Source of the DNA: Candidatus Omnitrophota bacterium
GTDB lineage: Bacteria; Omnitrophota; Gorgyraeia; B26-G9
Reading direction: 5' to 3'
Length of the DNA stretch: 64,000 nucleotides
Assembly: GCA_043814605.1 (NCBI GenBank)
Contig: JBDRJV010000018.1
Coordinates: forward strand, 21,545-85,544
Positions 1-64,000 of this stretch are shown here, one piece after another. A program made the translations under genes and the position numbers. Every line of letters starts with the position of its first letter. Position 1 is the stretch's first letter. The notes beneath the pieces are model-generated. The model ran no database searches. It was not told the origin of the DNA and saw only the letters and a program-made list of their open reading frames with translations.

Positions 1-85
1 AGTTGAATTAATGCGTTATTATATTCCTTTTTTTAATTGGAAAATAAATTGTTTGTTGTTACAAAAAACTAAGAAAGATTAGATA

Positions 86-1315
86 ATGAGAATTGCGTTT
101 ATTGTTACAGAATTTCCTAATGTTTCGGAGACTTTTATTTTAAATCAAATTACTTCTCTTTTAGAATCAGGCAATGAAGTAGAAATTTTTTCCTGTTTTA
201 AACCAGTTCGGCAAAAAGAAAAGAAGGTTCATCCGGATGTACAGAAGTATAATTTACAGGAACATACACATTATTTTTCGAGTATACCGAATAATCGGAT
301 GCTGAGAATTTTAAAAGCATCATTTTTAGTAATAACTAATGTTTTTAAAGCACCGGTGATGGTTTTTAAATCTTTAAATATATTTCGTTTTAAGAATTTA
401 AGGTTAATCTATAGCCTTGTGCCTTTTTTAAATTTTACAGATAAAACTAAAAAATTTGATATTATCCATTGCCATTTTGGGCCGAACGGAATTTGGGGCC
501 TAAACTTAAAATTTTTGGGATTAAAAGGTAAATTGCTAACTAGTTTTCATGGCTATGATGTAAACAGTTATCCTCAAGAGCAGGGGATAGGTATCTATAA
601 TGATTTATTCAAATATGGCGACGGTTTTACGGCAAACACGAATTTTACTAAAATTCAAGCGGTAAAACTCGGATGCCCAGAAAATAAGATTCATATTGTT
701 CATGAAGGATTAAAATCAGCTAATTTTAAATATTTACCGCGCAAACTGAAGCCGGGTGAGAATATTAACTTATTGACTCTCGGCCGCTTGGTTGAGAAAA
801 AAGGACATAAATATACTTTAAAGGCGCTAAAAGAGATTTTAATGGAAAATAGAAACATAATGTATACAATAGCTGGCGACGGTCCGTTAAGAGAAGAGTT
901 AGAAAAACTTACCGATGAACTGGGGATTAAGGATAATGTTATTTTTTTAGGTAAAGTTGACCAATCAGAAGCAGTGAAATTATATAACCAGGCGCATATT
1001 TTTATTTTAACCAGTGTAACCGCGGCTAATTCTGACCGGGAAGGCCAGGCCTTGGTTTTACAGGAAGCCCAGGCTTGCGGTATTCCGGTAATTGCTACGC
1101 TGCATAATGGAATCCCCGAGGGAGTATTAGACGGTGAATCGGGATTTCTGGTGCCGGAGCGAAACGTAGATATTTTAGTTGAAAAACTTAAAACTTTAAT
1201 CGAGAATCCGCAAATTTGGGGCACAATGGGTAAATGCGGCCAGGAATTTGTCCAGAAAAAATTTGATGCGGATATTTTAAACCTGCAATTAATTAAGGTT
1301 TACAAAAAAATTTAG
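86..1315 (+). CDS. Glycosyltransferase, GT4 family
   Basis: 409-aa ORF. The C-terminal GT-B signature E-x7-E region (EGQALVLQEAQACGIPVIATLHNGIPE) is typical of GT4/GT1 retaining glycosyltransferases. Confidence 0.75.
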   Translation: MRIAFIVTEFPNVSETFILNQITSLLESGNEVEIFSCFKPVRQKEKKVHPDVQKYNLQEHTHYFSSIPNNRMLRILKASFLVITNVFKAPVMVFKSLNIFRFKNLRLIYSLVPFLNFTDKTKKFDIIHCHFGPNGIWGLNLKFLGLKGKLLTSFHGYDVNSYPQEQGIGIYNDLFKYGDGFTANTNFTKIQAVKLGCPENKIHIVHEGLKSANFKYLPRKLKPGENINLLTLGRLVEKKGHKYTLKALKEILMENRNIMYTIAGDGPLREELEKLTDELGIKDNVIFLGKVDQSEAVKLYNQAHIFILTSVTAANSDREGQALVLQEAQACGIPVIATLHNGIPEGVLDGESGFLVPERNVDILVEKLKTLIENPQIWGTMGKCGQEFVQKKFDADILNLQLIKVYKKI

Positions 1316-1339
1316 ACGAACAAATAAATAAAAAAAATT

Positions 1340-2482
1340 ATGTTATATCAAATAAAATCATTTATTGAAAGAGTAATACCTGATTCTCTAATGAAAAGAT
1401 TTAAAACTTTGATTAAGGATGTAAAAAATTCATGGAAATATAGGGGTAAAATAAACAGCAGTTTTTATGATGCAGATATTTATTGGCTTGATCCGCGGGA
1501 CATAAAATATGCAACAAAAACCGGATTAAATAATCAACAATTTAAAAATAAAGTAATTAGAGGGGATTGGGATAAACCATATTATAATTTTACGGATTTA
1601 GATATTTATCAAAGTATTCAGGCCAGAATTACAGCGAATATTTCCTGGGAAGGAACAACAGCTTATAAAAGAATATTAAAGCAAATTGAATTTGGTGAAG
1701 AAAAATGGGGCTGTAAAAATAAAACAGATTTAAATGCACGTTGTAAAAAAATTGATGCCTTAATTCAAGATATAAAAGAAAATGGGTATAAGGCTGATAG
1801 TGATGATGAAATTACGATTAATATTAGCCGGGATGGATTGCTTTTACTTAATCACGGCCGGCATCGATTAGCTTGTGCGAAGTTACTGGATATTAAAAAA
1901 ATTCCGGTTCAAATAGTGGCACGGCACAAAGATTGGGTAAAATTTAAAAAAGAAATTTTGTATTATGCCTGGTGTAATAAAGGAATGGTTTATGCCCCGC
2001 TGGATCATCTGGATTTGATTCATATCCCCTCTTTACATAAGGGAAGGTTTGAATTAATTAAAGCGAATTTGGATGTATGCGGAGGGCGGGTTTTAGATAT
2101 TGGAGCGCATTGGGGGCATTTTTCCTCTAAATTTGAAGATTTAGGTTTTGAATCTTTTGCGGTAGAACAAAATGAGGAATGTCTTTATTTTTTAAAACGG
2201 TTGAAAAAAAGCAAGGCAAAGAAATTTCACGTTATTGCTGATGATATTTTAGCTTACGGATTAAGGCATAATCAATTTGATGTAGTTTTAGCTTTATCTG
2301 TGTTTCATTGGTTTATCCGGGAAAAAGGGACGTATGAAAGGTTTAAAACTTTTTTGAATAATTTAAAAATGAAGGAAATGTTTTTTCAAGCGTATGCTCA
2401 GAATCATACGCAAATGCAGCAGGCTTACAAAATTTCTCTCCAGAGGAATTTATTGAATTTATTATTAATAATTCCTGTTTAA
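1340..2482 (+). CDS. Fusion protein: N-terminal ParB/sulfiredoxin-like domain and C-terminal FkbM-type SAM methyltransferase
   Basis: Residues ~150-190 (ITINISRDGLLLLNHGRHRLACAKLLDIKKIPVQIV) resemble the ParB/Srx fold motif DGxHR. The C-terminus carries VLDIGAHWGHFS, as in FkbM-family methyltransferases (VxDxGAxxG). Confidence 0.5.
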   Translation: MLYQIKSFIERVIPDSLMKRFKTLIKDVKNSWKYRGKINSSFYDADIYWLDPRDIKYATKTGLNNQQFKNKVIRGDWDKPYYNFTDLDIYQSIQARITANISWEGTTAYKRILKQIEFGEEKWGCKNKTDLNARCKKIDALIQDIKENGYKADSDDEITINISRDGLLLLNHGRHRLACAKLLDIKKIPVQIVARHKDWVKFKKEILYYAWCNKGMVYAPLDHLDLIHIPSLHKGRFELIKANLDVCGGRVLDIGAHWGHFSSKFEDLGFESFAVEQNEECLYFLKRLKKSKAKKFHVIADDILAYGLRHNQFDVVLALSVFHWFIREKGTYERFKTFLNNLKMKEMFFQAYAQNHTQMQQAYKISLQRNLLNLLLIIPV

Positions 2483-2608
2483 ATAAACATAAGCTTATCG
2501 GGGAAGAGTCAGGGAGAAAAATTTTTAAAATTTACCAGTAAAAATTTATAAATATAATTAATTTTTCTGTTCAAATGATTTTTTTAACGCAAAGTTCTTT
2601 CATAATTT

Positions 2609-2697
2609 TGGTGACGAAGCCTGTCCCGCAGTAGGCGGGAGAACTCACTCGTCGGCTTACGCCAGGACGAGCTCAAACAGTCCTCGTCCTCACACCT
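2609..2697 (+). ncRNA. GC-rich intergenic island with three stem-loops; candidate structured RNA or regulatory element
   Basis: Hairpins CCCGC-agtag-GCGGG and GGACGAG-ctcaaacagtc-CTCGTCC, plus an outer GACGAAGCC/GGCTTACGCC pairing. Sits in a 400-nt gap inside an otherwise tightly packed operon. Confidence 0.3.
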
Positions 2698-2888
2698 AAA
2701 AATGTGTGATTCCCAAAATTATTCAAGCTGCTTTGCTAAAAACCATATTCACCGAAAAATTATTAGATTTATAAATATACAAAAATATGTTTTTTACATA
2801 ACACGTAACACATTATACAAAAAAGTAGTTTTTAGGTTAACGTTTGAATAAAAAATAAAAGTTATTTTTAAGATTAAGGAATGAAGAA

Positions 2889-3974
2889 ATGAAGATCGGT
2901 TTTTTTTATCCAGAATATTATCCGGTTCGTGCCAGCGCATCAGTACACGGTTATTATTTAGCCCGGGGACTGGTCGATCGGGGGCATAAGCTGCTTTCCT
3001 GCATTGGAGATGAAAATCCTAATTGTATTTTATATCCCCAGTCAAAACCAGGGATGATCAAGTTAATTTTAGATGCTGATGTTTTGTATGTCAGAATCAT
3101 GAGTTATTTTGAGCACGTTTGCACCTGGCGGATGCTGCGTTTATTCAACTTGCCGGTTGTTTGGGAAATTGATGCGCCGCTGGAGGAACAATATGCTTTT
3201 TATGAAGATAAGCAAGCGGCTAAAAAAGAATTAGCGTGGCAAAATTTAAAAAGACAATTTTTTGCGCGGTTTGTAGATGCGGGAATTTGTGTTTCTGATC
3301 AGATGGCTGATTATTCAAAAAAATTTTTAAAAATAAAAAATTCTTATACTATTCCTAATGGATCTAATGCGCAATTTTTTAAAAAAAGTAAAAATAAATT
3401 TAAGCCCCAGGGCTGGGAGGGAAAGTTCGTTATTGTATGGGCGGGTAATCCCACTTTGCCTTGGCAGGCAATGCAATTGATGTTTAATGTTGCGCAAAAA
3501 ATACAAAAAATAGATAAAGATATTATGTTTGTATTTATCAGCAGCGAATTAGAATACAAATTCCCGGAAGAGGATAATATTGCTGTTTTAACCAGAATTA
3601 ATTATCTGAGTTTGCCTAATTATCTCCCTTTTGCTGATATCTGTTTATGTTTGTACAACAGTTATGATTGGTGTCCATGGGGATTTTATAATTCACCCTT
3701 AAAATTATTTGATTATATGGCTGCCGGCGTAGCAGTGATTGCTTCAAATATGGGGCAGATTGCACAAGTTATTAAAGATAATAAAAATGGGCTGCTTACC
3801 GATAACCAGGAAGATGATATAATTAAAAAAATAATTAAATTAAAGGAAGATAGAACGTTAAGTAAAAGAATCGGGAAAGCAGCAGAGAAAAATATTATTG
3901 AATATTATAATTGGGATCGGGTGGCCAAAGAGACAGAAGAGGTTTTACAATCTGTAGTTAAAATCAAATATTAA
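2889..3974 (+). CDS. Glycosyltransferase (GT-B fold, GT4-like)
   Basis: 361-aa ORF. C-terminal FDYMAAGVAVIASNMGQIAQVIKDNKNGLL matches the GT4 donor-binding region. Confidence 0.6.
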   Translation: MKIGFFYPEYYPVRASASVHGYYLARGLVDRGHKLLSCIGDENPNCILYPQSKPGMIKLILDADVLYVRIMSYFEHVCTWRMLRLFNLPVVWEIDAPLEEQYAFYEDKQAAKKELAWQNLKRQFFARFVDAGICVSDQMADYSKKFLKIKNSYTIPNGSNAQFFKKSKNKFKPQGWEGKFVIVWAGNPTLPWQAMQLMFNVAQKIQKIDKDIMFVFISSELEYKFPEEDNIAVLTRINYLSLPNYLPFADICLCLYNSYDWCPWGFYNSPLKLFDYMAAGVAVIASNMGQIAQVIKDNKNGLLTDNQEDDIIKKIIKLKEDRTLSKRIGKAAEKNIIEYYNWDRVAKETEEVLQSVVKIKY

Positions 3975-4124
3975 AATGCAAAAAGCAAAAAGTGATTTAA
4001 AATATAAAATTTAATTTTAAGATTATATTTTTTTAAGTAAATATGTTATGGTTTTAATGTTTTGTATAATTTCAAGGATGTGTTTACAAATTTATATTGT
4101 TCGGTAAAAGGGAAAAAAGGTGAA

Positions 4125-4263
4125 GGTAACGAAGCCCGTTTCGGTAACGTACAACGGTAACGTGTTCAAAGCATTAAAAATACGTCACCGTAACCGATTG
4201 ACGATACGGGCCCGCTACAATGCATATCGAGGTCTCGCTGCTTCTCCGGCGGACATCGTAACC
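4125..4263. repeat. GC-rich intergenic island with 3 x GGTAACG and 2 x CGTAACC direct repeats
   Basis: GGTAACG at 4125, 4143 and 4156. CCGTAACC at 4188 and CGTAACC at 4257. The surrounding DNA is >75% AT. Confidence 0.45.
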
Positions 4264-4357
4264 GTTTAACCTTAGCCGTTATTTTTAAATTTTACATTGA
4301 GACACTACAAATGTTTTTAAAATTTTGATTTTTAATCTTTAAAATTTAATTATTACT

Positions 4358-5479
4358 ATGAATATATTACAGATTGTTTCAAGTTTAGCAGAAATTAGCG
4401 GTCCGGCAAATTCTTTATATTTGGTCGCAACTGGATTAAAGCAAAAAGGCCATAATGTTGTTTGTGCCCATTATGTGGGGGAGAGAGGCCCTTTAGTTGA
4501 AAAACTGGAAAATCAAGGAATTAAGGTTATAAATTTAGGAGGGGGAGATGCGAATCAGCCGCGTTTTATACGTTTAAGAATATTAATACGTCTGATCATG
4601 TTGGTTTTTAAAGAAAAAATAGAAATTATTCAGGCTCATAATTGGGATGCGGATTGTTATGCTCTTTTAGCCGGGATTTTTAAAAAAATGAGAAAAGTGG
4701 TTAGTTTACACAGCCGTTCTTATTTTGATTGGGTTAATAAACATTATGCAAAATATGACAGATTATTTTTTAAATTGGTTGATAATTATGTTTGTGTGAG
4801 TCAATGTATGGCTGATGAATTCAAGGAAAAATATCCGCAAATAAGAAATAAAATTTCTGTCATTTATAATTCACCAGCAGAGCAATTTTTTAAAAACTTT
4901 AATTTTACTAACAGAAAAAAAATTAGAGAAGAATTTAATGTTAGCGATCAGGAAGTTCTTATCGGCAGTGTGGGTAATTTTACCCGGTTTAAGGGTATTG
5001 AATATTTACTGGAAGCTTTAAACAATTTATCCTATGATGATTTTAAAGTGTTGCTTGTCGGACAAGATTATGGGAACATAAAAAATAAGTATAATTCATA
5101 TTTAAAAGACAAACCGTTAAAATCAAAGATAATTTTTGCCGGGTTCCGGCAGGACATTAGGGATATTTTAGATGCCTTGGATATATTTGTTTTTCCTTCT
5201 ACAGAGGAAGTAGATCCGATTGCTTTATCTGAGGCTATGGCTAGAGGCAAAACAATTATTAGTACAATTGTCGGCGGAATTCCGGAAAAAGTTGAAAATA
5301 AAAAAAATGGCATTTTAGTTGAGCCTAAAAATTCTGCAAGCTTAAGAAATGCTTTAGAATTTTGTTTAAAAAACCCGGCAAAAGCACAAGAAATGGCTTT
5401 TAATGCCCGGCAGACAATTCATCAAAAATTTTCTTATGAAAAAATGGTTCAAAGTTATCTAGAAGTATTTAAAAAATAA
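4358..5479 (+). CDS. Glycosyltransferase, GT4 family
   Basis: 373 aa. EVDPIALSEAMARGKTIISTIVGGIPE is the canonical GT4 C-terminal motif. Confidence 0.75.
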   Translation: MNILQIVSSLAEISGPANSLYLVATGLKQKGHNVVCAHYVGERGPLVEKLENQGIKVINLGGGDANQPRFIRLRILIRLIMLVFKEKIEIIQAHNWDADCYALLAGIFKKMRKVVSLHSRSYFDWVNKHYAKYDRLFFKLVDNYVCVSQCMADEFKEKYPQIRNKISVIYNSPAEQFFKNFNFTNRKKIREEFNVSDQEVLIGSVGNFTRFKGIEYLLEALNNLSYDDFKVLLVGQDYGNIKNKYNSYLKDKPLKSKIIFAGFRQDIRDILDALDIFVFPSTEEVDPIALSEAMARGKTIISTIVGGIPEKVENKKNGILVEPKNSASLRNALEFCLKNPAKAQEMAFNARQTIHQKFSYEKMVQSYLEVFKK

Positions 5480-5485
5480 ATAATC

Positions 5486-6514
5486 ATGAAGATTCTTTTT
5501 GTCGGATATCATAACCCTAAGTTTATTGCATTGCCAGAATATTTTGAAAATGCAATTGTGAATCTGGGACATGAATTAGTATCATTTGATGATCGGAAAT
5601 TTATATTTCCCGGCCGGGTAAGGGGGAAGATAAATGTCTTGCAAAAGTGGGAATTAGATCGTATTAATAGCAATCTGCTCAAACTAGTTTTGCATAAAAA
5701 GCCAGACATATGTTTGGTTAATAGTGTGGGTAGAATTAAAGTAGAGATTATACAGAAAATCAAACAACTGGGCGTGAGAACAGCCTATTTAACTACTGAT
5801 TTTCCCTGGGATAGTGATGTTTTAGTCCAGGAAGCTTTAAATTATGAATTTGTATTTTACGGGGGGACTGAGATTGCGCAAAAATTTAAGCAGGCTAACA
5901 TTAAAAAAGCTTTTTGGCTTCCCTTTGCCTGCGATCCTGATCTGCATAAACCAGTTGAATTATCTAGTGAAGAAAAAAAACAATACAGTGCAGATATTGC
6001 ATTTGTCGGTTCAATATATCCTAAACTTTATTCTAATCGGCTTATAATTTTAGAAGGGATCAGTGATTTTAATATAAAAGTATGGGGGCCCGGAGCAGAT
6101 ACGGTCTCTGCTAATTCGCCTTTAAAGAAAAAAATTATGGGTAATGATACCAAGCCGGGCCAATGGCAAAAGATATATTCGGCTGTAAAAATAGGAGTTT
6201 GTATACACTTTGAAGACCACTTAAAAAAAATACCTTGTTATCAGGCAAGTCCCCGGATATATGAATTATTAAGCTGTAAATGCTTTACTTTAGTAGATAA
6301 TCAGGTGGATGTGAGTAAATTGTTTGAAGATGGCAAACATTTAGTAATATTTAAAAGTATTCCGGATTTACGTGAAAAAATTAATTATTATCTGGCTCAT
6401 CCGGAAAAAAGAAAAATAATTGCCGAACAAGGCTTTAATGAGGTAATTAATAATCATACTTATCAACACCGAATAAAAAAAATAATTGCGATTATTAGGG
6501 GAGATAACCAATGA
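5486..6514 (+). CDS. CgeB-like / DUF3880-type glycosyltransferase
   Basis: 342 aa. The C-terminal segment (FEDGKHLVIFKSIPDLREKINYYLAHPEKRKIIAEQG...HTY) resembles the CgeB-family GT1-like C-terminal domain. Confidence 0.5.
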   Translation: MKILFVGYHNPKFIALPEYFENAIVNLGHELVSFDDRKFIFPGRVRGKINVLQKWELDRINSNLLKLVLHKKPDICLVNSVGRIKVEIIQKIKQLGVRTAYLTTDFPWDSDVLVQEALNYEFVFYGGTEIAQKFKQANIKKAFWLPFACDPDLHKPVELSSEEKKQYSADIAFVGSIYPKLYSNRLIILEGISDFNIKVWGPGADTVSANSPLKKKIMGNDTKPGQWQKIYSAVKIGVCIHFEDHLKKIPCYQASPRIYELLSCKCFTLVDNQVDVSKLFEDGKHLVIFKSIPDLREKINYYLAHPEKRKIIAEQGFNEVINNHTYQHRIKKIIAIIRGDNQ

Positions 6515-7212
6515 GCACAGACAATATATTTGATGAGTATTATGAAGCTATTTTCAGAAGTTCAAATAAATATTCACAGGCTGAATATGAAGATCATGTT
6601 AAAAATTTTGATTTGGTTTATGCTAAATATTTAACTCCGGAAAAGCAAGCAAAAATTCTTGATGTCGGATGCGGGACGGGGTATTGGCTTTATTATCTAA
6701 AGAAAAAAGGTTACACGAATTACTCCGGCATTGATATCTCAGCGCAGCAAGTTAAAATCTGTCGAGAAAGGATTAACGCAGAGGTTGAACAAGCAGATGT
6801 ATTTGAATATTTGAAAAACAAAGAAAATTCTTATGATCTGATTGTCGGGCACGATATCTTAGAACATATTCCTAAAACTAAAGTTATAACTTTTTTAAGA
6901 TTAATATATGAAGCATTAAAGCCAGGAGGTAAAGTTTTTTTGAGAACATTAAACTGCGGTAACCCGATGTCCCTGAGAATTCGTTACGCTGATTTTACGC
7001 ATGAATTTGCGGTTACGGAAAAAAGCTTCTACCAAATTCTTTATCTGTCCGGATTCCGGGATATTAAAATTTTACCGAATATTGATAAAGGGTTTTTAAA
7101 TAAAATAGTGGCAAATATGATCCGGTTTGTTTTAAGCAAAATAATGTGGTATCAGGGGTTTGTGGTGCCGCGAATTTTAACCCCGGTAATTTTCGGGATA
7201 GCTAAAAAATAA
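6511..7212 (+). CDS. Class I SAM-dependent methyltransferase
   Basis: Motif I ILDVGCGTGYW and post-I acidic residue. The start overlaps the upstream gene by 4 nt, which suggests an operon. Confidence 0.7.
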   Translation: MSTDNIFDEYYEAIFRSSNKYSQAEYEDHVKNFDLVYAKYLTPEKQAKILDVGCGTGYWLYYLKKKGYTNYSGIDISAQQVKICRERINAEVEQADVFEYLKNKENSYDLIVGHDILEHIPKTKVITFLRLIYEALKPGGKVFLRTLNCGNPMSLRIRYADFTHEFAVTEKSFYQILYLSGFRDIKILPNIDKGFLNKIVANMIRFVLSKIMWYQGFVVPRILTPVIFGIAKK

Positions 7213-7217
7213 TAATT

Positions 7218-8324
7218 ATGAAAATTAATATTGTGCATATTGTTGAAGATTTAAAAACCGGCGGTTTAGAGAGGGTTATTGCGGGCATTGTCACGGGCAT
7301 AGATCCAGAAAGATTTAATCTAAAAATCTGGTGTTTATTCCGGGGCGGGGATATTTATGATGAGTTAAAGGCTCAAGGGGTTAATGTTGAAATTCTGGGC
7401 ATGCAGTCACATCGGGATATTGGATTTATGTTTAAACTGATCAGAAGATTGAAAGAAAATAATATTCATATTATACATACCCATGGCTATACCGGAACAA
7501 CTTTAGGCCGTATTGCCGGGATTATCGCCGGAGTTAAAATAATTCTGGCGCATGTGCATAGTACATATTGGGATTTTAGTTTTAAGCAGCTTTGTATTGA
7601 AAAAATTTTAAGTTTGGCTACAGATAAAATAATTTGTTGTTCTGAATCTGTAGCTAATTTTGTCAAAGGAAGAGAAAAGGTAAATAAGGATAAAGTAACC
7701 GTAATTTATAATGGCGTAGATCTGGATAAATTTATTTTAAAAGACAATCAAATAACGGATAAAGATGAATATGTGATCGGTTGTATTGCTTCTTTATTTG
7801 CGCATAAAGGTCATAAATACCTTTTAGCAGCAATAAAATCGCTGATTAGTGATTGCTCAAAAAAGATCAGACTAATTTTAGTCGGAGAAGGACAATTGAA
7901 AGATGAATTGCAGGATTATTGCCGCAAATTGGGGATTGAGAAAAATGTTAAATTTGTGGGAAATGTTTTAGATATATCCGAAATATTAAAAGGTTTTGAT
8001 ATTGTTGTTTTGCCCTCATCAGAAAGAGAGGGGTTAGGCATTGCTTTACTTGAAGCAATGGCTGTGGGTATTCCGATTATTGGGACAACAATCGGGGGGA
8101 TTCCGGAAATTATCCAAAATGGAATAAACGGAATTTTAATTGAGCCTAAAAATTCCGGGTCATTAGCTTCCGCGATCAATTCAATGCTTGATGATTTTAA
8201 TAAAGCTAAAACTATGGGAGCAACCGGTCGAAAAATAGTTGAAGCAAAGTTTTCACAGGAAAAAATGCTGCAGAAAATAAGCGGCCTATATCAAATACTT
8301 TTTGACCAAAAATATGGAAAATAA
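7218..8324 (+). CDS. Glycosyltransferase, GT4 family
   Basis: 368 aa. SEREGLGIALLEAMAVGIPIIGTTIGGIPE is a classic GT4 EX7E region. Confidence 0.8.
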   Translation: MKINIVHIVEDLKTGGLERVIAGIVTGIDPERFNLKIWCLFRGGDIYDELKAQGVNVEILGMQSHRDIGFMFKLIRRLKENNIHIIHTHGYTGTTLGRIAGIIAGVKIILAHVHSTYWDFSFKQLCIEKILSLATDKIICCSESVANFVKGREKVNKDKVTVIYNGVDLDKFILKDNQITDKDEYVIGCIASLFAHKGHKYLLAAIKSLISDCSKKIRLILVGEGQLKDELQDYCRKLGIEKNVKFVGNVLDISEILKGFDIVVLPSSEREGLGIALLEAMAVGIPIIGTTIGGIPEIIQNGINGILIEPKNSGSLASAINSMLDDFNKAKTMGATGRKIVEAKFSQEKMLQKISGLYQILFDQKYGK

Positions 8325-9411
8325 AAAAATCAATATTTTATTTATGAGCAGTTTTGGCTCCTTGCAAGGCGGCGGACAGCGCAGTCTTTTACTTTTGCTT
8401 AAATACCTGGACAAAAGTAAATTTACGTCTTTTGTAGCTGTGCCGGATTCAGGCGAATTAAGTGAAGCAGTATCAGGTTTGGGTGTAAAAGTTTTTGTGA
8501 TTTCTTTGCCGCGGTTGCGTTCGCTGAATATTTTTCGCACAATTGACTCAATTTATAGATTATTTTTAATTTGCCGGGAGTATAAAATAGATATTATTCA
8601 TACGGATGCGCCGCGGCAGACTTTATACGCAGCTTTAATTAAGAGGTTTTTAAAAATTTCTCTAATCCTGCACTTGCGGGTTACGGATACAGTGGGTTGG
8701 ATCGACAAACTGATTTATCCTTTTACGGATAAAATGATTGCTGTCTCTGTTGCAGTTTCTTATCGTTTCGATTTTGCTCATAATTTTAAAGATAAAGTTA
8801 AAGTTGTTTATAATGCCGTGGATTTAGAAGAGTATCAGATGCAAGATATCCCATCACCAAGGCCTAAGCTGGTGGCGGGTTATTTTGGCCGGATTGCTAG
8901 AAGAAAGGGGATCGAGGTTTTGATAAAAGCCGTAAAAAGGATTCCGGATCAGGTTAAATTAATTATTACAGGCAGCGGGGATTTACAATATTTAAAAGAA
9001 TTAAAATTATTATGTATAGGAATAAAACTAGAAGATATTGAATTTTGTGAATATCATAAAAATGTGATAAAAGAAATAAACAATTGTGATGTAATTGTTC
9101 TGCCGTCAATAAAAGGGGAAGGTCTTTCCCGGGTGATTATTGAAGCAATGGCGCTAGGTAAGGTTGCTATCGTATCTGATTTAGCAGAAAATAAAGAAGC
9201 TTTAGGGGATGAATTAAATGAGTTTATTTTTCCGCAAGGAGATGACCAGGCCTTGTTTTTAATTATTGATAAAATCATTAAAAATAGGGAAATTCTTATT
9301 TTAAAAAGAAACCTTTTAAGGAAAAGGGCGGAAGAATTTTTTAATGCAGCTAAAAACACAAAACAAATCGAAAATATTTATGATGAGCTTATTAGTGCGA
9401 GAAAAAATTAA
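8302..9411 (+). CDS. Glycosyltransferase, GT4 family (start probably the ATG at 8314)
   Basis: 369 aa. GEGLSRVIIEAMALGKVAIVSDL is a GT4 motif. The N-terminus MENKKINILFMSSFGS is typical of a GT-B protein. Confidence 0.7.
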   Translation: MTKNMENKKINILFMSSFGSLQGGGQRSLLLLLKYLDKSKFTSFVAVPDSGELSEAVSGLGVKVFVISLPRLRSLNIFRTIDSIYRLFLICREYKIDIIHTDAPRQTLYAALIKRFLKISLILHLRVTDTVGWIDKLIYPFTDKMIAVSVAVSYRFDFAHNFKDKVKVVYNAVDLEEYQMQDIPSPRPKLVAGYFGRIARRKGIEVLIKAVKRIPDQVKLIITGSGDLQYLKELKLLCIGIKLEDIEFCEYHKNVIKEINNCDVIVLPSIKGEGLSRVIIEAMALGKVAIVSDLAENKEALGDELNEFIFPQGDDQALFLIIDKIIKNREILILKRNLLRKRAEEFFNAAKNTKQIENIYDELISARKN

Positions 9412-10561
9412 AATTATTTTGAAATTTTTTGGTATAAATAACTGCCTGAGAATAATCAGGATTAGGGGGTACTGGATTTTTGATTTTTTTGGTCGTCTTA
9501 TCTTTGGATTATTTAAATCCTTGAGGATTCTAAAACCGGATAAAATATTTAATAAAGATAAAGTTAAGAAAATACTTTTGATTCGTATCGACCGTCTGGG
9601 AGATTTAATACTGACTACGCCGGCAATAAAGGCAGTGCGTAACGAATTTAAACAGGCTCAAGTTCATTTGCTGGTTAACGAATATGCTCAAGATTTAGTG
9701 GTTAATAATCCTAACATAGATAGGCTGTTAATTTATAAAAAAAATTTAAAATTAGAAGAAGGTTATGATTTAGCAGTTTGCTTTCATCGCGGGTATTTAC
9801 CCAATAAAATTGCTTTTAAATCTCAAGCTGTTTGGCGGGTTGGGTTTTCTGGTGCGGGGGGAAGTTTTTTCCTCACCCATGTTCTTTTTGATGATCGTTT
9901 GAAGCGGGCGAGGCATGAAGTGGAATTTTCTTTGGAAGCAGCACAAATAATTGGTGCGGATTTAAAAGATAAAAAGGATAAAAAGCTCGAAATTTCCATA
10001 ACTCAAGCCGGAGAAGAATTCGCGGATAAATTTTATCAGGACAATAAAATATCACGTGATGATTTAGTGATTATTATGCATCCGGGAGCCAGACAGGAAT
10101 ATATTCGCTGGAAAAAACAAGGGTTTGCGGCTGTTGCCGATGAATTAATCAGCCAATATCAGGCTAAGGTTATTATGACTGGGTCAAAAAGTGAACAGGC
10201 ATTACTTTTGCAGATCAAGAATTTAATGAAGTACCCGGCAATAATCACCCCGGGAATAAAGCTGACGGAACTAGTTTCGATTATGGACCGGGGAAATTTA
10301 TATATCGGTAATATTACTGGCCCCATGCATATTGCCTGTGCTTTAGATTTACCAGTTGTTGCGATAACTGGTATGACCGGATCTTTAGATGATACCCGGT
10401 ATTGGGGGCCAAGGTGTAGTGATTTTGAAATTGTATCTAAGGATATGGGGTGTAAAAAATGTGTTCCGGGAGATTGTAAAACTTTTGAATGTATACAGAG
10501 TATTTCTGTAGAAGATGTGATGGATGCTACTTTAAGGATAATTAAACGACATGCAGCGTGA
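9344..10561 (+). CDS. ADP-heptose:LPS heptosyltransferase family (GT9); start uncertain
   Basis: KKILLIRIDRLGDLILTTPAIKAVR and GPMHIACALDLPVVAITG are GT9 (RfaC/RfaF-like) hallmarks. An unusual ~70-aa N-terminal extension overlaps the upstream gene. Confidence 0.7.
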   Translation: MQLKTQNKSKIFMMSLLVREKIKIILKFFGINNCLRIIRIRGYWIFDFFGRLIFGLFKSLRILKPDKIFNKDKVKKILLIRIDRLGDLILTTPAIKAVRNEFKQAQVHLLVNEYAQDLVVNNPNIDRLLIYKKNLKLEEGYDLAVCFHRGYLPNKIAFKSQAVWRVGFSGAGGSFFLTHVLFDDRLKRARHEVEFSLEAAQIIGADLKDKKDKKLEISITQAGEEFADKFYQDNKISRDDLVIIMHPGARQEYIRWKKQGFAAVADELISQYQAKVIMTGSKSEQALLLQIKNLMKYPAIITPGIKLTELVSIMDRGNLYIGNITGPMHIACALDLPVVAITGMTGSLDDTRYWGPRCSDFEIVSKDMGCKKCVPGDCKTFECIQSISVEDVMDATLRIIKRHAA

Positions 10562-11267
10562 GATTAATGCCCAAGTTTATGATCAGAATGTACTGCTGGA
10601 AGGAATTCAAACCCAGATTGATAATTATTACGAGCCAAAATCGCTAGCGCAGCAAAGGCGGATCAAGATTGTTATGAGTGTATTGGCAGCTCAGGCAGAG
10701 GAAAAGATTTTGGATATTGGTTCCGGGGTCGGGACTTTTGCTTATGCGGGTGCAAAATGTAAAGCTGTGGTTTTTGGCATTGATTATTCGCATGAATCCA
10801 TGAAAGTAGCAACATTGCTAGCGGATAAATTTAATACAAAAAATAAAAGTTTTTTTATAACTGCCAGTGCTTTGGCTTTACCGTATCAAAATGCTTGTTT
10901 TGATAAAATTGTCTGTGCGGATTTTATTGAGCATATTACTGATACAGAAAAAAATAAACTTTTAACGGAAATTTACCGGGTACTCAAACCATCCGGTATG
11001 GGAGTGATTTTTACGCCAAATTTAATTCGGGAAAAAATTGGCAAAATATATCATAGGATTAGAAACTTACTTTTTAAGACAAGGATTCCGGAGACAGATT
11101 TGCATTTTGGTTTAATTACGAAATCTTGTTTTGATGTTATGTTAAAAAATAACGGATTTAATTTTGATTTTTTTTATGCAGATACAACCAGGCCTTATTT
11201 AGCAAAAATTCCTTTTTTAAATAATTTTTTAGCTTTAAATTTAATATGGATAATCAGGAAAAAGTAA
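10551..11267 (+). CDS. Class I SAM-dependent methyltransferase
   Basis: Motif I ILDIGSGVGTFA. Methyltransf_11-like spacing to motif II (KIVCADFIEH). Confidence 0.7.
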   Translation: MQREINAQVYDQNVLLEGIQTQIDNYYEPKSLAQQRRIKIVMSVLAAQAEEKILDIGSGVGTFAYAGAKCKAVVFGIDYSHESMKVATLLADKFNTKNKSFFITASALALPYQNACFDKIVCADFIEHITDTEKNKLLTEIYRVLKPSGMGVIFTPNLIREKIGKIYHRIRNLLFKTRIPETDLHFGLITKSCFDVMLKNNGFNFDFFYADTTRPYLAKIPFLNNFLALNLIWIIRKK

Positions 11268-12340
11268 ATTATAAAAAAATATTAATTGTTAATTTAGCCG
11301 GAATCGGAGATATCCTGCTTTGCACTCCGGCGTTACGGGCTTTACAAGCAGATTATCCTAAAGCGGAAATATCTTTTTTAACTACAGAAAAAGTGTATGA
11401 GGTGGTAAAAGACCTGCCTTATTTACACCGTATTTATGTTTTTAGTCTGTCTTATGGAGGAAAATTTATTTTTTTTAATTTACTGCGTCATTTTTATATT
11501 TTGTTTAAACTAAGAAGAGAAAAGTTTGATTTGGCGATAAATATGAGAACATTGGTTAGTGACCAGGGAGCAAAAAAAATAAAATTTTTATTTAAAATAA
11601 TAAATGCGAAAAAAACTTTAGGCCGTAATACTGAAGGACGAGGGAGCTTTTTTAATATAAAAATTCCGGAAACACAAAATGGCCAAAAATATGAATTAGA
11701 ATATGATATTGATACAGTGGGGGCGTTAGGCGTTAAAGTAAAAGATAAAACTATTGATTTTATTATTGAGGAGCGTGATGAGAATAATATTAATCGTTTG
11801 CTTTCCGGCAAAGAATTATCTCCGGATGATCTCTTGATCGGCATTCATCCCGGAGGTATGCCCAGCCGGCGTTGGCCAATTGAAAATTTTAGAAAAATTA
11901 TTGAACTGGTTTATAAAAAAACAAAATGTAAATTTGTGATTACCGGTTCAATGCCGGAAAAAAATCTAGCGGACAGGTTAGTAAATGAATTCCCGGATTA
12001 TGCAATTTCGTTTATTGATAAATTATCCATCAAGGAATTAGGGGCATTAATTAAAAAATGCCGGGTATTTATCAGTAATGATACTGGCCCCATGCACATT
12101 GCGGCAATTCTGGGTGTTCCGTTAATCGCTTTATTCGGGCCAGGGGATATTACGCGTTTTGATCCCAGAAATATTAGCAAAAAAGTAAAAGTGTTTTATG
12201 AAAAAGTTGCTTGTGCTCCGTGTGAAAAAGTTGATTGTGACGATTTAAAATGCATGCAGCGGATTAGGCCGGAAGAGGTGGTCCAGGCAATATGGGAGTT
12301 TCTAATTGCTAATCATATACAGGTAAATCAAGAAGGATGA
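11246..12340 (+). CDS. ADP-heptose:LPS heptosyltransferase family (GT9)
   Basis: KILIVNLAGIGDILLCTPALRALQ at the N-terminus, and TGPMHIAAILGVPLIALFGP. Confidence 0.75.
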   Translation: MDNQEKVNYKKILIVNLAGIGDILLCTPALRALQADYPKAEISFLTTEKVYEVVKDLPYLHRIYVFSLSYGGKFIFFNLLRHFYILFKLRREKFDLAINMRTLVSDQGAKKIKFLFKIINAKKTLGRNTEGRGSFFNIKIPETQNGQKYELEYDIDTVGALGVKVKDKTIDFIIEERDENNINRLLSGKELSPDDLLIGIHPGGMPSRRWPIENFRKIIELVYKKTKCKFVITGSMPEKNLADRLVNEFPDYAISFIDKLSIKELGALIKKCRVFISNDTGPMHIAAILGVPLIALFGPGDITRFDPRNISKKVKVFYEKVACAPCEKVDCDDLKCMQRIRPEEVVQAIWEFLIANHIQVNQEG

Positions 12341-13017
12341 TTAAGAAAATTTATTATTTTTTGCACAAAATGCTTTCAAAGAAAAACGAACGCGGTGAAT
12401 ATTCTGCCGGAGTCTGGCAGCATACAGTGCGGGAGCAGGTTATTGCATTATGCGCCCAGAGTACAGGTAAATTGCTGGAAGTAGGCTGCGGGGAAGGGTT
12501 GCTACTGAGTGAAATAGCCAAATTAAATCATAACCTTGAAATTCACGGCATAGATATCTGGGATGAGATATTGGAAAGAGCCCAAGAGAGATTTAAAGCT
12601 GGTAATATTCAAGGGGTAAAATTACAGCAAGCGGATGCAGCAAAATTACCTTATGCCGATAGATATTTTGATGTGGTTATTTGCATAAATGTTTTTTTTA
12701 ATTTGCCCAGCGATACAATATTCCGGGCTAGTTTAAAAGAAATATCCCGTGTGTGTAAAGAAAATGCAATTTTTATTTTTGATATTCGCAATTGCCTGAA
12801 TCCATTGCTTTATTTTAAATATAAATTAGCCCGTTTTTATGATGAAACCGTAGCAAATTTACCTTTAAGGACTTATAATTTTTCTAAAGTGCAAAAAAAT
12901 TTAGCGGAAAATGGATTCTCAATCTTAAAAAAAATAAATATTGGTTTTCCGCGCAATCAATTTTCGCCGATTTTTGTTATTAAAGCTAAGAAAGAGAAAA
13001 ACAAGGTAATCGTATGA
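12337..13017 (+). CDS. Class I SAM-dependent methyltransferase
   Basis: LLEVGCGEGLLLSEI motif I. ATGA overlap with the upstream gene. Confidence 0.7.
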   Translation: MIKKIYYFLHKMLSKKNERGEYSAGVWQHTVREQVIALCAQSTGKLLEVGCGEGLLLSEIAKLNHNLEIHGIDIWDEILERAQERFKAGNIQGVKLQQADAAKLPYADRYFDVVICINVFFNLPSDTIFRASLKEISRVCKENAIFIFDIRNCLNPLLYFKYKLARFYDETVANLPLRTYNFSKVQKNLAENGFSILKKINIGFPRNQFSPIFVIKAKKEKNKVIV

Positions 13018-14192
13018 TCTCAAAAATTCCCATTAGTGCTTCAAAGATATCTTTATTAAATATCATATCTGCTTTTCCGAGTATTTGGGGCGATAAAGAG
13101 GCACAAGAGGAATTTAAAGAAACAATCGGGCTGCAGGTTTATCAGCCGCAAGTAATTTTACTCAATTCCGGATTAGCCGCGCTTTATGTGATTTTACTCG
13201 CGATTAAAAAAAACAGCTCGAAAACAGAAGTTATTTTACCGGCTTATACTGCGGGTTCTTTGATTGTGGCGATTAAAAAGGCCGGTTTAAAGCCAGTGCT
13301 TTGTGATATCTCACCGCAAACTTTTAATTTGGATAGTGCTTTGCTGGATAAATTAGTTTGCCACAAAACTCTTTGTATTATTGGAGTGCATATGTTTGGC
13401 GTGGTTATGCCGGAAATAAAAGAATTAAAGCAGAAATTTCCGGATGTTTATATTTTAGAAGATGCCTGTCAGAGTTACGGGGCCGAATTTGAATTCCGCC
13501 GTGTAGGCTGGGCTGGGGATATCAGTTTTTTTAGTTTTAACCGAGGTAAAAATACCACATCTTTTGGCGGCGGCGCGATTGCTACGGGAAATGATGAGGT
13601 TTATCAAAAATTACTCAGACAAATAGAAGACATTAAAAAACCGAGTGTATTTGCGCGAATAAAAATTTGGGTTAAAATGATCGTTTTGTTTTGTGTTTTA
13701 AATAAATGGGTGTATGGATTTTTGTTTGGTTTTATTTCCCAGTTTAAGGAAAACAAGCCTCCGGTTGATATACAGGTATCTAAGTTTACAGAAGTACAGG
13801 CTAAAATAGGAATGTTTGCTTTGGAAAATTGTAATAACTCCAGTGGCCAAAGGTTGAATAACGGTATGAAAATTATTAAAGCTTGTTCTGATATAAAAGA
13901 TATAATCTTGCCTAAAATCGAACCTAAAACCAAACCGGCATTTAATCGTTTACCGATTGTATTTAGCAATCCAGTTAAAAGAGAGCAGGTAGAAAAAGCT
14001 TTAGCTGCAGAAGGCATAGAAACTTCACGAATGTATTTAAAGCCGTTGCATCTGATGTTTGATTTAGGTTATAAAAAAGGCGACTTTCCGCAAGCAGAAT
14101 ATCTGGCGGATAACTTATTGACCCTGCCGACCCATCCGTTAATGACTGATTCGGATATTGACTACATAATAGATGTAATTAAAAAAGCTTAA
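13014..14192 (+). CDS. DegT/DnrJ/EryC1/StrS-family (sugar) aminotransferase-like protein
   Basis: HMFGVVMPEIKELKQKFPDVYILEDACQSYGAEF...DISFFSFNRGKNTTSFGGGAI matches the DegT-family core (EDxAQxxG ... SFxxxK). Confidence 0.55.
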   Translation: MISKIPISASKISLLNIISAFPSIWGDKEAQEEFKETIGLQVYQPQVILLNSGLAALYVILLAIKKNSSKTEVILPAYTAGSLIVAIKKAGLKPVLCDISPQTFNLDSALLDKLVCHKTLCIIGVHMFGVVMPEIKELKQKFPDVYILEDACQSYGAEFEFRRVGWAGDISFFSFNRGKNTTSFGGGAIATGNDEVYQKLLRQIEDIKKPSVFARIKIWVKMIVLFCVLNKWVYGFLFGFISQFKENKPPVDIQVSKFTEVQAKIGMFALENCNNSSGQRLNNGMKIIKACSDIKDIILPKIEPKTKPAFNRLPIVFSNPVKREQVEKALAAEGIETSRMYLKPLHLMFDLGYKKGDFPQAEYLADNLLTLPTHPLMTDSDIDYIIDVIKKA

Positions 14193-14205
14193 ATCTATAA
14201 AAACA

Positions 14206-14345
14206 CTAAATCCGAAATCCTAAATCCTAAACAAATCTCAAACTCAACACCCTAAAATAACAACCGATTAACCATTAAATTGAAGATGCTTTAAGTTTTT
14301 AATTTTGGATTTAGAATTTATTTATAGTTTAGTATTTAGGATTTT
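14206..14345. repeat. Long imperfect palindrome built from 'CTAAATCC' units between convergent genes; a direct copy of the unit array lies at 16031-16054
   Basis: Left arm CTAAATCCGAAATCCTAAATCCTAAAC. Right arm (reverse complement) GGATTTAGAAT...TAGTATTTAGGATTTT. Second site TTGATTCTAAATCCTAAATCCAAG on the other side of the - strand ABC transporter pair. Confidence 0.5.
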
Positions 14346-14394
14346 ACGTAACACATGGTGTCTGTAGTCTGTTGTCTATTGTCTGTGGTCTGTA

Positions 14395-15249
14395 TTAGTA
14401 TTGTCCCAGCGTTCCATTTTTCCGGGCATGATTTAAAGCCGCGTTAAAGATTTTTAAACTTAAGGGGACTAAAATGAGAGAAAATATTAAAAGGAACAAT
14501 AATTCTTTTTTTAGTTGCGATAAAGCGTAGCCTTGGTAAACAGCAAGCTGCATAGCGCGTATGGCATGGGTGATGGGAAAACAACGGGCAATAAATTGTA
14601 AAAAAGCAGGCATAACCGTAATGGGAAAATAAACCCCGGCGATTAATCCTTCCAGCGTATTTATAACCCAGGCGATAGGGTTGCCGCGTTTAAAAATGAT
14701 TGTAAATGCAGCAGAGATTATGCCTAAACTACTTAAGGATAAGATACTTAATATTAAAATTAAGCAAGAGGTAAGTATATTTATTTTGGAAAAATCAATT
14801 TTAAATAATAAAACTCCCAGTCCGAAGTAAATTACCACATTAAAAGTTGCAAATACTAAATTCCAAAGCCCCATACTCAAGATAAGTATATTAGTTTTAG
14901 TCGGAGTGAGTAACAGTGATTCTAAAGTGCCTTGCATTTGTTCGGAGCGGATTTTATGAGAAAAAGAACTAATCCCTACACCGATATAACTAAAAAAAGC
15001 CAGTCCTAAAAGAACATAAGAGAAATAATTAACCCCAAACTCCTGCAAATGCGGGCTAAGTTTTGATCCGAAGAGCTTATCAATAAAATAGTAAATCAAA
15101 AGGCTGGTGCAAATACTAAAAATATTTAAAATAAAAGCCAATCGATAACTTGTTTCAATCAAAAAATCCTTTTTAATTATGGCAATAATTTTTCTAATCA
15201 CGGGTAATAACCTTTTTATATACTTGCAGTAAAGATTTTGAAATTGCAT
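14395..15249 (-). CDS. ABC-2 type polysaccharide export permease (Wzm/TagG/KpsM family)
   Basis: 284-aa polytopic membrane protein adjacent to and overlapping the ATPase gene. Six predicted TM segments, typical of the ABC-2 family. Confidence 0.65.
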   Translation of the reverse strand: MQFQNLYCKYIKRLLPVIRKIIAIIKKDFLIETSYRLAFILNIFSICTSLLIYYFIDKLFGSKLSPHLQEFGVNYFSYVLLGLAFFSYIGVGISSFSHKIRSEQMQGTLESLLLTPTKTNILILSMGLWNLVFATFNVVIYFGLGVLLFKIDFSKINILTSCLILILSILSLSSLGIISAAFTIIFKRGNPIAWVINTLEGLIAGVYFPITVMPAFLQFIARCFPITHAIRAMQLAVYQGYALSQLKKELLFLLIFSLILVPLSLKIFNAALNHARKNGTLGQY

Positions 15250-15982
15250 TAAAACTTGCTCTTAATTCCTCGGCTGATCCTTGTGCTTTAATTTTTCCTT
15301 GATCTAAGATTAAAAATTTATTACAAATTTTTTCTGCTTCTTCAATATTATGAGTTGCTAAAATTATCGTTATTCCTTGGGTGCTTAATTGTCGGATAAA
15401 ATTTTTTAATTCCACAATTGAATCGTAATCTAAACTTTTTAATGGCTCGTCTAAGAACAGGACTGGGGGCTTATTTAACAGAGCGCGAATCAGAGAAAAT
15501 TTTCTTTTCATGCCGGCAGAATAACTATCAAATCGCTTGTGGGCATAATCAACTCTAAAAAGAGAGGTTAATTCAAAAATTCTAGATTTAGTTTGCTGAT
15601 GGTTCAATCCGTAGAGAGCACTGAAAAATTTCAAGTTTTGTTCTCCGGTAAGCCGCCAATAAAAGCTTCTTTCATCTGCACAAACTAGTCCGATGAGAGA
15701 CTTAATTTTTTGATCATCACGGCCAATAATCAGATCATTAATCTTAGCTTGGCCTGAATCCGGCAGGATTAAAGTTGAGAGGATCTTAAGCAATGTGGTT
15801 TTTCCTGCGCCGTTAGGGCCGATTATGCCTAAAATTTCGCCTTTAGATAATGAAAAACTGATATTATCCAAGACCTTATTCGGAAAAGATTTTTGGCCGG
15901 AGAATGATTTTATTAAGTTTTGAGTGTAAACAATTGTTTTATGCATTAACGATAAGGTAACAAATAACTTAAGGAGAGTCAA
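15194..15982 (-). CDS. ABC transporter ATP-binding protein (Wzt/TagH/KpsT-like, no C-terminal carbohydrate-binding domain)
   Basis: Walker A GPNGAGKTT, signature YSAGMKRKFSL, Walker B VLFLDEP, H-loop ATHN. Confidence 0.8.
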   Translation of the reverse strand: MTLLKLFVTLSLMHKTIVYTQNLIKSFSGQKSFPNKVLDNISFSLSKGEILGIIGPNGAGKTTLLKILSTLILPDSGQAKINDLIIGRDDQKIKSLIGLVCADERSFYWRLTGEQNLKFFSALYGLNHQQTKSRIFELTSLFRVDYAHKRFDSYSAGMKRKFSLIRALLNKPPVLFLDEPLKSLDYDSIVELKNFIRQLSTQGITIILATHNIEEAEKICNKFLILDQGKIKAQGSAEELRASFNAISKSLLQVYKKVITRD

Positions 15983-16066
15983 GAAATAACAGGTTAGGAA
16001 ATTAGTTGGGTGATGCTAGATGCTGGAACCTTGATTCTAAATCCTAAATCCAAGAATAGGCCTTAA

Positions 16067-16262
16067 GTGACACTTTTTTTAATTTAAATATTTTTTATCC
16101 TAAAACATTTTGGATTTTTGCATATAGTGTCTCGTATTTTTTCGCACCGGAACACTCGTTGGGCGATCCGTGTTCGCTCTTGAGGCGATATTTACTTTTT
16201 TAACCTCAAACCATGCCCGCTCACACTACTCAACGTCCGGTTTTGAATAAATATTCGCCATA
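16067..16262 (+). repeat. Copy A of a duplicated ~200-nt intergenic element (copy B at 25325-25527), with a promoter-like -35/-10
   Basis: Shared blocks: GACACTTTTTT, AATTTAAAT, CTCGTTGGG...CGATCCGTGTTCGCTCTTGA, and CCTCAAACCATGCCCGCTCA.ACT.CTCAACGTCCGG.TTTGAATAAATA. Upstream (G/T)TGACA is followed 16-17 nt later by a TAtttt/TAAATT -10-like box. Confidence 0.6.
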
Positions 16263-16466
16263 GTTACCTAACAGTTATGCGCTATTTTGTTTTTAGCTTT
16301 TTAACTCGTCACTGATAATTTATAACTATTAATTTTATTGGTATGAATTATCAGCTATCATCTAGTTACTGTATGATGGTCTATTATCTCTTGTCAATTA
16401 ATTAAGAAACGTGTTAAAATAATAACCATTAAATAAAGATTTTTTTAAAAAATAAGGGGGAAATTA

Positions 16467-17861
16467 ATGAAAAATTACAAATTAATAAGTTTTTTATTGG
16501 TTTTAGTTTTCGTGTTTGGTTTTGGGATAGTATCTTTGCTTGCGCAAGTTGCCGATAACCTTACACAAACTGATCTTGCCGGGGAGTTGTTTAGCACTCC
16601 TGTGCCAATGAATAATTATTATTTTGCTAAACAGGCAGTAGTAACCTTTGGGGCTAAGTGGAGGGGGATACCGCAAACCCGTGAAGAACTTGAGGATATG
16701 GTTTGGCAGGAATTAGTTTTTTCTTTTGAGGCCTATCGCCGGGCGATTGAAGCAAGTGAGGATGAGGTAGATGCAGAAATCGAGAAGATCTTAACCGCGA
16801 ATAAAGTTGATTTTAGCTGGCGTACAGATAAAGAAAAATTTCAGAATTGGACAAAAGATACACTCAGATGTACAATTGAAAGTTTTAAGAATCAAATGGC
16901 GCATCTTGTTAAACTAGAAAAACTGAGAAATGAAGTTCTGGACAGTATCAATCCGGAAGTTACAGAAGAAGAGGCATATCAAAAATTTTTAAATGAATAC
17001 AATACTTTACTTGTAGAATTAAGAGAATTTGTGGATATTGATGAAGCTGAAAAATTTTATCAAGCTGCGCTTAAAGAAGTTACGGAAAAAGATCAAGAAC
17101 AATTAATTTGGCAGGATTTAATATATAGCGATGAGGTTTTTAAGCGTAAAATCGAAATTAGCGATGAAGAATTTGATAAAACCATTTCGTTTCTTTTGAG
17201 AGATAAAGAAGCACGTTTTAAATGGCAAGAAGATGCAGAAACTTACACCGCCTGGGTAAAAGAAAATTTTGATTTAAGCTTAGATGATTTTCAAATTTTA
17301 ATTTTGCAGCTTAGAACCGTGGACAAACTAATAGAAGAAATTTTTCTGGGCAATCAGCCACAGGTAGAGATAAGTCAATATCAAAACCTTTTAGATGAAT
17401 CAATCTCTATTAATCAAGCATATGAAAGATTTATTGAAGAAAGACAGGTGCCGGATCAAAATATTTTCAAATTTAAAACATTTAATGAAGCCGAAGATTT
17501 TTATGAAAAAATTAATCGGGTAGCTGGATTTTGGGAAGAAGAAAAGAGAAAACAACCTAAAGAATTTAAGCAGCCAGGGTTTACAGCTTTAGATTTTTTA
17601 ATTAATATGTGGGGTTTTCGCCAAGTCGATGCCGATAAAATGATAGATAAAGAGATTGGCAGCTATTATCCTCCGGCACCGATATATAAAGGGTATGGGG
17701 TGTTTAAAATCCTAAAAATCAGAAAAGCTGATAAATCAGAATATCCTGAGCGCAAAGATTCATATTTTGAAAAAATGAAATCTATTAAAAAATATCAGGG
17801 ATTTCAGGATTGGGCAATTGCGCTTAAAGATAAGGCCAATATTAAAGTTTATATTAAATAA
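16467..17861 (+). CDS. Periplasmic SurA/PpiD-like chaperone with a degenerate parvulin-like C-terminus
   Basis: N-terminal signal/anchor (ISFLLVLVFVFGFGIVSLLA), then a long acidic helical region. The C-terminal PIYKGYGVFKILKIRKA resembles the parvulin core. Confidence 0.4.
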   Translation: MKNYKLISFLLVLVFVFGFGIVSLLAQVADNLTQTDLAGELFSTPVPMNNYYFAKQAVVTFGAKWRGIPQTREELEDMVWQELVFSFEAYRRAIEASEDEVDAEIEKILTANKVDFSWRTDKEKFQNWTKDTLRCTIESFKNQMAHLVKLEKLRNEVLDSINPEVTEEEAYQKFLNEYNTLLVELREFVDIDEAEKFYQAALKEVTEKDQEQLIWQDLIYSDEVFKRKIEISDEEFDKTISFLLRDKEARFKWQEDAETYTAWVKENFDLSLDDFQILILQLRTVDKLIEEIFLGNQPQVEISQYQNLLDESISINQAYERFIEERQVPDQNIFKFKTFNEAEDFYEKINRVAGFWEEEKRKQPKEFKQPGFTALDFLINMWGFRQVDADKMIDKEIGSYYPPAPIYKGYGVFKILKIRKADKSEYPERKDSYFEKMKSIKKYQGFQDWAIALKDKANIKVYIK

Positions 17862-17923
17862 AATCCTGTTAAAATTATCGGTTTTCCCGGCTTTAAATAA
17901 TACTTTAACCAAAGTCTTTTTAA

Positions 17924-19540
17924 TTGAGGAGTTTTAATTTTGTGCAAACTGAAAAATTGGTCCTCGAAAATAAGATTAATATTTATAACGAACAACTTGA
18001 GAAAAATAAAAAATTAGAAATTAAAATGATCGGCAACTCTATGCTGCCGTTTTTAAAAAACGGTCAAGTTGTTCTGATTAAGCCCGCTCAAATAACCGAT
18101 GTGAAAACCGGAGATATTGTGCTTACCTGTTTTGAAAACCGTTTGCTTTGCCACCGGGTTTTTAAAAAAAATAAATATAGTTTTAGGACAAAGGCAGATG
18201 CTTTTCTAAAACTAGACCCGATAATGACGAAAGCTAATTTAATGGGCAAAGTTGTGGCCTATAAATTTGGTGAGAATTATATTCGGGTGGATAAAAATTT
18301 TTCCCGCTTGCTAGGAATAATAATTTCGCGGTTTTCACTGTTTATGGCTTATTTTTATCCAGTTTTACGTTTTATTAAACGCATGATTGCGGCCAATAGA
18401 AAAAATAATGGAAAATCTCTGGATGATTTAATTTTTTGTTTGCTTACCCCCCACAGTTTAAATGAACCAAGAAAAATATCTCAAGTTTTAGAAAATATAG
18501 AAAGTAATAAAAATTTTGCGTTGGATTTTCTGACTAAAATTCATCAAAATGGAATCAGCGGAGTTATTTTCTATAATCTAAAAAATAAAAAGTTACTTCC
18601 CGTATTGCCGGAAACTATAGTGTCTGAGCTTAAAACAGATTATTTAAATAATTCCGGCCGGGCATTATTTATTGAAAAAAGTTTAACACAACTGATCAAT
18701 CAACTAAATCAGGAAAATATTGATGTGCTTTTAATCCGTGGAATTGATTTTATGGTTAATTTATATCCCGAACCAGGTATGCGGGCAATGAGTGATATTG
18801 ATATTGTGATTAAAAGTGAGGATTTATTGCAAGTAGCAGATGTTTTTAAAAGGCTGGGATATGCTAATCCTCAGGGTTATCTGTATTTATTTTCGCGTGA
18901 TAATCTGCATTATGATATACATCTTGATTGGGCGGGGTTTTGGCGCATTGCTTCTAGAAATGTCAATATTGGCATAAAGAATAAATCAGTCTGGCAAAGA
19001 GCTAAATGTTTTAGCCGGGAATTAACACATATCAGGACATTAGATGATTGTGATTCTATTTTAGCCTGCTGTGCTCATCTGCAGGAACATTCCTATAAAA
19101 GAATAATTTGGTTTTATGATCTGGCGTTATTGCTTAATAAAGAAAATTTTAACTGGAATCAGTTAATGGAACGATCAGAAGAATTTAATCTGAAAAAAAC
19201 ATTATTTTTTGTGCTGAAATATTTACAAAAATTTAATTTTATTCTGGTTCCTGATCCTATTACTGAAGAACTGGATAAACTTAAATTGAATTTTTTTGAA
19301 CAAAAATCATTAAAAATGCTGCAGGCGAACAAAAAGGAATTACTGAGCGGAGAACTTTTACAGTTATTTTCGCTACCTAGTTTTAGCCAAAGGCTTAAAA
19401 GTATTTATGAGACGATTTTTATTCGGGAAAAAGACTTTTCCCAAGCTGGCAAAAAAATTACATTTTTGGATTATATTCTGTGGTTTTTCCGGATACTAGA
19501 GTATAGTATTAAGAAAATAAGCATTATTTTTAGAAAGTAA
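17924..19540 (+). CDS. Two-domain protein: N-terminal S24/S26 (LexA/signal-peptidase-like) peptidase domain plus nucleotidyltransferase-fold domain
   Basis: GNSMLPFLKNGQVVLIKP resembles the SPase I/S24 Ser motif (GDSMxPtl). Residues ~290-320 (RAMSDIDIVIKSEDLLQVADVFKRLGY) give the GS...DxD nucleotidyltransferase signature. The likely true start is the GTG at 17942, preceded by the RBS GAGGAG. Confidence 0.5.
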   Translation: MRSFNFVQTEKLVLENKINIYNEQLEKNKKLEIKMIGNSMLPFLKNGQVVLIKPAQITDVKTGDIVLTCFENRLLCHRVFKKNKYSFRTKADAFLKLDPIMTKANLMGKVVAYKFGENYIRVDKNFSRLLGIIISRFSLFMAYFYPVLRFIKRMIAANRKNNGKSLDDLIFCLLTPHSLNEPRKISQVLENIESNKNFALDFLTKIHQNGISGVIFYNLKNKKLLPVLPETIVSELKTDYLNNSGRALFIEKSLTQLINQLNQENIDVLLIRGIDFMVNLYPEPGMRAMSDIDIVIKSEDLLQVADVFKRLGYANPQGYLYLFSRDNLHYDIHLDWAGFWRIASRNVNIGIKNKSVWQRAKCFSRELTHIRTLDDCDSILACCAHLQEHSYKRIIWFYDLALLLNKENFNWNQLMERSEEFNLKKTLFFVLKYLQKFNFILVPDPITEELDKLKLNFFEQKSLKMLQANKKELLSGELLQLFSLPSFSQRLKSIYETIFIREKDFSQAGKKITFLDYILWFFRILEYSIKKISIIFRK

Positions 19541-19547
19541 AAACCCT

Positions 19548-20396
19548 ATGGGAAAAATATCAATTCAAATTGCCGGAATAAAAATATTAATAATATCAGA
19601 AAACCAAGATCTGATCGAAGGGGTAAAAACCAGCTATTCAATGTTTCAAGTGTGTAATGATCAGCAATATTATTTAAAAATAAATATTACTCTTGATCCG
19701 GTATTAAATCAAGAGAATCAAATGCAAGAAATTTGCCTAGAGAAAGACAACCTTATTTTTAGGCTTAAAGCTGCGGATTTTAGAAGCACAGTTAATTTTA
19801 AAACCAAAACTATTGATGCCCGGATTAGTTCTCAAGCCGGGGCGGTAAGTCTTTTTTTAAGAGTGGTATTCTCGTTAATTCTGTTAGAAAATAATGGATT
19901 CTTAATTCATGCGGCTGGCTTTTGCGATGCGCAAGGAAAAAGCTGGGTTTTTGCCGGTCCATCAGAAAGCGGCAAAACCACTTTGGCCAAATGGGCGGCG
20001 GCAAATAATTATAAGGTATTGAGTGATGAATTAGTGGCTATCCGGAAAATTGACGATCAATATGTTCTGTTTTCCACGCCTTTTAACGGCGAATACAGTG
20101 GACAAATTACTAATTTTCAAGTGGATTTAAAGAATTTATTTTTTCTGGGGCAAAAAATTAAAAGCCAATGTAAAAGGCTCAAAAAATTAGATTGTTTTTT
20201 AAATTTACTAAAAAATGTTTTTTTCTTCAATCGGCAGATTCAAGAAAATCAATTGATGATTAATTTAATGCAGGAATTATCAGAAAGAGTTTGCGCTTAT
20301 CAGATAAATTTGTTTAATCAAGATATCGAAAGGATTATTCATGCCACAAGATCAGATTCTAATACGCAACAAAGAAGCAGCCTGGCAAGAGGTTGA
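19548..20396 (+). CDS. HprK-related kinase (HPr kinase C-terminal-domain-like, P-loop)
   Basis: HAAGFCDAQGKSWVFAGPSESGKTTLA matches the HprK/P C-domain Walker A context. Confidence 0.55.
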   Translation: MGKISIQIAGIKILIISENQDLIEGVKTSYSMFQVCNDQQYYLKINITLDPVLNQENQMQEICLEKDNLIFRLKAADFRSTVNFKTKTIDARISSQAGAVSLFLRVVFSLILLENNGFLIHAAGFCDAQGKSWVFAGPSESGKTTLAKWAAANNYKVLSDELVAIRKIDDQYVLFSTPFNGEYSGQITNFQVDLKNLFFLGQKIKSQCKRLKKLDCFLNLLKNVFFFNRQIQENQLMINLMQELSERVCAYQINLFNQDIERIIHATRSDSNTQQRSSLARG

Positions 20397-20652
20397 GGAT
20401 AATATTGTTGTGATTACCCAGCAGACAAAAAAGATCCATGTTTTGTCAGGCTGCGGCTTAATGCTTTGGCAGAGGTTGGAACAATCTCAGACAAAACAAG
20501 ATTTATTACAGGCAATTTTGGATGAATATGAGGTAGAGCCTGCCCAAGCCCAAGCAGATTTAGATAAATTTTTAGAGGAAGTAATAGCTAAAGATATTAT
20601 TAGACAACAGACAACAGATAAAAAACTAAAACAAAAACAAAAACGAAAATGA
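20341..20652 (+). CDS. PqqD-family protein (RiPP recognition element-like)
   Basis: 103 aa. The W...IHVLSGCGLMLWQRL...DLLQAILDEYEVEPAQAQADLDKFLEEV pattern is typical of PqqD / peptide-chaperone family proteins. Confidence 0.6.
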   Translation: MPQDQILIRNKEAAWQEVEDNIVVITQQTKKIHVLSGCGLMLWQRLEQSQTKQDLLQAILDEYEVEPAQAQADLDKFLEEVIAKDIIRQQTTDKKLKQKQKRK

Positions 20653-20717
20653 CAATAGACATAAAATTACAGGTATTGGGCTAAAAACAAGAAATATTTG
20701 TTTCTAAAATTTTCTGT

Positions 20718-20756
20718 AAGAAAATTTTAGTCTGTGGTCTATGGTCTATGGTCTGG
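20718..20756. repeat. AT-hairpin plus 'NGTCTRT' heptad-repeat element (related copies at 14358-14393 and 51647-51695)
   Basis: TAAAATTTTCT-gta-AGAAAATTTTA hairpin, then AGTCTGT GGTCTAT GGTCTAT GGTCTGG. Copy C has AAAATTTTCTT..AAGAAAATTTT, then AGTCTAT AGCCTAA GGTCTAT TGTCTTT GGTCTTA. Copy A has five heptads: GTCTGT AGTCTGT TGTCTAT TGTCTGT GGTCTGT. Confidence 0.55.
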
Positions 20757-21777
20757 AAAAGTGGATATTTGGACAAAGGTAAAACATACACTTAAGCAAA
20801 AACATATTCCGATTGAAGTAATTTTGGAATTAACTAAGCGCTGTAATTTAAAATGCTGTCATTGTTATAATATTAAAGACAGCTGCCAGTTGAGTTTTAA
20901 ACAAGTAAAAATAATTTTTAAACAATTACGTGATGCCGGCACTTTATTTTTAGTTTTAACCGGAGGCGAGGTATTTTTGCATCCGGATATTATGGAGATT
21001 TTAAATTTAGCGAAAAATATGAATTTTAATTTGAAAATTTTCACAAATGGCACCCTGATTACAGAAGAGATTGCGAGAAATTTAGCAAAGATAATGCCGA
21101 GTGAAATTGGAATCAGTATTCAAGGGGCAAGGGCGAAAACACATGATTTAATTACTGGCGTTAAGGGCTCATATGAGAAATCAATTCAGGCAATAAAGAT
21201 ATTAAAAGCTAAGAGTATTAGTGTAAATCTTAAAACAACGCTCATGCAGCAGAATTTTTCTGAGTTTAAAGAAATCATTAAATTAGCCGCGGATTTAGGA
21301 ATAGTTTATATTATGGATCCGGTTATTGCGCCGCGGGATGATGGATCCTGTGATGTTTTAGCTTATCGATTGACGGATGCACAATTAGAAGAATTTTATC
21401 AGTTTGAAGTTGAACTAAAAGGGTATATCTATGAGCCTGAAGAAAAAGAATATTTTTGTCAGGCGGGATTTACTTTTGGCAGTATATCTGCAAACGGGGA
21501 TGTGTACCCGTGTATACAATTACCGCATAAACTGGGAAATATTTTTGAGCAGGATTTTAGCGGGATTTGGCAGAATGCAGAATTTTTAAAAAAGATGCGC
21601 CGCAGTAATGCTTATGATAATCCGGAATGTCAAAGTTGTAAGATTGCCGATGTTTGCACGCGGTGCCCGGGGCTGGCATTTTTAGAAGACGGCGATGCTT
21701 TTGGGAAATCCGCTGTGGCTTGCATGCACGCGCAAGTCTACAAAAAACTGGGTGATAGGGTGAAGGGTGAAGGGTGA
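20734..21777 (+). CDS. Radical SAM enzyme with C-terminal SPASM domain (peptide-modifying or anSME-like maturase)
   Basis: CNLKCCHCY (CxxxCxxC) near the N-terminus. GGE motif (LTGGEVFLHPD). C-terminal Cys-rich SPASM region (CQAGFTFGSISANGDVYPC...CQSCKIADVCTRCPG). The start is uncertain; the ATG lies inside a repeat element, and GTG 20761 is an alternative. Confidence 0.75.
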   Translation: MVYGLWSGKVDIWTKVKHTLKQKHIPIEVILELTKRCNLKCCHCYNIKDSCQLSFKQVKIIFKQLRDAGTLFLVLTGGEVFLHPDIMEILNLAKNMNFNLKIFTNGTLITEEIARNLAKIMPSEIGISIQGARAKTHDLITGVKGSYEKSIQAIKILKAKSISVNLKTTLMQQNFSEFKEIIKLAADLGIVYIMDPVIAPRDDGSCDVLAYRLTDAQLEEFYQFEVELKGYIYEPEEKEYFCQAGFTFGSISANGDVYPCIQLPHKLGNIFEQDFSGIWQNAEFLKKMRRSNAYDNPECQSCKIADVCTRCPGLAFLEDGDAFGKSAVACMHAQVYKKLGDRVKGEG

Positions 21778-21836
21778 ATTTATTTTACTCTCTACTTTCT
21801 GCTCGCTACTGATTCAAAATAAGGTATAATATAATT

Positions 21837-23789
21837 ATGCAAAATAAACTAATTCATAAACTAACCATCCAAATCATAATTATTGTTGTGATTATTGCCG
21901 GGGTTTTTTCTTTTTTAATTAATATGCAAACCAAGGAATTAGAAAAAAGAATTTCAGAAAAATCTGAACTTTTTTCAAAAATTTTAGGCGCACATTTAGA
22001 CAATATTATTGGCAATAATCTTATTGCTTATAATTCATTACAAGAGAAAGTCGAAAGGTTAATAGAGGGCAATAAAGATATTGAAGAGCTGATTATCATT
22101 GGCCCGGAAAAAATAGTTATTGCATCAAGTTCTGGCAGGAAAATCGGGGCATCTCCGGATATGCAATATATGGGGATTATTAACGAAGTAGTTCAGACAA
22201 AAAAATCCAAGGCAATTGTTAAATCTGATTTAGGCAAAGAATTAGTAATCCATTTTTTGCCAATTTTTTCTTCTGCGGGTAATGCGGATAATCTTATCGG
22301 AATAATGCAAATGAAAGCAAATTTTCCTTCCCAGCAGGGTGAATTGGTAACAGCACTGCGAAAAAACAGGAATTATTTTTTTAAAGAAGAAGCACTCCGC
22401 TTTGCTCAGGATCTATCCCGGGATTTAGAATTAGTTATGGCTGAGGTTAACAGAAATTCCGGATATTTAGACCGCTTAATTCAAAATATACTGGAAGATG
22501 CGGAAATTAAGGATATTAAATTATATTTGAAAGATCTGCAATTTCTAATCTCCGGAACCGGGCGTGATTCATACATTTCGCAGGATGATATCCAAAGAAA
22601 TTATTTTCGTGCGATGCAAGAGAAAATAACGTTCAAAGCTCAATATAAAAAACAAGGCCATTTAACTCAGTTTATCAGCCCGTTATTTCTCACAGTAGAC
22701 GGAAAACGTAAGGTAAGCGGTGCGGTAGGAATATTAATCTCTTTAGAACGTGTATATGATGTAATTAACACAAGGAGAAATTCTATTGTTTTGATGAGTT
22801 TTTTGATAATTTGCGCCTTTGTTTTAATTATTGGATTATTTTTTAGAAATTCAATTATTGCACCTTTAAAAAATCTAAGCAATATGAGCGCAAAAATCGG
22901 TAAAGGGGATTTCTCACAAAAAATAAGTATTAAGGGGACTGATGAAATCAGTGATTTAGGAAAATCATTTAATCAGATGTCAGACGAATTATTGCGTTCT
23001 AAAAAAGAAATTGAAGAGTGGAACAAAAAACTGCAGGAAAAAGTAAAAATAATCTCGAATGAATTAGAAGCCAAGCAGGCCCAGCTTATTGAATCAGAAA
23101 AAATGGCTTCTTTAGGTGTTCTTTCCAGCGGAATTGCCCATGAAATTAATAACCCCCTGGGAATTATCATTGGTTCAGTGCAGATGATTCTTAAGGAATT
23201 AAAGGAAAAACAAACCCTGGCTAATCCCCAACAGACAGAGGAATTGCTTAAAACTGTGGAAAATTATACGCGGCGCTGTTCGCATATTGTGAATAGTTTA
23301 TTGCAATTTGCTAATAAAAAACAAATGCAATTAATTGAGTCTGATGTGAATAAATCTGTAGAAAATGCTTTATTGTTCACGGAAAATCATATCAAGAAAA
23401 ATAATATTAATTTGATTCAATCCTTAGAAAAAGACCTTCCCCAGGTTTTAGCGGATCCCATAAATTTAGAGCAGGTATTTATCAATATTATTCTTAATGC
23501 GCAGATGAGTATGCCGGAGGGAGGGCAGCTGAAAGTTTCCACTGCGCTTGCGGGCAATAGGGTGATGGTAAGTTTTGAAGATACGGGTATGGGGATTGCC
23601 GCAGGGAATATGCATAAAATTTTCGAGCCGTTTTTTTCAACCCGTGAACCGGGTAAAGGTGCGGGGCTTGGATTATCGATAAGTTATGGTATTATTAAAG
23701 CACACAATGGGGATATAAAGGTAGAAAGTGCAGTGGGTAAAGGGACAAAGGTTACGGTGGAAATACCGATTAAAGAAAGAAAAGAGTAG
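21837..23789 (+). CDS. Sensor histidine kinase (membrane-bound, HAMP + HisKA + HATPase_c)
   Basis: Two TM segments flank a ~290-aa periplasmic domain. H-box SGIAHEINNPL. N/G boxes (IILNAQMSM...DTGMGI...GKGAGLGLSISYGI). Confidence 0.85.
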   Translation: MQNKLIHKLTIQIIIIVVIIAGVFSFLINMQTKELEKRISEKSELFSKILGAHLDNIIGNNLIAYNSLQEKVERLIEGNKDIEELIIIGPEKIVIASSSGRKIGASPDMQYMGIINEVVQTKKSKAIVKSDLGKELVIHFLPIFSSAGNADNLIGIMQMKANFPSQQGELVTALRKNRNYFFKEEALRFAQDLSRDLELVMAEVNRNSGYLDRLIQNILEDAEIKDIKLYLKDLQFLISGTGRDSYISQDDIQRNYFRAMQEKITFKAQYKKQGHLTQFISPLFLTVDGKRKVSGAVGILISLERVYDVINTRRNSIVLMSFLIICAFVLIIGLFFRNSIIAPLKNLSNMSAKIGKGDFSQKISIKGTDEISDLGKSFNQMSDELLRSKKEIEEWNKKLQEKVKIISNELEAKQAQLIESEKMASLGVLSSGIAHEINNPLGIIIGSVQMILKELKEKQTLANPQQTEELLKTVENYTRRCSHIVNSLLQFANKKQMQLIESDVNKSVENALLFTENHIKKNNINLIQSLEKDLPQVLADPINLEQVFINIILNAQMSMPEGGQLKVSTALAGNRVMVSFEDTGMGIAAGNMHKIFEPFFSTREPGKGAGLGLSISYGIIKAHNGDIKVESAVGKGTKVTVEIPIKERKE

Positions 23790-23859
23790 AGAGTAACGAG
23801 TAGAGAGAGAAAAAACAAAAACAATTATTCTCTCTACTATCTACTTGCTACTCGCTACT
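23784..23859. repeat. Palindromic 'GAGTAGAGAG / CTCTCTACTC' element between the kinase and regulator genes; one member of a dispersed family
   Basis: Arms AGAGTAGAGAGTAACGAGTAGAGAGAG and CTCTCTACTATCTACTTGCTACTCGCTACT surround an A-rich loop. Related copies lie at 21788-21810, 25275-25304, 25604-25643, 44036-44056, 44112-44121 and 51552-51567. Confidence 0.6.
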
Positions 23860-23860
23860 T

Positions 23861-25273
23861 ATGAAATGGAAAATTTCTATGAAGCAAGATCGAATACTAG
23901 TTGTTGACGATGAGCCGGGCATGCGGCAATATTTAAAAAAATTACTTACGGATAACGGGTATCAAGTTGAGATTGCGGAAAATGGGATTCAAGCGCTGGA
24001 AATGATTAATGAAAAAGTTCTGGATCTGGCACTGATTGATTTTAAAATGCCGGGGATGGATGGAATACAGCTTTTAGCTAAAATTAAGGCAGAGCATGAA
24101 CATGTGATTGTAATCATGATGACGGCTTACGGAACAATGGAAAGGGCAATTCAAGCGATGAAGTTAGGGGCTTATGATTATTTAAGTAAACCGTTTGAAG
24201 TTGATGCGATTTTATTGATAATTGAAAAAGCGCTTAAAACCAAAAGGCTGGAAGATGAGAATATTATTTTACGCAAAGAGCTTAAAAAAACCTATACTTT
24301 TGCGGATATTATTTCGGAAAATTCCCAGATGCAGCATATTTTTGAGATTATCCAGAAAGTAGCCCCGGCTAAAAGCACTGTCTTAATTCAAGGAGAAACC
24401 GGTACAGGTAAAGAGCTGATTGCCCGGGCATTGCATGCGTTAAGCCCGCGGAATCAAAAACCGTTCATTCCTGTGGATTGCGGGGCATTAAGTGAGAGTT
24501 TACTGGAGAGTGAATTATTTGGCCACATAAAAGGTGCGTTTACCGGAGCAACACAGGATAAAAAGGGGCTGTTTGAAACTGCAGACGGCGGCACAGTATT
24601 TTTGGATGAGATTGGGCATATTTCATTAGCTATTCAAGCTAAGTTATTACGTGTTTTGCAGGATGGCCAGATCAAACGCGTGGGTGAAGCAGCTTCACGC
24701 AGTGTGGATATCCGTCTTGTAGCAGCGAGCAATGAAGATATTGAAATGGGGATTAAAGAAGGCAAATTCCGCGAAGATTTATTTTATCGTTTAAATGTTG
24801 TACCGATTTTTGTGCCGGCTTTGCGTGAGCGTAATGAAGATATCCCGCTTTTAGTTGAGCATTTCATTCATAAGTACAATAATATTGAAAAGAGAAATAT
24901 TCAAGGCATTAGCCATGATGCTTTGAAAATGCTGATGTCTTTTTCCTGGCCGGGGAATGTAAGAGAGTTAGAAAACTTAGTACATAGAGCTGTGGTTATG
25001 GCAGATAAAGATAATATTGAAGTAATGGATTTACCTTTAAACGTAAAAACTTTGTCTGTTGCGGAAAGAAGGATAGATGCAAATCGTACGCTTGATTTTC
25101 GCAAAGCAAAAAATAATGCTTTAGCTGCATTTGAAAAAAGATTTTTAATTGAAAGTTTAATGCGCCATAAAGGCAATATCAGCCGCGCGGCAAAAGAAAT
25201 GAACTTAGACCGCAGAAACCTGCACCGCAAATTAAAGCAGTATAATATCACACCTAGCAATTATTTATCTTAA
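23861..25273 (+). CDS. Sigma-54-dependent response regulator (NtrC family: REC + AAA+ sigma-54 activator + Fis-type HTH)
   Basis: REC domain with D at [14 protein letters not shown]. Walker [15 protein letters not shown] motif ([12 protein letters not shown]). C-terminal [27 protein letters not shown]. Confidence 0.9.
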
Positions 25274-25324
25274 AAGTAGCGAGTAGCAAGAAGAGAGTAG
25301 AGAGAATGTGTTATCATGCAATAG

Positions 25325-25527
25325 TTGACACTTTTTTCATTTAATTTAAATTTTGTTTTTTACAGAAACTGTTTCGTATTTATTCATCCCGGAATTCTCG
25401 TTGGGTCCCAGCGAGACCCAACTTCGTTCGGCGATCCGTGTTCGCTCTTGAAGCTTTATTTATATTTTTTAGCCTCAAACCATGCCCGCTCATACTGCTC
25501 AACGTCCGGGTTTGAATAAATACTCAC
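25325..25527 (+). repeat. Copy B of the duplicated ~200-nt element, flanked by imperfect inverted 'AGTAGCGAGTAG...AGAGAGTAG' repeats (25275-25304 and 25604-25643)
   Basis: Direct sequence comparison with 16067-16262. Contains a 26-nt hairpin insertion (GTTGGGTCccagcgaGACCCAAC). The indel is not a multiple of 3, so it is non-coding. Confidence 0.6.
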
Positions 25528-25827
25528 CGATAATATCAACTATTAGCAATAAAATTTAAAACTGTTAATCTTTTTCAAGATAACATATATTGTTTTCTCG
25601 CTACTTGCTTGTGCTTTTAAGGATGCTACTCTCTACTCGCTACTAATTGATTTTTAACCAATTTGTGGTATACTTATTTATGTGTAAATATTGTCTCAAT
25701 GAGGCGTATTTTACACAATATTTTGGTTAATTTTAAAATTTTCTGAAACAGTCTTTTTATTTTACTCTGTAACATGTTTATTTTTAAATGATTAAGTTTT
25801 TGATAAATAAAATATTTTATTTTGTGT

Positions 25828-25843
25828 TGGCACGTTGATTGCT
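25828..25843 (+). promoter_or_regulatory. Sigma-54 (RpoN) -24/-12 promoter for the giant gene
   Basis: The sequence TGGCACGTTGATTGCT matches the consensus TGGCACG-N4-TTGCW exactly, with 10 nt between GG and GC. It lies 19 nt upstream of the ATG at 25862, downstream of an NtrC-type activator gene. Confidence 0.7.
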
Positions 25844-25861
25844 TAATATTAAGAGGTTATT

Positions 25862-28800
25862 ATGAGAAAAACAAATAAAATTCTAAAAATCATTGGTTTT
25901 ATTTTTCTGGTTATGGCAGTTATTCCAACCAGCGCGCAGGCGCGTTTAATTGTGCAAAAAGGCACGTCCACTATTGCTGCCGGGCAGACAACATATGTTC
26001 AGTCGATTAATGCTGTCAGCAGCCTTTCTAATGCTTTTGTGTTAATGTGGTCTACAGGAGACAGCGGGGCAAGTAATTCACAATATCATCAGGCCACTGG
26101 GGTGCTTACTTCTACCAGCCAGATTACATTTACGCGTCAGGGAACAACTGATGATTGCCGGATCGGCTGGTATGTAATTGAGGCAGAATACGGTGAGTTT
26201 GAAGTTGTAAAGAGAAATACCATAACTATCGGCACAACCGCAACTACCCAGGATGATGCGATTGGCGCGACTATTGACCAGTCACGTTCGTTTATTGTTT
26301 CTAATTCACGGATTGGAGGAAATGGCGGAACTGCTAATGCCTACAAGGGATATGCTACGACGCATTTTTTAAATGATACTACAATCCAGGCAGCCCGCGG
26401 GGTTTCGGGTACTTACACCACAATTGTAAGTTATGCTGTAGTGCAATGGTCTGCTGCTTCCGGGGTTACAGTGCAGTCAAAAGAACTAAGCGCTTCCATA
26501 GGTACTACTGAAGTAACTGATACAATTAACACAGCGGTAACTCCGGTGCAAACCTGGCTGTACGCAACGGCGCGGCATAATTCAAACGGGCTTTCACAGA
26601 CTGCGGTAAATACTTATTTAAAAGACGGAACAACTGTAGGTTTTAGCCGTTATACCGGTACTTATACCTCAGCCATACGCTGGTGGGCAATCCAATTTCC
26701 TGAAGGGGTTCCGGTACAGCGCCAGTCGCTTAGCGCTGCCAGCGGCGACCTTACAGAACCGGCAACATTAGCTTCCAATGTGACTATCGGCTATTCCTGG
26801 TCGGATAATTATAATGATTCCAATGGTACAGGTACAGCTTATCCCCGGCAGTCCTGGTATTCGCAGATTACTGCGGTTAATCAGGTAATAGCTACGCGTT
26901 ATTACAGCGGGCAGGCAGCAAACTTATCCATGCAGGCGATTGATACCAGTGCCTGGATCCCTCCATTAGTGACAATAACAATTACGCCGGATCCTTGTAA
27001 AGCAGTGGGTATTGGCGGGCTTGAAACCAAGCTTGTATTTAATCTGACTATGAATACATCTGTTGAACCGATTATAACCTATGACCCGCAAGGCGCAACC
27101 GGGCCTCAGGCTTGTACCGCAGGCACATGGTCAACGACAACATATGCTAATGATACATACACTGTTTACAATGATTACGAAATTAATGCTTCTACGGGTG
27201 ACGGTACTGCCGTAATCAGTGTTAGCGGAGCAAAAAGTGATTTAGGTATAACTATGTACCCGGATACTGATGATTCCTTTATTATAGATGCTACTGTCCC
27301 GAATAATCCGTCATATCCCTGCGGCAGTTGGGATTCCAGCAGTAAGACAGCCGCGATTCCGAATGATACCTGGCAGGAGATAGATAGCACGCCTTATTTT
27401 GAATGGACCGGAGCCAGTGACGGAGCTGGAACCGGAGTTAGCGGTTATTCTGTTTATTGGGGAAATTCCAGTATCGGCGAACCGGCAACTACTCAAGAAC
27501 AGTCTGCGGAAAATTATGATGTAGCTACTCCGGTAGATGACGGAATATATTATTTAAGGGTAAGGACATTTGATAATGCGGGAAATTACAGCGAGCCGGT
27601 TACAATATTTATTTTTCAGTACGATGCTTCTGCCCCAATTAATCCTGATGTTCCGGCAAATTCCTGGGAGTCAAATTTAAAACTAACTCCCATAACTAAT
27701 GATACCTGGCAAAAGGATGATAATACACCGTATTTTGAATGGACTGGCGCTAATGATTCCGGCGGTTCTGGGGTAAGCGGTTATTCTGTTTATTGGGGAA
27801 CAGACACTAACGGCGAGCCCGGGCAGACACAGCAGCAGTCAAATATGAATTATCAGGTAAGTACCCCGGCAGATACAAATACTTATTATTTGAGAGTAAG
27901 AACTTTTGATAATTTTAATCATTATAGTAATCCTGTAACTTTATTTATATTTAAATATGATGATACACAACCCACAAATCCCGTACAGCCTTGCAGCGGT
28001 TGGGATTCTCCTTCTAAAGGAAACATGCTTTCCAATAATAAGGCGCAGGGGTTTGGCCAGACGCCGTATTTTGAATGGACTGGTGCCTCCGATGCTAGCG
28101 GCAGCGGCGTGAGCGGTTATTCTATTTACTGGGGTATGGATTCAGAAGGCGAACCAGGCTTAACCCAAGAGCAGGCTAATGCGGATTATGAAATCAGCAC
28201 CCCAACAGGTGAAGATACGTATTATTTAATTGTCAGGACATTTGATGCTTTGGGTAATTACAGCGAGCCGGTTACTTTGTTTACTTTTATTTACGATGAA
28301 ACTAAACCCACCGTAACAATAACTGTTAGCCCGGATCCGGCCGGACACAGCGCAGCCGGGGAGTTGGAATTTAAACTTGTTTTTTCTGAATCCATGGATA
28401 TTGCGGTAACCCCGAGTGTAAGCTATGACCCGCAAGGCGCAACCGGCAACCAGACTGTAGATACAAATGGTGCCTGGTCAACCACAACTTATACTAATGA
28501 TACTTACACAGTTTATAACAGCAATGTGATTAACAGTACTACTGGTGACGGAGCCGCAGCAATAAGTGTGAGCACAGCTCAGGATGTTGCGCTAAATACA
28601 ATGTTAGCGGATACCAATGATAGTTTTACGATTGATACGCTAGTGCATCATTTTGTGATTGCTCATGACGGGATGGCAGTAATAAATATTCCGGAAACTT
28701 TAACCATTACGGCTAAAAACAGTACGAATTGTACAGTGTTAGATTATACCGGCCAGGTAACATTAAGCACTTTAAACGAAACCGGAGAAATAACCTGGGC

Positions 28801-31800
28801 TTTAGTCAGCGGAGCCGGAGTGTTTAATGATAACGGCGCAGGCCAGGATACCGCAACCTACACATTTGCTGCTGGCGATAACGGAGTAGTTACAATTCAA
28901 ATAACAGATACGAACGCGGATAATTTGGATGTGGAAGTAACAGACACGATAAATACTGATGATGATACTGAAGGAAACTTAGTTGTCTCTACTATACCTT
29001 TAGGCTGGTTTGTGATCTCGCATGATACGGCGGCAATTGCCGGGACTCCGGAAACAATCACGGTTACAGCCAAAGATATCAACGGCCAGACAAAAACCGA
29101 TTATGCGGGAACAATTAATTTAGATACCAATGGTACAGCAACCACAATTACCTGGGGACTGAGCTCTGGCTTAGGAATATTTGCTGATGGCGGTGCGAGT
29201 CTGGATACTGCTGCTTATACTTTTCATGATAATGATAACGGTGTAGCAGTATTTACAATAAAAGATACTAAGGTGGAAACAATTAATATCTCGGTAGAGG
29301 ATAACGGAAAGACTGATAATGATACAGAGGGAAATTTAATAGTTAGCCCGGGTGCGGTCAATAGTTTTATTATTGCTCATGACACACAGGCTACAGCAGG
29401 GATTGCGGATAATGTCAGCATTACGGCTTATGATACGTATAGCAATATTAAAACAAATTATACCGGTACAATAACTGTGGATACAAACGGCACAACCACC
29501 ACAATTACCTGGGCAAATGTTAGCGGCCTGGGTATGTTTAATGACGGCGGGGCTGGCGTGGATACAGCTACTTATACTTATGCTGCCGGAGATAATGGAA
29601 CAGTTACCTTAAGCATTACGGATACCAAAACCGAAAGCATTGATATTGATGCCAGTGCCAGCGGCAAGACTGATAATGACAGTGAAGGTAATATGCTCAT
29701 CGTGCCGGCAGCTATTGATTATTTTGTGATCAGCCATGACGGTGCAGCTTCTGCCGGTGTGTCAGATCAGATGAGTGTGACAGCCAAAGATGCTTACGCA
29801 AATATCAAAACCAATTATACGGGCACAATTACTTTGGATACTAACGGAACAGCCACAACTATTGATTGGGCATTGGTCAGCGGCAGCGGCGTATTCAATG
29901 ATAACGGCGCAAGTGTGGATACCTCAACTTATACTTTTGATGCTGCAGATAACGGTACAGCAATTTTTTCTATTCTAGATACTACGCAGGAGTCTATAAA
30001 TATTTCTGTCATCGGCGATACTAAAACCGATGATAACACAGAAGGCGATCTTAATGTTGGGCCGGCAGTGATCTGGCTATTTGACATTACGCATGACGGG
30101 AATGCTAATGCCGGGGTTTATGATGATGTGACGATTACAGCCAAAGACAGCTTGGGCAATATTATGACAAATTATACCGGCACAATAACTGTGGATACAA
30201 ATGGAACAGCTTCGGCGGTTTCCTGGGCTAAAGTTACCGGCCTGGGAACATTTAATGACGGCGGGGCCAGTGTTGATACTGCTACCTATACATATGCATC
30301 CGGTGATAATGGTGTAGTAGTGTTAAAGATCAAAGATAATGTGCAGGAATCAATAAACATCAGTGTTAGCGGTGATGGCCGGGTAGATAATGATACTGAA
30401 GGTAATTTAATTGTGGGACTTCCTTTATTAAGCCATTTTGTGATTGCTCATGACGGGGCTGCTGCAGCCGGTACTGCAGAAAATATTATTATTACCGCAA
30501 AGGACACAGTCGGCAATACGAAAACCGATTATACCGGTACAATTACTGTGGATACGAACGGAACTGAAACAGCAATTACCTGGGCTAAGATTACCGGAGC
30601 CGGCGTATTTGTAGATGGCGGAGTAGATGCAGATACAGCTACTTATGCCTATGCTGCCGGCGATAACGGAGTCGTGACCCTGAGTATTAATGATACAAAG
30701 GTAGAAACAGTAAACATCTCCATAACCGGAGATGGGAAAACTGATGATAATACTGAAGGGGATTTAGCGGTCAGCCCCGGAGCTTTGGATCATTTTAAAA
30801 TTGTGCATGACAGCTCAGGTATTGTGAATATCGCGGAAATGGTAACTGTATCAGCTCGTGATAGTAATGATAATATTAAAACAAATTATACCGGAACCAT
30901 AACTTTAGATACAAACGGCACAGCTACGGCCATTACTTGGGGCTTACAATCTGGCAGCGGTGTATTTACGGACGGCGGGGCCAGTGTGGATACGGCAACT
31001 TATACTTTTAATGCTGAGGATAATGGAGCGGCTGTATTCCGGGTAACTGATTCTATTGCTCAGACAATTAATATTGCGGTATTCGGAGATACGAAACCTG
31101 ATGATAATACTGAAGGTAATTTAGTGATTGGTGCGGCCGGCACGCAGACTACAGGCTGGTTATCTCCCACTGCTAATACCGGTGGTTTTACTAATCCGAC
31201 TGAGGCCTATGCTGATGGCGGTAGTTATGCGTATTCTCGCAGCGGCTATGAGCATCAATATAGTAATTATGGATTTTCCTTTCCTTATAATGCGATAATT
31301 ACCGGAATTCAGATAAGATTAGATGCCTGGGGGCAAAGAAACGGATATTCTTATTCCGGGGAATTATCTTGGGATGCAGGTACAAATTTTACCTCCAGCG
31401 GCTGGAGTACTCCGGCCATGACAACAAGCCAAGTTACTTATCTGAGCGCAAATGATCTTTGGGGCCGGACAACCTGGTCTAAGACCGAGCTGGCTAATGC
31501 TAATTTTAGGGTGAAATTAATTGCAACTGGTTCTACTCTCAGAAACAATTATTTGGACTGGGTGCCAATAAATGTTTCTTATGAGATCGGCGCCAATGCT
31601 GCGGCAAATAATGTTACGACAGCTGATGTGGGAGTAGGCAGCAGCGGAAACCTGATCCTGAATACAACTGTTACTAATAGCGCTAGTGTGCAGGATACTG
31701 TGACCTCGATTACTGTTAACAATACAGGTACAGCAACAGACGCGGAAATCACATCTGTAAAACTTTATTATGATAGTAATAATTCCAATGATTATACTCC

Positions 31801-34800
31801 TGGTGTGGATACACAGATCGGATCCGGAACTTTTTCATCTGGCGCAAAAACTTTTTCCGGTTTAAATATCAATATTGCGGCCAGCGGCGGCAATGAATAT
31901 TTCTTCGTGATTATGGATGTGGCCAGCTCTGCGGTTAGCGGCCATACCTTGGATGCAGTAATCCCGGCTAACGGTATCACGCTGACAAAAACAGGCACGA
32001 TTGAACCCACCCAGATTAATTCCAGTGGTAATAGAATAATTAAAATAATGCTGGATCATTTTGTCATCAGCCACGACGGTGCAGGTATTGCCGGTTCAAA
32101 CGAGACCGTAACTGTAACTGCAAAAGATGCTTTTAATAATACGAAAACTGATTATACCGGTCAGATCACCTTGGATACAACCGGTACTCCAGGGACAATA
32201 TCCTGGAGCTTGCAGAGTGGTAATGGTGTGTTTAATGATGGCGGAGCTAGTGTGGATACTGCAACCTATACCTTTAATGTCGCGGATAACGGTACAGTAA
32301 CTTTTAGCGTAAATGATACATTGTCTGAAACTTTTAATATCAGTATTAGCGGTGATGGAAAAACTGATGATAATACAGAAGGTAATTTGGTTGTGGCTCC
32401 GGCGGGAATAGATCATTTTGTGATTAGTCATGATACTGCAGCAATTGCCGGAATAGCTGAACAGGTTTCTGTAACAGCAAAGGATGCTTACAGCAATACC
32501 ATAACAAATTATGCTGCACAGATAACTTTAAATACTACTGGAACAGCTAATACAATTACCTGGGCTTTGATTTCCGGATTCGGTACATTTGTTGACGGCG
32601 GTGCCAGTGTAGACACAGCAACTTATACATTTTCTCCCAGCGATAATGGCCAGGCTGTGTTTACAGTCATGGATAATACTGCAGAAACAATCAATATCTC
32701 TGTAATCGCTAACGGAAAGTTTGATGATGATACTGAAGGCAATCTGGTAGTGGCTCCGGCAGGCATTGATTATTTTGTGATTAATCATGACGGAACCGCG
32801 ATTGCCGGAACGCCAGAACAAGTAACAATCACAGCCAAAGATGCTTTGGGAAATACCAAGATTGATTATACCGGTCAGATCACCGTGGACACTACGGGCA
32901 CAGCTACAACAATTACTTGGGCTTTACAAACTGGAAGCGGTGCTTTTGTTGAAGGCGGGGCTTCGGTGGATAGTGCTACCTACACTTATAATTCCGCGGA
33001 TAACGGCGTAGTAGTGCTGACTTTAAATGATACTAAAAAAGAGACAGTCAATATATCTGTTAGTGGCGATACCAAAACTGATGATAATACCGAAGGTAAT
33101 TTGGTTGTTTCCCCGGGTGCAATTGATTATTTTGTAATCAGCCATGACGGTGTAGCAACAACCGGGGTTTCGGAAAGTGTCGGGATCACGGCTTATGATG
33201 CGAATGATAATATTAAAGATGATTATATTGGCCAGATAACCATAGATACCAACGGTACACCCACAACCATAACCTGGACATTGGTTAGCGGTGACGGAGA
33301 GTTTGTTGACAGCGGTGCTTCTGATGATACGGCAACTTATACTTATGTCCTGGGAGATAATGGAACAGTTAGCTTAAGTATTGTTGATTATACCTCAGAG
33401 ACAATCAATATTTCAGTAACCGGTGACGGCAAGACTGATGATAATACTGAAGGAGATCTGCAGATCGCTTCTTCAGGAATTGACCATTTCCTAATATCCC
33501 ATGACAACAACGCACTGGCGGGCACGCCTGAGAATATTACGATTTATGCTAAGAACGCGAATAACGATACATTGCAGAATTATCAAGGCCAGATCACAAT
33601 TGATACTAGCGGAACACCGTCGGCGATTAGCTGGATTTTGGTTTCTGGAAACGGTATTTTTGCTGACGGCGGAGTGGGTATGGACACAGCTACATACACA
33701 TTTACAGATAGCGATGATGGTACAGTGGTTTTATCAATTATAGATACAGCAGAGGAAACTTTGAATATCTCTGTTAGCGGAGAAGGCAAGACTGATGATA
33801 ATACCGAAGGCAATTTAGTAATAAACCCAGTTGGCTTACATCATTTTACAATCAGCCATGACGGAGCTGCTTTTGCCGGGGTAGCGGATGCTGTGACAAT
33901 TATTGCCAAGGATGCCAATAACAATACAGTAACAAATTATACCGGGCAAATAACTGTAGATACGAATGGCACAGCTACGGCAATTACCTGGGCTAAACAA
34001 ACCGGCAGCGGAAGTTTTGCTGAAGGCGGGCCAAGTGTAGATACTGCGACATACACTTTTGTATCCGGAGATAATGGACAATGCGTTTTAACAATCACGG
34101 ATAATAAAGTGGAAACCATTAATATTTCTGTTTCCGGCAGCGGTAAGAGCGATGATAATACTGAAGGAAATCTTATTATCGGTCCTGGAACAATTGATCA
34201 TTTTGTGATCAGCCATGATTCTAGCGCAGTGGCCGGGATAGCGGATAATGTGACGATTATTGCTTATGATGCCTACAATAATATTAAAACAAATTATACC
34301 GGGCAAATAACTTTAGATACTAATGGTACAGCCGCAACTATTACCTGGGCTAAAGTTACCGGAGCCGGAGTATTTGTGGACGGCGGCGCCAGCGTAGATA
34401 CAGCAACGTATACCTATGTTGCTGGTGATAACGGCCAATGTGTTTTAAGTATTAATGACACCACAGCGGAAACTTTAAATATTTCTGTTGCTGGGGACGG
34501 GAAAAATGATAATGACAGCGAAGGCAATTTAGTTGTCATGGCAACCACTGTGGATCACTTTGTGATTATGCATGACAATAGTGCTGAGGCTGGAGTAGCA
34601 GAAAGCGTGAGTATTACGGCTTATGATGCCTACAATAATATTAAAACTGATTATACCGGACAGATAACCGTAGATACTAACGGCACAGCAACAACTATTA
34701 CCTGGGCTAAGGTAAGCGGTGCGGGAAGTTTTGTGGACGGCGGCGCCAGCGTAGATACAGCTACTTATACTTATGCCAGCGGTGATAACGGAGTCGTGGG

Positions 34801-37800
34801 ATTGACGATTTCTGATACGAAAAAGGAAACAATTAATATTAATGTCAGCGGCGACGGAAAAGTTGATACAAATACTGAAGGGAATTTAGTTGTTGGCCCC
34901 ACGGGTTTAGATCATTTTGTGATTAGCCATGACACTGCTGCAATTGCCGGAGTGGCAGATAATGTGAGTATTACGGCTTTTGATACATATTCTAATTTAA
35001 AAGATAATTATACCGGAACAATAACCGTAGATACCAATGGTACAGCGGATGCAATTACCTGGGCCAAGGTAAGCGGTGCAGGAAGTTTTGAGGACGGCGG
35101 CGCCAGCGTAGATACCGCTACATATACTTATGCGGCGGCAGATAATGGCGTAGTGACTTTAAGTATTGCGGATACCAAGACTGAAACGATTGATATTGAT
35201 GCACAGGCCGCAGGAAAATATGATGATGATTCAGAAGCAAATATGGTTATTGGACCCTCAGATATCAATGATTTTGTGGTTAGCCATGATACCCAGGGCG
35301 TAGTTAATTCTGCAGAGCCAATCACCGTAACTGCCCGGGATATTTACCAGAATATTAAAACTGATTATACCGGACAAATCACAGTTTCGGTTACCGGAGA
35401 AAGCGGAGAAATTACCTGGGCTTTAGCAGCTGGGTCAGGTCTATTTAATGATGCCGGAGCTGGCCTAGATACTGCAACCTACACTTATAATGCTTTAGAT
35501 CTGGGATTAGTGGGTTTAACAATCACCGATAATACTGCTGATACGATCAATATTGTAGTCAGCGGTGACGGAAAGAGTGATGAAAACAATGAAGGGAATT
35601 TGTCATTTACATCCAGCTATATTGTTATTGATAATTTAGATTCCGGATATTCAGAAAATACAGTAGATAATGATTGGACGACCAGAACTACGGGTAATGA
35701 GTATGGGACTAATTGGCGTAGGGATACGACTCGTAATGACGGCGATTGGGCACGTTGGACACCGAACATAACTATTCCGGGAAACTATGAGGTTTTTGCG
35801 TTTTGGTCAGATCTAGGGACAGCTAATGCTACGGATTCTCCTTATACTGTGTATTATAATGGCGGCAATAGCGGTGCTTTAGATCAAAACCAGGAAGTAA
35901 ACGGTAATCAATGGAACAGTTTGGGTGTTTATGAATTTGCTGTGGGTACCGGAGGGTATGTGCAATTAGGGGATGCCGCTAATGATGATGTTTGCGCGGA
36001 TGCGATTAAGTTTGAACTTAAAGGCAGCGCAGCAGCTGCGGCGAATAGCGTAGACAGTTCTTCTGTTGGCGCAGGAGCCAGTGATGTACTGATATTAGAT
36101 GTCACGGTTTCTAATAATGCGATAAATAATGATACGATTACTTCGGTAACCGTGAATAATATCGGCACAATAAGCGATGCGGAAATCGCCGCGGTTAAAC
36201 TTTATTATGACAGCAATAATTCGCAGGATTATACCCCGGGAACGGATGTTCAAGTGGGTACCGGGACATTTTCTTCTGCGGCAAAAACATTCAGTAATTT
36301 AAATATTACGTTAACCGGTTCCGGCACGGAAAAATTATTTGTGGTTTTGGATCTAGCGCAAACTGTTGATGACGGGGATAGTTTAGATGTGCAAATCCCG
36401 GCAAACGGAATAATTCTGGCCAATGCGCCGGATATTGCGGATGCGGCGTTAAATTCTGCCGGAACCCGAACAGTTTCTTTAAACCTGGATCATTTTGTTA
36501 TTTCTCACGACGGAGCAGCGGCTGCCGGAATTCCCGAACAAATAACCGTAACCGCAAAAGACGAATACGAAAACGTTATTATTTATTATACAGGTACAAT
36601 AACTTTAGATACGAATGGAACAGCGGCTAGCATCAGCTGGTCATTGCAGACAGGCAGCGGGGTTTTTAATGATAATGGTGCAGGTGTGGATACGGCAACC
36701 TATGCGTTTAATGCCGCAGATAGCGGCGTGGCTGTATTTAACGTTACTGATAACAAAGCGGAAACGATTAATATCTCGGTTTCTGGCAATGGGAAAACTG
36801 ATAATAATACTGAAGGCAATCTGATTGTTGCTCCGGCAGGCTTGGATCATTTTGTAATCACGCATGATGCTTCGGCAATTGCCGGCATAGCCGATAATGT
36901 CACTGTAACCGCAAAAGACGCATATGAAAATACAGTTTATGATTATACCGGGTCAATTACCTTAGATACCAATGGAACCGCTAATGCTATTGAGTGGGCA
37001 TTGGTTGTTGGATTCGGAACTTTTAATGATAACGGAGCCGGTGTGGATACTGCAACATATACATTTTCCGCATCAGATAATTCTACAGCAACTTTTACAA
37101 TCACAGATACGCAGTCAGAAAGCCTGAATATTTCTGTTTCCGACGGAATCGGGCATAATGATAATAATAGCGAAGGCAATCTGGTTGTTAGCGCTGCCAA
37201 TCTGCATCATTTTGTGATCAGTCATGACGGAAATGCCGAGGCTGGAGTAGCGGATAATATTACGATTATTGCCAAAGATCAATATGAAAACACATTAACC
37301 AATTATAGCGGACAAATCACTATAGATACGGACGGTACTGTGGGGTCCATTGCTTGGGCAAAAGTTTCCGGCAGCGGCACATTTGTCGACGGCGGCATTG
37401 ATGCGGATACAGCGACTTATACTTATAATACTGCGGATATGGGTGTGGTAATTTTAAGTATTACTGACACTACTTTAGAAAATCTGAATATATCCGTAAC
37501 CGGAGACGGGAAAAACGATGATAATACCGAAAGCACTTTAAATGTCGGACCCGGACTGATCGAATATTTTACAATTACGCATGATGGTTTTGCTCTGCAG
37601 AATCAAGCGGAAAATATTACAATAAAAGCGTATGATGCCTATAATAACATAAAAACCGATTATGCCGGGCAGATTACTTTGGATACCAACGGTACAGCAG
37701 ATGCGATTACCTGGGCTTTAATTACTGGTAACGGGACGTTTAATGATAACGGACCAAGTGTGGATACAGCCACTTATACTTTCAATACTTCAGATAACGG

Positions 37801-40800
37801 AGAAGTGATTTTATCCATAACGGATGCAACTGCAGAAATAATTAATGTATCCGTAACCGCAGGCACGAAAACAGATGACGACAACGAAGGAATTTTAGAA
37901 ATTGTGGCTGCGGGATTTCATCATTTTAAAATTTCGCATGACGGAAATGCTGTAAACGGAGTACCCGAAGCAATCACAATTACAGCTAAGGATGCTAGTG
38001 ATATAACCATAACAAATTATGCCGGAATCATGACTGTAGATACTAGTGGAACAGCGACAACGATTACCTGGGCTTTGCAAACTGGTAACGGTACATTCAA
38101 TGACGGCGGTAGCGGAGTAGATACAGCAGAATATACTTTTGATGCGCTGGATAACGGTGTAGTAATTTTAACCATTACCGATACTACTTTAGAAACCATA
38201 AATATTAACTGTTTTGGCAGCGGGAAGACAGATGATAATACTGAAGGTAATTTAGTAATTAATCCTGCGGGATTAAATCATTTTACAATCACACATGATC
38301 ATAATGCCGTTGCCGGAGTTGCCGAAAATATCGTAATTTCAGCCGAAGATGCAAATAATACCGCAGTTAGCGGATACACCGGCACCATAAATTTAGATAC
38401 AAATGGTACGGCCGGTGCGATTACCTGGGCAAATATAGACGGTGCGGGAATTTTTAGCGATGGCGGTGCGGTTGTAGATACAGCCACCTATACTTTTGCC
38501 AGCGGAGATTTAGGTAATGTCACTTTAAGTATTAATGATACAAAAGCAGAAATGATAAATATATCTGTAACCGGAGACGGAAAAACTGATGATGACCAAG
38601 AGGGAAATTTAACAATCAGCCATGGAGTAATTGATCATTTTATAATTAATCATGATCAGGCAGCTGAAGCGGGAACTGCAGAAAATATTACAATCACGGC
38701 CAAAGATGTATATAACAATATAATTACTGATTACACAAGCCAAATCACTGTTGACACAACTGGAACTCCGGCAACAATCACTTGGGCTCTAACAACAGGT
38801 TCGGGAATTTTTAATGACGGCGGGGCTGGGGTTGATACCGCAACTTATACTTATCAGACAGCCGATAATGGAGTTGTAGTTTTAAATATTACAGATACAA
38901 CAGTTGAATCAATAAATATATCTGTAACCGGAGACGGAAAATTAGATGATAATACAGAAGGAAATTTAAGCGTGGGCGCAGGTACAATAAATAAATTTGT
39001 GGTTACGCACGATGGTAATGCTCAAGCTGGCAGTGCGGAATCCGTTATAATTACCGCTTATGATATTTATAATAATATTAAAACTAATTATACCGGCACC
39101 ATAACTTTAGATACAAACGGAACTGCGAATTCAATCACCTGGGCTTTGAGTTCAGGATTAGGAAGTTTTAATGATGGCGGAGTATATTTAGATACAGCAA
39201 CTTATGGATTTGTTAGTGCGGATAACGGAACGGCTGAGTTTACAATTACCGATACAAAAGCAGAAATAATTGATATTGATGTATCTGGTAATGGAAAATT
39301 TGATGATGATACAGAAGGAAACTTGATTATTGCACCCAGCGGATTAGATCATTTTTTTATTTCTCATGATGGTAATGCTCAAGCCGGGGTGAGTGAAAAT
39401 ATTATTATTCAAGCACAAGATTATTATGATAATATTCAAACTGATTATACCGGACAAATTACTGTGGATACTAACGGAACAGAAACCGCAATTACCTGGG
39501 CTTTAATTACTGGCAGCGGAACTTTTAATGATCACGGTGTAAGTATTGATACAGCGACCTATACTTTTGCTCCGGGTGATAATGGAGCAGTAACTTTATC
39601 AATAAATGATACAAAAGCTGAAGATGTTAATATTTCTGTAAGCGGTGATAGTAAATTTGATGATGATACAGAAGGAAATTTAACAGTTAAACCTAATGTT
39701 TTAAATTATTTTATTGTGGCGCATGATAATGAAGCAATTCAAGGAGTAGGAGAAGAAATTACTGTAACGGCCAAGGATAGTTATGCTAACACAAAAACAG
39801 ATTATACCGGCACCATAACTTTAGATACAAACGGTGATGTAAATAATATTAGTTGGAGTTTGAATACAGGCTCCGGAACTTTTAATGACGGCGGTGCTAG
39901 CGTAGATACAGCAACTTATACTTATGCTGTTGGCGATGCCGGGGTGGCTTCTTTTAATTTAACGGATGATACAGCCCAGACAATTAATATTTCGGTAAAT
40001 GACGGAGGGATTACTGATGAAAATAATGAGGGAGATTTAGTTATCCAAGCTTCTTCTTTAACCATTGATGCCGTGGTTAATGCATTATCCAGTGGTTATA
40101 TCGGAGCAGGAACTAGCGGGCAGTTAGTTTTAGATTTAACCTTGACTAATAATAATGTTTTAGCGGCAGATACAATCCAAACTCTTACTATAAATAATAC
40201 AGGAACAATTTCTGACGCACAGGTACAAACAGTAAAGCTTTATTATGATAGCAATAATTCTAATTCCTATACCGTGGGTATTGATACCCAGGCAGGTACA
40301 GGCAGTTTTTCCAGCGGGACTTTAGCTTTTACAAATATTAATATTCAAATTTCTGCAGCCGGCACAGAAGAATTATATGTGGTAGTCGATTTGACCGCAA
40401 CAGTAACTAATGCAGTAACAGTGGATGTGAGTGTGCCGATTAATGGGATTACCTTTACTAATTCTCCGGATACTGATGATGTAATCTTAAATTCTTCCGG
40501 AATTTTTACCGTTGATTCCGGAATTCCAGGCATTGTTTCCGGGTTAAGCTCAACAAGCCATAGCAATGCGATTAGTGCTTGGAATAATCCGCAATCACGC
40601 GATAATACTGTTTCTGTTAACTGGTCACCGGCAACTGATCCTGAAAGCGGAGTTGATGGGTATTCTGTTCTTTGGGATACAAATCCGACAACTTTGCCAA
40701 ATACTACTAAAGATATTGAACAAACCCAAACAACCGTAACAAGCACTGCATTATCAGACGGTACAGTACACTATTTCCATATCCGCAGTGTGGATAATGT

Positions 40801-43800
40801 CGGTAATTGGTCAAGTACCGCAGCCCATTTAGGGCCTTTTTATATTGATACGCAAGGGCCTGCTTCGGCAAGCATTTATCAAATCACCGAACTTGCCGGC
40901 CAAGATTATTTATACGTAACGGGAAATACAATTTATTATTCAGGGAATGCCTATTCTGCGTTTAATGTTTATGTTAGCGCAACGGATACAGGTTCAGGTT
41001 TAAAACAAGCTCAATTTCCGACTACAATTAGTGCCGGTGGTATTGATTCTACAGTAGATACAGGGGCTTATCAATTTATTTATACCTATGTTGTGAGTGC
41101 AGCAGGTGCTACTTATAATAATACTAATGTGATTGTTTATGATAATGCCGGAAATTCTGCTAATGTTCCGTTTAATTTAATGCTGGATAATACACCGCCA
41201 GCTTTAGTTTCTAATTTAACTTCCAGTACGCACACCGTAGGAATATCTTCATCAGATAATGATATTACTTTTACCTGGAGTGATGTTTCGGATGCGCAAT
41301 CCGGAGTTGCTGGTTACAGTTTTACTGTAGATACTTCATCAAGTACTTTACCTCCGAAATATCGAAATATAAATACCGGGGTGCAGAGTTATGCAGCAAA
41401 TGATTTACTTAGTGGTAATCATTACGCACATATCCGGCCGGTTGACCGTGTGGGTAACTGGACAGCTCAAGCTACACATGCCGGAGCATATATTATCGGC
41501 CGGGGACAATTGAGCGCATCAATAAATGCCAGCTCGAATGTGATTAGCACAGACCAGGAATTTACCGTAACAATGACAGTAGAAAATACAGGCAGCAGTA
41601 CAATTAATAGTGTTGACATTTTGTCTTTAACTTTAAGCTCAACCAGTGGTGCTACTGCAACCACTGTTTCAAATCCGAACTCACAGGATATTGGGCCAAC
41701 ACAACAGAGAAATTTCCCATGGACCTATACTGCAGGTTCAACCCCAGGAACCGTAAATTTTACAGGCTATGCACAGGGTTCTGATTCTGAAGGAAGTATT
41801 ATATCAAGTACAGTAACTTCCAGTGATATTGTGATTGAAAACAGGGCAGCTTTAATCGTATCTGTAAATGCAACCCCATCAACTGTAAATACAAGCCAAA
41901 CAATTACTATTGCAGTTACAGTTTCTAATACCGGACAGGCACAGGCACTTAATGTTGCCCCGAGTTTAATCCCTTCCGGGAGTGCCAGCCCCAGTATAAG
42001 TACTGGCCCGAGCCCGTCAACCGCAACAGTAAACGGAGGCCAATCACAAACCTTTACTTATACAGCAACCGCGAGTTCAGCTGGTACAGCAATATTTACA
42101 GCAAATATTGCTTCGGGTTTAGATGAAAATTCTAATGCTGGTTTAACTGCAACTAATGCCCAAGATTCAGTTACTGTCGAAGCAGCGCCAACGTATGCAT
42201 TAACTTCATCCATCGCAGCTGCGCCTCAAGCAGCTAATGTTGCGGGTACGATAACAGTGACAATGAATGTACAGAATACAGGTACAGATATTATCAATAA
42301 TATTGCGCCTTCTGGTTTAAGTGTTGGCGGCTCCTCATCAGATGCTATTTACGTTTCCGGGCCTGTTCCGGCAAATGTATCCAGTTTAATTTCAGGCGCA
42401 ACCCAGAATTTTGTTTGGACCTATACTGCAGGCACAACTTTAGGGACAGTAACTTTTAGCGGTAATGCCCAAGGCACAGAAGCTGTTTCAACCGCAACGA
42501 TTTCTAATGCAGTTACAATTCAGGCAGAAGCAGCAGCGCTTTCATCAAGTATTAGTGCCACACCGACAAGTTTACTCAGTAATGCGACAATTACCATTAC
42601 CATGACAGTTAATAATACAGCTGGTTCTGGCGGAGCAACTGCAGAAAATGTTAGCCCTTCAATATTAACCTTAGGCGGCACAAGTGCACAGGCAAACTTA
42701 TTAACCGGCCCTACACCAGCTAGTGCAAATATTAATGCCGCTAGTTCTCAGAATTTTATCTGGACCTATCGTGCCGGAACAACAGCAGGAACAGTTAATT
42801 TTACCGGAAATGCTTCGGGTATTGACGGTAATTCACAAAGTACGATAAGTTCAACAGCAACTACATCCAATAATGTGACAATTTCAACCTTAAATCCGGA
42901 GTGGATGTATCCGACTGGAACAGATATTGTGGGTCCTGTCCGCAGTATTCCGATTGCTTATTGGGGAATGTATAATAAAATTTATTTTGGTTCAGATGAT
43001 CATAATCTCTATATTTTAGACGGAGATACACACGGGCTTGATTTTAGTTATACAACATCAGGTGTAATCCGCGGATTACCCTATCCATCTACAGATGTTA
43101 AAGGAGAGGGGCTTGAGGATATTGTTTATTTTGGTACTTTAGGAAGAACAGTTTACGGTATTTGGGCGGATAATAGTTTGCGGTTTGAGAGGATTTTAGG
43201 AGAAGAACTTTCCACCACAGTGCTTTATGATTATGTGTCGAATATTTATTTTGGCACAACAGCCAATAGAGCTTATTGCATTGATGCTGCTGACGGAACA
43301 GATGTTTGGTCTAATCCGGCAACTGTGGGCGGGCCAATTGAATCATCACCGGCGATGATTTTTGTGCCGACTTTAGATTATGATGAAATTTACTTTGGCG
43401 CAACTGACGGAAAAATTTATGCGTTTAAAGCTGCAGATGGCACGGGTGCGAGAACTTTTGATACTGGCTTTGGCGCAGAAGCAGACATAAAAACTGCACC
43501 GGTTATTAGTTTGCAAAACCCCAGCAATAGCGGTTCCAGAAGATTAATGTTTTTTGGTACAGGTAACGGCAGGTTTTATTGTGTGAACACTGCAAATTTA
43601 AGCGCATCTACTGCAGATACAGGCTGGGCAACGAATCCTGTAATTTGCGGTGATAAAGTATATTCTGCGCCTTGGGTAGATGTAGATACAAGATATGTAT
43701 ACTTTGGCTGCCAGGACGGAAAACTTTATGCTTTAAGTTTAAATGACGGAAGTTCAAGAGCAAATTTTCCGGTGAATATTGGTTCTCCGATTGATTCCTG

Positions 43801-44035
43801 GCCTTTGGTTGAAAATGGTATTTGTTATTTTGGCGCAGACGACGGAAAATTTTATGCGGTTAATATTAATACCGGACAGATTGTTCCGGGATGGCCTTAT
43901 GATACCGGCGCTCCGATTAAAAGCGGCGCAGCATTACATGTTGTTTATGATACAGAAACCTGGGAAGTAATTGATACTTATGTTTTAGTGGGATCAGATT
44001 CTGGTAAAATATATAGTTTTAAAGTGGTACAATAG
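25862..44035 (+). CDS. Giant secreted surface protein (6057 aa): signal peptide, N-terminal triplicated unknown domain, FN3-like x3, 27 Big/Ig-like repeats in blocks of 7/10/10, three ~160-aa 'NNTGTISDAEI' domains, FN3-like x2, CARDB-like x5, C-terminal PQQ-type beta-propeller
   Basis: Uninterrupted 18.2-kb ORF with an RBS (AAGAGG) and signal peptide (MRKTNKILKIIGFIFLVMAVIPTSAQA). The repeats carry a conserved HFVISHDG...ITVTAKDAYxN...DxxTYTF...INISVSGDGKTDDNTEGNL core. The C-terminal IYFG..DG.LYA. repeats are typical of PQQ/BamB-like propellers. Confidence 0.85.
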   Translation: MRKTNKILKIIGFIFLVMAVIPTSAQARLIVQKGTSTIAAGQTTYVQSINAVSSLSNAFVLMWSTGDSGASNSQYHQATGVLTSTSQITFTRQGTTDDCRIGWYVIEAEYGEFEVVKRNTITIGTTATTQDDAIGATIDQSRSFIVSNSRIGGNGGTANAYKGYATTHFLNDTTIQAARGVSGTYTTIVSYAVVQWSAASGVTVQSKELSASIGTTEVTDTINTAVTPVQTWLYATARHNSNGLSQTAVNTYLKDGTTVGFSRYTGTYTSAIRWWAIQFPEGVPVQRQSLSAASGDLTEPATLASNVTIGYSWSDNYNDSNGTGTAYPRQSWYSQITAVNQVIATRYYSGQAANLSMQAIDTSAWIPPLVTITITPDPCKAVGIGGLETKLVFNLTMNTSVEPIITYDPQGATGPQACTAGTWSTTTYANDTYTVYNDYEINASTGDGTAVISVSGAKSDLGITMYPDTDDSFIIDATVPNNPSYPCGSWDSSSKTAAIPNDTWQEIDSTPYFEWTGASDGAGTGVSGYSVYWGNSSIGEPATTQEQSAENYDVATPVDDGIYYLRVRTFDNAGNYSEPVTIFIFQYDASAPINPDVPANSWESNLKLTPITNDTWQKDDNTPYFEWTGANDSGGSGVSGYSVYWGTDTNGEPGQTQQQSNMNYQVSTPADTNTYYLRVRTFDNFNHYSNPVTLFIFKYDDTQPTNPVQPCSGWDSPSKGNMLSNNKAQGFGQTPYFEWTGASDASGSGVSGYSIYWGMDSEGEPGLTQEQANADYEISTPTGEDTYYLIVRTFDALGNYSEPVTLFTFIYDETKPTVTITVSPDPAGHSAAGELEFKLVFSESMDIAVTPSVSYDPQGATGNQTVDTNGAWSTTTYTNDTYTVYNSNVINSTTGDGAAAISVSTAQDVALNTMLADTNDSFTIDTLVHHFVIAHDGMAVINIPETLTITAKNSTNCTVLDYTGQVTLSTLNETGEITWALVSGAGVFNDNGAGQDTATYTFAAGDNGVVTIQITDTNADNLDVEVTDTINTDDDTEGNLVVSTIPLGWFVISHDTAAIAGTPETITVTAKDINGQTKTDYAGTINLDTNGTATTITWGLSSGLGIFADGGASLDTAAYTFHDNDNGVAVFTIKDTKVETINISVEDNGKTDNDTEGNLIVSPGAVNSFIIAHDTQATAGIADNVSITAYDTYSNIKTNYTGTITVDTNGTTTTITWANVSGLGMFNDGGAGVDTATYTYAAGDNGTVTLSITDTKTESIDIDASASGKTDNDSEGNMLIVPAAIDYFVISHDGAASAGVSDQMSVTAKDAYANIKTNYTGTITLDTNGTATTIDWALVSGSGVFNDNGASVDTSTYTFDAADNGTAIFSILDTTQESINISVIGDTKTDDNTEGDLNVGPAVIWLFDITHDGNANAGVYDDVTITAKDSLGNIMTNYTGTITVDTNGTASAVSWAKVTGLGTFNDGGASVDTATYTYASGDNGVVVLKIKDNVQESINISVSGDGRVDNDTEGNLIVGLPLLSHFVIAHDGAAAAGTAENIIITAKDTVGNTKTDYTGTITVDTNGTETAITWAKITGAGVFVDGGVDADTATYAYAAGDNGVVTLSINDTKVETVNISITGDGKTDDNTEGDLAVSPGALDHFKIVHDSSGIVNIAEMVTVSARDSNDNIKTNYTGTITLDTNGTATAITWGLQSGSGVFTDGGASVDTATYTFNAEDNGAAVFRVTDSIAQTINIAVFGDTKPDDNTEGNLVIGAAGTQTTGWLSPTANTGGFTNPTEAYADGGSYAYSRSGYEHQYSNYGFSFPYNAIITGIQIRLDAWGQRNGYSYSGELSWDAGTNFTSSGWSTPAMTTSQVTYLSANDLWGRTTWSKTELANANFRVKLIATGSTLRNNYLDWVPINVSYEIGANAAANNVTTADVGVGSSGNLILNTTVTNSASVQDTVTSITVNNTGTATDAEITSVKLYYDSNNSNDYTPGVDTQIGSGTFSSGAKTFSGLNINIAASGGNEYFFVIMDVASSAVSGHTLDAVIPANGITLTKTGTIEPTQINSSGNRIIKIMLDHFVISHDGAGIAGSNETVTVTAKDAFNNTKTDYTGQITLDTTGTPGTISWSLQSGNGVFNDGGASVDTATYTFNVADNGTVTFSVNDTLSETFNISISGDGKTDDNTEGNLVVAPAGIDHFVISHDTAAIAGIAEQVSVTAKDAYSNTITNYAAQITLNTTGTANTITWALISGFGTFVDGGASVDTATYTFSPSDNGQAVFTVMDNTAETINISVIANGKFDDDTEGNLVVAPAGIDYFVINHDGTAIAGTPEQVTITAKDALGNTKIDYTGQITVDTTGTATTITWALQTGSGAFVEGGASVDSATYTYNSADNGVVVLTLNDTKKETVNISVSGDTKTDDNTEGNLVVSPGAIDYFVISHDGVATTGVSESVGITAYDANDNIKDDYIGQITIDTNGTPTTITWTLVSGDGEFVDSGASDDTATYTYVLGDNGTVSLSIVDYTSETINISVTGDGKTDDNTEGDLQIASSGIDHFLISHDNNALAGTPENITIYAKNANNDTLQNYQGQITIDTSGTPSAISWILVSGNGIFADGGVGMDTATYTFTDSDDGTVVLSIIDTAEETLNISVSGEGKTDDNTEGNLVINPVGLHHFTISHDGAAFAGVADAVTIIAKDANNNTVTNYTGQITVDTNGTATAITWAKQTGSGSFAEGGPSVDTATYTFVSGDNGQCVLTITDNKVETINISVSGSGKSDDNTEGNLIIGPGTIDHFVISHDSSAVAGIADNVTIIAYDAYNNIKTNYTGQITLDTNGTAATITWAKVTGAGVFVDGGASVDTATYTYVAGDNGQCVLSINDTTAETLNISVAGDGKNDNDSEGNLVVMATTVDHFVIMHDNSAEAGVAESVSITAYDAYNNIKTDYTGQITVDTNGTATTITWAKVSGAGSFVDGGASVDTATYTYASGDNGVVGLTISDTKKETININVSGDGKVDTNTEGNLVVGPTGLDHFVISHDTAAIAGVADNVSITAFDTYSNLKDNYTGTITVDTNGTADAITWAKVSGAGSFEDGGASVDTATYTYAAADNGVVTLSIADTKTETIDIDAQAAGKYDDDSEANMVIGPSDINDFVVSHDTQGVVNSAEPITVTARDIYQNIKTDYTGQITVSVTGESGEITWALAAGSGLFNDAGAGLDTATYTYNALDLGLVGLTITDNTADTINIVVSGDGKSDENNEGNLSFTSSYIVIDNLDSGYSENTVDNDWTTRTTGNEYGTNWRRDTTRNDGDWARWTPNITIPGNYEVFAFWSDLGTANATDSPYTVYYNGGNSGALDQNQEVNGNQWNSLGVYEFAVGTGGYVQLGDAANDDVCADAIKFELKGSAAAAANSVDSSSVGAGASDVLILDVTVSNNAINNDTITSVTVNNIGTISDAEIAAVKLYYDSNNSQDYTPGTDVQVGTGTFSSAAKTFSNLNITLTGSGTEKLFVVLDLAQTVDDGDSLDVQIPANGIILANAPDIADAALNSAGTRTVSLNLDHFVISHDGAAAAGIPEQITVTAKDEYENVIIYYTGTITLDTNGTAASISWSLQTGSGVFNDNGAGVDTATYAFNAADSGVAVFNVTDNKAETINISVSGNGKTDNNTEGNLIVAPAGLDHFVITHDASAIAGIADNVTVTAKDAYENTVYDYTGSITLDTNGTANAIEWALVVGFGTFNDNGAGVDTATYTFSASDNSTATFTITDTQSESLNISVSDGIGHNDNNSEGNLVVSAANLHHFVISHDGNAEAGVADNITIIAKDQYENTLTNYSGQITIDTDGTVGSIAWAKVSGSGTFVDGGIDADTATYTYNTADMGVVILSITDTTLENLNISVTGDGKNDDNTESTLNVGPGLIEYFTITHDGFALQNQAENITIKAYDAYNNIKTDYAGQITLDTNGTADAITWALITGNGTFNDNGPSVDTATYTFNTSDNGEVILSITDATAEIINVSVTAGTKTDDDNEGILEIVAAGFHHFKISHDGNAVNGVPEAITITAKDASDITITNYAGIMTVDTSGTATTITWALQTGNGTFNDGGSGVDTAEYTFDALDNGVVILTITDTTLETININCFGSGKTDDNTEGNLVINPAGLNHFTITHDHNAVAGVAENIVISAEDANNTAVSGYTGTINLDTNGTAGAITWANIDGAGIFSDGGAVVDTATYTFASGDLGNVTLSINDTKAEMINISVTGDGKTDDDQEGNLTISHGVIDHFIINHDQAAEAGTAENITITAKDVYNNIITDYTSQITVDTTGTPATITWALTTGSGIFNDGGAGVDTATYTYQTADNGVVVLNITDTTVESINISVTGDGKLDDNTEGNLSVGAGTINKFVVTHDGNAQAGSAESVIITAYDIYNNIKTNYTGTITLDTNGTANSITWALSSGLGSFNDGGVYLDTATYGFVSADNGTAEFTITDTKAEIIDIDVSGNGKFDDDTEGNLIIAPSGLDHFFISHDGNAQAGVSENIIIQAQDYYDNIQTDYTGQITVDTNGTETAITWALITGSGTFNDHGVSIDTATYTFAPGDNGAVTLSINDTKAEDVNISVSGDSKFDDDTEGNLTVKPNVLNYFIVAHDNEAIQGVGEEITVTAKDSYANTKTDYTGTITLDTNGDVNNISWSLNTGSGTFNDGGASVDTATYTYAVGDAGVASFNLTDDTAQTINISVNDGGITDENNEGDLVIQASSLTIDAVVNALSSGYIGAGTSGQLVLDLTLTNNNVLAADTIQTLTINNTGTISDAQVQTVKLYYDSNNSNSYTVGIDTQAGTGSFSSGTLAFTNINIQISAAGTEELYVVVDLTATVTNAVTVDVSVPINGITFTNSPDTDDVILNSSGIFTVDSGIPGIVSGLSSTSHSNAISAWNNPQSRDNTVSVNWSPATDPESGVDGYSVLWDTNPTTLPNTTKDIEQTQTTVTSTALSDGTVHYFHIRSVDNVGNWSSTAAHLGPFYIDTQGPASASIYQITELAGQDYLYVTGNTIYYSGNAYSAFNVYVSATDTGSGLKQAQFPTTISAGGIDSTVDTGAYQFIYTYVVSAAGATYNNTNVIVYDNAGNSANVPFNLMLDNTPPALVSNLTSSTHTVGISSSDNDITFTWSDVSDAQSGVAGYSFTVDTSSSTLPPKYRNINTGVQSYAANDLLSGNHYAHIRPVDRVGNWTAQATHAGAYIIGRGQLSASINASSNVISTDQEFTVTMTVENTGSSTINSVDILSLTLSSTSGATATTVSNPNSQDIGPTQQRNFPWTYTAGSTPGTVNFTGYAQGSDSEGSIISSTVTSSDIVIENRAALIVSVNATPSTVNTSQTITIAVTVSNTGQAQALNVAPSLIPSGSASPSISTGPSPSTATVNGGQSQTFTYTATASSAGTAIFTANIASGLDENSNAGLTATNAQDSVTVEAAPTYALTSSIAAAPQAANVAGTITVTMNVQNTGTDIINNIAPSGLSVGGSSSDAIYVSGPVPANVSSLISGATQNFVWTYTAGTTLGTVTFSGNAQGTEAVSTATISNAVTIQAEAAALSSSISATPTSLLSNATITITMTVNNTAGSGGATAENVSPSILTLGGTSAQANLLTGPTPASANINAASSQNFIWTYRAGTTAGTVNFTGNASGIDGNSQSTISSTATTSNNVTISTLNPEWMYPTGTDIVGPVRSIPIAYWGMYNKIYFGSDDHNLYILDGDTHGLDFSYTTSGVIRGLPYPSTDVKGEGLEDIVYFGTLGRTVYGIWADNSLRFERILGEELSTTVLYDYVSNIYFGTTANRAYCIDAADGTDVWSNPATVGGPIESSPAMIFVPTLDYDEIYFGATDGKIYAFKAADGTGARTFDTGFGAEADIKTAPVISLQNPSNSGSRRLMFFGTGNGRFYCVNTANLSASTADTGWATNPVICGDKVYSAPWVDVDTRYVYFGCQDGKLYALSLNDGSSRANFPVNIGSPIDSWPLVENGICYFGADDGKFYAVNINTGQIVPGWPYDTGAPIKSGAALHVVYDTETWEVIDTYVLVGSDSGKIYSFKVVQ
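28644..31140 (+). repeat. Coding tandem repeat block 1 (7 x ~357 bp Ig-like units)
   Basis: Periodic recurrence of catcattttgtgat...catgacgg every ~357 nt. Confidence 0.8.
32056..35614 (+). repeat. Coding tandem repeat block 2 (10 x ~357 bp Ig-like units)
   Basis: Same periodicity as block 1. Preceded by a ~0.9-kb insert domain (31138-32055). Confidence 0.8.
36487..40048 (+). repeat. Coding tandem repeat block 3 (10 x ~357 bp Ig-like units)
   Basis: Same periodicity as blocks 1 and 2. Preceded by a ~0.9-kb insert domain (35614-36486) containing a second copy of the 'NNIGTISDAEIAAVKLYYDSNNS' domain. Confidence 0.8.
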
Positions 44036-44153
44036 AAGTAGCGAGTAGAGAGTAGCACCTTTACGGGTACGAGCAAGTAGCCCTCCTACGCTAAAGCTTC
44101 GGAGGGTAAAAAAGTAGAGAGCAAAAACAAAAAGTTTTTAAATAAAAAAAATA

Positions 44154-44234
44154 ATGTAGGGGGCGATCCCTGTGTCGCCCCGTGTAAATAATAAATATCA
44201 TTAATTTTGTAGGGGCGGTCCTTGTGCCCGCCCG
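44154..44234 (+). other. Two tandem copies of a GC hairpin unit TGTAGGGGCG(A/G)TCC(C/T)TGTG(T/C)C(G/C)CCCG upstream of the propeller gene
   Basis: GGGGCGAtccctgtgTCGCCCC and GGGCGGtccttgtgCCCGCCC each form 7-bp GC stems. The second sits 32 nt upstream of the ATG at 44266. Confidence 0.4.
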
Positions 44235-44265
44235 AATATTAAAAGATAATCAATTGGAGATAAGC

Positions 44266-45396
44266 ATGAGAAAAATAATTTTTGTGCTGCTAATATTATT
44301 TTTATGCAGTAGGCAGGGATTTTGCGCGGATTGGCCGATGTTTAGAAAAGATAGTGTTCATTCCGGCCAAAGCACAGAATTATTACAGCCGCCATTAAGC
44401 TTGAAATGGAAGTTTGAAATCAAAGAAAAAATTATTTCTTCGCCCTGTGTTTATCAAGGCAAACTATTTATTGGCGCCCGCGATAATAATTTATATGCTT
44501 TGGATGCGAAAACCGGAAGTCTGCTCTGGAAATATTCTTCTGATGGCTGGATAGATTCCTCACCGGCAGCAGCAGGGGATAAGGTTTATTTTTGTTCCCG
44601 GGACGGGTATCTTTATTGTTTAAACATTGCCAGCGGGGATTTAGTTTGGAAATATAAAACCGGCGGCAATGATTTATCTTCGCCGTTAGTAGAGGGGCAG
44701 AGATTATTTTGCGCAACCGGATTCCCAAATAAATATATTTATTGTATAAATTCTCAAACCGGTGCGGAACTCTGGAAATTTTCTACTGAGCAAATGGTTT
44801 ATTCTTCCGCTGCTGTTTTAGAAAATAATATTTATATCGGTGCTAATGACGGGAATTTATACTGCTTGAATAAAAAGAACGGGACTGAAATCTGGAAATA
44901 TAAAACCAAAGGCGGGATTTACTGTGCATCACCGGTAATCAGTGATGAAAAAGTTATTATTGCTGCGGGTGATTTTGATTGGGATGTGCAGGCTTTAAAT
45001 ATCAGTTCCGGACGCAATATCTGGACTTATAAAATTGAGGATAATCAACCCACGCCAAATTATGTTTCCACAACAGCGTTGGCCCAGGGGTTGGTTTTTA
45101 TTACTGCCGGGTATCAAAACCAGCAGTTATATTGTTTAAATGCAAATAAAGGCACATTAAAATGGAAAGCAGATTTAGACCCGGCACTGAGGTTTGGCTT
45201 TTCTTCTTCTTGTGTGGTTACCGAAGATACTGTTTATGCAGCCAGCGGAAAAGGGATTCTGAGAGCTTTTGAAATATCAACCGGAAAATTAAAATGGCAG
45301 TATGGCTTAAGCAGCGGGGTTCTTTCTTCTCCGTGTGTTGCCCACGGAATACTTTATGTTGCGGATTTAAACGGAACATTATATGCATTAGAATAA
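44266..45396 (+). CDS. Secreted PQQ-repeat beta-propeller protein (BamB/YVTN-like)
   Basis: Signal peptide MRKIIFVLLILFLCS. Repeated 'G.LLWKY...G.I.SSP...VYF.S.DG.LYCLN' PQQ-type blades. The start is moved to the ATG at 44266 (RBS GGAGA); the ORF track begins at an upstream GTG (44224). Confidence 0.7.
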   Translation: MRKIIFVLLILFLCSRQGFCADWPMFRKDSVHSGQSTELLQPPLSLKWKFEIKEKIISSPCVYQGKLFIGARDNNLYALDAKTGSLLWKYSSDGWIDSSPAAAGDKVYFCSRDGYLYCLNIASGDLVWKYKTGGNDLSSPLVEGQRLFCATGFPNKYIYCINSQTGAELWKFSTEQMVYSSAAVLENNIYIGANDGNLYCLNKKNGTEIWKYKTKGGIYCASPVISDEKVIIAAGDFDWDVQALNISSGRNIWTYKIEDNQPTPNYVSTTALAQGLVFITAGYQNQQLYCLNANKGTLKWKADLDPALRFGFSSSCVVTEDTVYAASGKGILRAFEISTGKLKWQYGLSSGVLSSPCVAHGILYVADLNGTLYALE

Positions 45397-45765
45397 ATTA
45401 AAAGCAGTAGAGTTTTATAATAAGGCTTAAGTTCTGTAAGCTATACAATCACTTCCTGGCGCGATAAACAAAACGCATTTGATGTGTATTAGTAATTTTT
45501 GTAGCTCTAGGAAAGCTGTTTTGTGCCGCGGATACAGCTTATGGATAATGATATTGCCGTAGATGAAGGGCATTTTGCACAGCCTAAAGCATTAACCTCA
45601 TAAATTTCCCGGGTATCAACTTTCGGCGGTTTATATTTTTTTTTCTTTTTCTTTTCCATTACAATTCTATTATAGCATATTTAATAATTTTTAGCTAAAT
45701 TTTTATTTCCACATAAATTCTCATAAATTTACAGGATTTGTGATTTAAAATTTGGTATTCACGTA

Positions 45766-45880
45766 AGCGGATGTGAAGAAAACTGTTTTCACTTGTTTTT
45801 TCATCCTTGAAATTTATGACATCCGTGTCAAATAAATCTAAGCGAATCGGTGTAAAAACAGTTTCCCCACATCCTTTAAA
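45766..45880 (-). terminator. Long-range inverted repeat (20-bp arms) immediately 3' of the secretin gene
   Basis: GGATGTGAAGAAAACTGTTTT ... AAAACAGTTTCCCCACATCC. These are reverse complements with two mismatches, ~70 nt apart. Confidence 0.35.
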
Positions 45881-45886
45881 ATTTAA

Positions 45887-47740
45887 TTATGGCTGTTTTT
45901 CTGGGGTATTTGGGCTTCTTCTTTTCATTTTTTCTTTATAGGCTTTTCTTTTTGCGGCTTTTGCCTCGTATTTTTTTCTTCTTTGTTCCTTAACAATTTC
46001 TTTAGTGGTTACTTCCCGCACGGCTTTTTTTAAACCACTGGTTGATTTAACCAATTCTAATTGATCTAATTTTTCTTTGGATGTTTTGGTTATGGTTTCT
46101 AAATCTTTAACACTATGCAGAACATGAGGCGTAAGAAAAACTAACAGTTCAGTTTTTAATACGGTTTTTTGGGTTTTCTTAAATAAATCTCCCACTAAAG
46201 GTAAATCTCCTAAAACCGGAATTTTATTTTCGACGATACTGTCATTATCCCGCATTAAACCGCCCAAGACTACAGTGTGGCCGTTGGGTACCATGACTTT
46301 TGCATTCGCTTCGCGTTTATTAATAATACTAGCATCGTATAATGTCTGAGCGCTGAGGTCTTTTAGTTCTGCATGGACTTTTAAATTAACATAACCGTCC
46401 TGGCTAATGCGCGGCGTGACTTTCAACGCTAGGCCCACATCTTCGTATTTAAAATTTACAGTGGTAACATTATTAACTAGGTCAGTGACTGAAGATTCAA
46501 TGATCGGGATTTCCTGTCCTACGGTAATGGAAGATTCTTGATTATTCGAGGCAAGAATCCGCGGAGTTGAAAGGACTTTACTGTTTTCCTGTGTTTTTAA
46601 AATAAAGCCTAAAAGATTGGTACTTTCTTTACTGTTTAAAATACGGTAAGTAAAGCCTTGGGTAGAAGCATCAGTGGATAAGCCTAAAAGAGAATGAAAA
46701 ATACTCTCATCATGTCCGTCCTGGCCCCCCAAGTCGAGTTTAATTCCCTCTGTAGTTACCGTCGGGCTGGTGGCTGAGCCGTATTCAACCCCCATTTTAA
46801 AACTATCATCTAAAATTACATCCATTAATACCACTTCAATCATTGCCTGCGGCGGAAAGATATCTAACTTATTGATCAGTTTTCCCAGCGCAGCAAAATT
46901 TACCGGGGCTGTAGCGACAACAATAGAATTAGTTTCTTCCTCAACATAGGCTTCAATCTCGCCGTAAATTTCCAGCGGCTGGTCCTCAAGTCCTAATTCC
47001 CGAAATTCCGGGTAATTTTTTTCCTTATCTTCTTTAGATAAGCTGTTTAAAATTTCCGCGATTTTTTTTGAATCCCCGTAATTAATCACGAATGTTTTTA
47101 CCTGTATCGGAGAGGGAAGAGCGCGATCGATTTGGGAAATTATTGTTGCCAAGCGTTTAATGTTTGATGATGCATCAGTAATAATAATTGTATTAGTTCT
47201 TTCATCTGCAAGAATATTGCCGTATTTACCGATTAAATCTTGCAGTTCGTTTTTCAGTTTTATCGCAGAAGCATGGGCTAGCGGCATGACCTGGGTAATG
47301 ACAACGTCCTTTTCCTGAATAAAATCCGGGCCAGCTCCGACCTGGACATCAACATTGGTCTGTTTTATTTCTGAAACCGGCAATACTTTTAAGGCATTAC
47401 CGGATTTGACTAACGTAAACCCGCGGATCATTAATGCACTCTCCAAGACACTAACAATAGTTTCGGGCTTAACTTTTTCCATGCTGACAATAGTAATCGT
47501 GCCTTGAAGCTGGTCATGGGGGATGATAATTGTTCCGGTAATATCGCCGATAACCTTTATGGCCTGGTTAATATCTGTATTTTGAAAACTCAGCGAGATC
47601 AGATTATCCTGCTTTAATTCAGAAAATTCAGAAGTTCTGGAAAACTCAGATTGAGCAAATAAATCCCCAGAGACAGAAAATAACAGCAGTAGAAGCAGTA
47701 TTAAATGTAAATATAAAATTATCGTTTTAAATTTTTTCAT
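45887..47740 (-). CDS. pilQ: Secretin (PilQ/GspD family) with a lysine-rich C-terminal tail
   Basis: C-terminal secretin domain VVLGGLMRDNDSIVENKIPVLGDLPLVGDLFKKTQKTVLKTELLVFLTPHVL. N-terminal signal peptide. The unusual K/R-rich tail is KEQRRKKYEAKAAKRKAYKEKMKRR. Confidence 0.8.
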   Translation of the reverse strand: MKKFKTIILYLHLILLLLLLFSVSGDLFAQSEFSRTSEFSELKQDNLISLSFQNTDINQAIKVIGDITGTIIIPHDQLQGTITIVSMEKVKPETIVSVLESALMIRGFTLVKSGNALKVLPVSEIKQTNVDVQVGAGPDFIQEKDVVITQVMPLAHASAIKLKNELQDLIGKYGNILADERTNTIIITDASSNIKRLATIISQIDRALPSPIQVKTFVINYGDSKKIAEILNSLSKEDKEKNYPEFRELGLEDQPLEIYGEIEAYVEEETNSIVVATAPVNFAALGKLINKLDIFPPQAMIEVVLMDVILDDSFKMGVEYGSATSPTVTTEGIKLDLGGQDGHDESIFHSLLGLSTDASTQGFTYRILNSKESTNLLGFILKTQENSKVLSTPRILASNNQESSITVGQEIPIIESSVTDLVNNVTTVNFKYEDVGLALKVTPRISQDGYVNLKVHAELKDLSAQTLYDASIINKREANAKVMVPNGHTVVLGGLMRDNDSIVENKIPVLGDLPLVGDLFKKTQKTVLKTELLVFLTPHVLHSVKDLETITKTSKEKLDQLELVKSTSGLKKAVREVTTKEIVKEQRRKKYEAKAAKRKAYKEKMKRRSPNTPEKQP

Positions 47741-48306
47741 CTTTGACCCCCAATTCCCATTCTTAATTTTTGCATAGTATTTAAATTTCTTAAATTCGGA
47801 TTAGTTGGTTTTTGTATATTTTGAGTTTGTGTTTGTTCTGGTGCAGAATCAGCTGCCGGAGAAATTCCCTGGTTAAGTTTTAATTCAAAAACCTGTTCAT
47901 TTCTTTCTAAGATAATTTTATTTATTTTTATATCACGCACCAGATAATCTTCAATGGCGTCATTAATTGAAACATAAAATCCTTTTTTTTGGGAAATTTT
48001 TTCAACAATTGCTTTATAGCCGTTTTTTATTTCGATAACTCCGGTAAGCACAAAGTCTAAGCCGCTGTTTGTCTGGTTGGTTTGTTCTTCGGGTAAATTA
48101 TATTCATTCTCAGATGGATCATATTGCGGCCGGAAAAAATTTCTTTGCTCAATTATCTGATAATATTTTAATTCCGGATCTTGATTCAGAGAAGAATCTA
48201 AATCATTTATCTGTGCGGAGCAAACCTTAATTTCCATTGCCGAAAATAATAATATGAACAGTATCAGGATAAATTTTAAAAATCTGGAAAATTCTAAAAA
48301 TTTCAT
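47737..48306 (-). CDS. PilP-like pilus assembly lipoprotein/periplasmic protein
   Basis: 189 aa with a signal peptide, positioned between the PilO-like and secretin genes (conserved pilMNOPQ order). Confidence 0.4.
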   Translation of the reverse strand: MKFLEFSRFLKFILILFILLFSAMEIKVCSAQINDLDSSLNQDPELKYYQIIEQRNFFRPQYDPSENEYNLPEEQTNQTNSGLDFVLTGVIEIKNGYKAIVEKISQKKGFYVSINDAIEDYLVRDIKINKIILERNEQVFELKLNQGISPAADSAPEQTQTQNIQKPTNPNLRNLNTMQKLRMGIGGQR

Positions 48307-48842
48307 ATCTGATCCTTTAAAAAAATAGTTGAAATCACCAGATGCCCTTTTAATAGTGCAGAGCGGTCTGATTTTGGTTCAAGCTGTAATCTGTTTGCCG
48401 TAAGCACCACAGATGATTTCCTCATCTGGTACAGAAAACGGACAAGATTGCCTAAATTTGATTCCATATTTATTTCTACTGAAAGTTCCCGGAAAAAACC
48501 TAAGTCCCTAAACGGGCGCGGGTTCATGGTGACAATATGCAGGTTTGTATCCTGTGCCACATTACCGATTGCTGTTAAAAAGTTACTTTGGCCGCGTTGT
48601 GCGGGAAGTTTGGCCTGAATTCCTTGACTGATTGCGGCGAATTTTAACTTAAGTTCTTCCTCCTGGGCAATATTAGCCCGGCTTTTTTCAAGGTGTAATT
48701 TTTTTTCTTTTATTAATTTTGACTGTGTATTCCATTTGCGGGCAAAGGGAAGAAAAATGTTTATAAACAAGATTATTGCAGAGAAAATAATCAATGCCCG
48801 GATGATTTTATTTTTGTTTTTCAAATTTTTTAAATCAAACAT
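48303..48842 (-). CDS. PilO/GspM-like bitopic inner-membrane pilus assembly protein
   Basis: 179 aa: N-terminal TM helix, coiled coil, small periplasmic domain. Synteny. Confidence 0.45.
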   Translation of the reverse strand: MFDLKNLKNKNKIIRALIIFSAIILFINIFLPFARKWNTQSKLIKEKKLHLEKSRANIAQEEELKLKFAAISQGIQAKLPAQRGQSNFLTAIGNVAQDTNLHIVTMNPRPFRDLGFFRELSVEINMESNLGNLVRFLYQMRKSSVVLTANRLQLEPKSDRSALLKGHLVISTIFLKDQI

Positions 48843-48866
48843 ATATTTCTACCAATCATTTATAAC

Positions 48867-50750
48867 TCATATTTTTTTTAACTGACAAAATATTTCAAAA
48901 TCAATAATTTCCTCAAACGGAATATTTCTTTTTCTCGTATAAACAATTTTAGAATTGACAAACGAATCCGACTCATTCAATTTCTCGGTTAATCCGACAA
49001 CCGCGGAATGTGACTCAGCCATGCCGACTAAAACAATTGACGCGTTTTTCTCAAAAGAGAAACTGTTAATCGTAATATCAGAGGGAATTAAAATGCTCAA
49101 TTTTCTTAATATCTCCATGCAGGAGTTTTCTAAAGATACATAATCTTCAACTGTCTGGATTTTATCTCTCAGATCCTGGATATAAGTTATTTTTGGCTTA
49201 AGGGTATCAAGTTCTTTTTGCAGGCGGTTAATGTGTGCATCTCTTAGTGCCAGAATCCAGAGCGGAAAAAGGAAAAAGGCAAAAACTATTAAAATACAAA
49301 TTGCCGCAACTGTGATTCTTTTGTTTAAAATACGTTTTGTTTTTTTCTCCTGCTTGATTTTTTTCGGCAGTAAATTAAACTCAATGCTTTTTATTTTTCC
49401 GGCGGCTTGCGTCTTCTTAAAGCCTGAGGCTAAACCTAAAAGCGGATGCAGAATTTGTATGTTGGCGTGGTATTTTTCTGCCCGCGCTGCGATTTCCACT
49501 TGTGTTGCTGGCTTTTCCTGGATAACTTTTTCTTTTAATGCGGTTTTTAAATATTCATCCAGGTTTTTTAGATAACTACCGCCGCCGCTTAGACGGATCT
49601 GGTTAATTTCCGCTGCGCTTGAGGTCATTTGATAAGATTCCAGTGTGCGTTTAATTTCAGCACTTAATGCATCTGCCCAATTAGCAGCGATAGAGGAAAT
49701 GCTTTTCTGAGTTTTATTACTTGCAGTTTTAGTCAGGATAATACCGTTTTCCTTTTTAATTTTTTCTGCATCATCGAAGCTGATGCTTAATTCCCGTGTT
49801 AAATCCTGGGTTAAATTCACAGAGCCTAAGTGAATACTACGGCATAAACACAAACTTCCATTTTCAATAATGTTGATGTCTGTATCTGCGGCGCCGATAT
49901 GCAGCTGGACATAAACGCCTTGTTTTTGAAAATTTTCTGCGGCTGCGTTATAAATTGCAAGTGAACTAATCTCAATAATGTCCGGGTCAATATTAGCATT
50001 TTTTAGTAATTTTAAATATTTATCCAGTACTTCTTTTTTAACTGCAATAAGTGCAACATTAGTATTCGGGGGAATTTTTCTTACAATCTGGTAATCAAAT
50101 TCCACATCGGACAGAGAAAAAGGGATGTGTTGTTCTGCTTCAAATTCAAGCATGTTTTTAATTTCTGCTTCATCCTGAGTGGGAAGATCGATGAATTTAG
50201 CGATTACAGCTGAACGCGGTAAAATCGCATAGACTTTTAATTGCTTAAAAAGCGGATGTGTGCTGATTCTGATTAAGTTTTCGTGAATAAAATTCTTTAA
50301 TTTATCTTTAGTTGTGGTTACGATGTAAGGGATAGGGATAATCATGATGTCCTGCAAAATTATTTTTTCTTTATCATATGTTAAATAAATCATTTTAATG
50401 TTACTTGTACCGATATCTATAATGATTTTATCTTCTGTTTTTTTTGTGATTAATTTTTCCAGGCTATCTACCAGCCGGTTAAAAATTGATTTTGCCTGAT
50501 CTAAGTGCAGGAGCGGCAGATGAGAAATTCCTTTTTGGATTTTTTCGATGATTTGTAATTCCTGCGGCTGGGCGGCTTTTTGTTTTGTCGGATAATCAGG
50601 CTTATCTTTTTGTGAAATATCAACCTGATGAAACAAGGCATCAAGCCCTAAGCCCTTGATTTTTGACTTTACAACATCGTTAAGCCTTTTTTGTTCTTTT
50701 TTATTATTATCCTGGCTATTATTGTTCATGGTTTTTTTGGATGACCTCAT
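48867..50750 (-). CDS. Fused PilM (actin-like ATPase) - PilN (TM + periplasmic) protein
   Basis: IIDIGTSNIKMIYL (actin/FtsA-like phosphate-1 motif) and a ~350-aa PilM-like region. Then a single TM (ITVAAICILIVFAFFLFPLWILAL) at ~aa 470 and a ~150-aa periplasmic tail. Confidence 0.6.
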   Translation of the reverse strand: MRSSKKTMNNNSQDNNKKEQKRLNDVVKSKIKGLGLDALFHQVDISQKDKPDYPTKQKAAQPQELQIIEKIQKGISHLPLLHLDQAKSIFNRLVDSLEKLITKKTEDKIIIDIGTSNIKMIYLTYDKEKIILQDIMIIPIPYIVTTTKDKLKNFIHENLIRISTHPLFKQLKVYAILPRSAVIAKFIDLPTQDEAEIKNMLEFEAEQHIPFSLSDVEFDYQIVRKIPPNTNVALIAVKKEVLDKYLKLLKNANIDPDIIEISSLAIYNAAAENFQKQGVYVQLHIGAADTDINIIENGSLCLCRSIHLGSVNLTQDLTRELSISFDDAEKIKKENGIILTKTASNKTQKSISSIAANWADALSAEIKRTLESYQMTSSAAEINQIRLSGGGSYLKNLDEYLKTALKEKVIQEKPATQVEIAARAEKYHANIQILHPLLGLASGFKKTQAAGKIKSIEFNLLPKKIKQEKKTKRILNKRITVAAICILIVFAFFLFPLWILALRDAHINRLQKELDTLKPKITYIQDLRDKIQTVEDYVSLENSCMEILRKLSILIPSDITINSFSFEKNASIVLVGMAESHSAVVGLTEKLNESDSFVNSKIVYTRKRNIPFEEIIDFEIFCQLKKI

Positions 50751-51486
50751 TAGCTAAGGCATTAAACATTGTTGTTGCCGGATCCTGCGGTGCGTATTCA
50801 ATAATGCTTTGGCCGTGGATTTCTGCTTCCGGAATTTTGGGATTGCGCATAATCCGGGTATTAAAAACCTTACGCTGTGTAAAATACTCAATGATTGCTT
50901 CACTGATTGATGTATGCAGCATAATTGACTCATCATACATATTAATCACAACGCCGAGAAAATAAGCGTAGTGCTCTAAATCCTCTTTAATTTTAAGAAT
51001 CGTACTCATGAGCATGCTCATACCTTTTAAAGCATAAGAATTTGGCTCAATCGGGACAAGTAAGTCAGTACTGGCGACAATTGCATTGACGGTTAAAATC
51101 CCCAAAGATGGCGGGCAGTCAATGATAATATAATCATATTTTGAAATTTCCGGGCGAAGAGCTTTTCTTAATTTAAACGGCCGCGAAATATCTGATGCCA
51201 GTTCAGTTTCGGCACCGGATAAACTGATATTTGCGGGTGTAATAAATAAATTTTTCAAAGATAGGGGAATGACAATATCGCTTAAAGGTACATTATTAAT
51301 TAAAGCATCGTAAATGGTGTTTTCTAAGCCATTGGTTTCCACGCCTAAACCGTCTGAGGAATTACCCTGCGGGTCTAGGTCAATAACCAATACACGGTAT
51401 CCTTGCATAGCTAGGGATGCAGAGAGATTAATCGTAGTTGTGGTTTTACCCACACCGCCTTTTTGATTAGTTACGGCAATAATCAC
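50719..51486 (-). CDS. ParA/MinD-family P-loop ATPase
   Basis: Deviant Walker A AVTNQKGGVGKTTTTINLSASLA. Overlaps the pilM-N start by 32 nt. Confidence 0.8.
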   Translation of the reverse strand: MIIAVTNQKGGVGKTTTTINLSASLAMQGYRVLVIDLDPQGNSSDGLGVETNGLENTIYDALINNVPLSDIVIPLSLKNLFITPANISLSGAETELASDISRPFKLRKALRPEISKYDYIIIDCPPSLGILTVNAIVASTDLLVPIEPNSYALKGMSMLMSTILKIKEDLEHYAYFLGVVINMYDESIMLHTSISEAIIEYFTQRKVFNTRIMRNPKIPEAEIHGQSIIEYAPQDPATTMFNALANEVIQKNHEQ

Positions 51487-51690
51487 TTTTACTCCTTTTT
51501 ATAAGAAGCAAGTAGCCCCGCTGTAGCGGGATTTCGCTAAAAAATACATTAATGTTCTCAACAAGTAGAGAGAAAAGATATTTATTTTTTGTATAACTTA
51601 CTAATTTACTCGCACAATAATGTCTTAACAAAATTTTCTTTATTTATAAGAAAATTTTAGTCTATAGCCTAAGGTCTATTGTCTTTGGTC

Positions 51691-51933
51691 TTAAGATGCT
51701 AGTTTTTTAATACCCTTTTTGTGTTTTAACTGGCGTATGTCCTGTTCATAAAGCGCTTTGATTTTAATTATGTCTTCCTTAGTATAATAGCGCCAGCCTT
51801 TATCGTCTTTTCTGGCTTTGGGGATTATGCCCATTGCTTCGTAATTTTTTATAGTCTGAATAGCGATTTTTAGCTCTTTAGCTAGATGACTGATCTTAAA
51901 TTTTTGTTTTTCCATATTCAATCTAGTTTTCAC
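51691..51933 (-). CDS. Small MerR-family helix-turn-helix DNA-binding protein
   Basis: KISHLAKELKIAIQTIKNYEAMGII...GWRYYTKEDI matches a MerR-type N-terminal HTH. 80 aa. Confidence 0.55.
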   Translation of the reverse strand: MKTRLNMEKQKFKISHLAKELKIAIQTIKNYEAMGIIPKARKDDKGWRYYTKEDIIKIKALYEQDIRQLKHKKGIKKLAS

Positions 51934-52147
51934 CTACAGAGAACTTTAGCGACTTTTAATTCTAAACCCACTAAAAGTGTACCATTTTAAGGGTATGTTG
52001 TCAAGAGATTAGCGACTTTAAAGAAAAAATTGTAAGTTAGGGGTAAGGTAAGGGCATAGTAACTGTTGGGGTTATGACGTTTCAAAGGGTAAGGGGTGTA
52101 GCAGCTTTCTGATATATATGATATACTTTTTTACTCATTAATAATGA

Positions 52148-53203
52148 GTGTTTAATAAAATAAAGGAATATAAAGTGGGAAATAAAAGTTTTAAGATATC
52201 TATAATTTGTTTACTTTTTGTTGTAGTATTTTGTGCAAAAGCACAAGCTTTTTCCTTAAATTGCCTTGCTCCGCGTTTGCAAATTAATCAACAGATTTTT
52301 CTTGAAAATGTTAATATTAACAAATCGCTGAATATTAATTGGGGTGTGCAGATTGAACCCTGGGTAAAAAGCCAATTGTTAAATGCACAGCGCAGGGAAA
52401 GATTTATAGAACGGGTTGTTGCAAAAATTCTTAATAAAACTGATAACGCAATAGAAATTTATGCGGTTAATGTTTCCTTATTTAATAGGGGGAAAAAAAA
52501 TAAATTTTCTTATCGGATTAAGGTTGATTTAATTACAGGAGAGAGAATAGAATTTATTCTAAAATCATACAAATATAACCGGTCTGTGAGATTTGAACGG
52601 GAAGTAGAAAGTTTAGCTCTTTTAGGCCCAGAGCATGTAGCCTTGCTTTATGGATATTGGACGCATACTCCAACCTGTAATAAAAATGAGCAGTTAGATG
52701 AAAATAATTATATGTTTTTTGCGCAAAGCTATGAATTAGGCGCGACTTTACAAGAGTATTTAGATAGCTTACCAAAGCTAATCACCGGGATTCATAAAAG
52801 TGATATAAAAGATGTGTTATCTTTAGCCATTAATCGGTATGCCCGAGTCCAGAAAATAACCCAAGGATATTTTCAACTGACGAATACTAACCCTAATAAT
52901 ATTATAATTAATATTTTAACCTCGGGAAAAATAGTAGTAAAAATTATTGATACCGGAGGGCAGATACAGGGTTATGACCACGAAAGATGGTGTGCAAATA
53001 TTATGCAAAATTTGGTTAATCCCGTACAATTATCACGGCCTGAGTTGCGGGGACTGCTGGATATTCAGGAGATTAAGAATATTACGCATGATATTTTAGA
53101 TCAAGAATTTACATTCTTGATACCTGATAAAAAGCTGACTAAGAAAAGGTATTTATCCCACAAAGAATTTTCAGCAGTGCAATTGTTAAACAGTGCGATT
53201 TAA
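52148..53203 (+). CDS. Hypothetical secreted protein
   Basis: Signal peptide (ISIICLLFVVVFCAKAQA). No confident family assignment; weak kinase-like 'IDTGG' remnant. Confidence 0.4.
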   Translation: MFNKIKEYKVGNKSFKISIICLLFVVVFCAKAQAFSLNCLAPRLQINQQIFLENVNINKSLNINWGVQIEPWVKSQLLNAQRRERFIERVVAKILNKTDNAIEIYAVNVSLFNRGKKNKFSYRIKVDLITGERIEFILKSYKYNRSVRFEREVESLALLGPEHVALLYGYWTHTPTCNKNEQLDENNYMFFAQSYELGATLQEYLDSLPKLITGIHKSDIKDVLSLAINRYARVQKITQGYFQLTNTNPNNIIINILTSGKIVVKIIDTGGQIQGYDHERWCANIMQNLVNPVQLSRPELRGLLDIQEIKNITHDILDQEFTFLIPDKKLTKKRYLSHKEFSAVQLLNSAI

Positions 53204-53669
53204 GTAATATTTTCTCCTCATTGTTTTCCTTAAAATGATTAAAATCCATTAAAATGTTATCCAAGATTATATTGACGAAATTATACCAATATTGTAATAT
53301 TTATATATGATTTGTCACAAAAAACTCTATTTTCCATTTAAAAAGGATATAAAGAGGTTATGGGCAAAAGAAAGAAAAAGGTAAATTAAAAGATAATTTC
53401 TAAATAAAAAAATTGTCTTTTTTTGTTTTAGTTATTTAAATGAAATTTTGTGTAAAGGAGCGAGGCACCCTACGGGTAGAGGCTTGCCCCTAAAACGGAC
53501 GAAGGGGATTTATCGCATATCCCCTTAAAATAGAGGAAGAGTCAATCCCCTTGCCTAAACATTGGAAATTCACTCAAGAAATTTCCTGTTAGACTACGGG
53601 TATAAATTTGCACAGTTACTTATGAGCGTTTCGCTCCGTAAGTAACGTGTTCATTTAAAGGAGGAATTT

Positions 53670-54878
53670 ATGGGATTATTTAATGCAGTTTTGAGATTTA
53701 AAGATAGATTGACAAAATTTAGTGATGAAGAGCCACTAAGTAAATTAGCTTTAGCGATTATTATTTTATTGGATATTTTCATATTATCTATTGTCTCTGG
53801 GGGTTTATCCGCGCACACATCCCAACTAACATCCCCGGATGAATATTTCCCTTACAAGTGCAGAAATATTTTTATTGATAAACAATGGTCACAAGCCAAC
53901 AAGATGGATAATCTCCAGAATTTTGTTCTCTCTGATTACAATAATTATTCTTACAGATATGATAGTGCTTTTGATAGATCTAGAATAGATAAAATGCATC
54001 CTATTTGCAAAAAATTTTATGATACTTCAAAATTGATATATGAAAACAGTGAATTAAAAAAACTATTTGTCCAGCGGCAAGAATTAGCCAAGGAAAAAAA
54101 TCAGTGGGCGCAGCAATATAATAGGAATAAAAACATATATGATACATCGCTTTTAGAGAACATAGCAGGACAAAGTAAAGAGGAGTTAGATGTTATTTCC
54201 AGCTCAATGAAAGAACAATCTAAAGAGATCGAAAGAATTAGTTTTGAAATAGCAAAAATCAACAACCAACTTAACCGCAATACGCTTGTAAATAACCTGT
54301 GGGAAATAATCCGGCCGGGGGACATTAATTTTAGAGATAAAATGATTAGAGACGTCAATAAATTTGAACGAATTTATTTATTCAAGGAGCTTATTTGGCA
54401 ATTAATATTTATGTTGCCTCTTTTTATAGTTTTTTATATCTGGTATAGTAAAAGTATTAAAAAAAGCAATACAATTCAAACTTTAATATCATCTCATTTA
54501 TTAGTAATAGCCTCAATTCCTATTGTTATAAAAGTTATTGAGGTTGTTCTAGATCTAATCCCTTACCATTTTTTCAAAGAATTATTTAAATTACTCGAAT
54601 TATTACATATTATCGCATTATGGCATTACATTGTAATCTTTATTTCAATTGGTGTGGCCATGTTTTTTATATATTTTATTCAAAAAAAATTATTTAATAA
54701 AAAACGGCTTTACCAAAAAAGACTGATGAAAGGAGCCTGCTACTTTTGCGGAAAGACGCTCCCCGGAAAAATAAATATTTGTCCATTTTGCGGCACAAAT
54801 CAGCTGAAAAAATGCGAGCAATGTAATGCCGATACTTTTGTGGGTGGCGAATATTGCATAAATTGTGGGAAAAACTAG
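53670..54878 (+). CDS. Membrane protein with C-terminal double zinc-ribbon
   Basis: Several TM helices in the C-terminal half. CYFCGKTLPGKINICPFCG...CEQCNADTFVGGEYCINCG gives four CxxC pairs. Confidence 0.5.
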   Translation: MGLFNAVLRFKDRLTKFSDEEPLSKLALAIIILLDIFILSIVSGGLSAHTSQLTSPDEYFPYKCRNIFIDKQWSQANKMDNLQNFVLSDYNNYSYRYDSAFDRSRIDKMHPICKKFYDTSKLIYENSELKKLFVQRQELAKEKNQWAQQYNRNKNIYDTSLLENIAGQSKEELDVISSSMKEQSKEIERISFEIAKINNQLNRNTLVNNLWEIIRPGDINFRDKMIRDVNKFERIYLFKELIWQLIFMLPLFIVFYIWYSKSIKKSNTIQTLISSHLLVIASIPIVIKVIEVVLDLIPYHFFKELFKLLELLHIIALWHYIVIFISIGVAMFFIYFIQKKLFNKKRLYQKRLMKGACYFCGKTLPGKINICPFCGTNQLKKCEQCNADTFVGGEYCINCGKN

Positions 54879-54978
54879 GGTCTCCACAGATTTCTAACTA
54901 AAATTAGAAACCTAGGCACAGAGATAATTCGGGCAGATAACTTAACTTAATTTTGTTCACTTAAAAAAGGAGGAAAAA

Positions 54979-55557
54979 ATGAGAGGTTCTGGTTATTATG
55001 ATGGGATGATTTTTGCCAGTCTTGGTATTACAATAGGAATAATTTTTATTGCAACATTAGTCATCGCAGCTCTCACACGAACTAAATTAGAAAAAATTTC
55101 TCCCAAAATTATTTATTTTTACACGATGGCATTTATTAGTTTAATTTTTGTAGCAGATGGGATTGGAACATTTATCTCCATGATTGCGGATTTAATTGTA
55201 GCCTTAGGTATTTTTAATATTGAGATTAAAAAAGCTTTTTTAACTTTCTTCTCAATACTTGTAGTAGCTATACCTTCATATTTATTCCATTGGACTAAAA
55301 TGTTAAAAGGATTAGGATTAGAGGAAGAAGAAAAAATTTTATGGCCTTATTATAAATATATGGTCCTCGGTTTAACGGCAATAGCATCTTTAGTTTTTAT
55401 CGGAACTCTATTCTATCAGGCGTTGAGTAGTTTGCTGGGTATATCAAAATTCAATTGGAGCAATTTTAATATTGTATTAGGATATGGAATCGTGGGAATC
55501 GCTGCCTGGGTATATCATTGGGGTGTAAAAATGCAATTTGACAATAAAAATACCTAA
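54979..55557 (+). CDS. Small polytopic integral membrane protein, hypothetical
   Basis: 192 aa with ~5 hydrophobic helices. Confidence 0.45.
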   Translation: MRGSGYYDGMIFASLGITIGIIFIATLVIAALTRTKLEKISPKIIYFYTMAFISLIFVADGIGTFISMIADLIVALGIFNIEIKKAFLTFFSILVVAIPSYLFHWTKMLKGLGLEEEEKILWPYYKYMVLGLTAIASLVFIGTLFYQALSSLLGISKFNWSNFNIVLGYGIVGIAAWVYHWGVKMQFDNKNT

Positions 55558-55714
55558 CAGCCTAAAATTATGAGAGGGAGATTGATTAATTTTAAGCTGC
55601 AAGTTTCAGGTAAAAATCTTTAAGCTTGAAGCTTGGTGCTTGTGGCTTACTTAACCTCATTCTGAATTTTAATGTTTGAAATCTAATTTTCCGATATCTG
55701 TTGAAAATTAAAAA

Positions 55715-57521
55715 CTATATAGCTGAAGTAATTAATGGAATACTTAAAAATAGTAAATTATTTTGTGATTTTATAATGGGTTGTGTTGCATCCACTTTTT
55801 GTTCTTGAACTAATTCTTTATGAAATTGTAAGGTTGATTGTTTAATCGCAGATAGTCCTTTTAGATTACCGCTAAATTGGATGAATTCCAAAGTAGCTCC
55901 TCCAGCTAAAGATAAATAGCTCAAGTCTGCATTGGCTTCTCTTGCCGCATAGGTTGTTTCTCCGCCTGCACTCATAGAAAAAATTTCTTGTTCTTTTGTT
56001 GCCTGTTCTATGGCTTTAAGCAACGTTAGTTCCCACAGCTCCTTCAGGAATTTTAGGGTCATCCGCAATACCCATGGGCCCAGCAATAATCACAATTCTT
56101 GCACCCTGCTGATTATTGTATTTTTGCTGTGTCTCAGTGCCAATATCAATTCCGTACCACCCTCTGGGAATACGTGTTTGATTAAATTTAATTTCTCCGG
56201 TTATTTTATTACAAATTGTATAATCTTTAGGAATTTCCACATTAATACCTGCAGCTTCGGCTGCAACTAATAAACTTGCAAAATTGGCAATCCTACTGTG
56301 CGCTTCTTTTAGCCCCTTTTCGGTTTCTAAGGTAATTTCTTTTTTGAGGTTCTCATCAATAATATAAGAATCACCGATTAAATCTTTAATTACTTTTAAA
56401 TTAATATTTTGCTGCATAAATTTTTCCAGTCCTTGAGAATCTTGGACTTTTCCTTGAGAGTCAAAAAATAATTTAAGTTCATTTAAAAATGATTTAGCAA
56501 TCATAAAACCATAACTTACACCACCGCCAATCCTGATTTCATCTTCATTCTTGTTTCTCATTAAGTTGCGTAAAATTAAATCCCGAGCAACAACAACTTT
56601 TGAAATTTTACCTGGCTTATTTTCTATTTTCTTGCCACCAATATATAAAATAAATTTACCACGATCTGGTTCTGCTAATATTTTTAAAACTTCTTCTCCT
56701 TTTATAATTTCCTCAGCCATATGATCGCCCACATAAGCCGGAACAAAATTCGGTAAGCCGGTTATATCAGTCGGAGGACGGTGCTGTTGATGAAAGTCGT
56801 CGTAAACTGCTAAGTCCACAATTTTTGCCAGAGCTTCTCCAATACCGGGATCTGCTTTATCATACTCAGGATCCATGCGAGGATTTTCTAAAAAAATGAT
56901 TTGCACTTTATTTTTTTCTCTTAATTCTTTTTGAACCAAAACAGAAACTTCATCAATATTAGCGTAGACAGATTTAACTTCGTTAGTATCGAGGTTTGTG
57001 GGGGCAAGGATCATTTCATCAGGGTCATGGATAATTCCTTCTTTTAATAACAAATCTCGTGTATATAAGAATAAACTTGCAGTACTAAGCTTGATATCTA
57101 CTCCATCTGGCCGGCCCATCCAGCCTGGTTGCCAGAGGATTTTTCCTTGGTTACCCAAAATATGCCTGATTACAGGTAAAACTACTTTTAATCGGACAGG
57201 GTCTTTTATGCGTTTAGGATTAAATTCTGTGGATTTCTTATCAAAAGGAACATCTCCGCCGCCTCTAAAATAAGTTACCTTAGTCCTGAGTTTTTCAGGT
57301 GTTAGCTCTTGATAGCTGCGATAACCTAATTTTCGCAGGGAATAAGATATATCTGAAAATCCTTTTACAGGTTCTGGTTTTAAAAAAAACGCGTGCTGGA
57401 TAACTTGGCTATTAATATTCAAATACGGCGATAACATTTCTGCAGCGGTAGCTAAGTTTGTAAAGAGAAAGACCTGAATAATTATGAGCGTAATAATTTT
57501 AATATTTTGTTTATTTTTCAC
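55715..57521 (-). pseudogene. pgk: Phosphoglycerate kinase-like gene with N-terminal signal-peptide-like extension, split by a frameshift near 56016-56086
   Basis: The 501-aa ORF carries PGK motifs (VLPVIRHILGNQGKILWQPGWMGRPDG, FILYIGGKKIENK...IRIGGGVSYGF, GIDIGTET, IVIIAGPMGI). The PGK C-terminus (SMSAGGETTYAA...LAGGATLEFIQ) continues in another frame in the overlapping 123-aa ORF. Confidence 0.6.
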
Positions 57522-57765
57522 AATTTAATCCTTCCATTTTAAAAATTAGTTAATTGTTAATAAACAAAAATCAAGAAAGTATACCTTATTTTTTTTCCCT
57601 TCGCAAGAGGAAAGTAAGCATCATTTTTATTTTTTTAACTATTTCTAATTAAATGACTTAAGAAAAATAATTAATTTTTAGCAAAATTATTTTTATTATG
57701 ATATACTTTTGTATCTTTTTTTTAGTTTATTTAATTTTTAAAATTGTAATTATAGGATAAAGAAT

Positions 57766-59211
57766 ATGATTAAAAATAAAGTATCTTCATTATTATTAAT
57801 TATATCAATGCTGCTTAACAATACAGGATTAGTTTTTGGTAAGAATTTTGATAATTTGGGTAGGGAATACTTAAGTCCTGGGATTAGTTTGGATAATTTA
57901 ACAATAAATAATATTTTCAATGATTTGATATTAAAACATATTAAGCCAGTAAAAGAAATATTTGCAATCACTGATTTTGCTGAGCATGATCAAGCTAAGG
58001 TAAGTTTATTAAGAAGATTATTTTTAAAAAACGCTATCAGCACCGAAGAATTTATTAATATAATATTAACTTACTTAGATAGATCAACTTTACCGCGAAT
58101 ACAAAATAATATTGCAAACCCACCAATTCCTTATAAGTACGGACGATGGGTTGCCGACACATTTAAAGAAGGCCCTGCAAGTAAATTTGCTGATCTGATT
58201 GAACGCAGGAATGAAGGTGACCTGAGATTTCTGAACAATGCTTTAGATCAGGATGAAAATACAAGAAGCAAATTTACTAAAGCGATTAAAACTTTTCTTT
58301 CTCTGCCGCAGGTTAAAAAGATGGCTAATTTAGAAATAATGGAAGTAAGTCTGGCAATTACACGCATTGCAACAAACGGGGTGGATCCGGCGCAAAAAAT
58401 TAAAAATAGCGCTTCTGCCTGGGCATTGTCCTTAAAAGATTATATTCGAGCGTTAATTGATAATGCCGATGATTCCCTGGAAGCAGCTTTAAGACTTTCT
58501 GCTATTGGTAATTTTCTGGATTTTTCTGATCCTAAAACAAGTAAAAAACTATCTGATGATGGTTTTTCGCTTGAAAAATTAATTAGTGTAGAATTTGAAA
58601 AAGAAAATTTTTGGGCGAAAAAGAATAGAGAAAATATAGATATTTTGAAAAGTAAAATATCGGCAAAAAAACAGCAAAAAGTATTTATTGCCGTAGATAA
58701 TGCCGGAGAAACAGAAATAGATATCTTTTCGATAGTATATGAACTTCTAGAACAAGGGCATCAGGTGATCCTTGCAGGTAAAACATTGCCAGCGACAAAC
58801 AATTCAACTAAAGTTGATATATTAAATCTTATGCAAAATCAAGCAATTCGGGAATTATTAGGCGAAAAAATAAAAAATATAACTGTAATTGATTCTGGTA
58901 CTCTGGGGATAGGATTTGATCTGGCACGCATGACTGATGAATGTAAAATGGTATTTCTTGCGGCAGATCTAGTTATTTTTAAAGGACAAGCTAATTATGC
59001 TTGCGTGAGAGATTTTAATTTAGCCAAAGATTATTTTCTGATTTTAAGAACAAAGTGGCCCGAAGAATTAAGCAATCGTTACCAAGAAGGGGAGTATGTA
59101 ATTGAATTCGTAGAACATAAAGAAAATGTAAAGCATGCAACTGTTAAGAAAGATGTTATTGTTAAAAAGAAAAATTTATCATTTCAACAACAAATAGATA
59201 GTTCTATTTAA
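57766..59211 (+). CDS. Secreted protein with C-terminal DUF89/ARMT1-like (damage-control phosphatase fold) domain
   Basis: Signal peptide. The C-terminal VDNAGETEID...IFKGQANY resembles the DUF89 motifs DNxGxE and KGxxNY. Confidence 0.4.
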   Translation: MIKNKVSSLLLIISMLLNNTGLVFGKNFDNLGREYLSPGISLDNLTINNIFNDLILKHIKPVKEIFAITDFAEHDQAKVSLLRRLFLKNAISTEEFINIILTYLDRSTLPRIQNNIANPPIPYKYGRWVADTFKEGPASKFADLIERRNEGDLRFLNNALDQDENTRSKFTKAIKTFLSLPQVKKMANLEIMEVSLAITRIATNGVDPAQKIKNSASAWALSLKDYIRALIDNADDSLEAALRLSAIGNFLDFSDPKTSKKLSDDGFSLEKLISVEFEKENFWAKKNRENIDILKSKISAKKQQKVFIAVDNAGETEIDIFSIVYELLEQGHQVILAGKTLPATNNSTKVDILNLMQNQAIRELLGEKIKNITVIDSGTLGIGFDLARMTDECKMVFLAADLVIFKGQANYACVRDFNLAKDYFLILRTKWPEELSNRYQEGEYVIEFVEHKENVKHATVKKDVIVKKKNLSFQQQIDSSI

Positions 59212-59524
59212 CCCAGTCTAGTTATTTCCCCCTTTTTATGTTAATTGACTGCTTTTAGTAACTTCTTTATAATAAATATATATTCATGATTTTTTAAAGC
59301 GATGGAGATTGATTAATTTTAAGTTGCAAGTTTCAGGTGAAAAGCTTTAAGCTTGAAGCTTGGTGCTTGTGGCTTACTTGAAACTAGGGGCGGAGAAATG
59401 TAATGGTTAGCGGATAGAGAAAAATAAGTTTTAAGAAAAAGATTTTTTCTCGCGATTCTTTGCTAGTTACTTGTTAAGAATATTAATGTAATTTTATTAA
59501 TTACTAGATAAAAAATTAATAGTT

Positions 59525-60379
59525 ATGATAGGATTGAAAAATTTTATTCGAAAATTACCATATCCGATTAAAAAAATATTTCGAGATACTTATTTAAAGG
59601 CACTTGATTATAAAGACCAGCTTATTAAAAAAAATATTGATTTAACTCCTCCCAGATTACTGCATCGTATAGGTCATGGTAATTATAAGATTATTGGGAA
59701 AAGATATTGCTCGCATTTTATTAATAAATGCGCTTTAAAGCAAAAAGATACTGTCTTGGATATCGGATGTGGGACAGGAAGAATGGCTGTTCCTTTATTG
59801 AATTATCTTGATGGCGCAGCGCAATATATTGGTTTTGATATTTCTAAAAAAGCCATTGCTTGGTGTCAAAAAAATATTACCAGTCGAAATCCAAATTTTA
59901 GGTTTTACTGCTCAGATATATATAACAAGGAGTATAATCCTCGCGGGAAAGTTGCGGCGGATCAATACAAATTTCTGTGTAAAGATGATAGCGTGGACTT
60001 AGCAATTGCAGTATCAGTTTTTACGCATATGAAGCCGTTGGAAGTGCTAAATTACATGAAGGAAATCAGGAGAGTATTAAAACCAGAGGGGAAAGCTTTG
60101 CTTACTTTTTTTATTATTGATGATAATATAGATCAGCATAAAGGCGCTCCTGATGGGCACTATGATTTTAAATATAGATTTAATGACTATTTTTCAATAG
60201 ATAATAAAATTCCGGAAATAGCTATTGGTTATAGGGAAAATGTGGTACAAAATTTGATAAGCGAAGCAAACTTAAATATTGACGAGCCGATTTATTATGG
60301 ATGTTGGTCAGGAAGAAAAAGTATGCTGGATTTTCAAGATATTATAATTGTTAAGAAAATAAATCAAGTCTCAACTTAG
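59525..60379 (+). CDS. Class I SAM-dependent methyltransferase
   Basis: VLDIGCGTGRMAVPL motif I and downstream DLAIAVSVFTHM. Confidence 0.7.
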   Translation: MIGLKNFIRKLPYPIKKIFRDTYLKALDYKDQLIKKNIDLTPPRLLHRIGHGNYKIIGKRYCSHFINKCALKQKDTVLDIGCGTGRMAVPLLNYLDGAAQYIGFDISKKAIAWCQKNITSRNPNFRFYCSDIYNKEYNPRGKVAADQYKFLCKDDSVDLAIAVSVFTHMKPLEVLNYMKEIRRVLKPEGKALLTFFIIDDNIDQHKGAPDGHYDFKYRFNDYFSIDNKIPEIAIGYRENVVQNLISEANLNIDEPIYYGCWSGRKSMLDFQDIIIVKKINQVST

Positions 60380-60572
60380 GCAGCAGAGATTGTTTCTTGA
60401 CTCAAATAATACCCAATTCTGACCCCCGCGGTCAGAATTGGGGTGCATTATACATATCAGGTTAAATATTCCGCAATAATCAGGTTTTTCCTTCATTGAC
60501 CCCTGTATCCTATTTTGCTATAATACTAAAAGATACAATAAGTTAAATAATTATATAGGGGCAGGCTACGGA

Positions 60573-62312
60573 ATGACACAGGATACTCGGTTTCAATTTA
60601 TCAGTAAATTGTTAGAAGAAAAAGGGGTTTTAACCAAAGATAAAATTGATGATTTTTGGCAGAAATTTAAAAGCAATATTCCCAAAACCCAAGAAGCGTT
60701 AGAAGAGTTTCTCATCGAAAAAAAACTGGTTACAGAGAAAAATTTACTTGATGCGTACAGCCAATACTTAGGCATGCTGCATCAGGATTTGGAATCTGTA
60801 CAAATCCCTCCGGAAGTTTTAGCTTTAATCCCGGCAAAGTTTGCAAACCGTAATAAAGTTATTGCGATTGAAAAAAAAGATTCAAGTTTGGTTGTGGCAA
60901 TCAGAAATCCCTTTGATATTAACGTACTGGATGAGCTGAAAATTCTAACTAAGCTAAAAATTATTCCAATATTAAGTAGAGCCGGCAGTATTGAAAAAGC
61001 AATTCAAACCCATTACGGCCTGGGCGCAGAAACAGTAGAAACATTAGTTGCCGATGCCCAGCAAATCTCTGCACCGGAATCATCTCCAGATGAATTAGTG
61101 ATAAAACAGAGTTCTGATGATTTGGAAAAGATGTCAGAGGATGCTTCTATAATTAATTATGTTAATCAAATTATTCATGATGCCTATAAAAGAAGGGCAA
61201 CGGATATTCATATTGAGCCTTTTGAAACAACTTTAAGAATTCGCTACCGGATTGACGGAGTTTTACAGGAAGTGAAAACATCTCCGGATATAAAAAAACT
61301 GCAATTGTTTATTATTTCGCGTTTAAAAATTATGGCAAATTTGAATATCGCGCAAAGACGCGTGCCCCAGGATGGAAGAGCTAAATTAAAATTGCCGGAA
61401 GAAGAAATCGACCTGCGTTTATCAACATTCCCAACGCTTTTTGGTGAGGGTGTAAGCGTGAGAATTTTAAGCAAGAAAATGATTGTTTTTGGCCTGGATC
61501 AACTGGGGTTTCCGGATAATAAAGTTGAAGAATTAAAAAATATTTTAAAAAAACCCAACGGTATTGTTTTAGTTACCGGGCCCACGGGCTGCGGGAAAAC
61601 TACTACGCTTTATGCCTGTCTTAATTATATTAATGATTCCCAAGTGAATATTATCACTTTAGAAGACCCAGTAGAATACCAATTAATGGGAATTAACCAG
61701 ATTCAGATTAATACTGCAATTGATTTAACTTTTGCTAATGGCTTGCGTTCAATACTGCGGCAGGATCCGGATATTATTATGGTCGGTGAAATCCGCGATT
61801 TAGAAACCGCGCAAATATCAATTCGCGCCGCACTCACCGGGCATTTAATTTTCAGTACGTTGCATACAAATAATGCTATCGCAACAATAACCCGGTTAAT
61901 GGATATTGGTATAGAATCGTATTTGGTTGCAGGGACAGTTAAAGCGGTTGTTGCGCAAAGATTAGTCAGAACAATTTGTTTAAAATGTAAAACCAAATAT
62001 CATCCAGATAAAGGAATACTGAAACTTTTGGAAATTAATACAGGCAAAATTAAAGATAATACCGTGTTATATAAAGGCAAAGGATGTAAAGAATGTGCTC
62101 ATACCGGATATCAGGGCAGAACAGGTATTTATGAAATTCTGGTGGTTAATGAAAATATCAGCGAGTGTATTATCAGTGAGGCATCCAAAGAAAAATTAAA
62201 GAATGAAGCTTTAAAAAATTCCATGGTTACTTTAAGAATGGACGGCTTTGAAAAAGTGAAGCAGGGAATTACTACGGTTGATGAAGTTTTGAGAGTAACT
62301 GAGGAAAGTTAA
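60573..62312 (+). CDS. Type II secretion / type IV pilus assembly ATPase (GspE/PilB family)
   Basis: N-terminal GspE_N-like domain. Walker A GPTGCGKTT. Tetracysteine motif CxxC...CxxC (CLKCKTKY...CKEC). Asp/His boxes. Confidence 0.9.
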   Translation: MTQDTRFQFISKLLEEKGVLTKDKIDDFWQKFKSNIPKTQEALEEFLIEKKLVTEKNLLDAYSQYLGMLHQDLESVQIPPEVLALIPAKFANRNKVIAIEKKDSSLVVAIRNPFDINVLDELKILTKLKIIPILSRAGSIEKAIQTHYGLGAETVETLVADAQQISAPESSPDELVIKQSSDDLEKMSEDASIINYVNQIIHDAYKRRATDIHIEPFETTLRIRYRIDGVLQEVKTSPDIKKLQLFIISRLKIMANLNIAQRRVPQDGRAKLKLPEEEIDLRLSTFPTLFGEGVSVRILSKKMIVFGLDQLGFPDNKVEELKNILKKPNGIVLVTGPTGCGKTTTLYACLNYINDSQVNIITLEDPVEYQLMGINQIQINTAIDLTFANGLRSILRQDPDIIMVGEIRDLETAQISIRAALTGHLIFSTLHTNNAIATITRLMDIGIESYLVAGTVKAVVAQRLVRTICLKCKTKYHPDKGILKLLEINTGKIKDNTVLYKGKGCKECAHTGYQGRTGIYEILVVNENISECIISEASKEKLKNEALKNSMVTLRMDGFEKVKQGITTVDEVLRVTEES

Positions 62313-62328
62313 AAAAGTTAATAAAAAA

Positions 62329-63534
62329 ATGTTAAATTTTAAATATAAAGCTCGCGATAAAAACGGTAATCAGATTGAAGGGATAGAATACGCAGCGAAT
62401 AAAAATACAGTCGCCGAAAGACTGCGTGCAAAAAATCTCTTCCCGATCAGTATCGAACAAGCCAAGCCCGAAGAAAAGAAAATTACGTTAAAACAAATCA
62501 AATTAAATGACAGCGAGCTGATTTTTTTCACCCGCCAAATATCAGACCTTTTAGATTCAGGAATTTCTTTAGTACGTGCGATTGAGCTTTTAATCAATCA
62601 AACCAGTAACCTGAAAATAAAGCAAATAACAAAACGCATTCATGATTATCTTACTGAAGGCGGATATTTATGGGAAGTATTGTCAGAGTATCCGGCTAGT
62701 TTTAACCAGGCTTATATCGGTATGGTCAAAGCCGGGGAAACCGGAGGAAAACTGGAGAATGTTTTTAGCAATCTTGCGGATTTTATTGAACGCAAAAAAG
62801 AAATTAAGGATTCGTTGATATCAATGCTGATGTATCCAGCGATTGTTTTAGTTGTAGGCTTGGGTACAGTATTTTTTCTTATGGCTTTTGTGATTCCGCG
62901 TATGATTTTTGTGTTTACAGATAATCAGGAAACTTTACCTTTAATCACAAAAATTTTAATTGCCGTGAGTGTGTTTTCTGCTAAGTTCTGGTGGGTACTT
63001 TTTATTTTGCTAGGAGGCGGAGGGATTTTCCTATACAAGTTGTATACGGATGAAAAAAACCGGATATTGATTGACCGCATTTTGTATGAGTTGCCATTGG
63101 TTGGTAATCTCCTGGGTAAAATGATTTTTTCCCGGTTTAGTTATGTCCTGAGCTTGTTATTGTCTAACGGGTTATCGATCATGGAATGTTTAGATATATC
63201 CCGGGCCGTTGTTACTAACCGGATGATCAACGAAAAATTAAAACGCATTAGAAATAATGTAGCACAGGGAGGATCGCTTTCTAAAAGTTTGCAGCAGGAG
63301 AAAATCTTCCCGCAAGGTATGATTGATATGATTTCTGTGGGGGAACAAACAGCGCAGCTAGAAAAAATATTATTGAAGATATCTTCCAGCTTCGAACAGC
63401 AAATAAAACAAGATATTAAACGCATATTAATAATTTTAGAGCCAGGCATAATTTTATTTATTGCTCTTATTGTCGGCTTGCTGGTTGCGGCAATCCTTTT
63501 GCCAATTTTTCAGCTTAATTTTCAAATGATGTAA
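62329..63534 (+). CDS. Type II secretion / type IV pilus inner-membrane platform protein (GspF/PilC family)
   Basis: 401 aa. Duplicated GspF-type domains and three TM helices. Synteny with the ATPase. Confidence 0.85.
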   Translation: MLNFKYKARDKNGNQIEGIEYAANKNTVAERLRAKNLFPISIEQAKPEEKKITLKQIKLNDSELIFFTRQISDLLDSGISLVRAIELLINQTSNLKIKQITKRIHDYLTEGGYLWEVLSEYPASFNQAYIGMVKAGETGGKLENVFSNLADFIERKKEIKDSLISMLMYPAIVLVVGLGTVFFLMAFVIPRMIFVFTDNQETLPLITKILIAVSVFSAKFWWVLFILLGGGGIFLYKLYTDEKNRILIDRILYELPLVGNLLGKMIFSRFSYVLSLLLSNGLSIMECLDISRAVVTNRMINEKLKRIRNNVAQGGSLSKSLQQEKIFPQGMIDMISVGEQTAQLEKILLKISSSFEQQIKQDIKRILIILEPGIILFIALIVGLLVAAILLPIFQLNFQMM

Positions 63535-63568
63535 AATTTAAATTCGGGGAAGTTTTAGTGATTAAGTT

Positions 63569-63940
63569 ATGATGAATATTAAAAAAAAATCAGGCTTTAC
63601 ACTACTTGAAGTCATTTTGTCTTTAGCCATGGTTAGTATTGCTTTGGTTGTAATTATCCAGTCTTTTTCCCTTGCCTTGCGCAGTCAAATAAAAATGCAT
63701 AATAATATTAAAGCTTGTTTTTTGGCGGATAAATTGATTACGCAAATACAGATAAAAGGATTGAGTGACGTAAAGCGGGAAGGAAATTTTGATGCGCCAA
63801 ATGAGAAATTCTCTTGGCGTATTTTAAATAAAAGGTCTGGGGATGATTTAGCGGAAATCGAGGTATTTATTTACGGGGATAAACTAAATGAGCAGAAAAA
63901 AATCAGTATTACGACCCAGGTGAAAAAAGAAATTTTATGA
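63569..63940 (+). CDS. Minor pseudopilin (GspI-like), prepilin-type N-terminus
   Basis: KKKSGFTLLEVILSLAMVSIALVV carries the G/FTLLE class III signal. Confidence 0.7.
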   Translation: MMNIKKKSGFTLLEVILSLAMVSIALVVIIQSFSLALRSQIKMHNNIKACFLADKLITQIQIKGLSDVKREGNFDAPNEKFSWRILNKRSGDDLAEIEVFIYGDKLNEQKKISITTQVKKEIL

Positions 63941-64000
63941 GAAATTTTATAGGGAAAAAATCGGGGTTTAGTTTAGTTGAGTTAATTGTATCTGTGGCCA
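63937..64000 (+). CDS. Pseudopilin/prepilin-type protein, 5' partial (runs off the window)
   Basis: ATG overlaps the previous stop (ATGA). MRNFIGKKSGFSLVELIVSVA is a prepilin signal plus hydrophobic helix. Confidence 0.6.
   Translation, partial: MRNFIGKKSGFSLVELIVSVA

Follow-up and report, generated by a model that had tools for sequence, protein, structure and literature searches.

The Omnitrophota, a widespread group of tiny bacteria, are for the most part uncultivated and seem to depend on hosts. A 64-kb stretch of DNA from one of them (hereafter the window, meaning the whole stretch of 64,000 nucleotides that was analysed) holds an uninterrupted open reading frame (25862-44035, + strand) that encodes 6057 aa. 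This raises the question of whether so long and repetitive a gene is genuine and, if it is, what its product might do for the cell.

The giant ORF is real and not an assembly artefact. A previous sequence-only reading of the window had described it as an ordered modular gene, a plan upheld by the intact ORF and by domain searches, and had raised the concern that the repeats might be mis-assembled or the repeat blocks frameshifted. Neither was found. No stop or frameshift interrupts the 18 kb, the longest exact internal DNA repeat of the gene is 34 nt, and the Ig repeat units are only 51-76% identical to each other in DNA and 42-73% in protein (pairwise). Given that, in addition, the same arrangement of repeats in blocks of 7, 10 and 10 recurs with position-specific orthology in independent assemblies, an artefact or pseudogene produced by collapsed or expanded repeats is effectively refuted and extremely unlikely, despite the highly repetitive gene, the metagenome-type source and the frameshifts in a related contig (L001, at 1.96x coverage). 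The GC3 of the gene (0.32) is similar to that of neighbouring genes, and its raised GC stems from GC2, i.e., from amino-acid composition; we therefore count the gene as native. The encoded protein has a mass of 628 kDa, is very acidic (pI 4.05) and rich in Thr, Ser and Gly (T+S = 23%), and is most likely an all-beta fibrillar surface protein, as judged from its predicted domains.

Domain plan of the giant protein

From the N- to the C-terminus, we assign the following modules:

25862..25939, + strand: Sec signal peptide MRKTNKILKIIGFIFLVMAVIPTSAQA (aa 1-26), read from the sequence; the sole hydrophobic segment
25940..26986, + strand: N-terminal head (aa 27-375), from self-comparison; differs between orthologs
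26987..28639, + strand: Ig-like domain copy 1 (aa 376-485), PYFEWTGA trio of FN3/Ig-like domains (aa 486-815), Ig-like domain copy 2 (aa 816-926), from Pfam and motif
28640..31138, + strand: Ig-like repeat block 1, 7 x 119 aa (aa 927-1759), from motif, HMM and AF2 model
31139..31576, + strand: insert 1, a ~146-aa domain (aa 1760-1905), from sequence searches
31577..32047, + strand: ~155-aa KLYYDSNNS domain, copy 1, weakly CBM93-like (aa 1906-2062), from AF2, Foldseek and a weak Pfam match
32048..35617, + strand: Ig-like repeat block 2, 10 x 119 aa (aa 2063-3252), from motif and HMM
35618..36031, + strand: Golvesin_C domain (aa ~3253-3390), PF25275
36032..36481, + strand: ~155-aa KLYYDSNNS domain, copy 2 (aa 3391-3540), from motif and comparison
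36482..40054, + strand: Ig-like repeat block 3, 10 repeats (aa 3541-4731), from motif and HMM
40055..40531, + strand: ~155-aa KLYYDSNNS domain, copy 3 (aa 4732-4890), from motif and comparison
40529..41506, + strand: FN3, Big_3_2/DUF7743-like Ig and FN3 (aa 4890-5215), fn3 E 2.8e-9 in two stretches, above the Pfam cut-off
41507..42856, + strand: four CARDB-like domains of ~112 aa each (aa 5216-5665), from Pfam and periodicity
42857..44035, + strand: eight-blade PQQ/BamB-type beta-propeller (aa 5666-6057) and stop codon, from Pfam and blade motif

The head (aa 27-375) has no Pfam match and, when BLASTed against itself, no significant match. The triplicated ~110-aa domain proposed earlier for this region is therefore not borne out; at best, four weak units of ~85 aa can be discerned (z 1.4-5.8). 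A search with the head among 5.8 billion proteins returned a single match. Heads of this type are common to the related loci L007 and L011 (~55% identity), and those of L010 (which encodes the protein P0007), L002 and L005/L014 are unrelated to the window head. Behind the head, PYFEWTGA is present in 3 copies with a 112-aa period, and the units match Ig_Rha78A_N, an Ig/FN3-like Pfam family (E 6.5e-10), confirming the three FN3-like domains of the sequence-only reading. That reading had overlooked two ~110-aa Ig-like copies (aa 376-485 and 816-926), one on either side of the trio; the region comprising the trio and both copies (aa 376-926) also matches Big_13 (E 1e-4).

The motif F-x-[IV]-x-HD occurs 27 times with an exact period of 119 aa (one unit has 120 aa) in blocks of 7, 10 and 10. 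A profile HMM of the repeat recovers the identical 27 units, so that the count and blocks originally read from the sequence stand. The AF2 model of the repeat unit is confident (pLDDT 95.2) and predicts an Ig-like sandwich; its best PDB matches are the S-layer protein SbsC (domains 4-5 at the top), filamin and intimin/invasin, with TM values of 0.54-0.67 that denote a generic Ig-like fold. The earlier description of the repeats as "Big-like" thus holds for their Ig-like nature and fails for the family, as Pfam Big_1, Big_3 and the other Big families gave no match, nor did any other Pfam family match the 119-aa repeat. About 2,900 cluster representatives of the repeat family were obtained among 1.84 billion proteins. 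The repeat is also present, in 1-3 copies, in DUF6701 (MshQ-like) proteins (domain E down to 1e-26): all 6 of the 6 distant repeat-bearing relatives scanned have a DUF6701 domain, and repeat-bearing DUF6701 genes have 3-5 prepilin genes and a secretin gene as neighbours. Judging by this domain and the pilin/secretin synteny, the distant DUF6701 proteins are probably MshQ orthologs. The analysis defines an unclassified family of Ig-like repeats that links the Omnitrophota giants with pilus proteins of the MshQ type, which are poorly understood.

The repeat blocks are punctuated by a further domain of ~150-159 aa, marked by KLYYDSNNS at aa 1967, 3446 and 4792. Each of its three copies comes after a repeat block, and copies 1 and 2 also lead the next block, as had been noticed for a "~160-aa domain". 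When the AF2 model of copy 1 (pLDDT 72.7) was compared with the PDB by Foldseek, the top seven matches were GH33 sialidase chains (TM ~0.52), aligned over about 137-158 columns, which is the length of the N-terminal CBM in these chains. The corresponding Pfam family, BNR_assoc_N (PF14873), matches copy 1 only and below cut-off (18.8 vs 25 bits, E 0.0013), and PDB entry 6myv has an SVKLYY motif in common with the domain (E 0.37). The domain therefore weakly resembles the CBM93 module, for which binding of sialoglycans has been established by experiment (PMC9472817). CBM93 (PF14873; Tannerella forsythia NanH and Bacteroidetes GH33 sialidases) and the ~155-aa domain are alike in size (~150-160 aa), in an all-beta fold, which is predicted for the domain, and in the SVKLYY motif; however, CBM93 sits on sialidases, whereas the ~155-aa domain of the giant is joined to none.

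Two different inserts precede the first two copies. Insert 1 matches no known family and, by sequence, no PDB entry, and recurs ahead of the ~155-aa domain in L002, L003, L007, L009 and L010. The second insert had been suspected to be golvesin-like, and is indeed a Golvesin_C domain (PF25275, aa ~3254-3385, E 4e-24, 85.6 bits vs a cut-off of 31.6, model positions 1-131/132).

Towards the C-terminus, the FN3-Ig-FN3 segment is 62-69% identical among orthologs. The CARDB match is well above threshold (35.3 bits vs a cut-off of 22.7), which agrees with the domain type assigned before, but periodicity gives four such domains and not five. The final module was correctly recognised as an 8-blade PQQ propeller: it scores 54 bits for PQQ_2 (cut-off 27.6), also matches Beta-prop_ACSF4, and has eight [IV]YFG...G.[LF]Y blades, with 3hxj, designed Cake proteins and BamB as PDB relatives. 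The ORF ends 3-4 residues past the last blade strand in the window, L009, L013 and L016, and likewise in P0007. LPXTG, PEP-CTERM and tandem RTX motifs are absent from the giant protein, and the signal peptide is its only hydrophobic segment. Motif and Pfam searches for a surface anchor (LPXTG, T1SS retention module, autotransporter barrel, T9SS CTD, PEP-CTERM) gave no match in the giant either, in agreement with the sequence-only reading, which had seen no C-terminal signal of the LPXTG, PEP-CTERM or T9SS/T1SS kind. Four isolated GGxGxD strings all lie within Ig repeats, with none at the C-terminus.

Orthologs, regulators and secretion genes

P0007 is a 6130-aa ortholog with the same 7/10/10 plan, and 16 of the 27 window repeats have their best match at the same ordinal position in it. 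The 7/10/10 arrangement is also found in L005, L007 and L009; L010, which ends early, reads 7/10/9+. Among orthologs, the C-terminal modules are 55-74% identical and the N-terminal heads are swapped. Conservation of the stalk plan (7/10/10) with swapping of binding modules poses the question of spacing in multivalent adhesins. The close relatives, at 62-73% identity, carry the labels Omnitrophota, PVC/Planctomycetota and, for a few Guaymas-basin bins, other taxa; we take the non-Omnitrophota labels to be mislabelled Omnitrophota bins. With all close relatives in Omnitrophota-type MAGs, the suggestion that proteins of this kind are a hallmark of an uncultivated lineage is supported.

The neighbourhood of the giant gene contains the following features:

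17924..21777, + strand: upstream cassette of an NTP_transf_5/S24-peptidase fusion, an HprK-related protein, PqqD and a radical SAM/SPASM enzyme
21837..23789, + strand: membrane sensor histidine kinase, two TM around a ~280-aa periplasmic domain, then HAMP, HisKA and HATPase_c
23861..25273, + strand: NtrC-type sigma-54 activator with receiver, AAA+ Sigma54_activat (E 8e-71) and HTH_8
25828..25842, + strand: predicted sigma-54 (-24/-12) promoter TGGCACGTTGATTGC, 20 nt before the ATG, -24 GG and -12 GC at the correct spacing
25852-25857, + strand: ribosome-binding site AAGAGG, read upstream of the ATG
44266..45396, + strand: prop2, free-standing 8-blade PQQ/BamB-type propeller, secreted, conserved next to the giant gene
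45887-47740, - strand: GspD secretin, 363.9 bits vs the GspD equivalog cut-off of 351.35
47737-48306, - strand: GspC-like protein, T2SS-like cluster
48303-48842, - strand: GspM/PilO-like protein, T2SS-like cluster
48867-50750, - strand: PilM-PilN/GspL-like fusion, T2SS-like cluster
50719-51486, - strand: ParA-like ATPase, T2SS-like cluster (45887..51486)
60573..63940, + strand: GspE/PilB-type ATPase with MshEN, GspF platform protein and GspI-like minor pseudopilin; the window ends here

The TGGCAY-N5-TTGC element of this promoter also occurs 60-220 nt ahead of the giant ORF in 4 of the 6 ortholog upstream regions (L005, L007, L010 and L011), and 5 of its 9 matches in the 1.06 Mb searched are at this position. 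Upstream of the giant gene in L002 and L014 no promoter match is present, and a RAYT transposase gene is inserted there. The histidine kinase and the activator (62-70% identity), whose genes directly precede the giant gene, are both syntenic in L007, L010 and L011, and the GAFTGA motif of the activator (aa 225) is intact; rpoN was not found within the 64-kb window. In L010 and L011, the upstream cassette is also syntenic before the kinase, activator and giant genes. A sigma-54 promoter together with a dedicated two-component system suggests, at the level of sequence, that expression is conditional rather than constitutive. Also upstream of the giant gene is a large glycan/LPS biosynthesis cluster.

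On the downstream side, the separate propeller gene reported at 44266-45396 is real, with ATG at 44266 as its likely start. It had been considered either a partner or a degraded duplicate of the giant's propeller. The latter does not fit, since prop2 is intact, has its own signal peptide, is just 22-26% identical to the giant's propeller and adjoins the giant gene in four other loci (L001, L009, L013 and L016) at 47-59% identity; the same integrity and conservation speak for a partner. Further downstream, GspD/C/M/L-like genes follow at 1.9-7.5 kb from the giant gene and GspE/F/I at 16.5 kb, the nearest pilin gene in the window being 19 kb off. The giant-prop2-secretin order is kept in L013 and L016. 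In L009 the order is giant, prop2, GspI-, GspJ- and GspK-like, with prop2 overlapping the first pilin gene and the GspI/J/K matches all below cut-off.

Candidate functions

The explanation we favour, with a confidence that is evenly balanced, is that the locus encodes an inducible giant fibrillar lectin adhesin dependent on the T2SS-like machine, with attachment to a host or prey cell as the function we infer. The kinase would sense an envelope or environmental cue via its ~280-aa periplasmic domain and activate the sigma-54 enhancer-binding protein, which would turn the giant gene on. Its product would pass the inner membrane through Sec, and the adjacent T2SS-like type IV filament machine would then move it across or onto the outer membrane. 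The conserved C-terminal modules and the swapped heads suggest a polarity, in which FN3, CARDB x4 and the propeller would form the cell-proximal or machine-docking end, probably acting with the partner propeller and GspI/J/K tip pseudopilins, and the ortholog-variable head would be distal. From the number of Ig domains, the stalk formed by the 27 of them would have a length of roughly 150-200 nm, an estimate and not a measurement. Putative lectin-like nodes would interrupt this stalk after 7 and 17 Ig domains and a third would cap it after the 27th, each consisting of a CBM93-like domain, with insert 1 preceding the first and Golvesin_C the second. With such nodes, the fibre could bind glycans multivalently and so attach to a surface or to a host or prey cell.

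Several observations argue against an adhesin of this kind. Searches recognised neither an outer-membrane anchor nor a sorting signal in the giant, and CBM93 is only weakly assigned (18.8 vs 25 bits, TM ~0.52, pLDDT 72.7). The secretin cluster is on the opposite strand with GspE/F/I 16 kb away, rpoN is absent from the window, and the promoter match is missing in L002 and L014. To our knowledge, moreover, no role in T2SS or pilus docking has been established for a BamB/PQQ-type propeller, and a ~0.2-um rod would be of unprecedented size for passage through a T2SS.

A doubtful alternative is a PilY1/MshQ-like filament-tip adhesin. Its propeller, alone or via the partner, would be held on a GspI/J/K-like tip complex, and the fibre would move outwards, and perhaps back in, together with the T2SS-like type IV filament instead of leaving through the secretin as a substrate. 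The same Ig-like repeat family occurs in the MshQ-like DUF6701 (PF20419) proteins of MSHA-type pilus loci, which have interleaved lectin-type modules (LamG, PA14, pentaxin-like) and are linked to secretin and type IV filament genes, their own genes lying, like that of MshQ, beside 3-5 prepilin genes and a secretin; MshQ itself has been proposed as a functional homologue of PilY1 (PMC12918778). The giant, however, has no DUF6701 or PilY1/PilC family match, 27 repeats instead of 1-3, a PQQ-type propeller as its C-terminus and, in the window, a position outside a pilin operon, with the nearest pilin gene 19 kb off. PilY1/PilC tip adhesins likewise pair a large, variable N-terminal part with a conserved C-terminal beta-propeller, behind a Sec signal and with a link to type IV filaments. 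Their propeller (PF05567) has a free C-terminal beta-strand, whereas that of the giant is of the 8-blade PQQ_2/BamB-like type without sequence match or strand extension: the ORF stops 3-4 residues past the last blade, so that no free C-terminal strand would be available to complement a PilK/GspK-type pilin. Gene order in L009, with prop2 overlapping the first pilin gene, and the MshEN domain in the window GspE are consistent with a tip location, but the L009 GspI/J/K assignments are all under cut-off.

A bolder and rather improbable version combines both ideas into a tip-borne, roughly 0.2-um "measured fishing line", in which the 7/10/10 ruler would space exchangeable lectin nodes, the propellers would dock on GspI/J/K-like pseudopilins, and the kinase and sigma-54 activator would deploy the whole on contact. 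If true, this would constitute a new class of filament-tip adhesin with which the nanosized Omnitrophota would catch host cells and might even reel them in, and the MshQ/DUF6701 proteins of Proteobacteria would share ancestry with the Omnitrophota giants.

We consider it unlikely that the giant is a released T2SS substrate, i.e., a soluble multivalent agglutinin or scaffold shed to the medium. Classical T2SS substrates are released, a GspD-type secretin is nearby and the giant lacks an anchor motif, yet the conserved C-terminal module and the partner propeller suggest docking, and the cost of a 628-kDa protein would argue against shedding. Less likely still is a structural role in the envelope, for instance in an S-layer-like coat or sheath, in place of target-specific adhesion. 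SbsC domains 4-5 as best structural match of the repeat would fit such a role, but with TM 0.54-0.67 this match is generic Ig-like, and SLH or other S-layer anchoring domains were not found by Pfam. The low pI (4.05), the Thr/Ser/Gly-rich composition (T+S 23%) and the large upstream glycan/LPS cluster are also compatible with a coat; against this, the sigma-54 promoter and dedicated two-component system point to conditional expression, and swapped heads and lectin-like inserts fit diversifying target recognition better than a lattice.

Relation to known giant proteins and adhesins

Giant proteins of Omnitrophota have been reported before: one study dealt with those above 30,000 aa (West-Roberts et al. 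2023, bioRxiv 10.1101/2023.11.21.568195), a second with those of 10,000 aa and longer (Nielsen & Lui 2026, bioRxiv 10.64898/2026.06.07.730766). They have T2SS/T4P genes (gspD, gspE, gspF, pilins) nearby, and adhesion and carbohydrate binding to host or prey have been proposed for them. The present giant is alike in phylum, repeat-rich length, predicted extracellular site and T2SS/T4P neighbours, but is shorter, at 6057 aa, than either size class. It also lacks, by Pfam and hydrophobicity, the many transmembrane regions, SecA DEAD-like domain and dockerin or TSP3 repeats of the published (Archaeovorin/dockerin-type) giants. The text of West-Roberts et al. 2023 does not mention sigma, secretin, Ig-like, PQQ or radical SAM, and the accessible part of Nielsen & Lui 2026 does not describe the present architecture, sigma-54 control or a partner propeller. 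The giant adds a new family to the Omnitrophota giants already reported beside secretion machinery. The Omnitrophota proteins on which the literature has focused range from 10,000 to 147,000 aa; the present family is smaller and has the same T2SS-like gene link. Its members can be expressed domain by domain and come with a regulator pair, a promoter and candidate modules for glycan binding, which brings the attachment hypothesis within reach of experiment.

The T1SS RTX adhesins LapA, SiiE and MpIBP have a tandem Ig-like stalk and ligand-binding modules, are acidic with many conserved Asp, and have distinct functions at their ends. The giant resembles them in its Ig-like stalk, candidate ligand-binding modules, acidity with many conserved Asp and a proposed difference in function between its ends. 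Whereas those adhesins carry a C-terminal RTX/T1SS signal, the giant has an N-terminal Sec signal, no tandem RTX nonapeptides and a T2SS-like system as its neighbour. Their binding modules are near one end, while the lectin-like modules of the giant are at fixed positions along the stalk (7/10/10).

Architecture and integrity of the giant protein

The giant gene (25862-44035, + strand) runs without interruption through 6057 codons in the window sequence and encodes a mature protein of 628 kDa (pI 4.05), whose only hydrophobic segment is the N-terminal signal peptide. The motif F-x-[IV]-x-HD occurs 27 times with a period of 119 aa, in blocks of 7, 10 and 10, and a profile built from these units finds all 27 of them and no others, bearing out the 27 Ig-like repeats proposed in a sequence-only reading of this DNA. 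The Pfam families suggested there, Big_1 and Big_3, do not hold for the 119-aa repeat, which matches neither these nor any other Pfam family and has no relative detectable by sequence in the PDB. Its Ig-like nature is backed by an AlphaFold2 model based on the 27-copy alignment, a confident beta-sandwich (pLDDT 95.2) with top PDB structure matches to Ig-like domains of the S-layer protein SbsC, filamin, GH2 enzymes and intimin/invasin (TM 0.54-0.67). Six acidic positions of the repeat are invariant (D10, D70, D80, D90, D107 and E111), from which linkers stiffened by Ca2+ would be predicted.

Because the units have diverged (42-73% protein and 51-76% DNA identity to one another) and the longest exact DNA repeat within the 18-kb gene is 34 nt, repeat collapse or expansion made by the assembly is very unlikely. 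The earlier concern about mis-assembled or frameshifted repeats is therefore not borne out, and the intact frame, the diverged repeats and the matching block plans in orthologs led us to reject a mis-assembly or pseudogene. Horizontal acquisition, prompted by a jump in GC content (0.42-0.45 versus 0.32-0.36 around the gene), was likewise rejected; GC3 (0.32) equals the value of the neighbours, so that the gene carries no signal of foreign origin, and the excess sits in second codon positions (GC2), i.e., in amino-acid composition.

The motif KLYYDSNNS is present three times, in agreement with the three domain copies first described. This domain of approximately 155 aa, which interrupts or caps the Ig stalk, matches no family above threshold. 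Its model was built on four sequences only (pLDDT 72.7), and the seven best Foldseek matches in the PDB are Bacteroidetes GH33 sialidases (Sialidase26, BACCAC_01090, BDI_2946 and T. forsythia NanH), with approximately 137-158 columns aligned, the length of their N-terminal module. There are 2 weak sequence hints as well, to PF14873 (E 0.0013, below the cut-off) and to PDB 6myv (E 0.37, with the SVKLYY motif in common). Since the fold matches and both hints point to the CBM93 module, for which sialoglycan binding was shown by experiment (PMC9472817), we call the domain CBM93-like, a name that we propose with moderate to low confidence.

The second insert had been thought golvesin-like, and indeed matches Pfam Golvesin_C (aa ~3254-3385, E 4e-24). 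For the first insert (aa 1760-1905) and the N-terminal head (aa 27-375), no named relative was detectable. The N-terminal triplication reported previously is not supported, as a BLAST comparison of the head with itself gave no self-match and at best 4 weak units of approximately 85 aa are visible. By contrast with this claim, the proposed FN3-like trio stands: the motif PYFEWTGA occurs three times and the units match Ig_Rha78A_N, an Ig/FN3-like Pfam family. The trio is flanked by 2 copies of a further Ig-like domain absent from the first account. Pfam also confirmed fn3 and CARDB domains, with 4 CARDB units rather than the 5 originally counted. The C-terminus matches PQQ_2 and Beta-prop_ACSF4 and has 8 blades, consistent with the 8-blade-like PQQ propeller described at the outset; its sequence relatives are 3hxj, the designed Cake proteins and BamB. 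A search of the protein for LPXTG, PEP-CTERM and tandem RTX motifs found none, which for the first 2 agrees with the sequence-only reading.

Relatives and block plans

An exhaustive search of 1.84 billion cluster representatives with the repeat profile returned 2,862 proteins at E <= 1e-3, 915 at E <= 1e-10 and 116 at E <= 1e-30. Word-indexed protein searches gave only 5 fragments for the repeat and 1 each for the ~155-aa domain and the head, so it took the exhaustive search to bring the family to light. Its best match, P0007, is a full-length ortholog of 6130 aa that shares the 7/10/10 plan; of the 27 repeats in the window, 16 best match the P0007 repeat of equal ordinal position; the Ig array is therefore old and positionally stable.

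A scan with the repeat profile, using one genome per species, yielded 33 loci. The loci with 62-73% identity, whose open frames span at least 5,389 to 6,784 aa, come from MAGs that carry an Omnitrophota, PVC or Planctomycetota label, plus a few Guaymas-basin bins under other taxon names, which are presumably contaminated. Four loci from Guaymas-basin MAGs (L004, L006, L008 and L014) are short contigs with giant-gene fragments (66-73% identity) in bins labelled Epsilonproteobacteria and Aenigmatarchaeota, labels that probably reflect binning contamination.

Block plans of the Ig repeats in related loci
L005, L007, L009: 7/10/10
L010 (encodes P0007): 7/10/9+, ended by the end of the locus
L002: 7/7/10
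L011: 10/9

The 31.8-kb contig CAYMFW010000035.1 (L003, L012 and L015) consists entirely of one open frame of >10,000 aa, truncated at both ends, with blocks of 10, 10, 4, 24 and at least 23 Ig units; given this frame and its long repeat blocks, the family reaches much larger sizes.

Across orthologs, the C-terminal part with FN3, CARDB and propeller domains is 55-74% identical, and the heads are unrelated. The element before each ~155-aa domain varies, and can be the first insert, Golvesin_C, a stretch resembling DUF2341/LamG (in P0007, a likeness judged from sequence and not by domain scan) or nothing. As far as these sequences indicate, the Ig ruler and the C-terminal end are conserved, and the head and putative binding modules are exchangeable.

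More distant loci (35-43% identity) are found in Gammaproteobacteria, Myxococcota and Thermodesulfobacteriota. In their proteins (1,000-2,400 aa) the repeat occurs 1-3 times (domain E as low as 1e-26), interleaved with LamG, PA14 or pentaxin-like modules, and every one scanned ends in DUF6701. The genes adjoin 3-5 prepilin genes with a GFTLIE motif, and for several of them a secretin gene lies no more than 10 kb away. This is the MSHA-type order, in which MshQ comes after mshDOP, and we infer that the distant proteins are MshQ-like. They have no NCBIfam name, and a literature search on DUF6701 returned nothing relevant. MshQ itself has recently been proposed to be functionally homologous to the tip adhesins PilY1/PilC (PMC12918778).

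Gene neighbourhood and promoter

The following genes lie around the giant gene, which is immediately preceded by a sensor histidine kinase and an NtrC-type sigma-54 activator:

17924-21777: cassette of an NTP_transf_5/S24-peptidase fusion, an HprK-related protein, PqqD and a radical SAM/SPASM enzyme
44266-45396, + strand: prop2, a secreted 8-blade propeller protein (likely start 44266)
After prop2, opposite strand: secretin, GspC-like, GspM/PilO-like, PilM-PilN/GspL-like fusion and ParA-like ATPase
60573-63940: GspE with MshEN domain, GspF and GspI-like pseudopilin

The kinase has 2 TM segments, a periplasmic domain of approximately 280 aa, HAMP, HisKA and HATPase_c, and the GAFTGA motif of the activator is intact. 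A consensus -24/-12 element, TGGCACGTTGATTGC, lies 20 nt before the giant ATG and is followed by an AAGAGG ribosome-binding site. L005, L007, L010 and L011 carry the same element, TGGCAT-N5-TTGC, at 60-220 nt before the giant ORF, and of 9 matches in the 1.06 Mb searched, 5 are at the giant-gene position. L002 and L014 have no match; there, a REP-associated tyrosine transposase gene is inserted between activator and giant gene. In the window, runs of a 7-nt unit (AGTAGCG / AGTAGAG) occupy intergenic positions 21785-21810, 23785-23859, 25275-25300, 25594-25644, 44037-44055 and 51504-51515 (16 matches versus 1.8 expected by chance). Often long inverted repeats, with a hairpin of ~26-bp stem filling the kinase-activator spacer, they look like REP-type palindromic elements. 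Rfam detected no riboswitch or other known RNA across the window, including the long 5' intergenic region.

Prop2 is only 22-26% identical to the giant protein's propeller and adjoins the giant gene in L001, L009, L013 and L016 too. No clear intrinsic terminator separates the 2 genes, only 2 similar GC-rich hairpins, GGGGCGATCCCTGTGTCGCCCC and GGGGCGGTCCTTGTGCCCGCCC (44150-44240), without a T-run after them; compared with shuffled control sequences, folding of this region is slightly better (z = -2.2).

The window secretin scores above the GspD equivalog cut-off, and in L013 and L016 a secretin likewise comes after prop2. In L009, an Omnitrophota MAG, prop2 overlaps the start of a GspI-like gene, after which GspJ- and GspK-like genes complete the canonical order (all 3 below cut-off); this places a tip-complex operon (L009:17457-20142) directly behind the giant and propeller pair. 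MshEN, the c-di-GMP-binding module of MshE-type ATPases, is N-terminal in the GspE/PilB-type ATPase (60573-62312) and is a hint that a second messenger controls the filament machine.

Proposed role and comparison with published giants

The best-supported reading is that of an inducible giant fibrillar adhesin. The sequence work establishes the ORF, its architecture and predicted folds, the promoter consensus, the features of the regulators and the synteny across loci, whereas we infer expression control, export route, polarity and binding. The adjacent two-component system and sigma-54 would switch the gene on; after export by Sec, the protein would be handled by the T2SS-like type IV filament machine nearby. 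Its conserved propeller end would lie close to the cell, and the variable head and regularly spaced lectin-like nodes may bind glycans of a host or prey cell or surface.

Two arrangements on the cell are compatible with these data. The protein could be a surface-retained substrate of the secretin, or it could be mounted on a pseudopilus tip as an analogue of PilY1/MshQ. The repeat shared with the MshQ-like proteins, the C-terminal position of the propeller and the gene order in L009 speak for the tip, whereas the propeller is of BamB/PQQ type, the ORF has no strand past its last blade, and the giant protein matches neither PilY1 nor DUF6701.

By type, the protein belongs with the fibrillar adhesins, and its phylum is already noted for proteins of this sort. 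Two preprints (West-Roberts et al. 2023, bioRxiv 10.1101/2023.11.21.568195; Nielsen & Lui 2026, bioRxiv 10.64898/2026.06.07.730766) describe giant proteins of Omnitrophota that have T2SS/T4P genes on their flanks and for which attachment is the proposed role. As presented there, those giants have at least 10,000 or >30,000 aa and many TM helices, SecA-like or dockerin domains, or multi-enzyme content, whereas the present family is TM-free and all-beta, at 6 kaa. Since the published giants are larger and otherwise built, and a term search of the West-Roberts text gave no mention of sigma, secretin, Ig-like, PQQ or radical SAM, the present combination appears undescribed in these sources: an Ig repeat outside any known family, a conserved 7/10/10 ruler, nodes of CBM93-like type, a propeller with partner propeller and sigma-54 control.

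The radical SAM/PqqD cassette is syntenic in L010 (1-1544) and L011 (213-3957), where it likewise precedes the kinase, the activator and the giant gene. It resembles peptide-modification (GeoRSP-like) cassettes, and its role may lie in producing a signal or in modifying a protein; nothing convincing as a precursor peptide was found in the 15983-16466 gap. The + strand gene run to the giant gene is headed by a 464-aa protein (16467-17861) without a Pfam or NCBIfam family; on visual inspection of its sequence it is secreted, apparently helical and highly charged. Before it lies a large glycan/LPS-type biosynthesis cluster (86-15982) with 6 GT4-type and 2 GT9 glycosyltransferases, 4 or 5 SAM methyltransferases and a DegT aminotransferase, together with a divergent ABC-2 (Wzm/Wzt-like) exporter pair; the envelope, or the giant protein with its high Thr/Ser content, could be glycosylated by this cluster.
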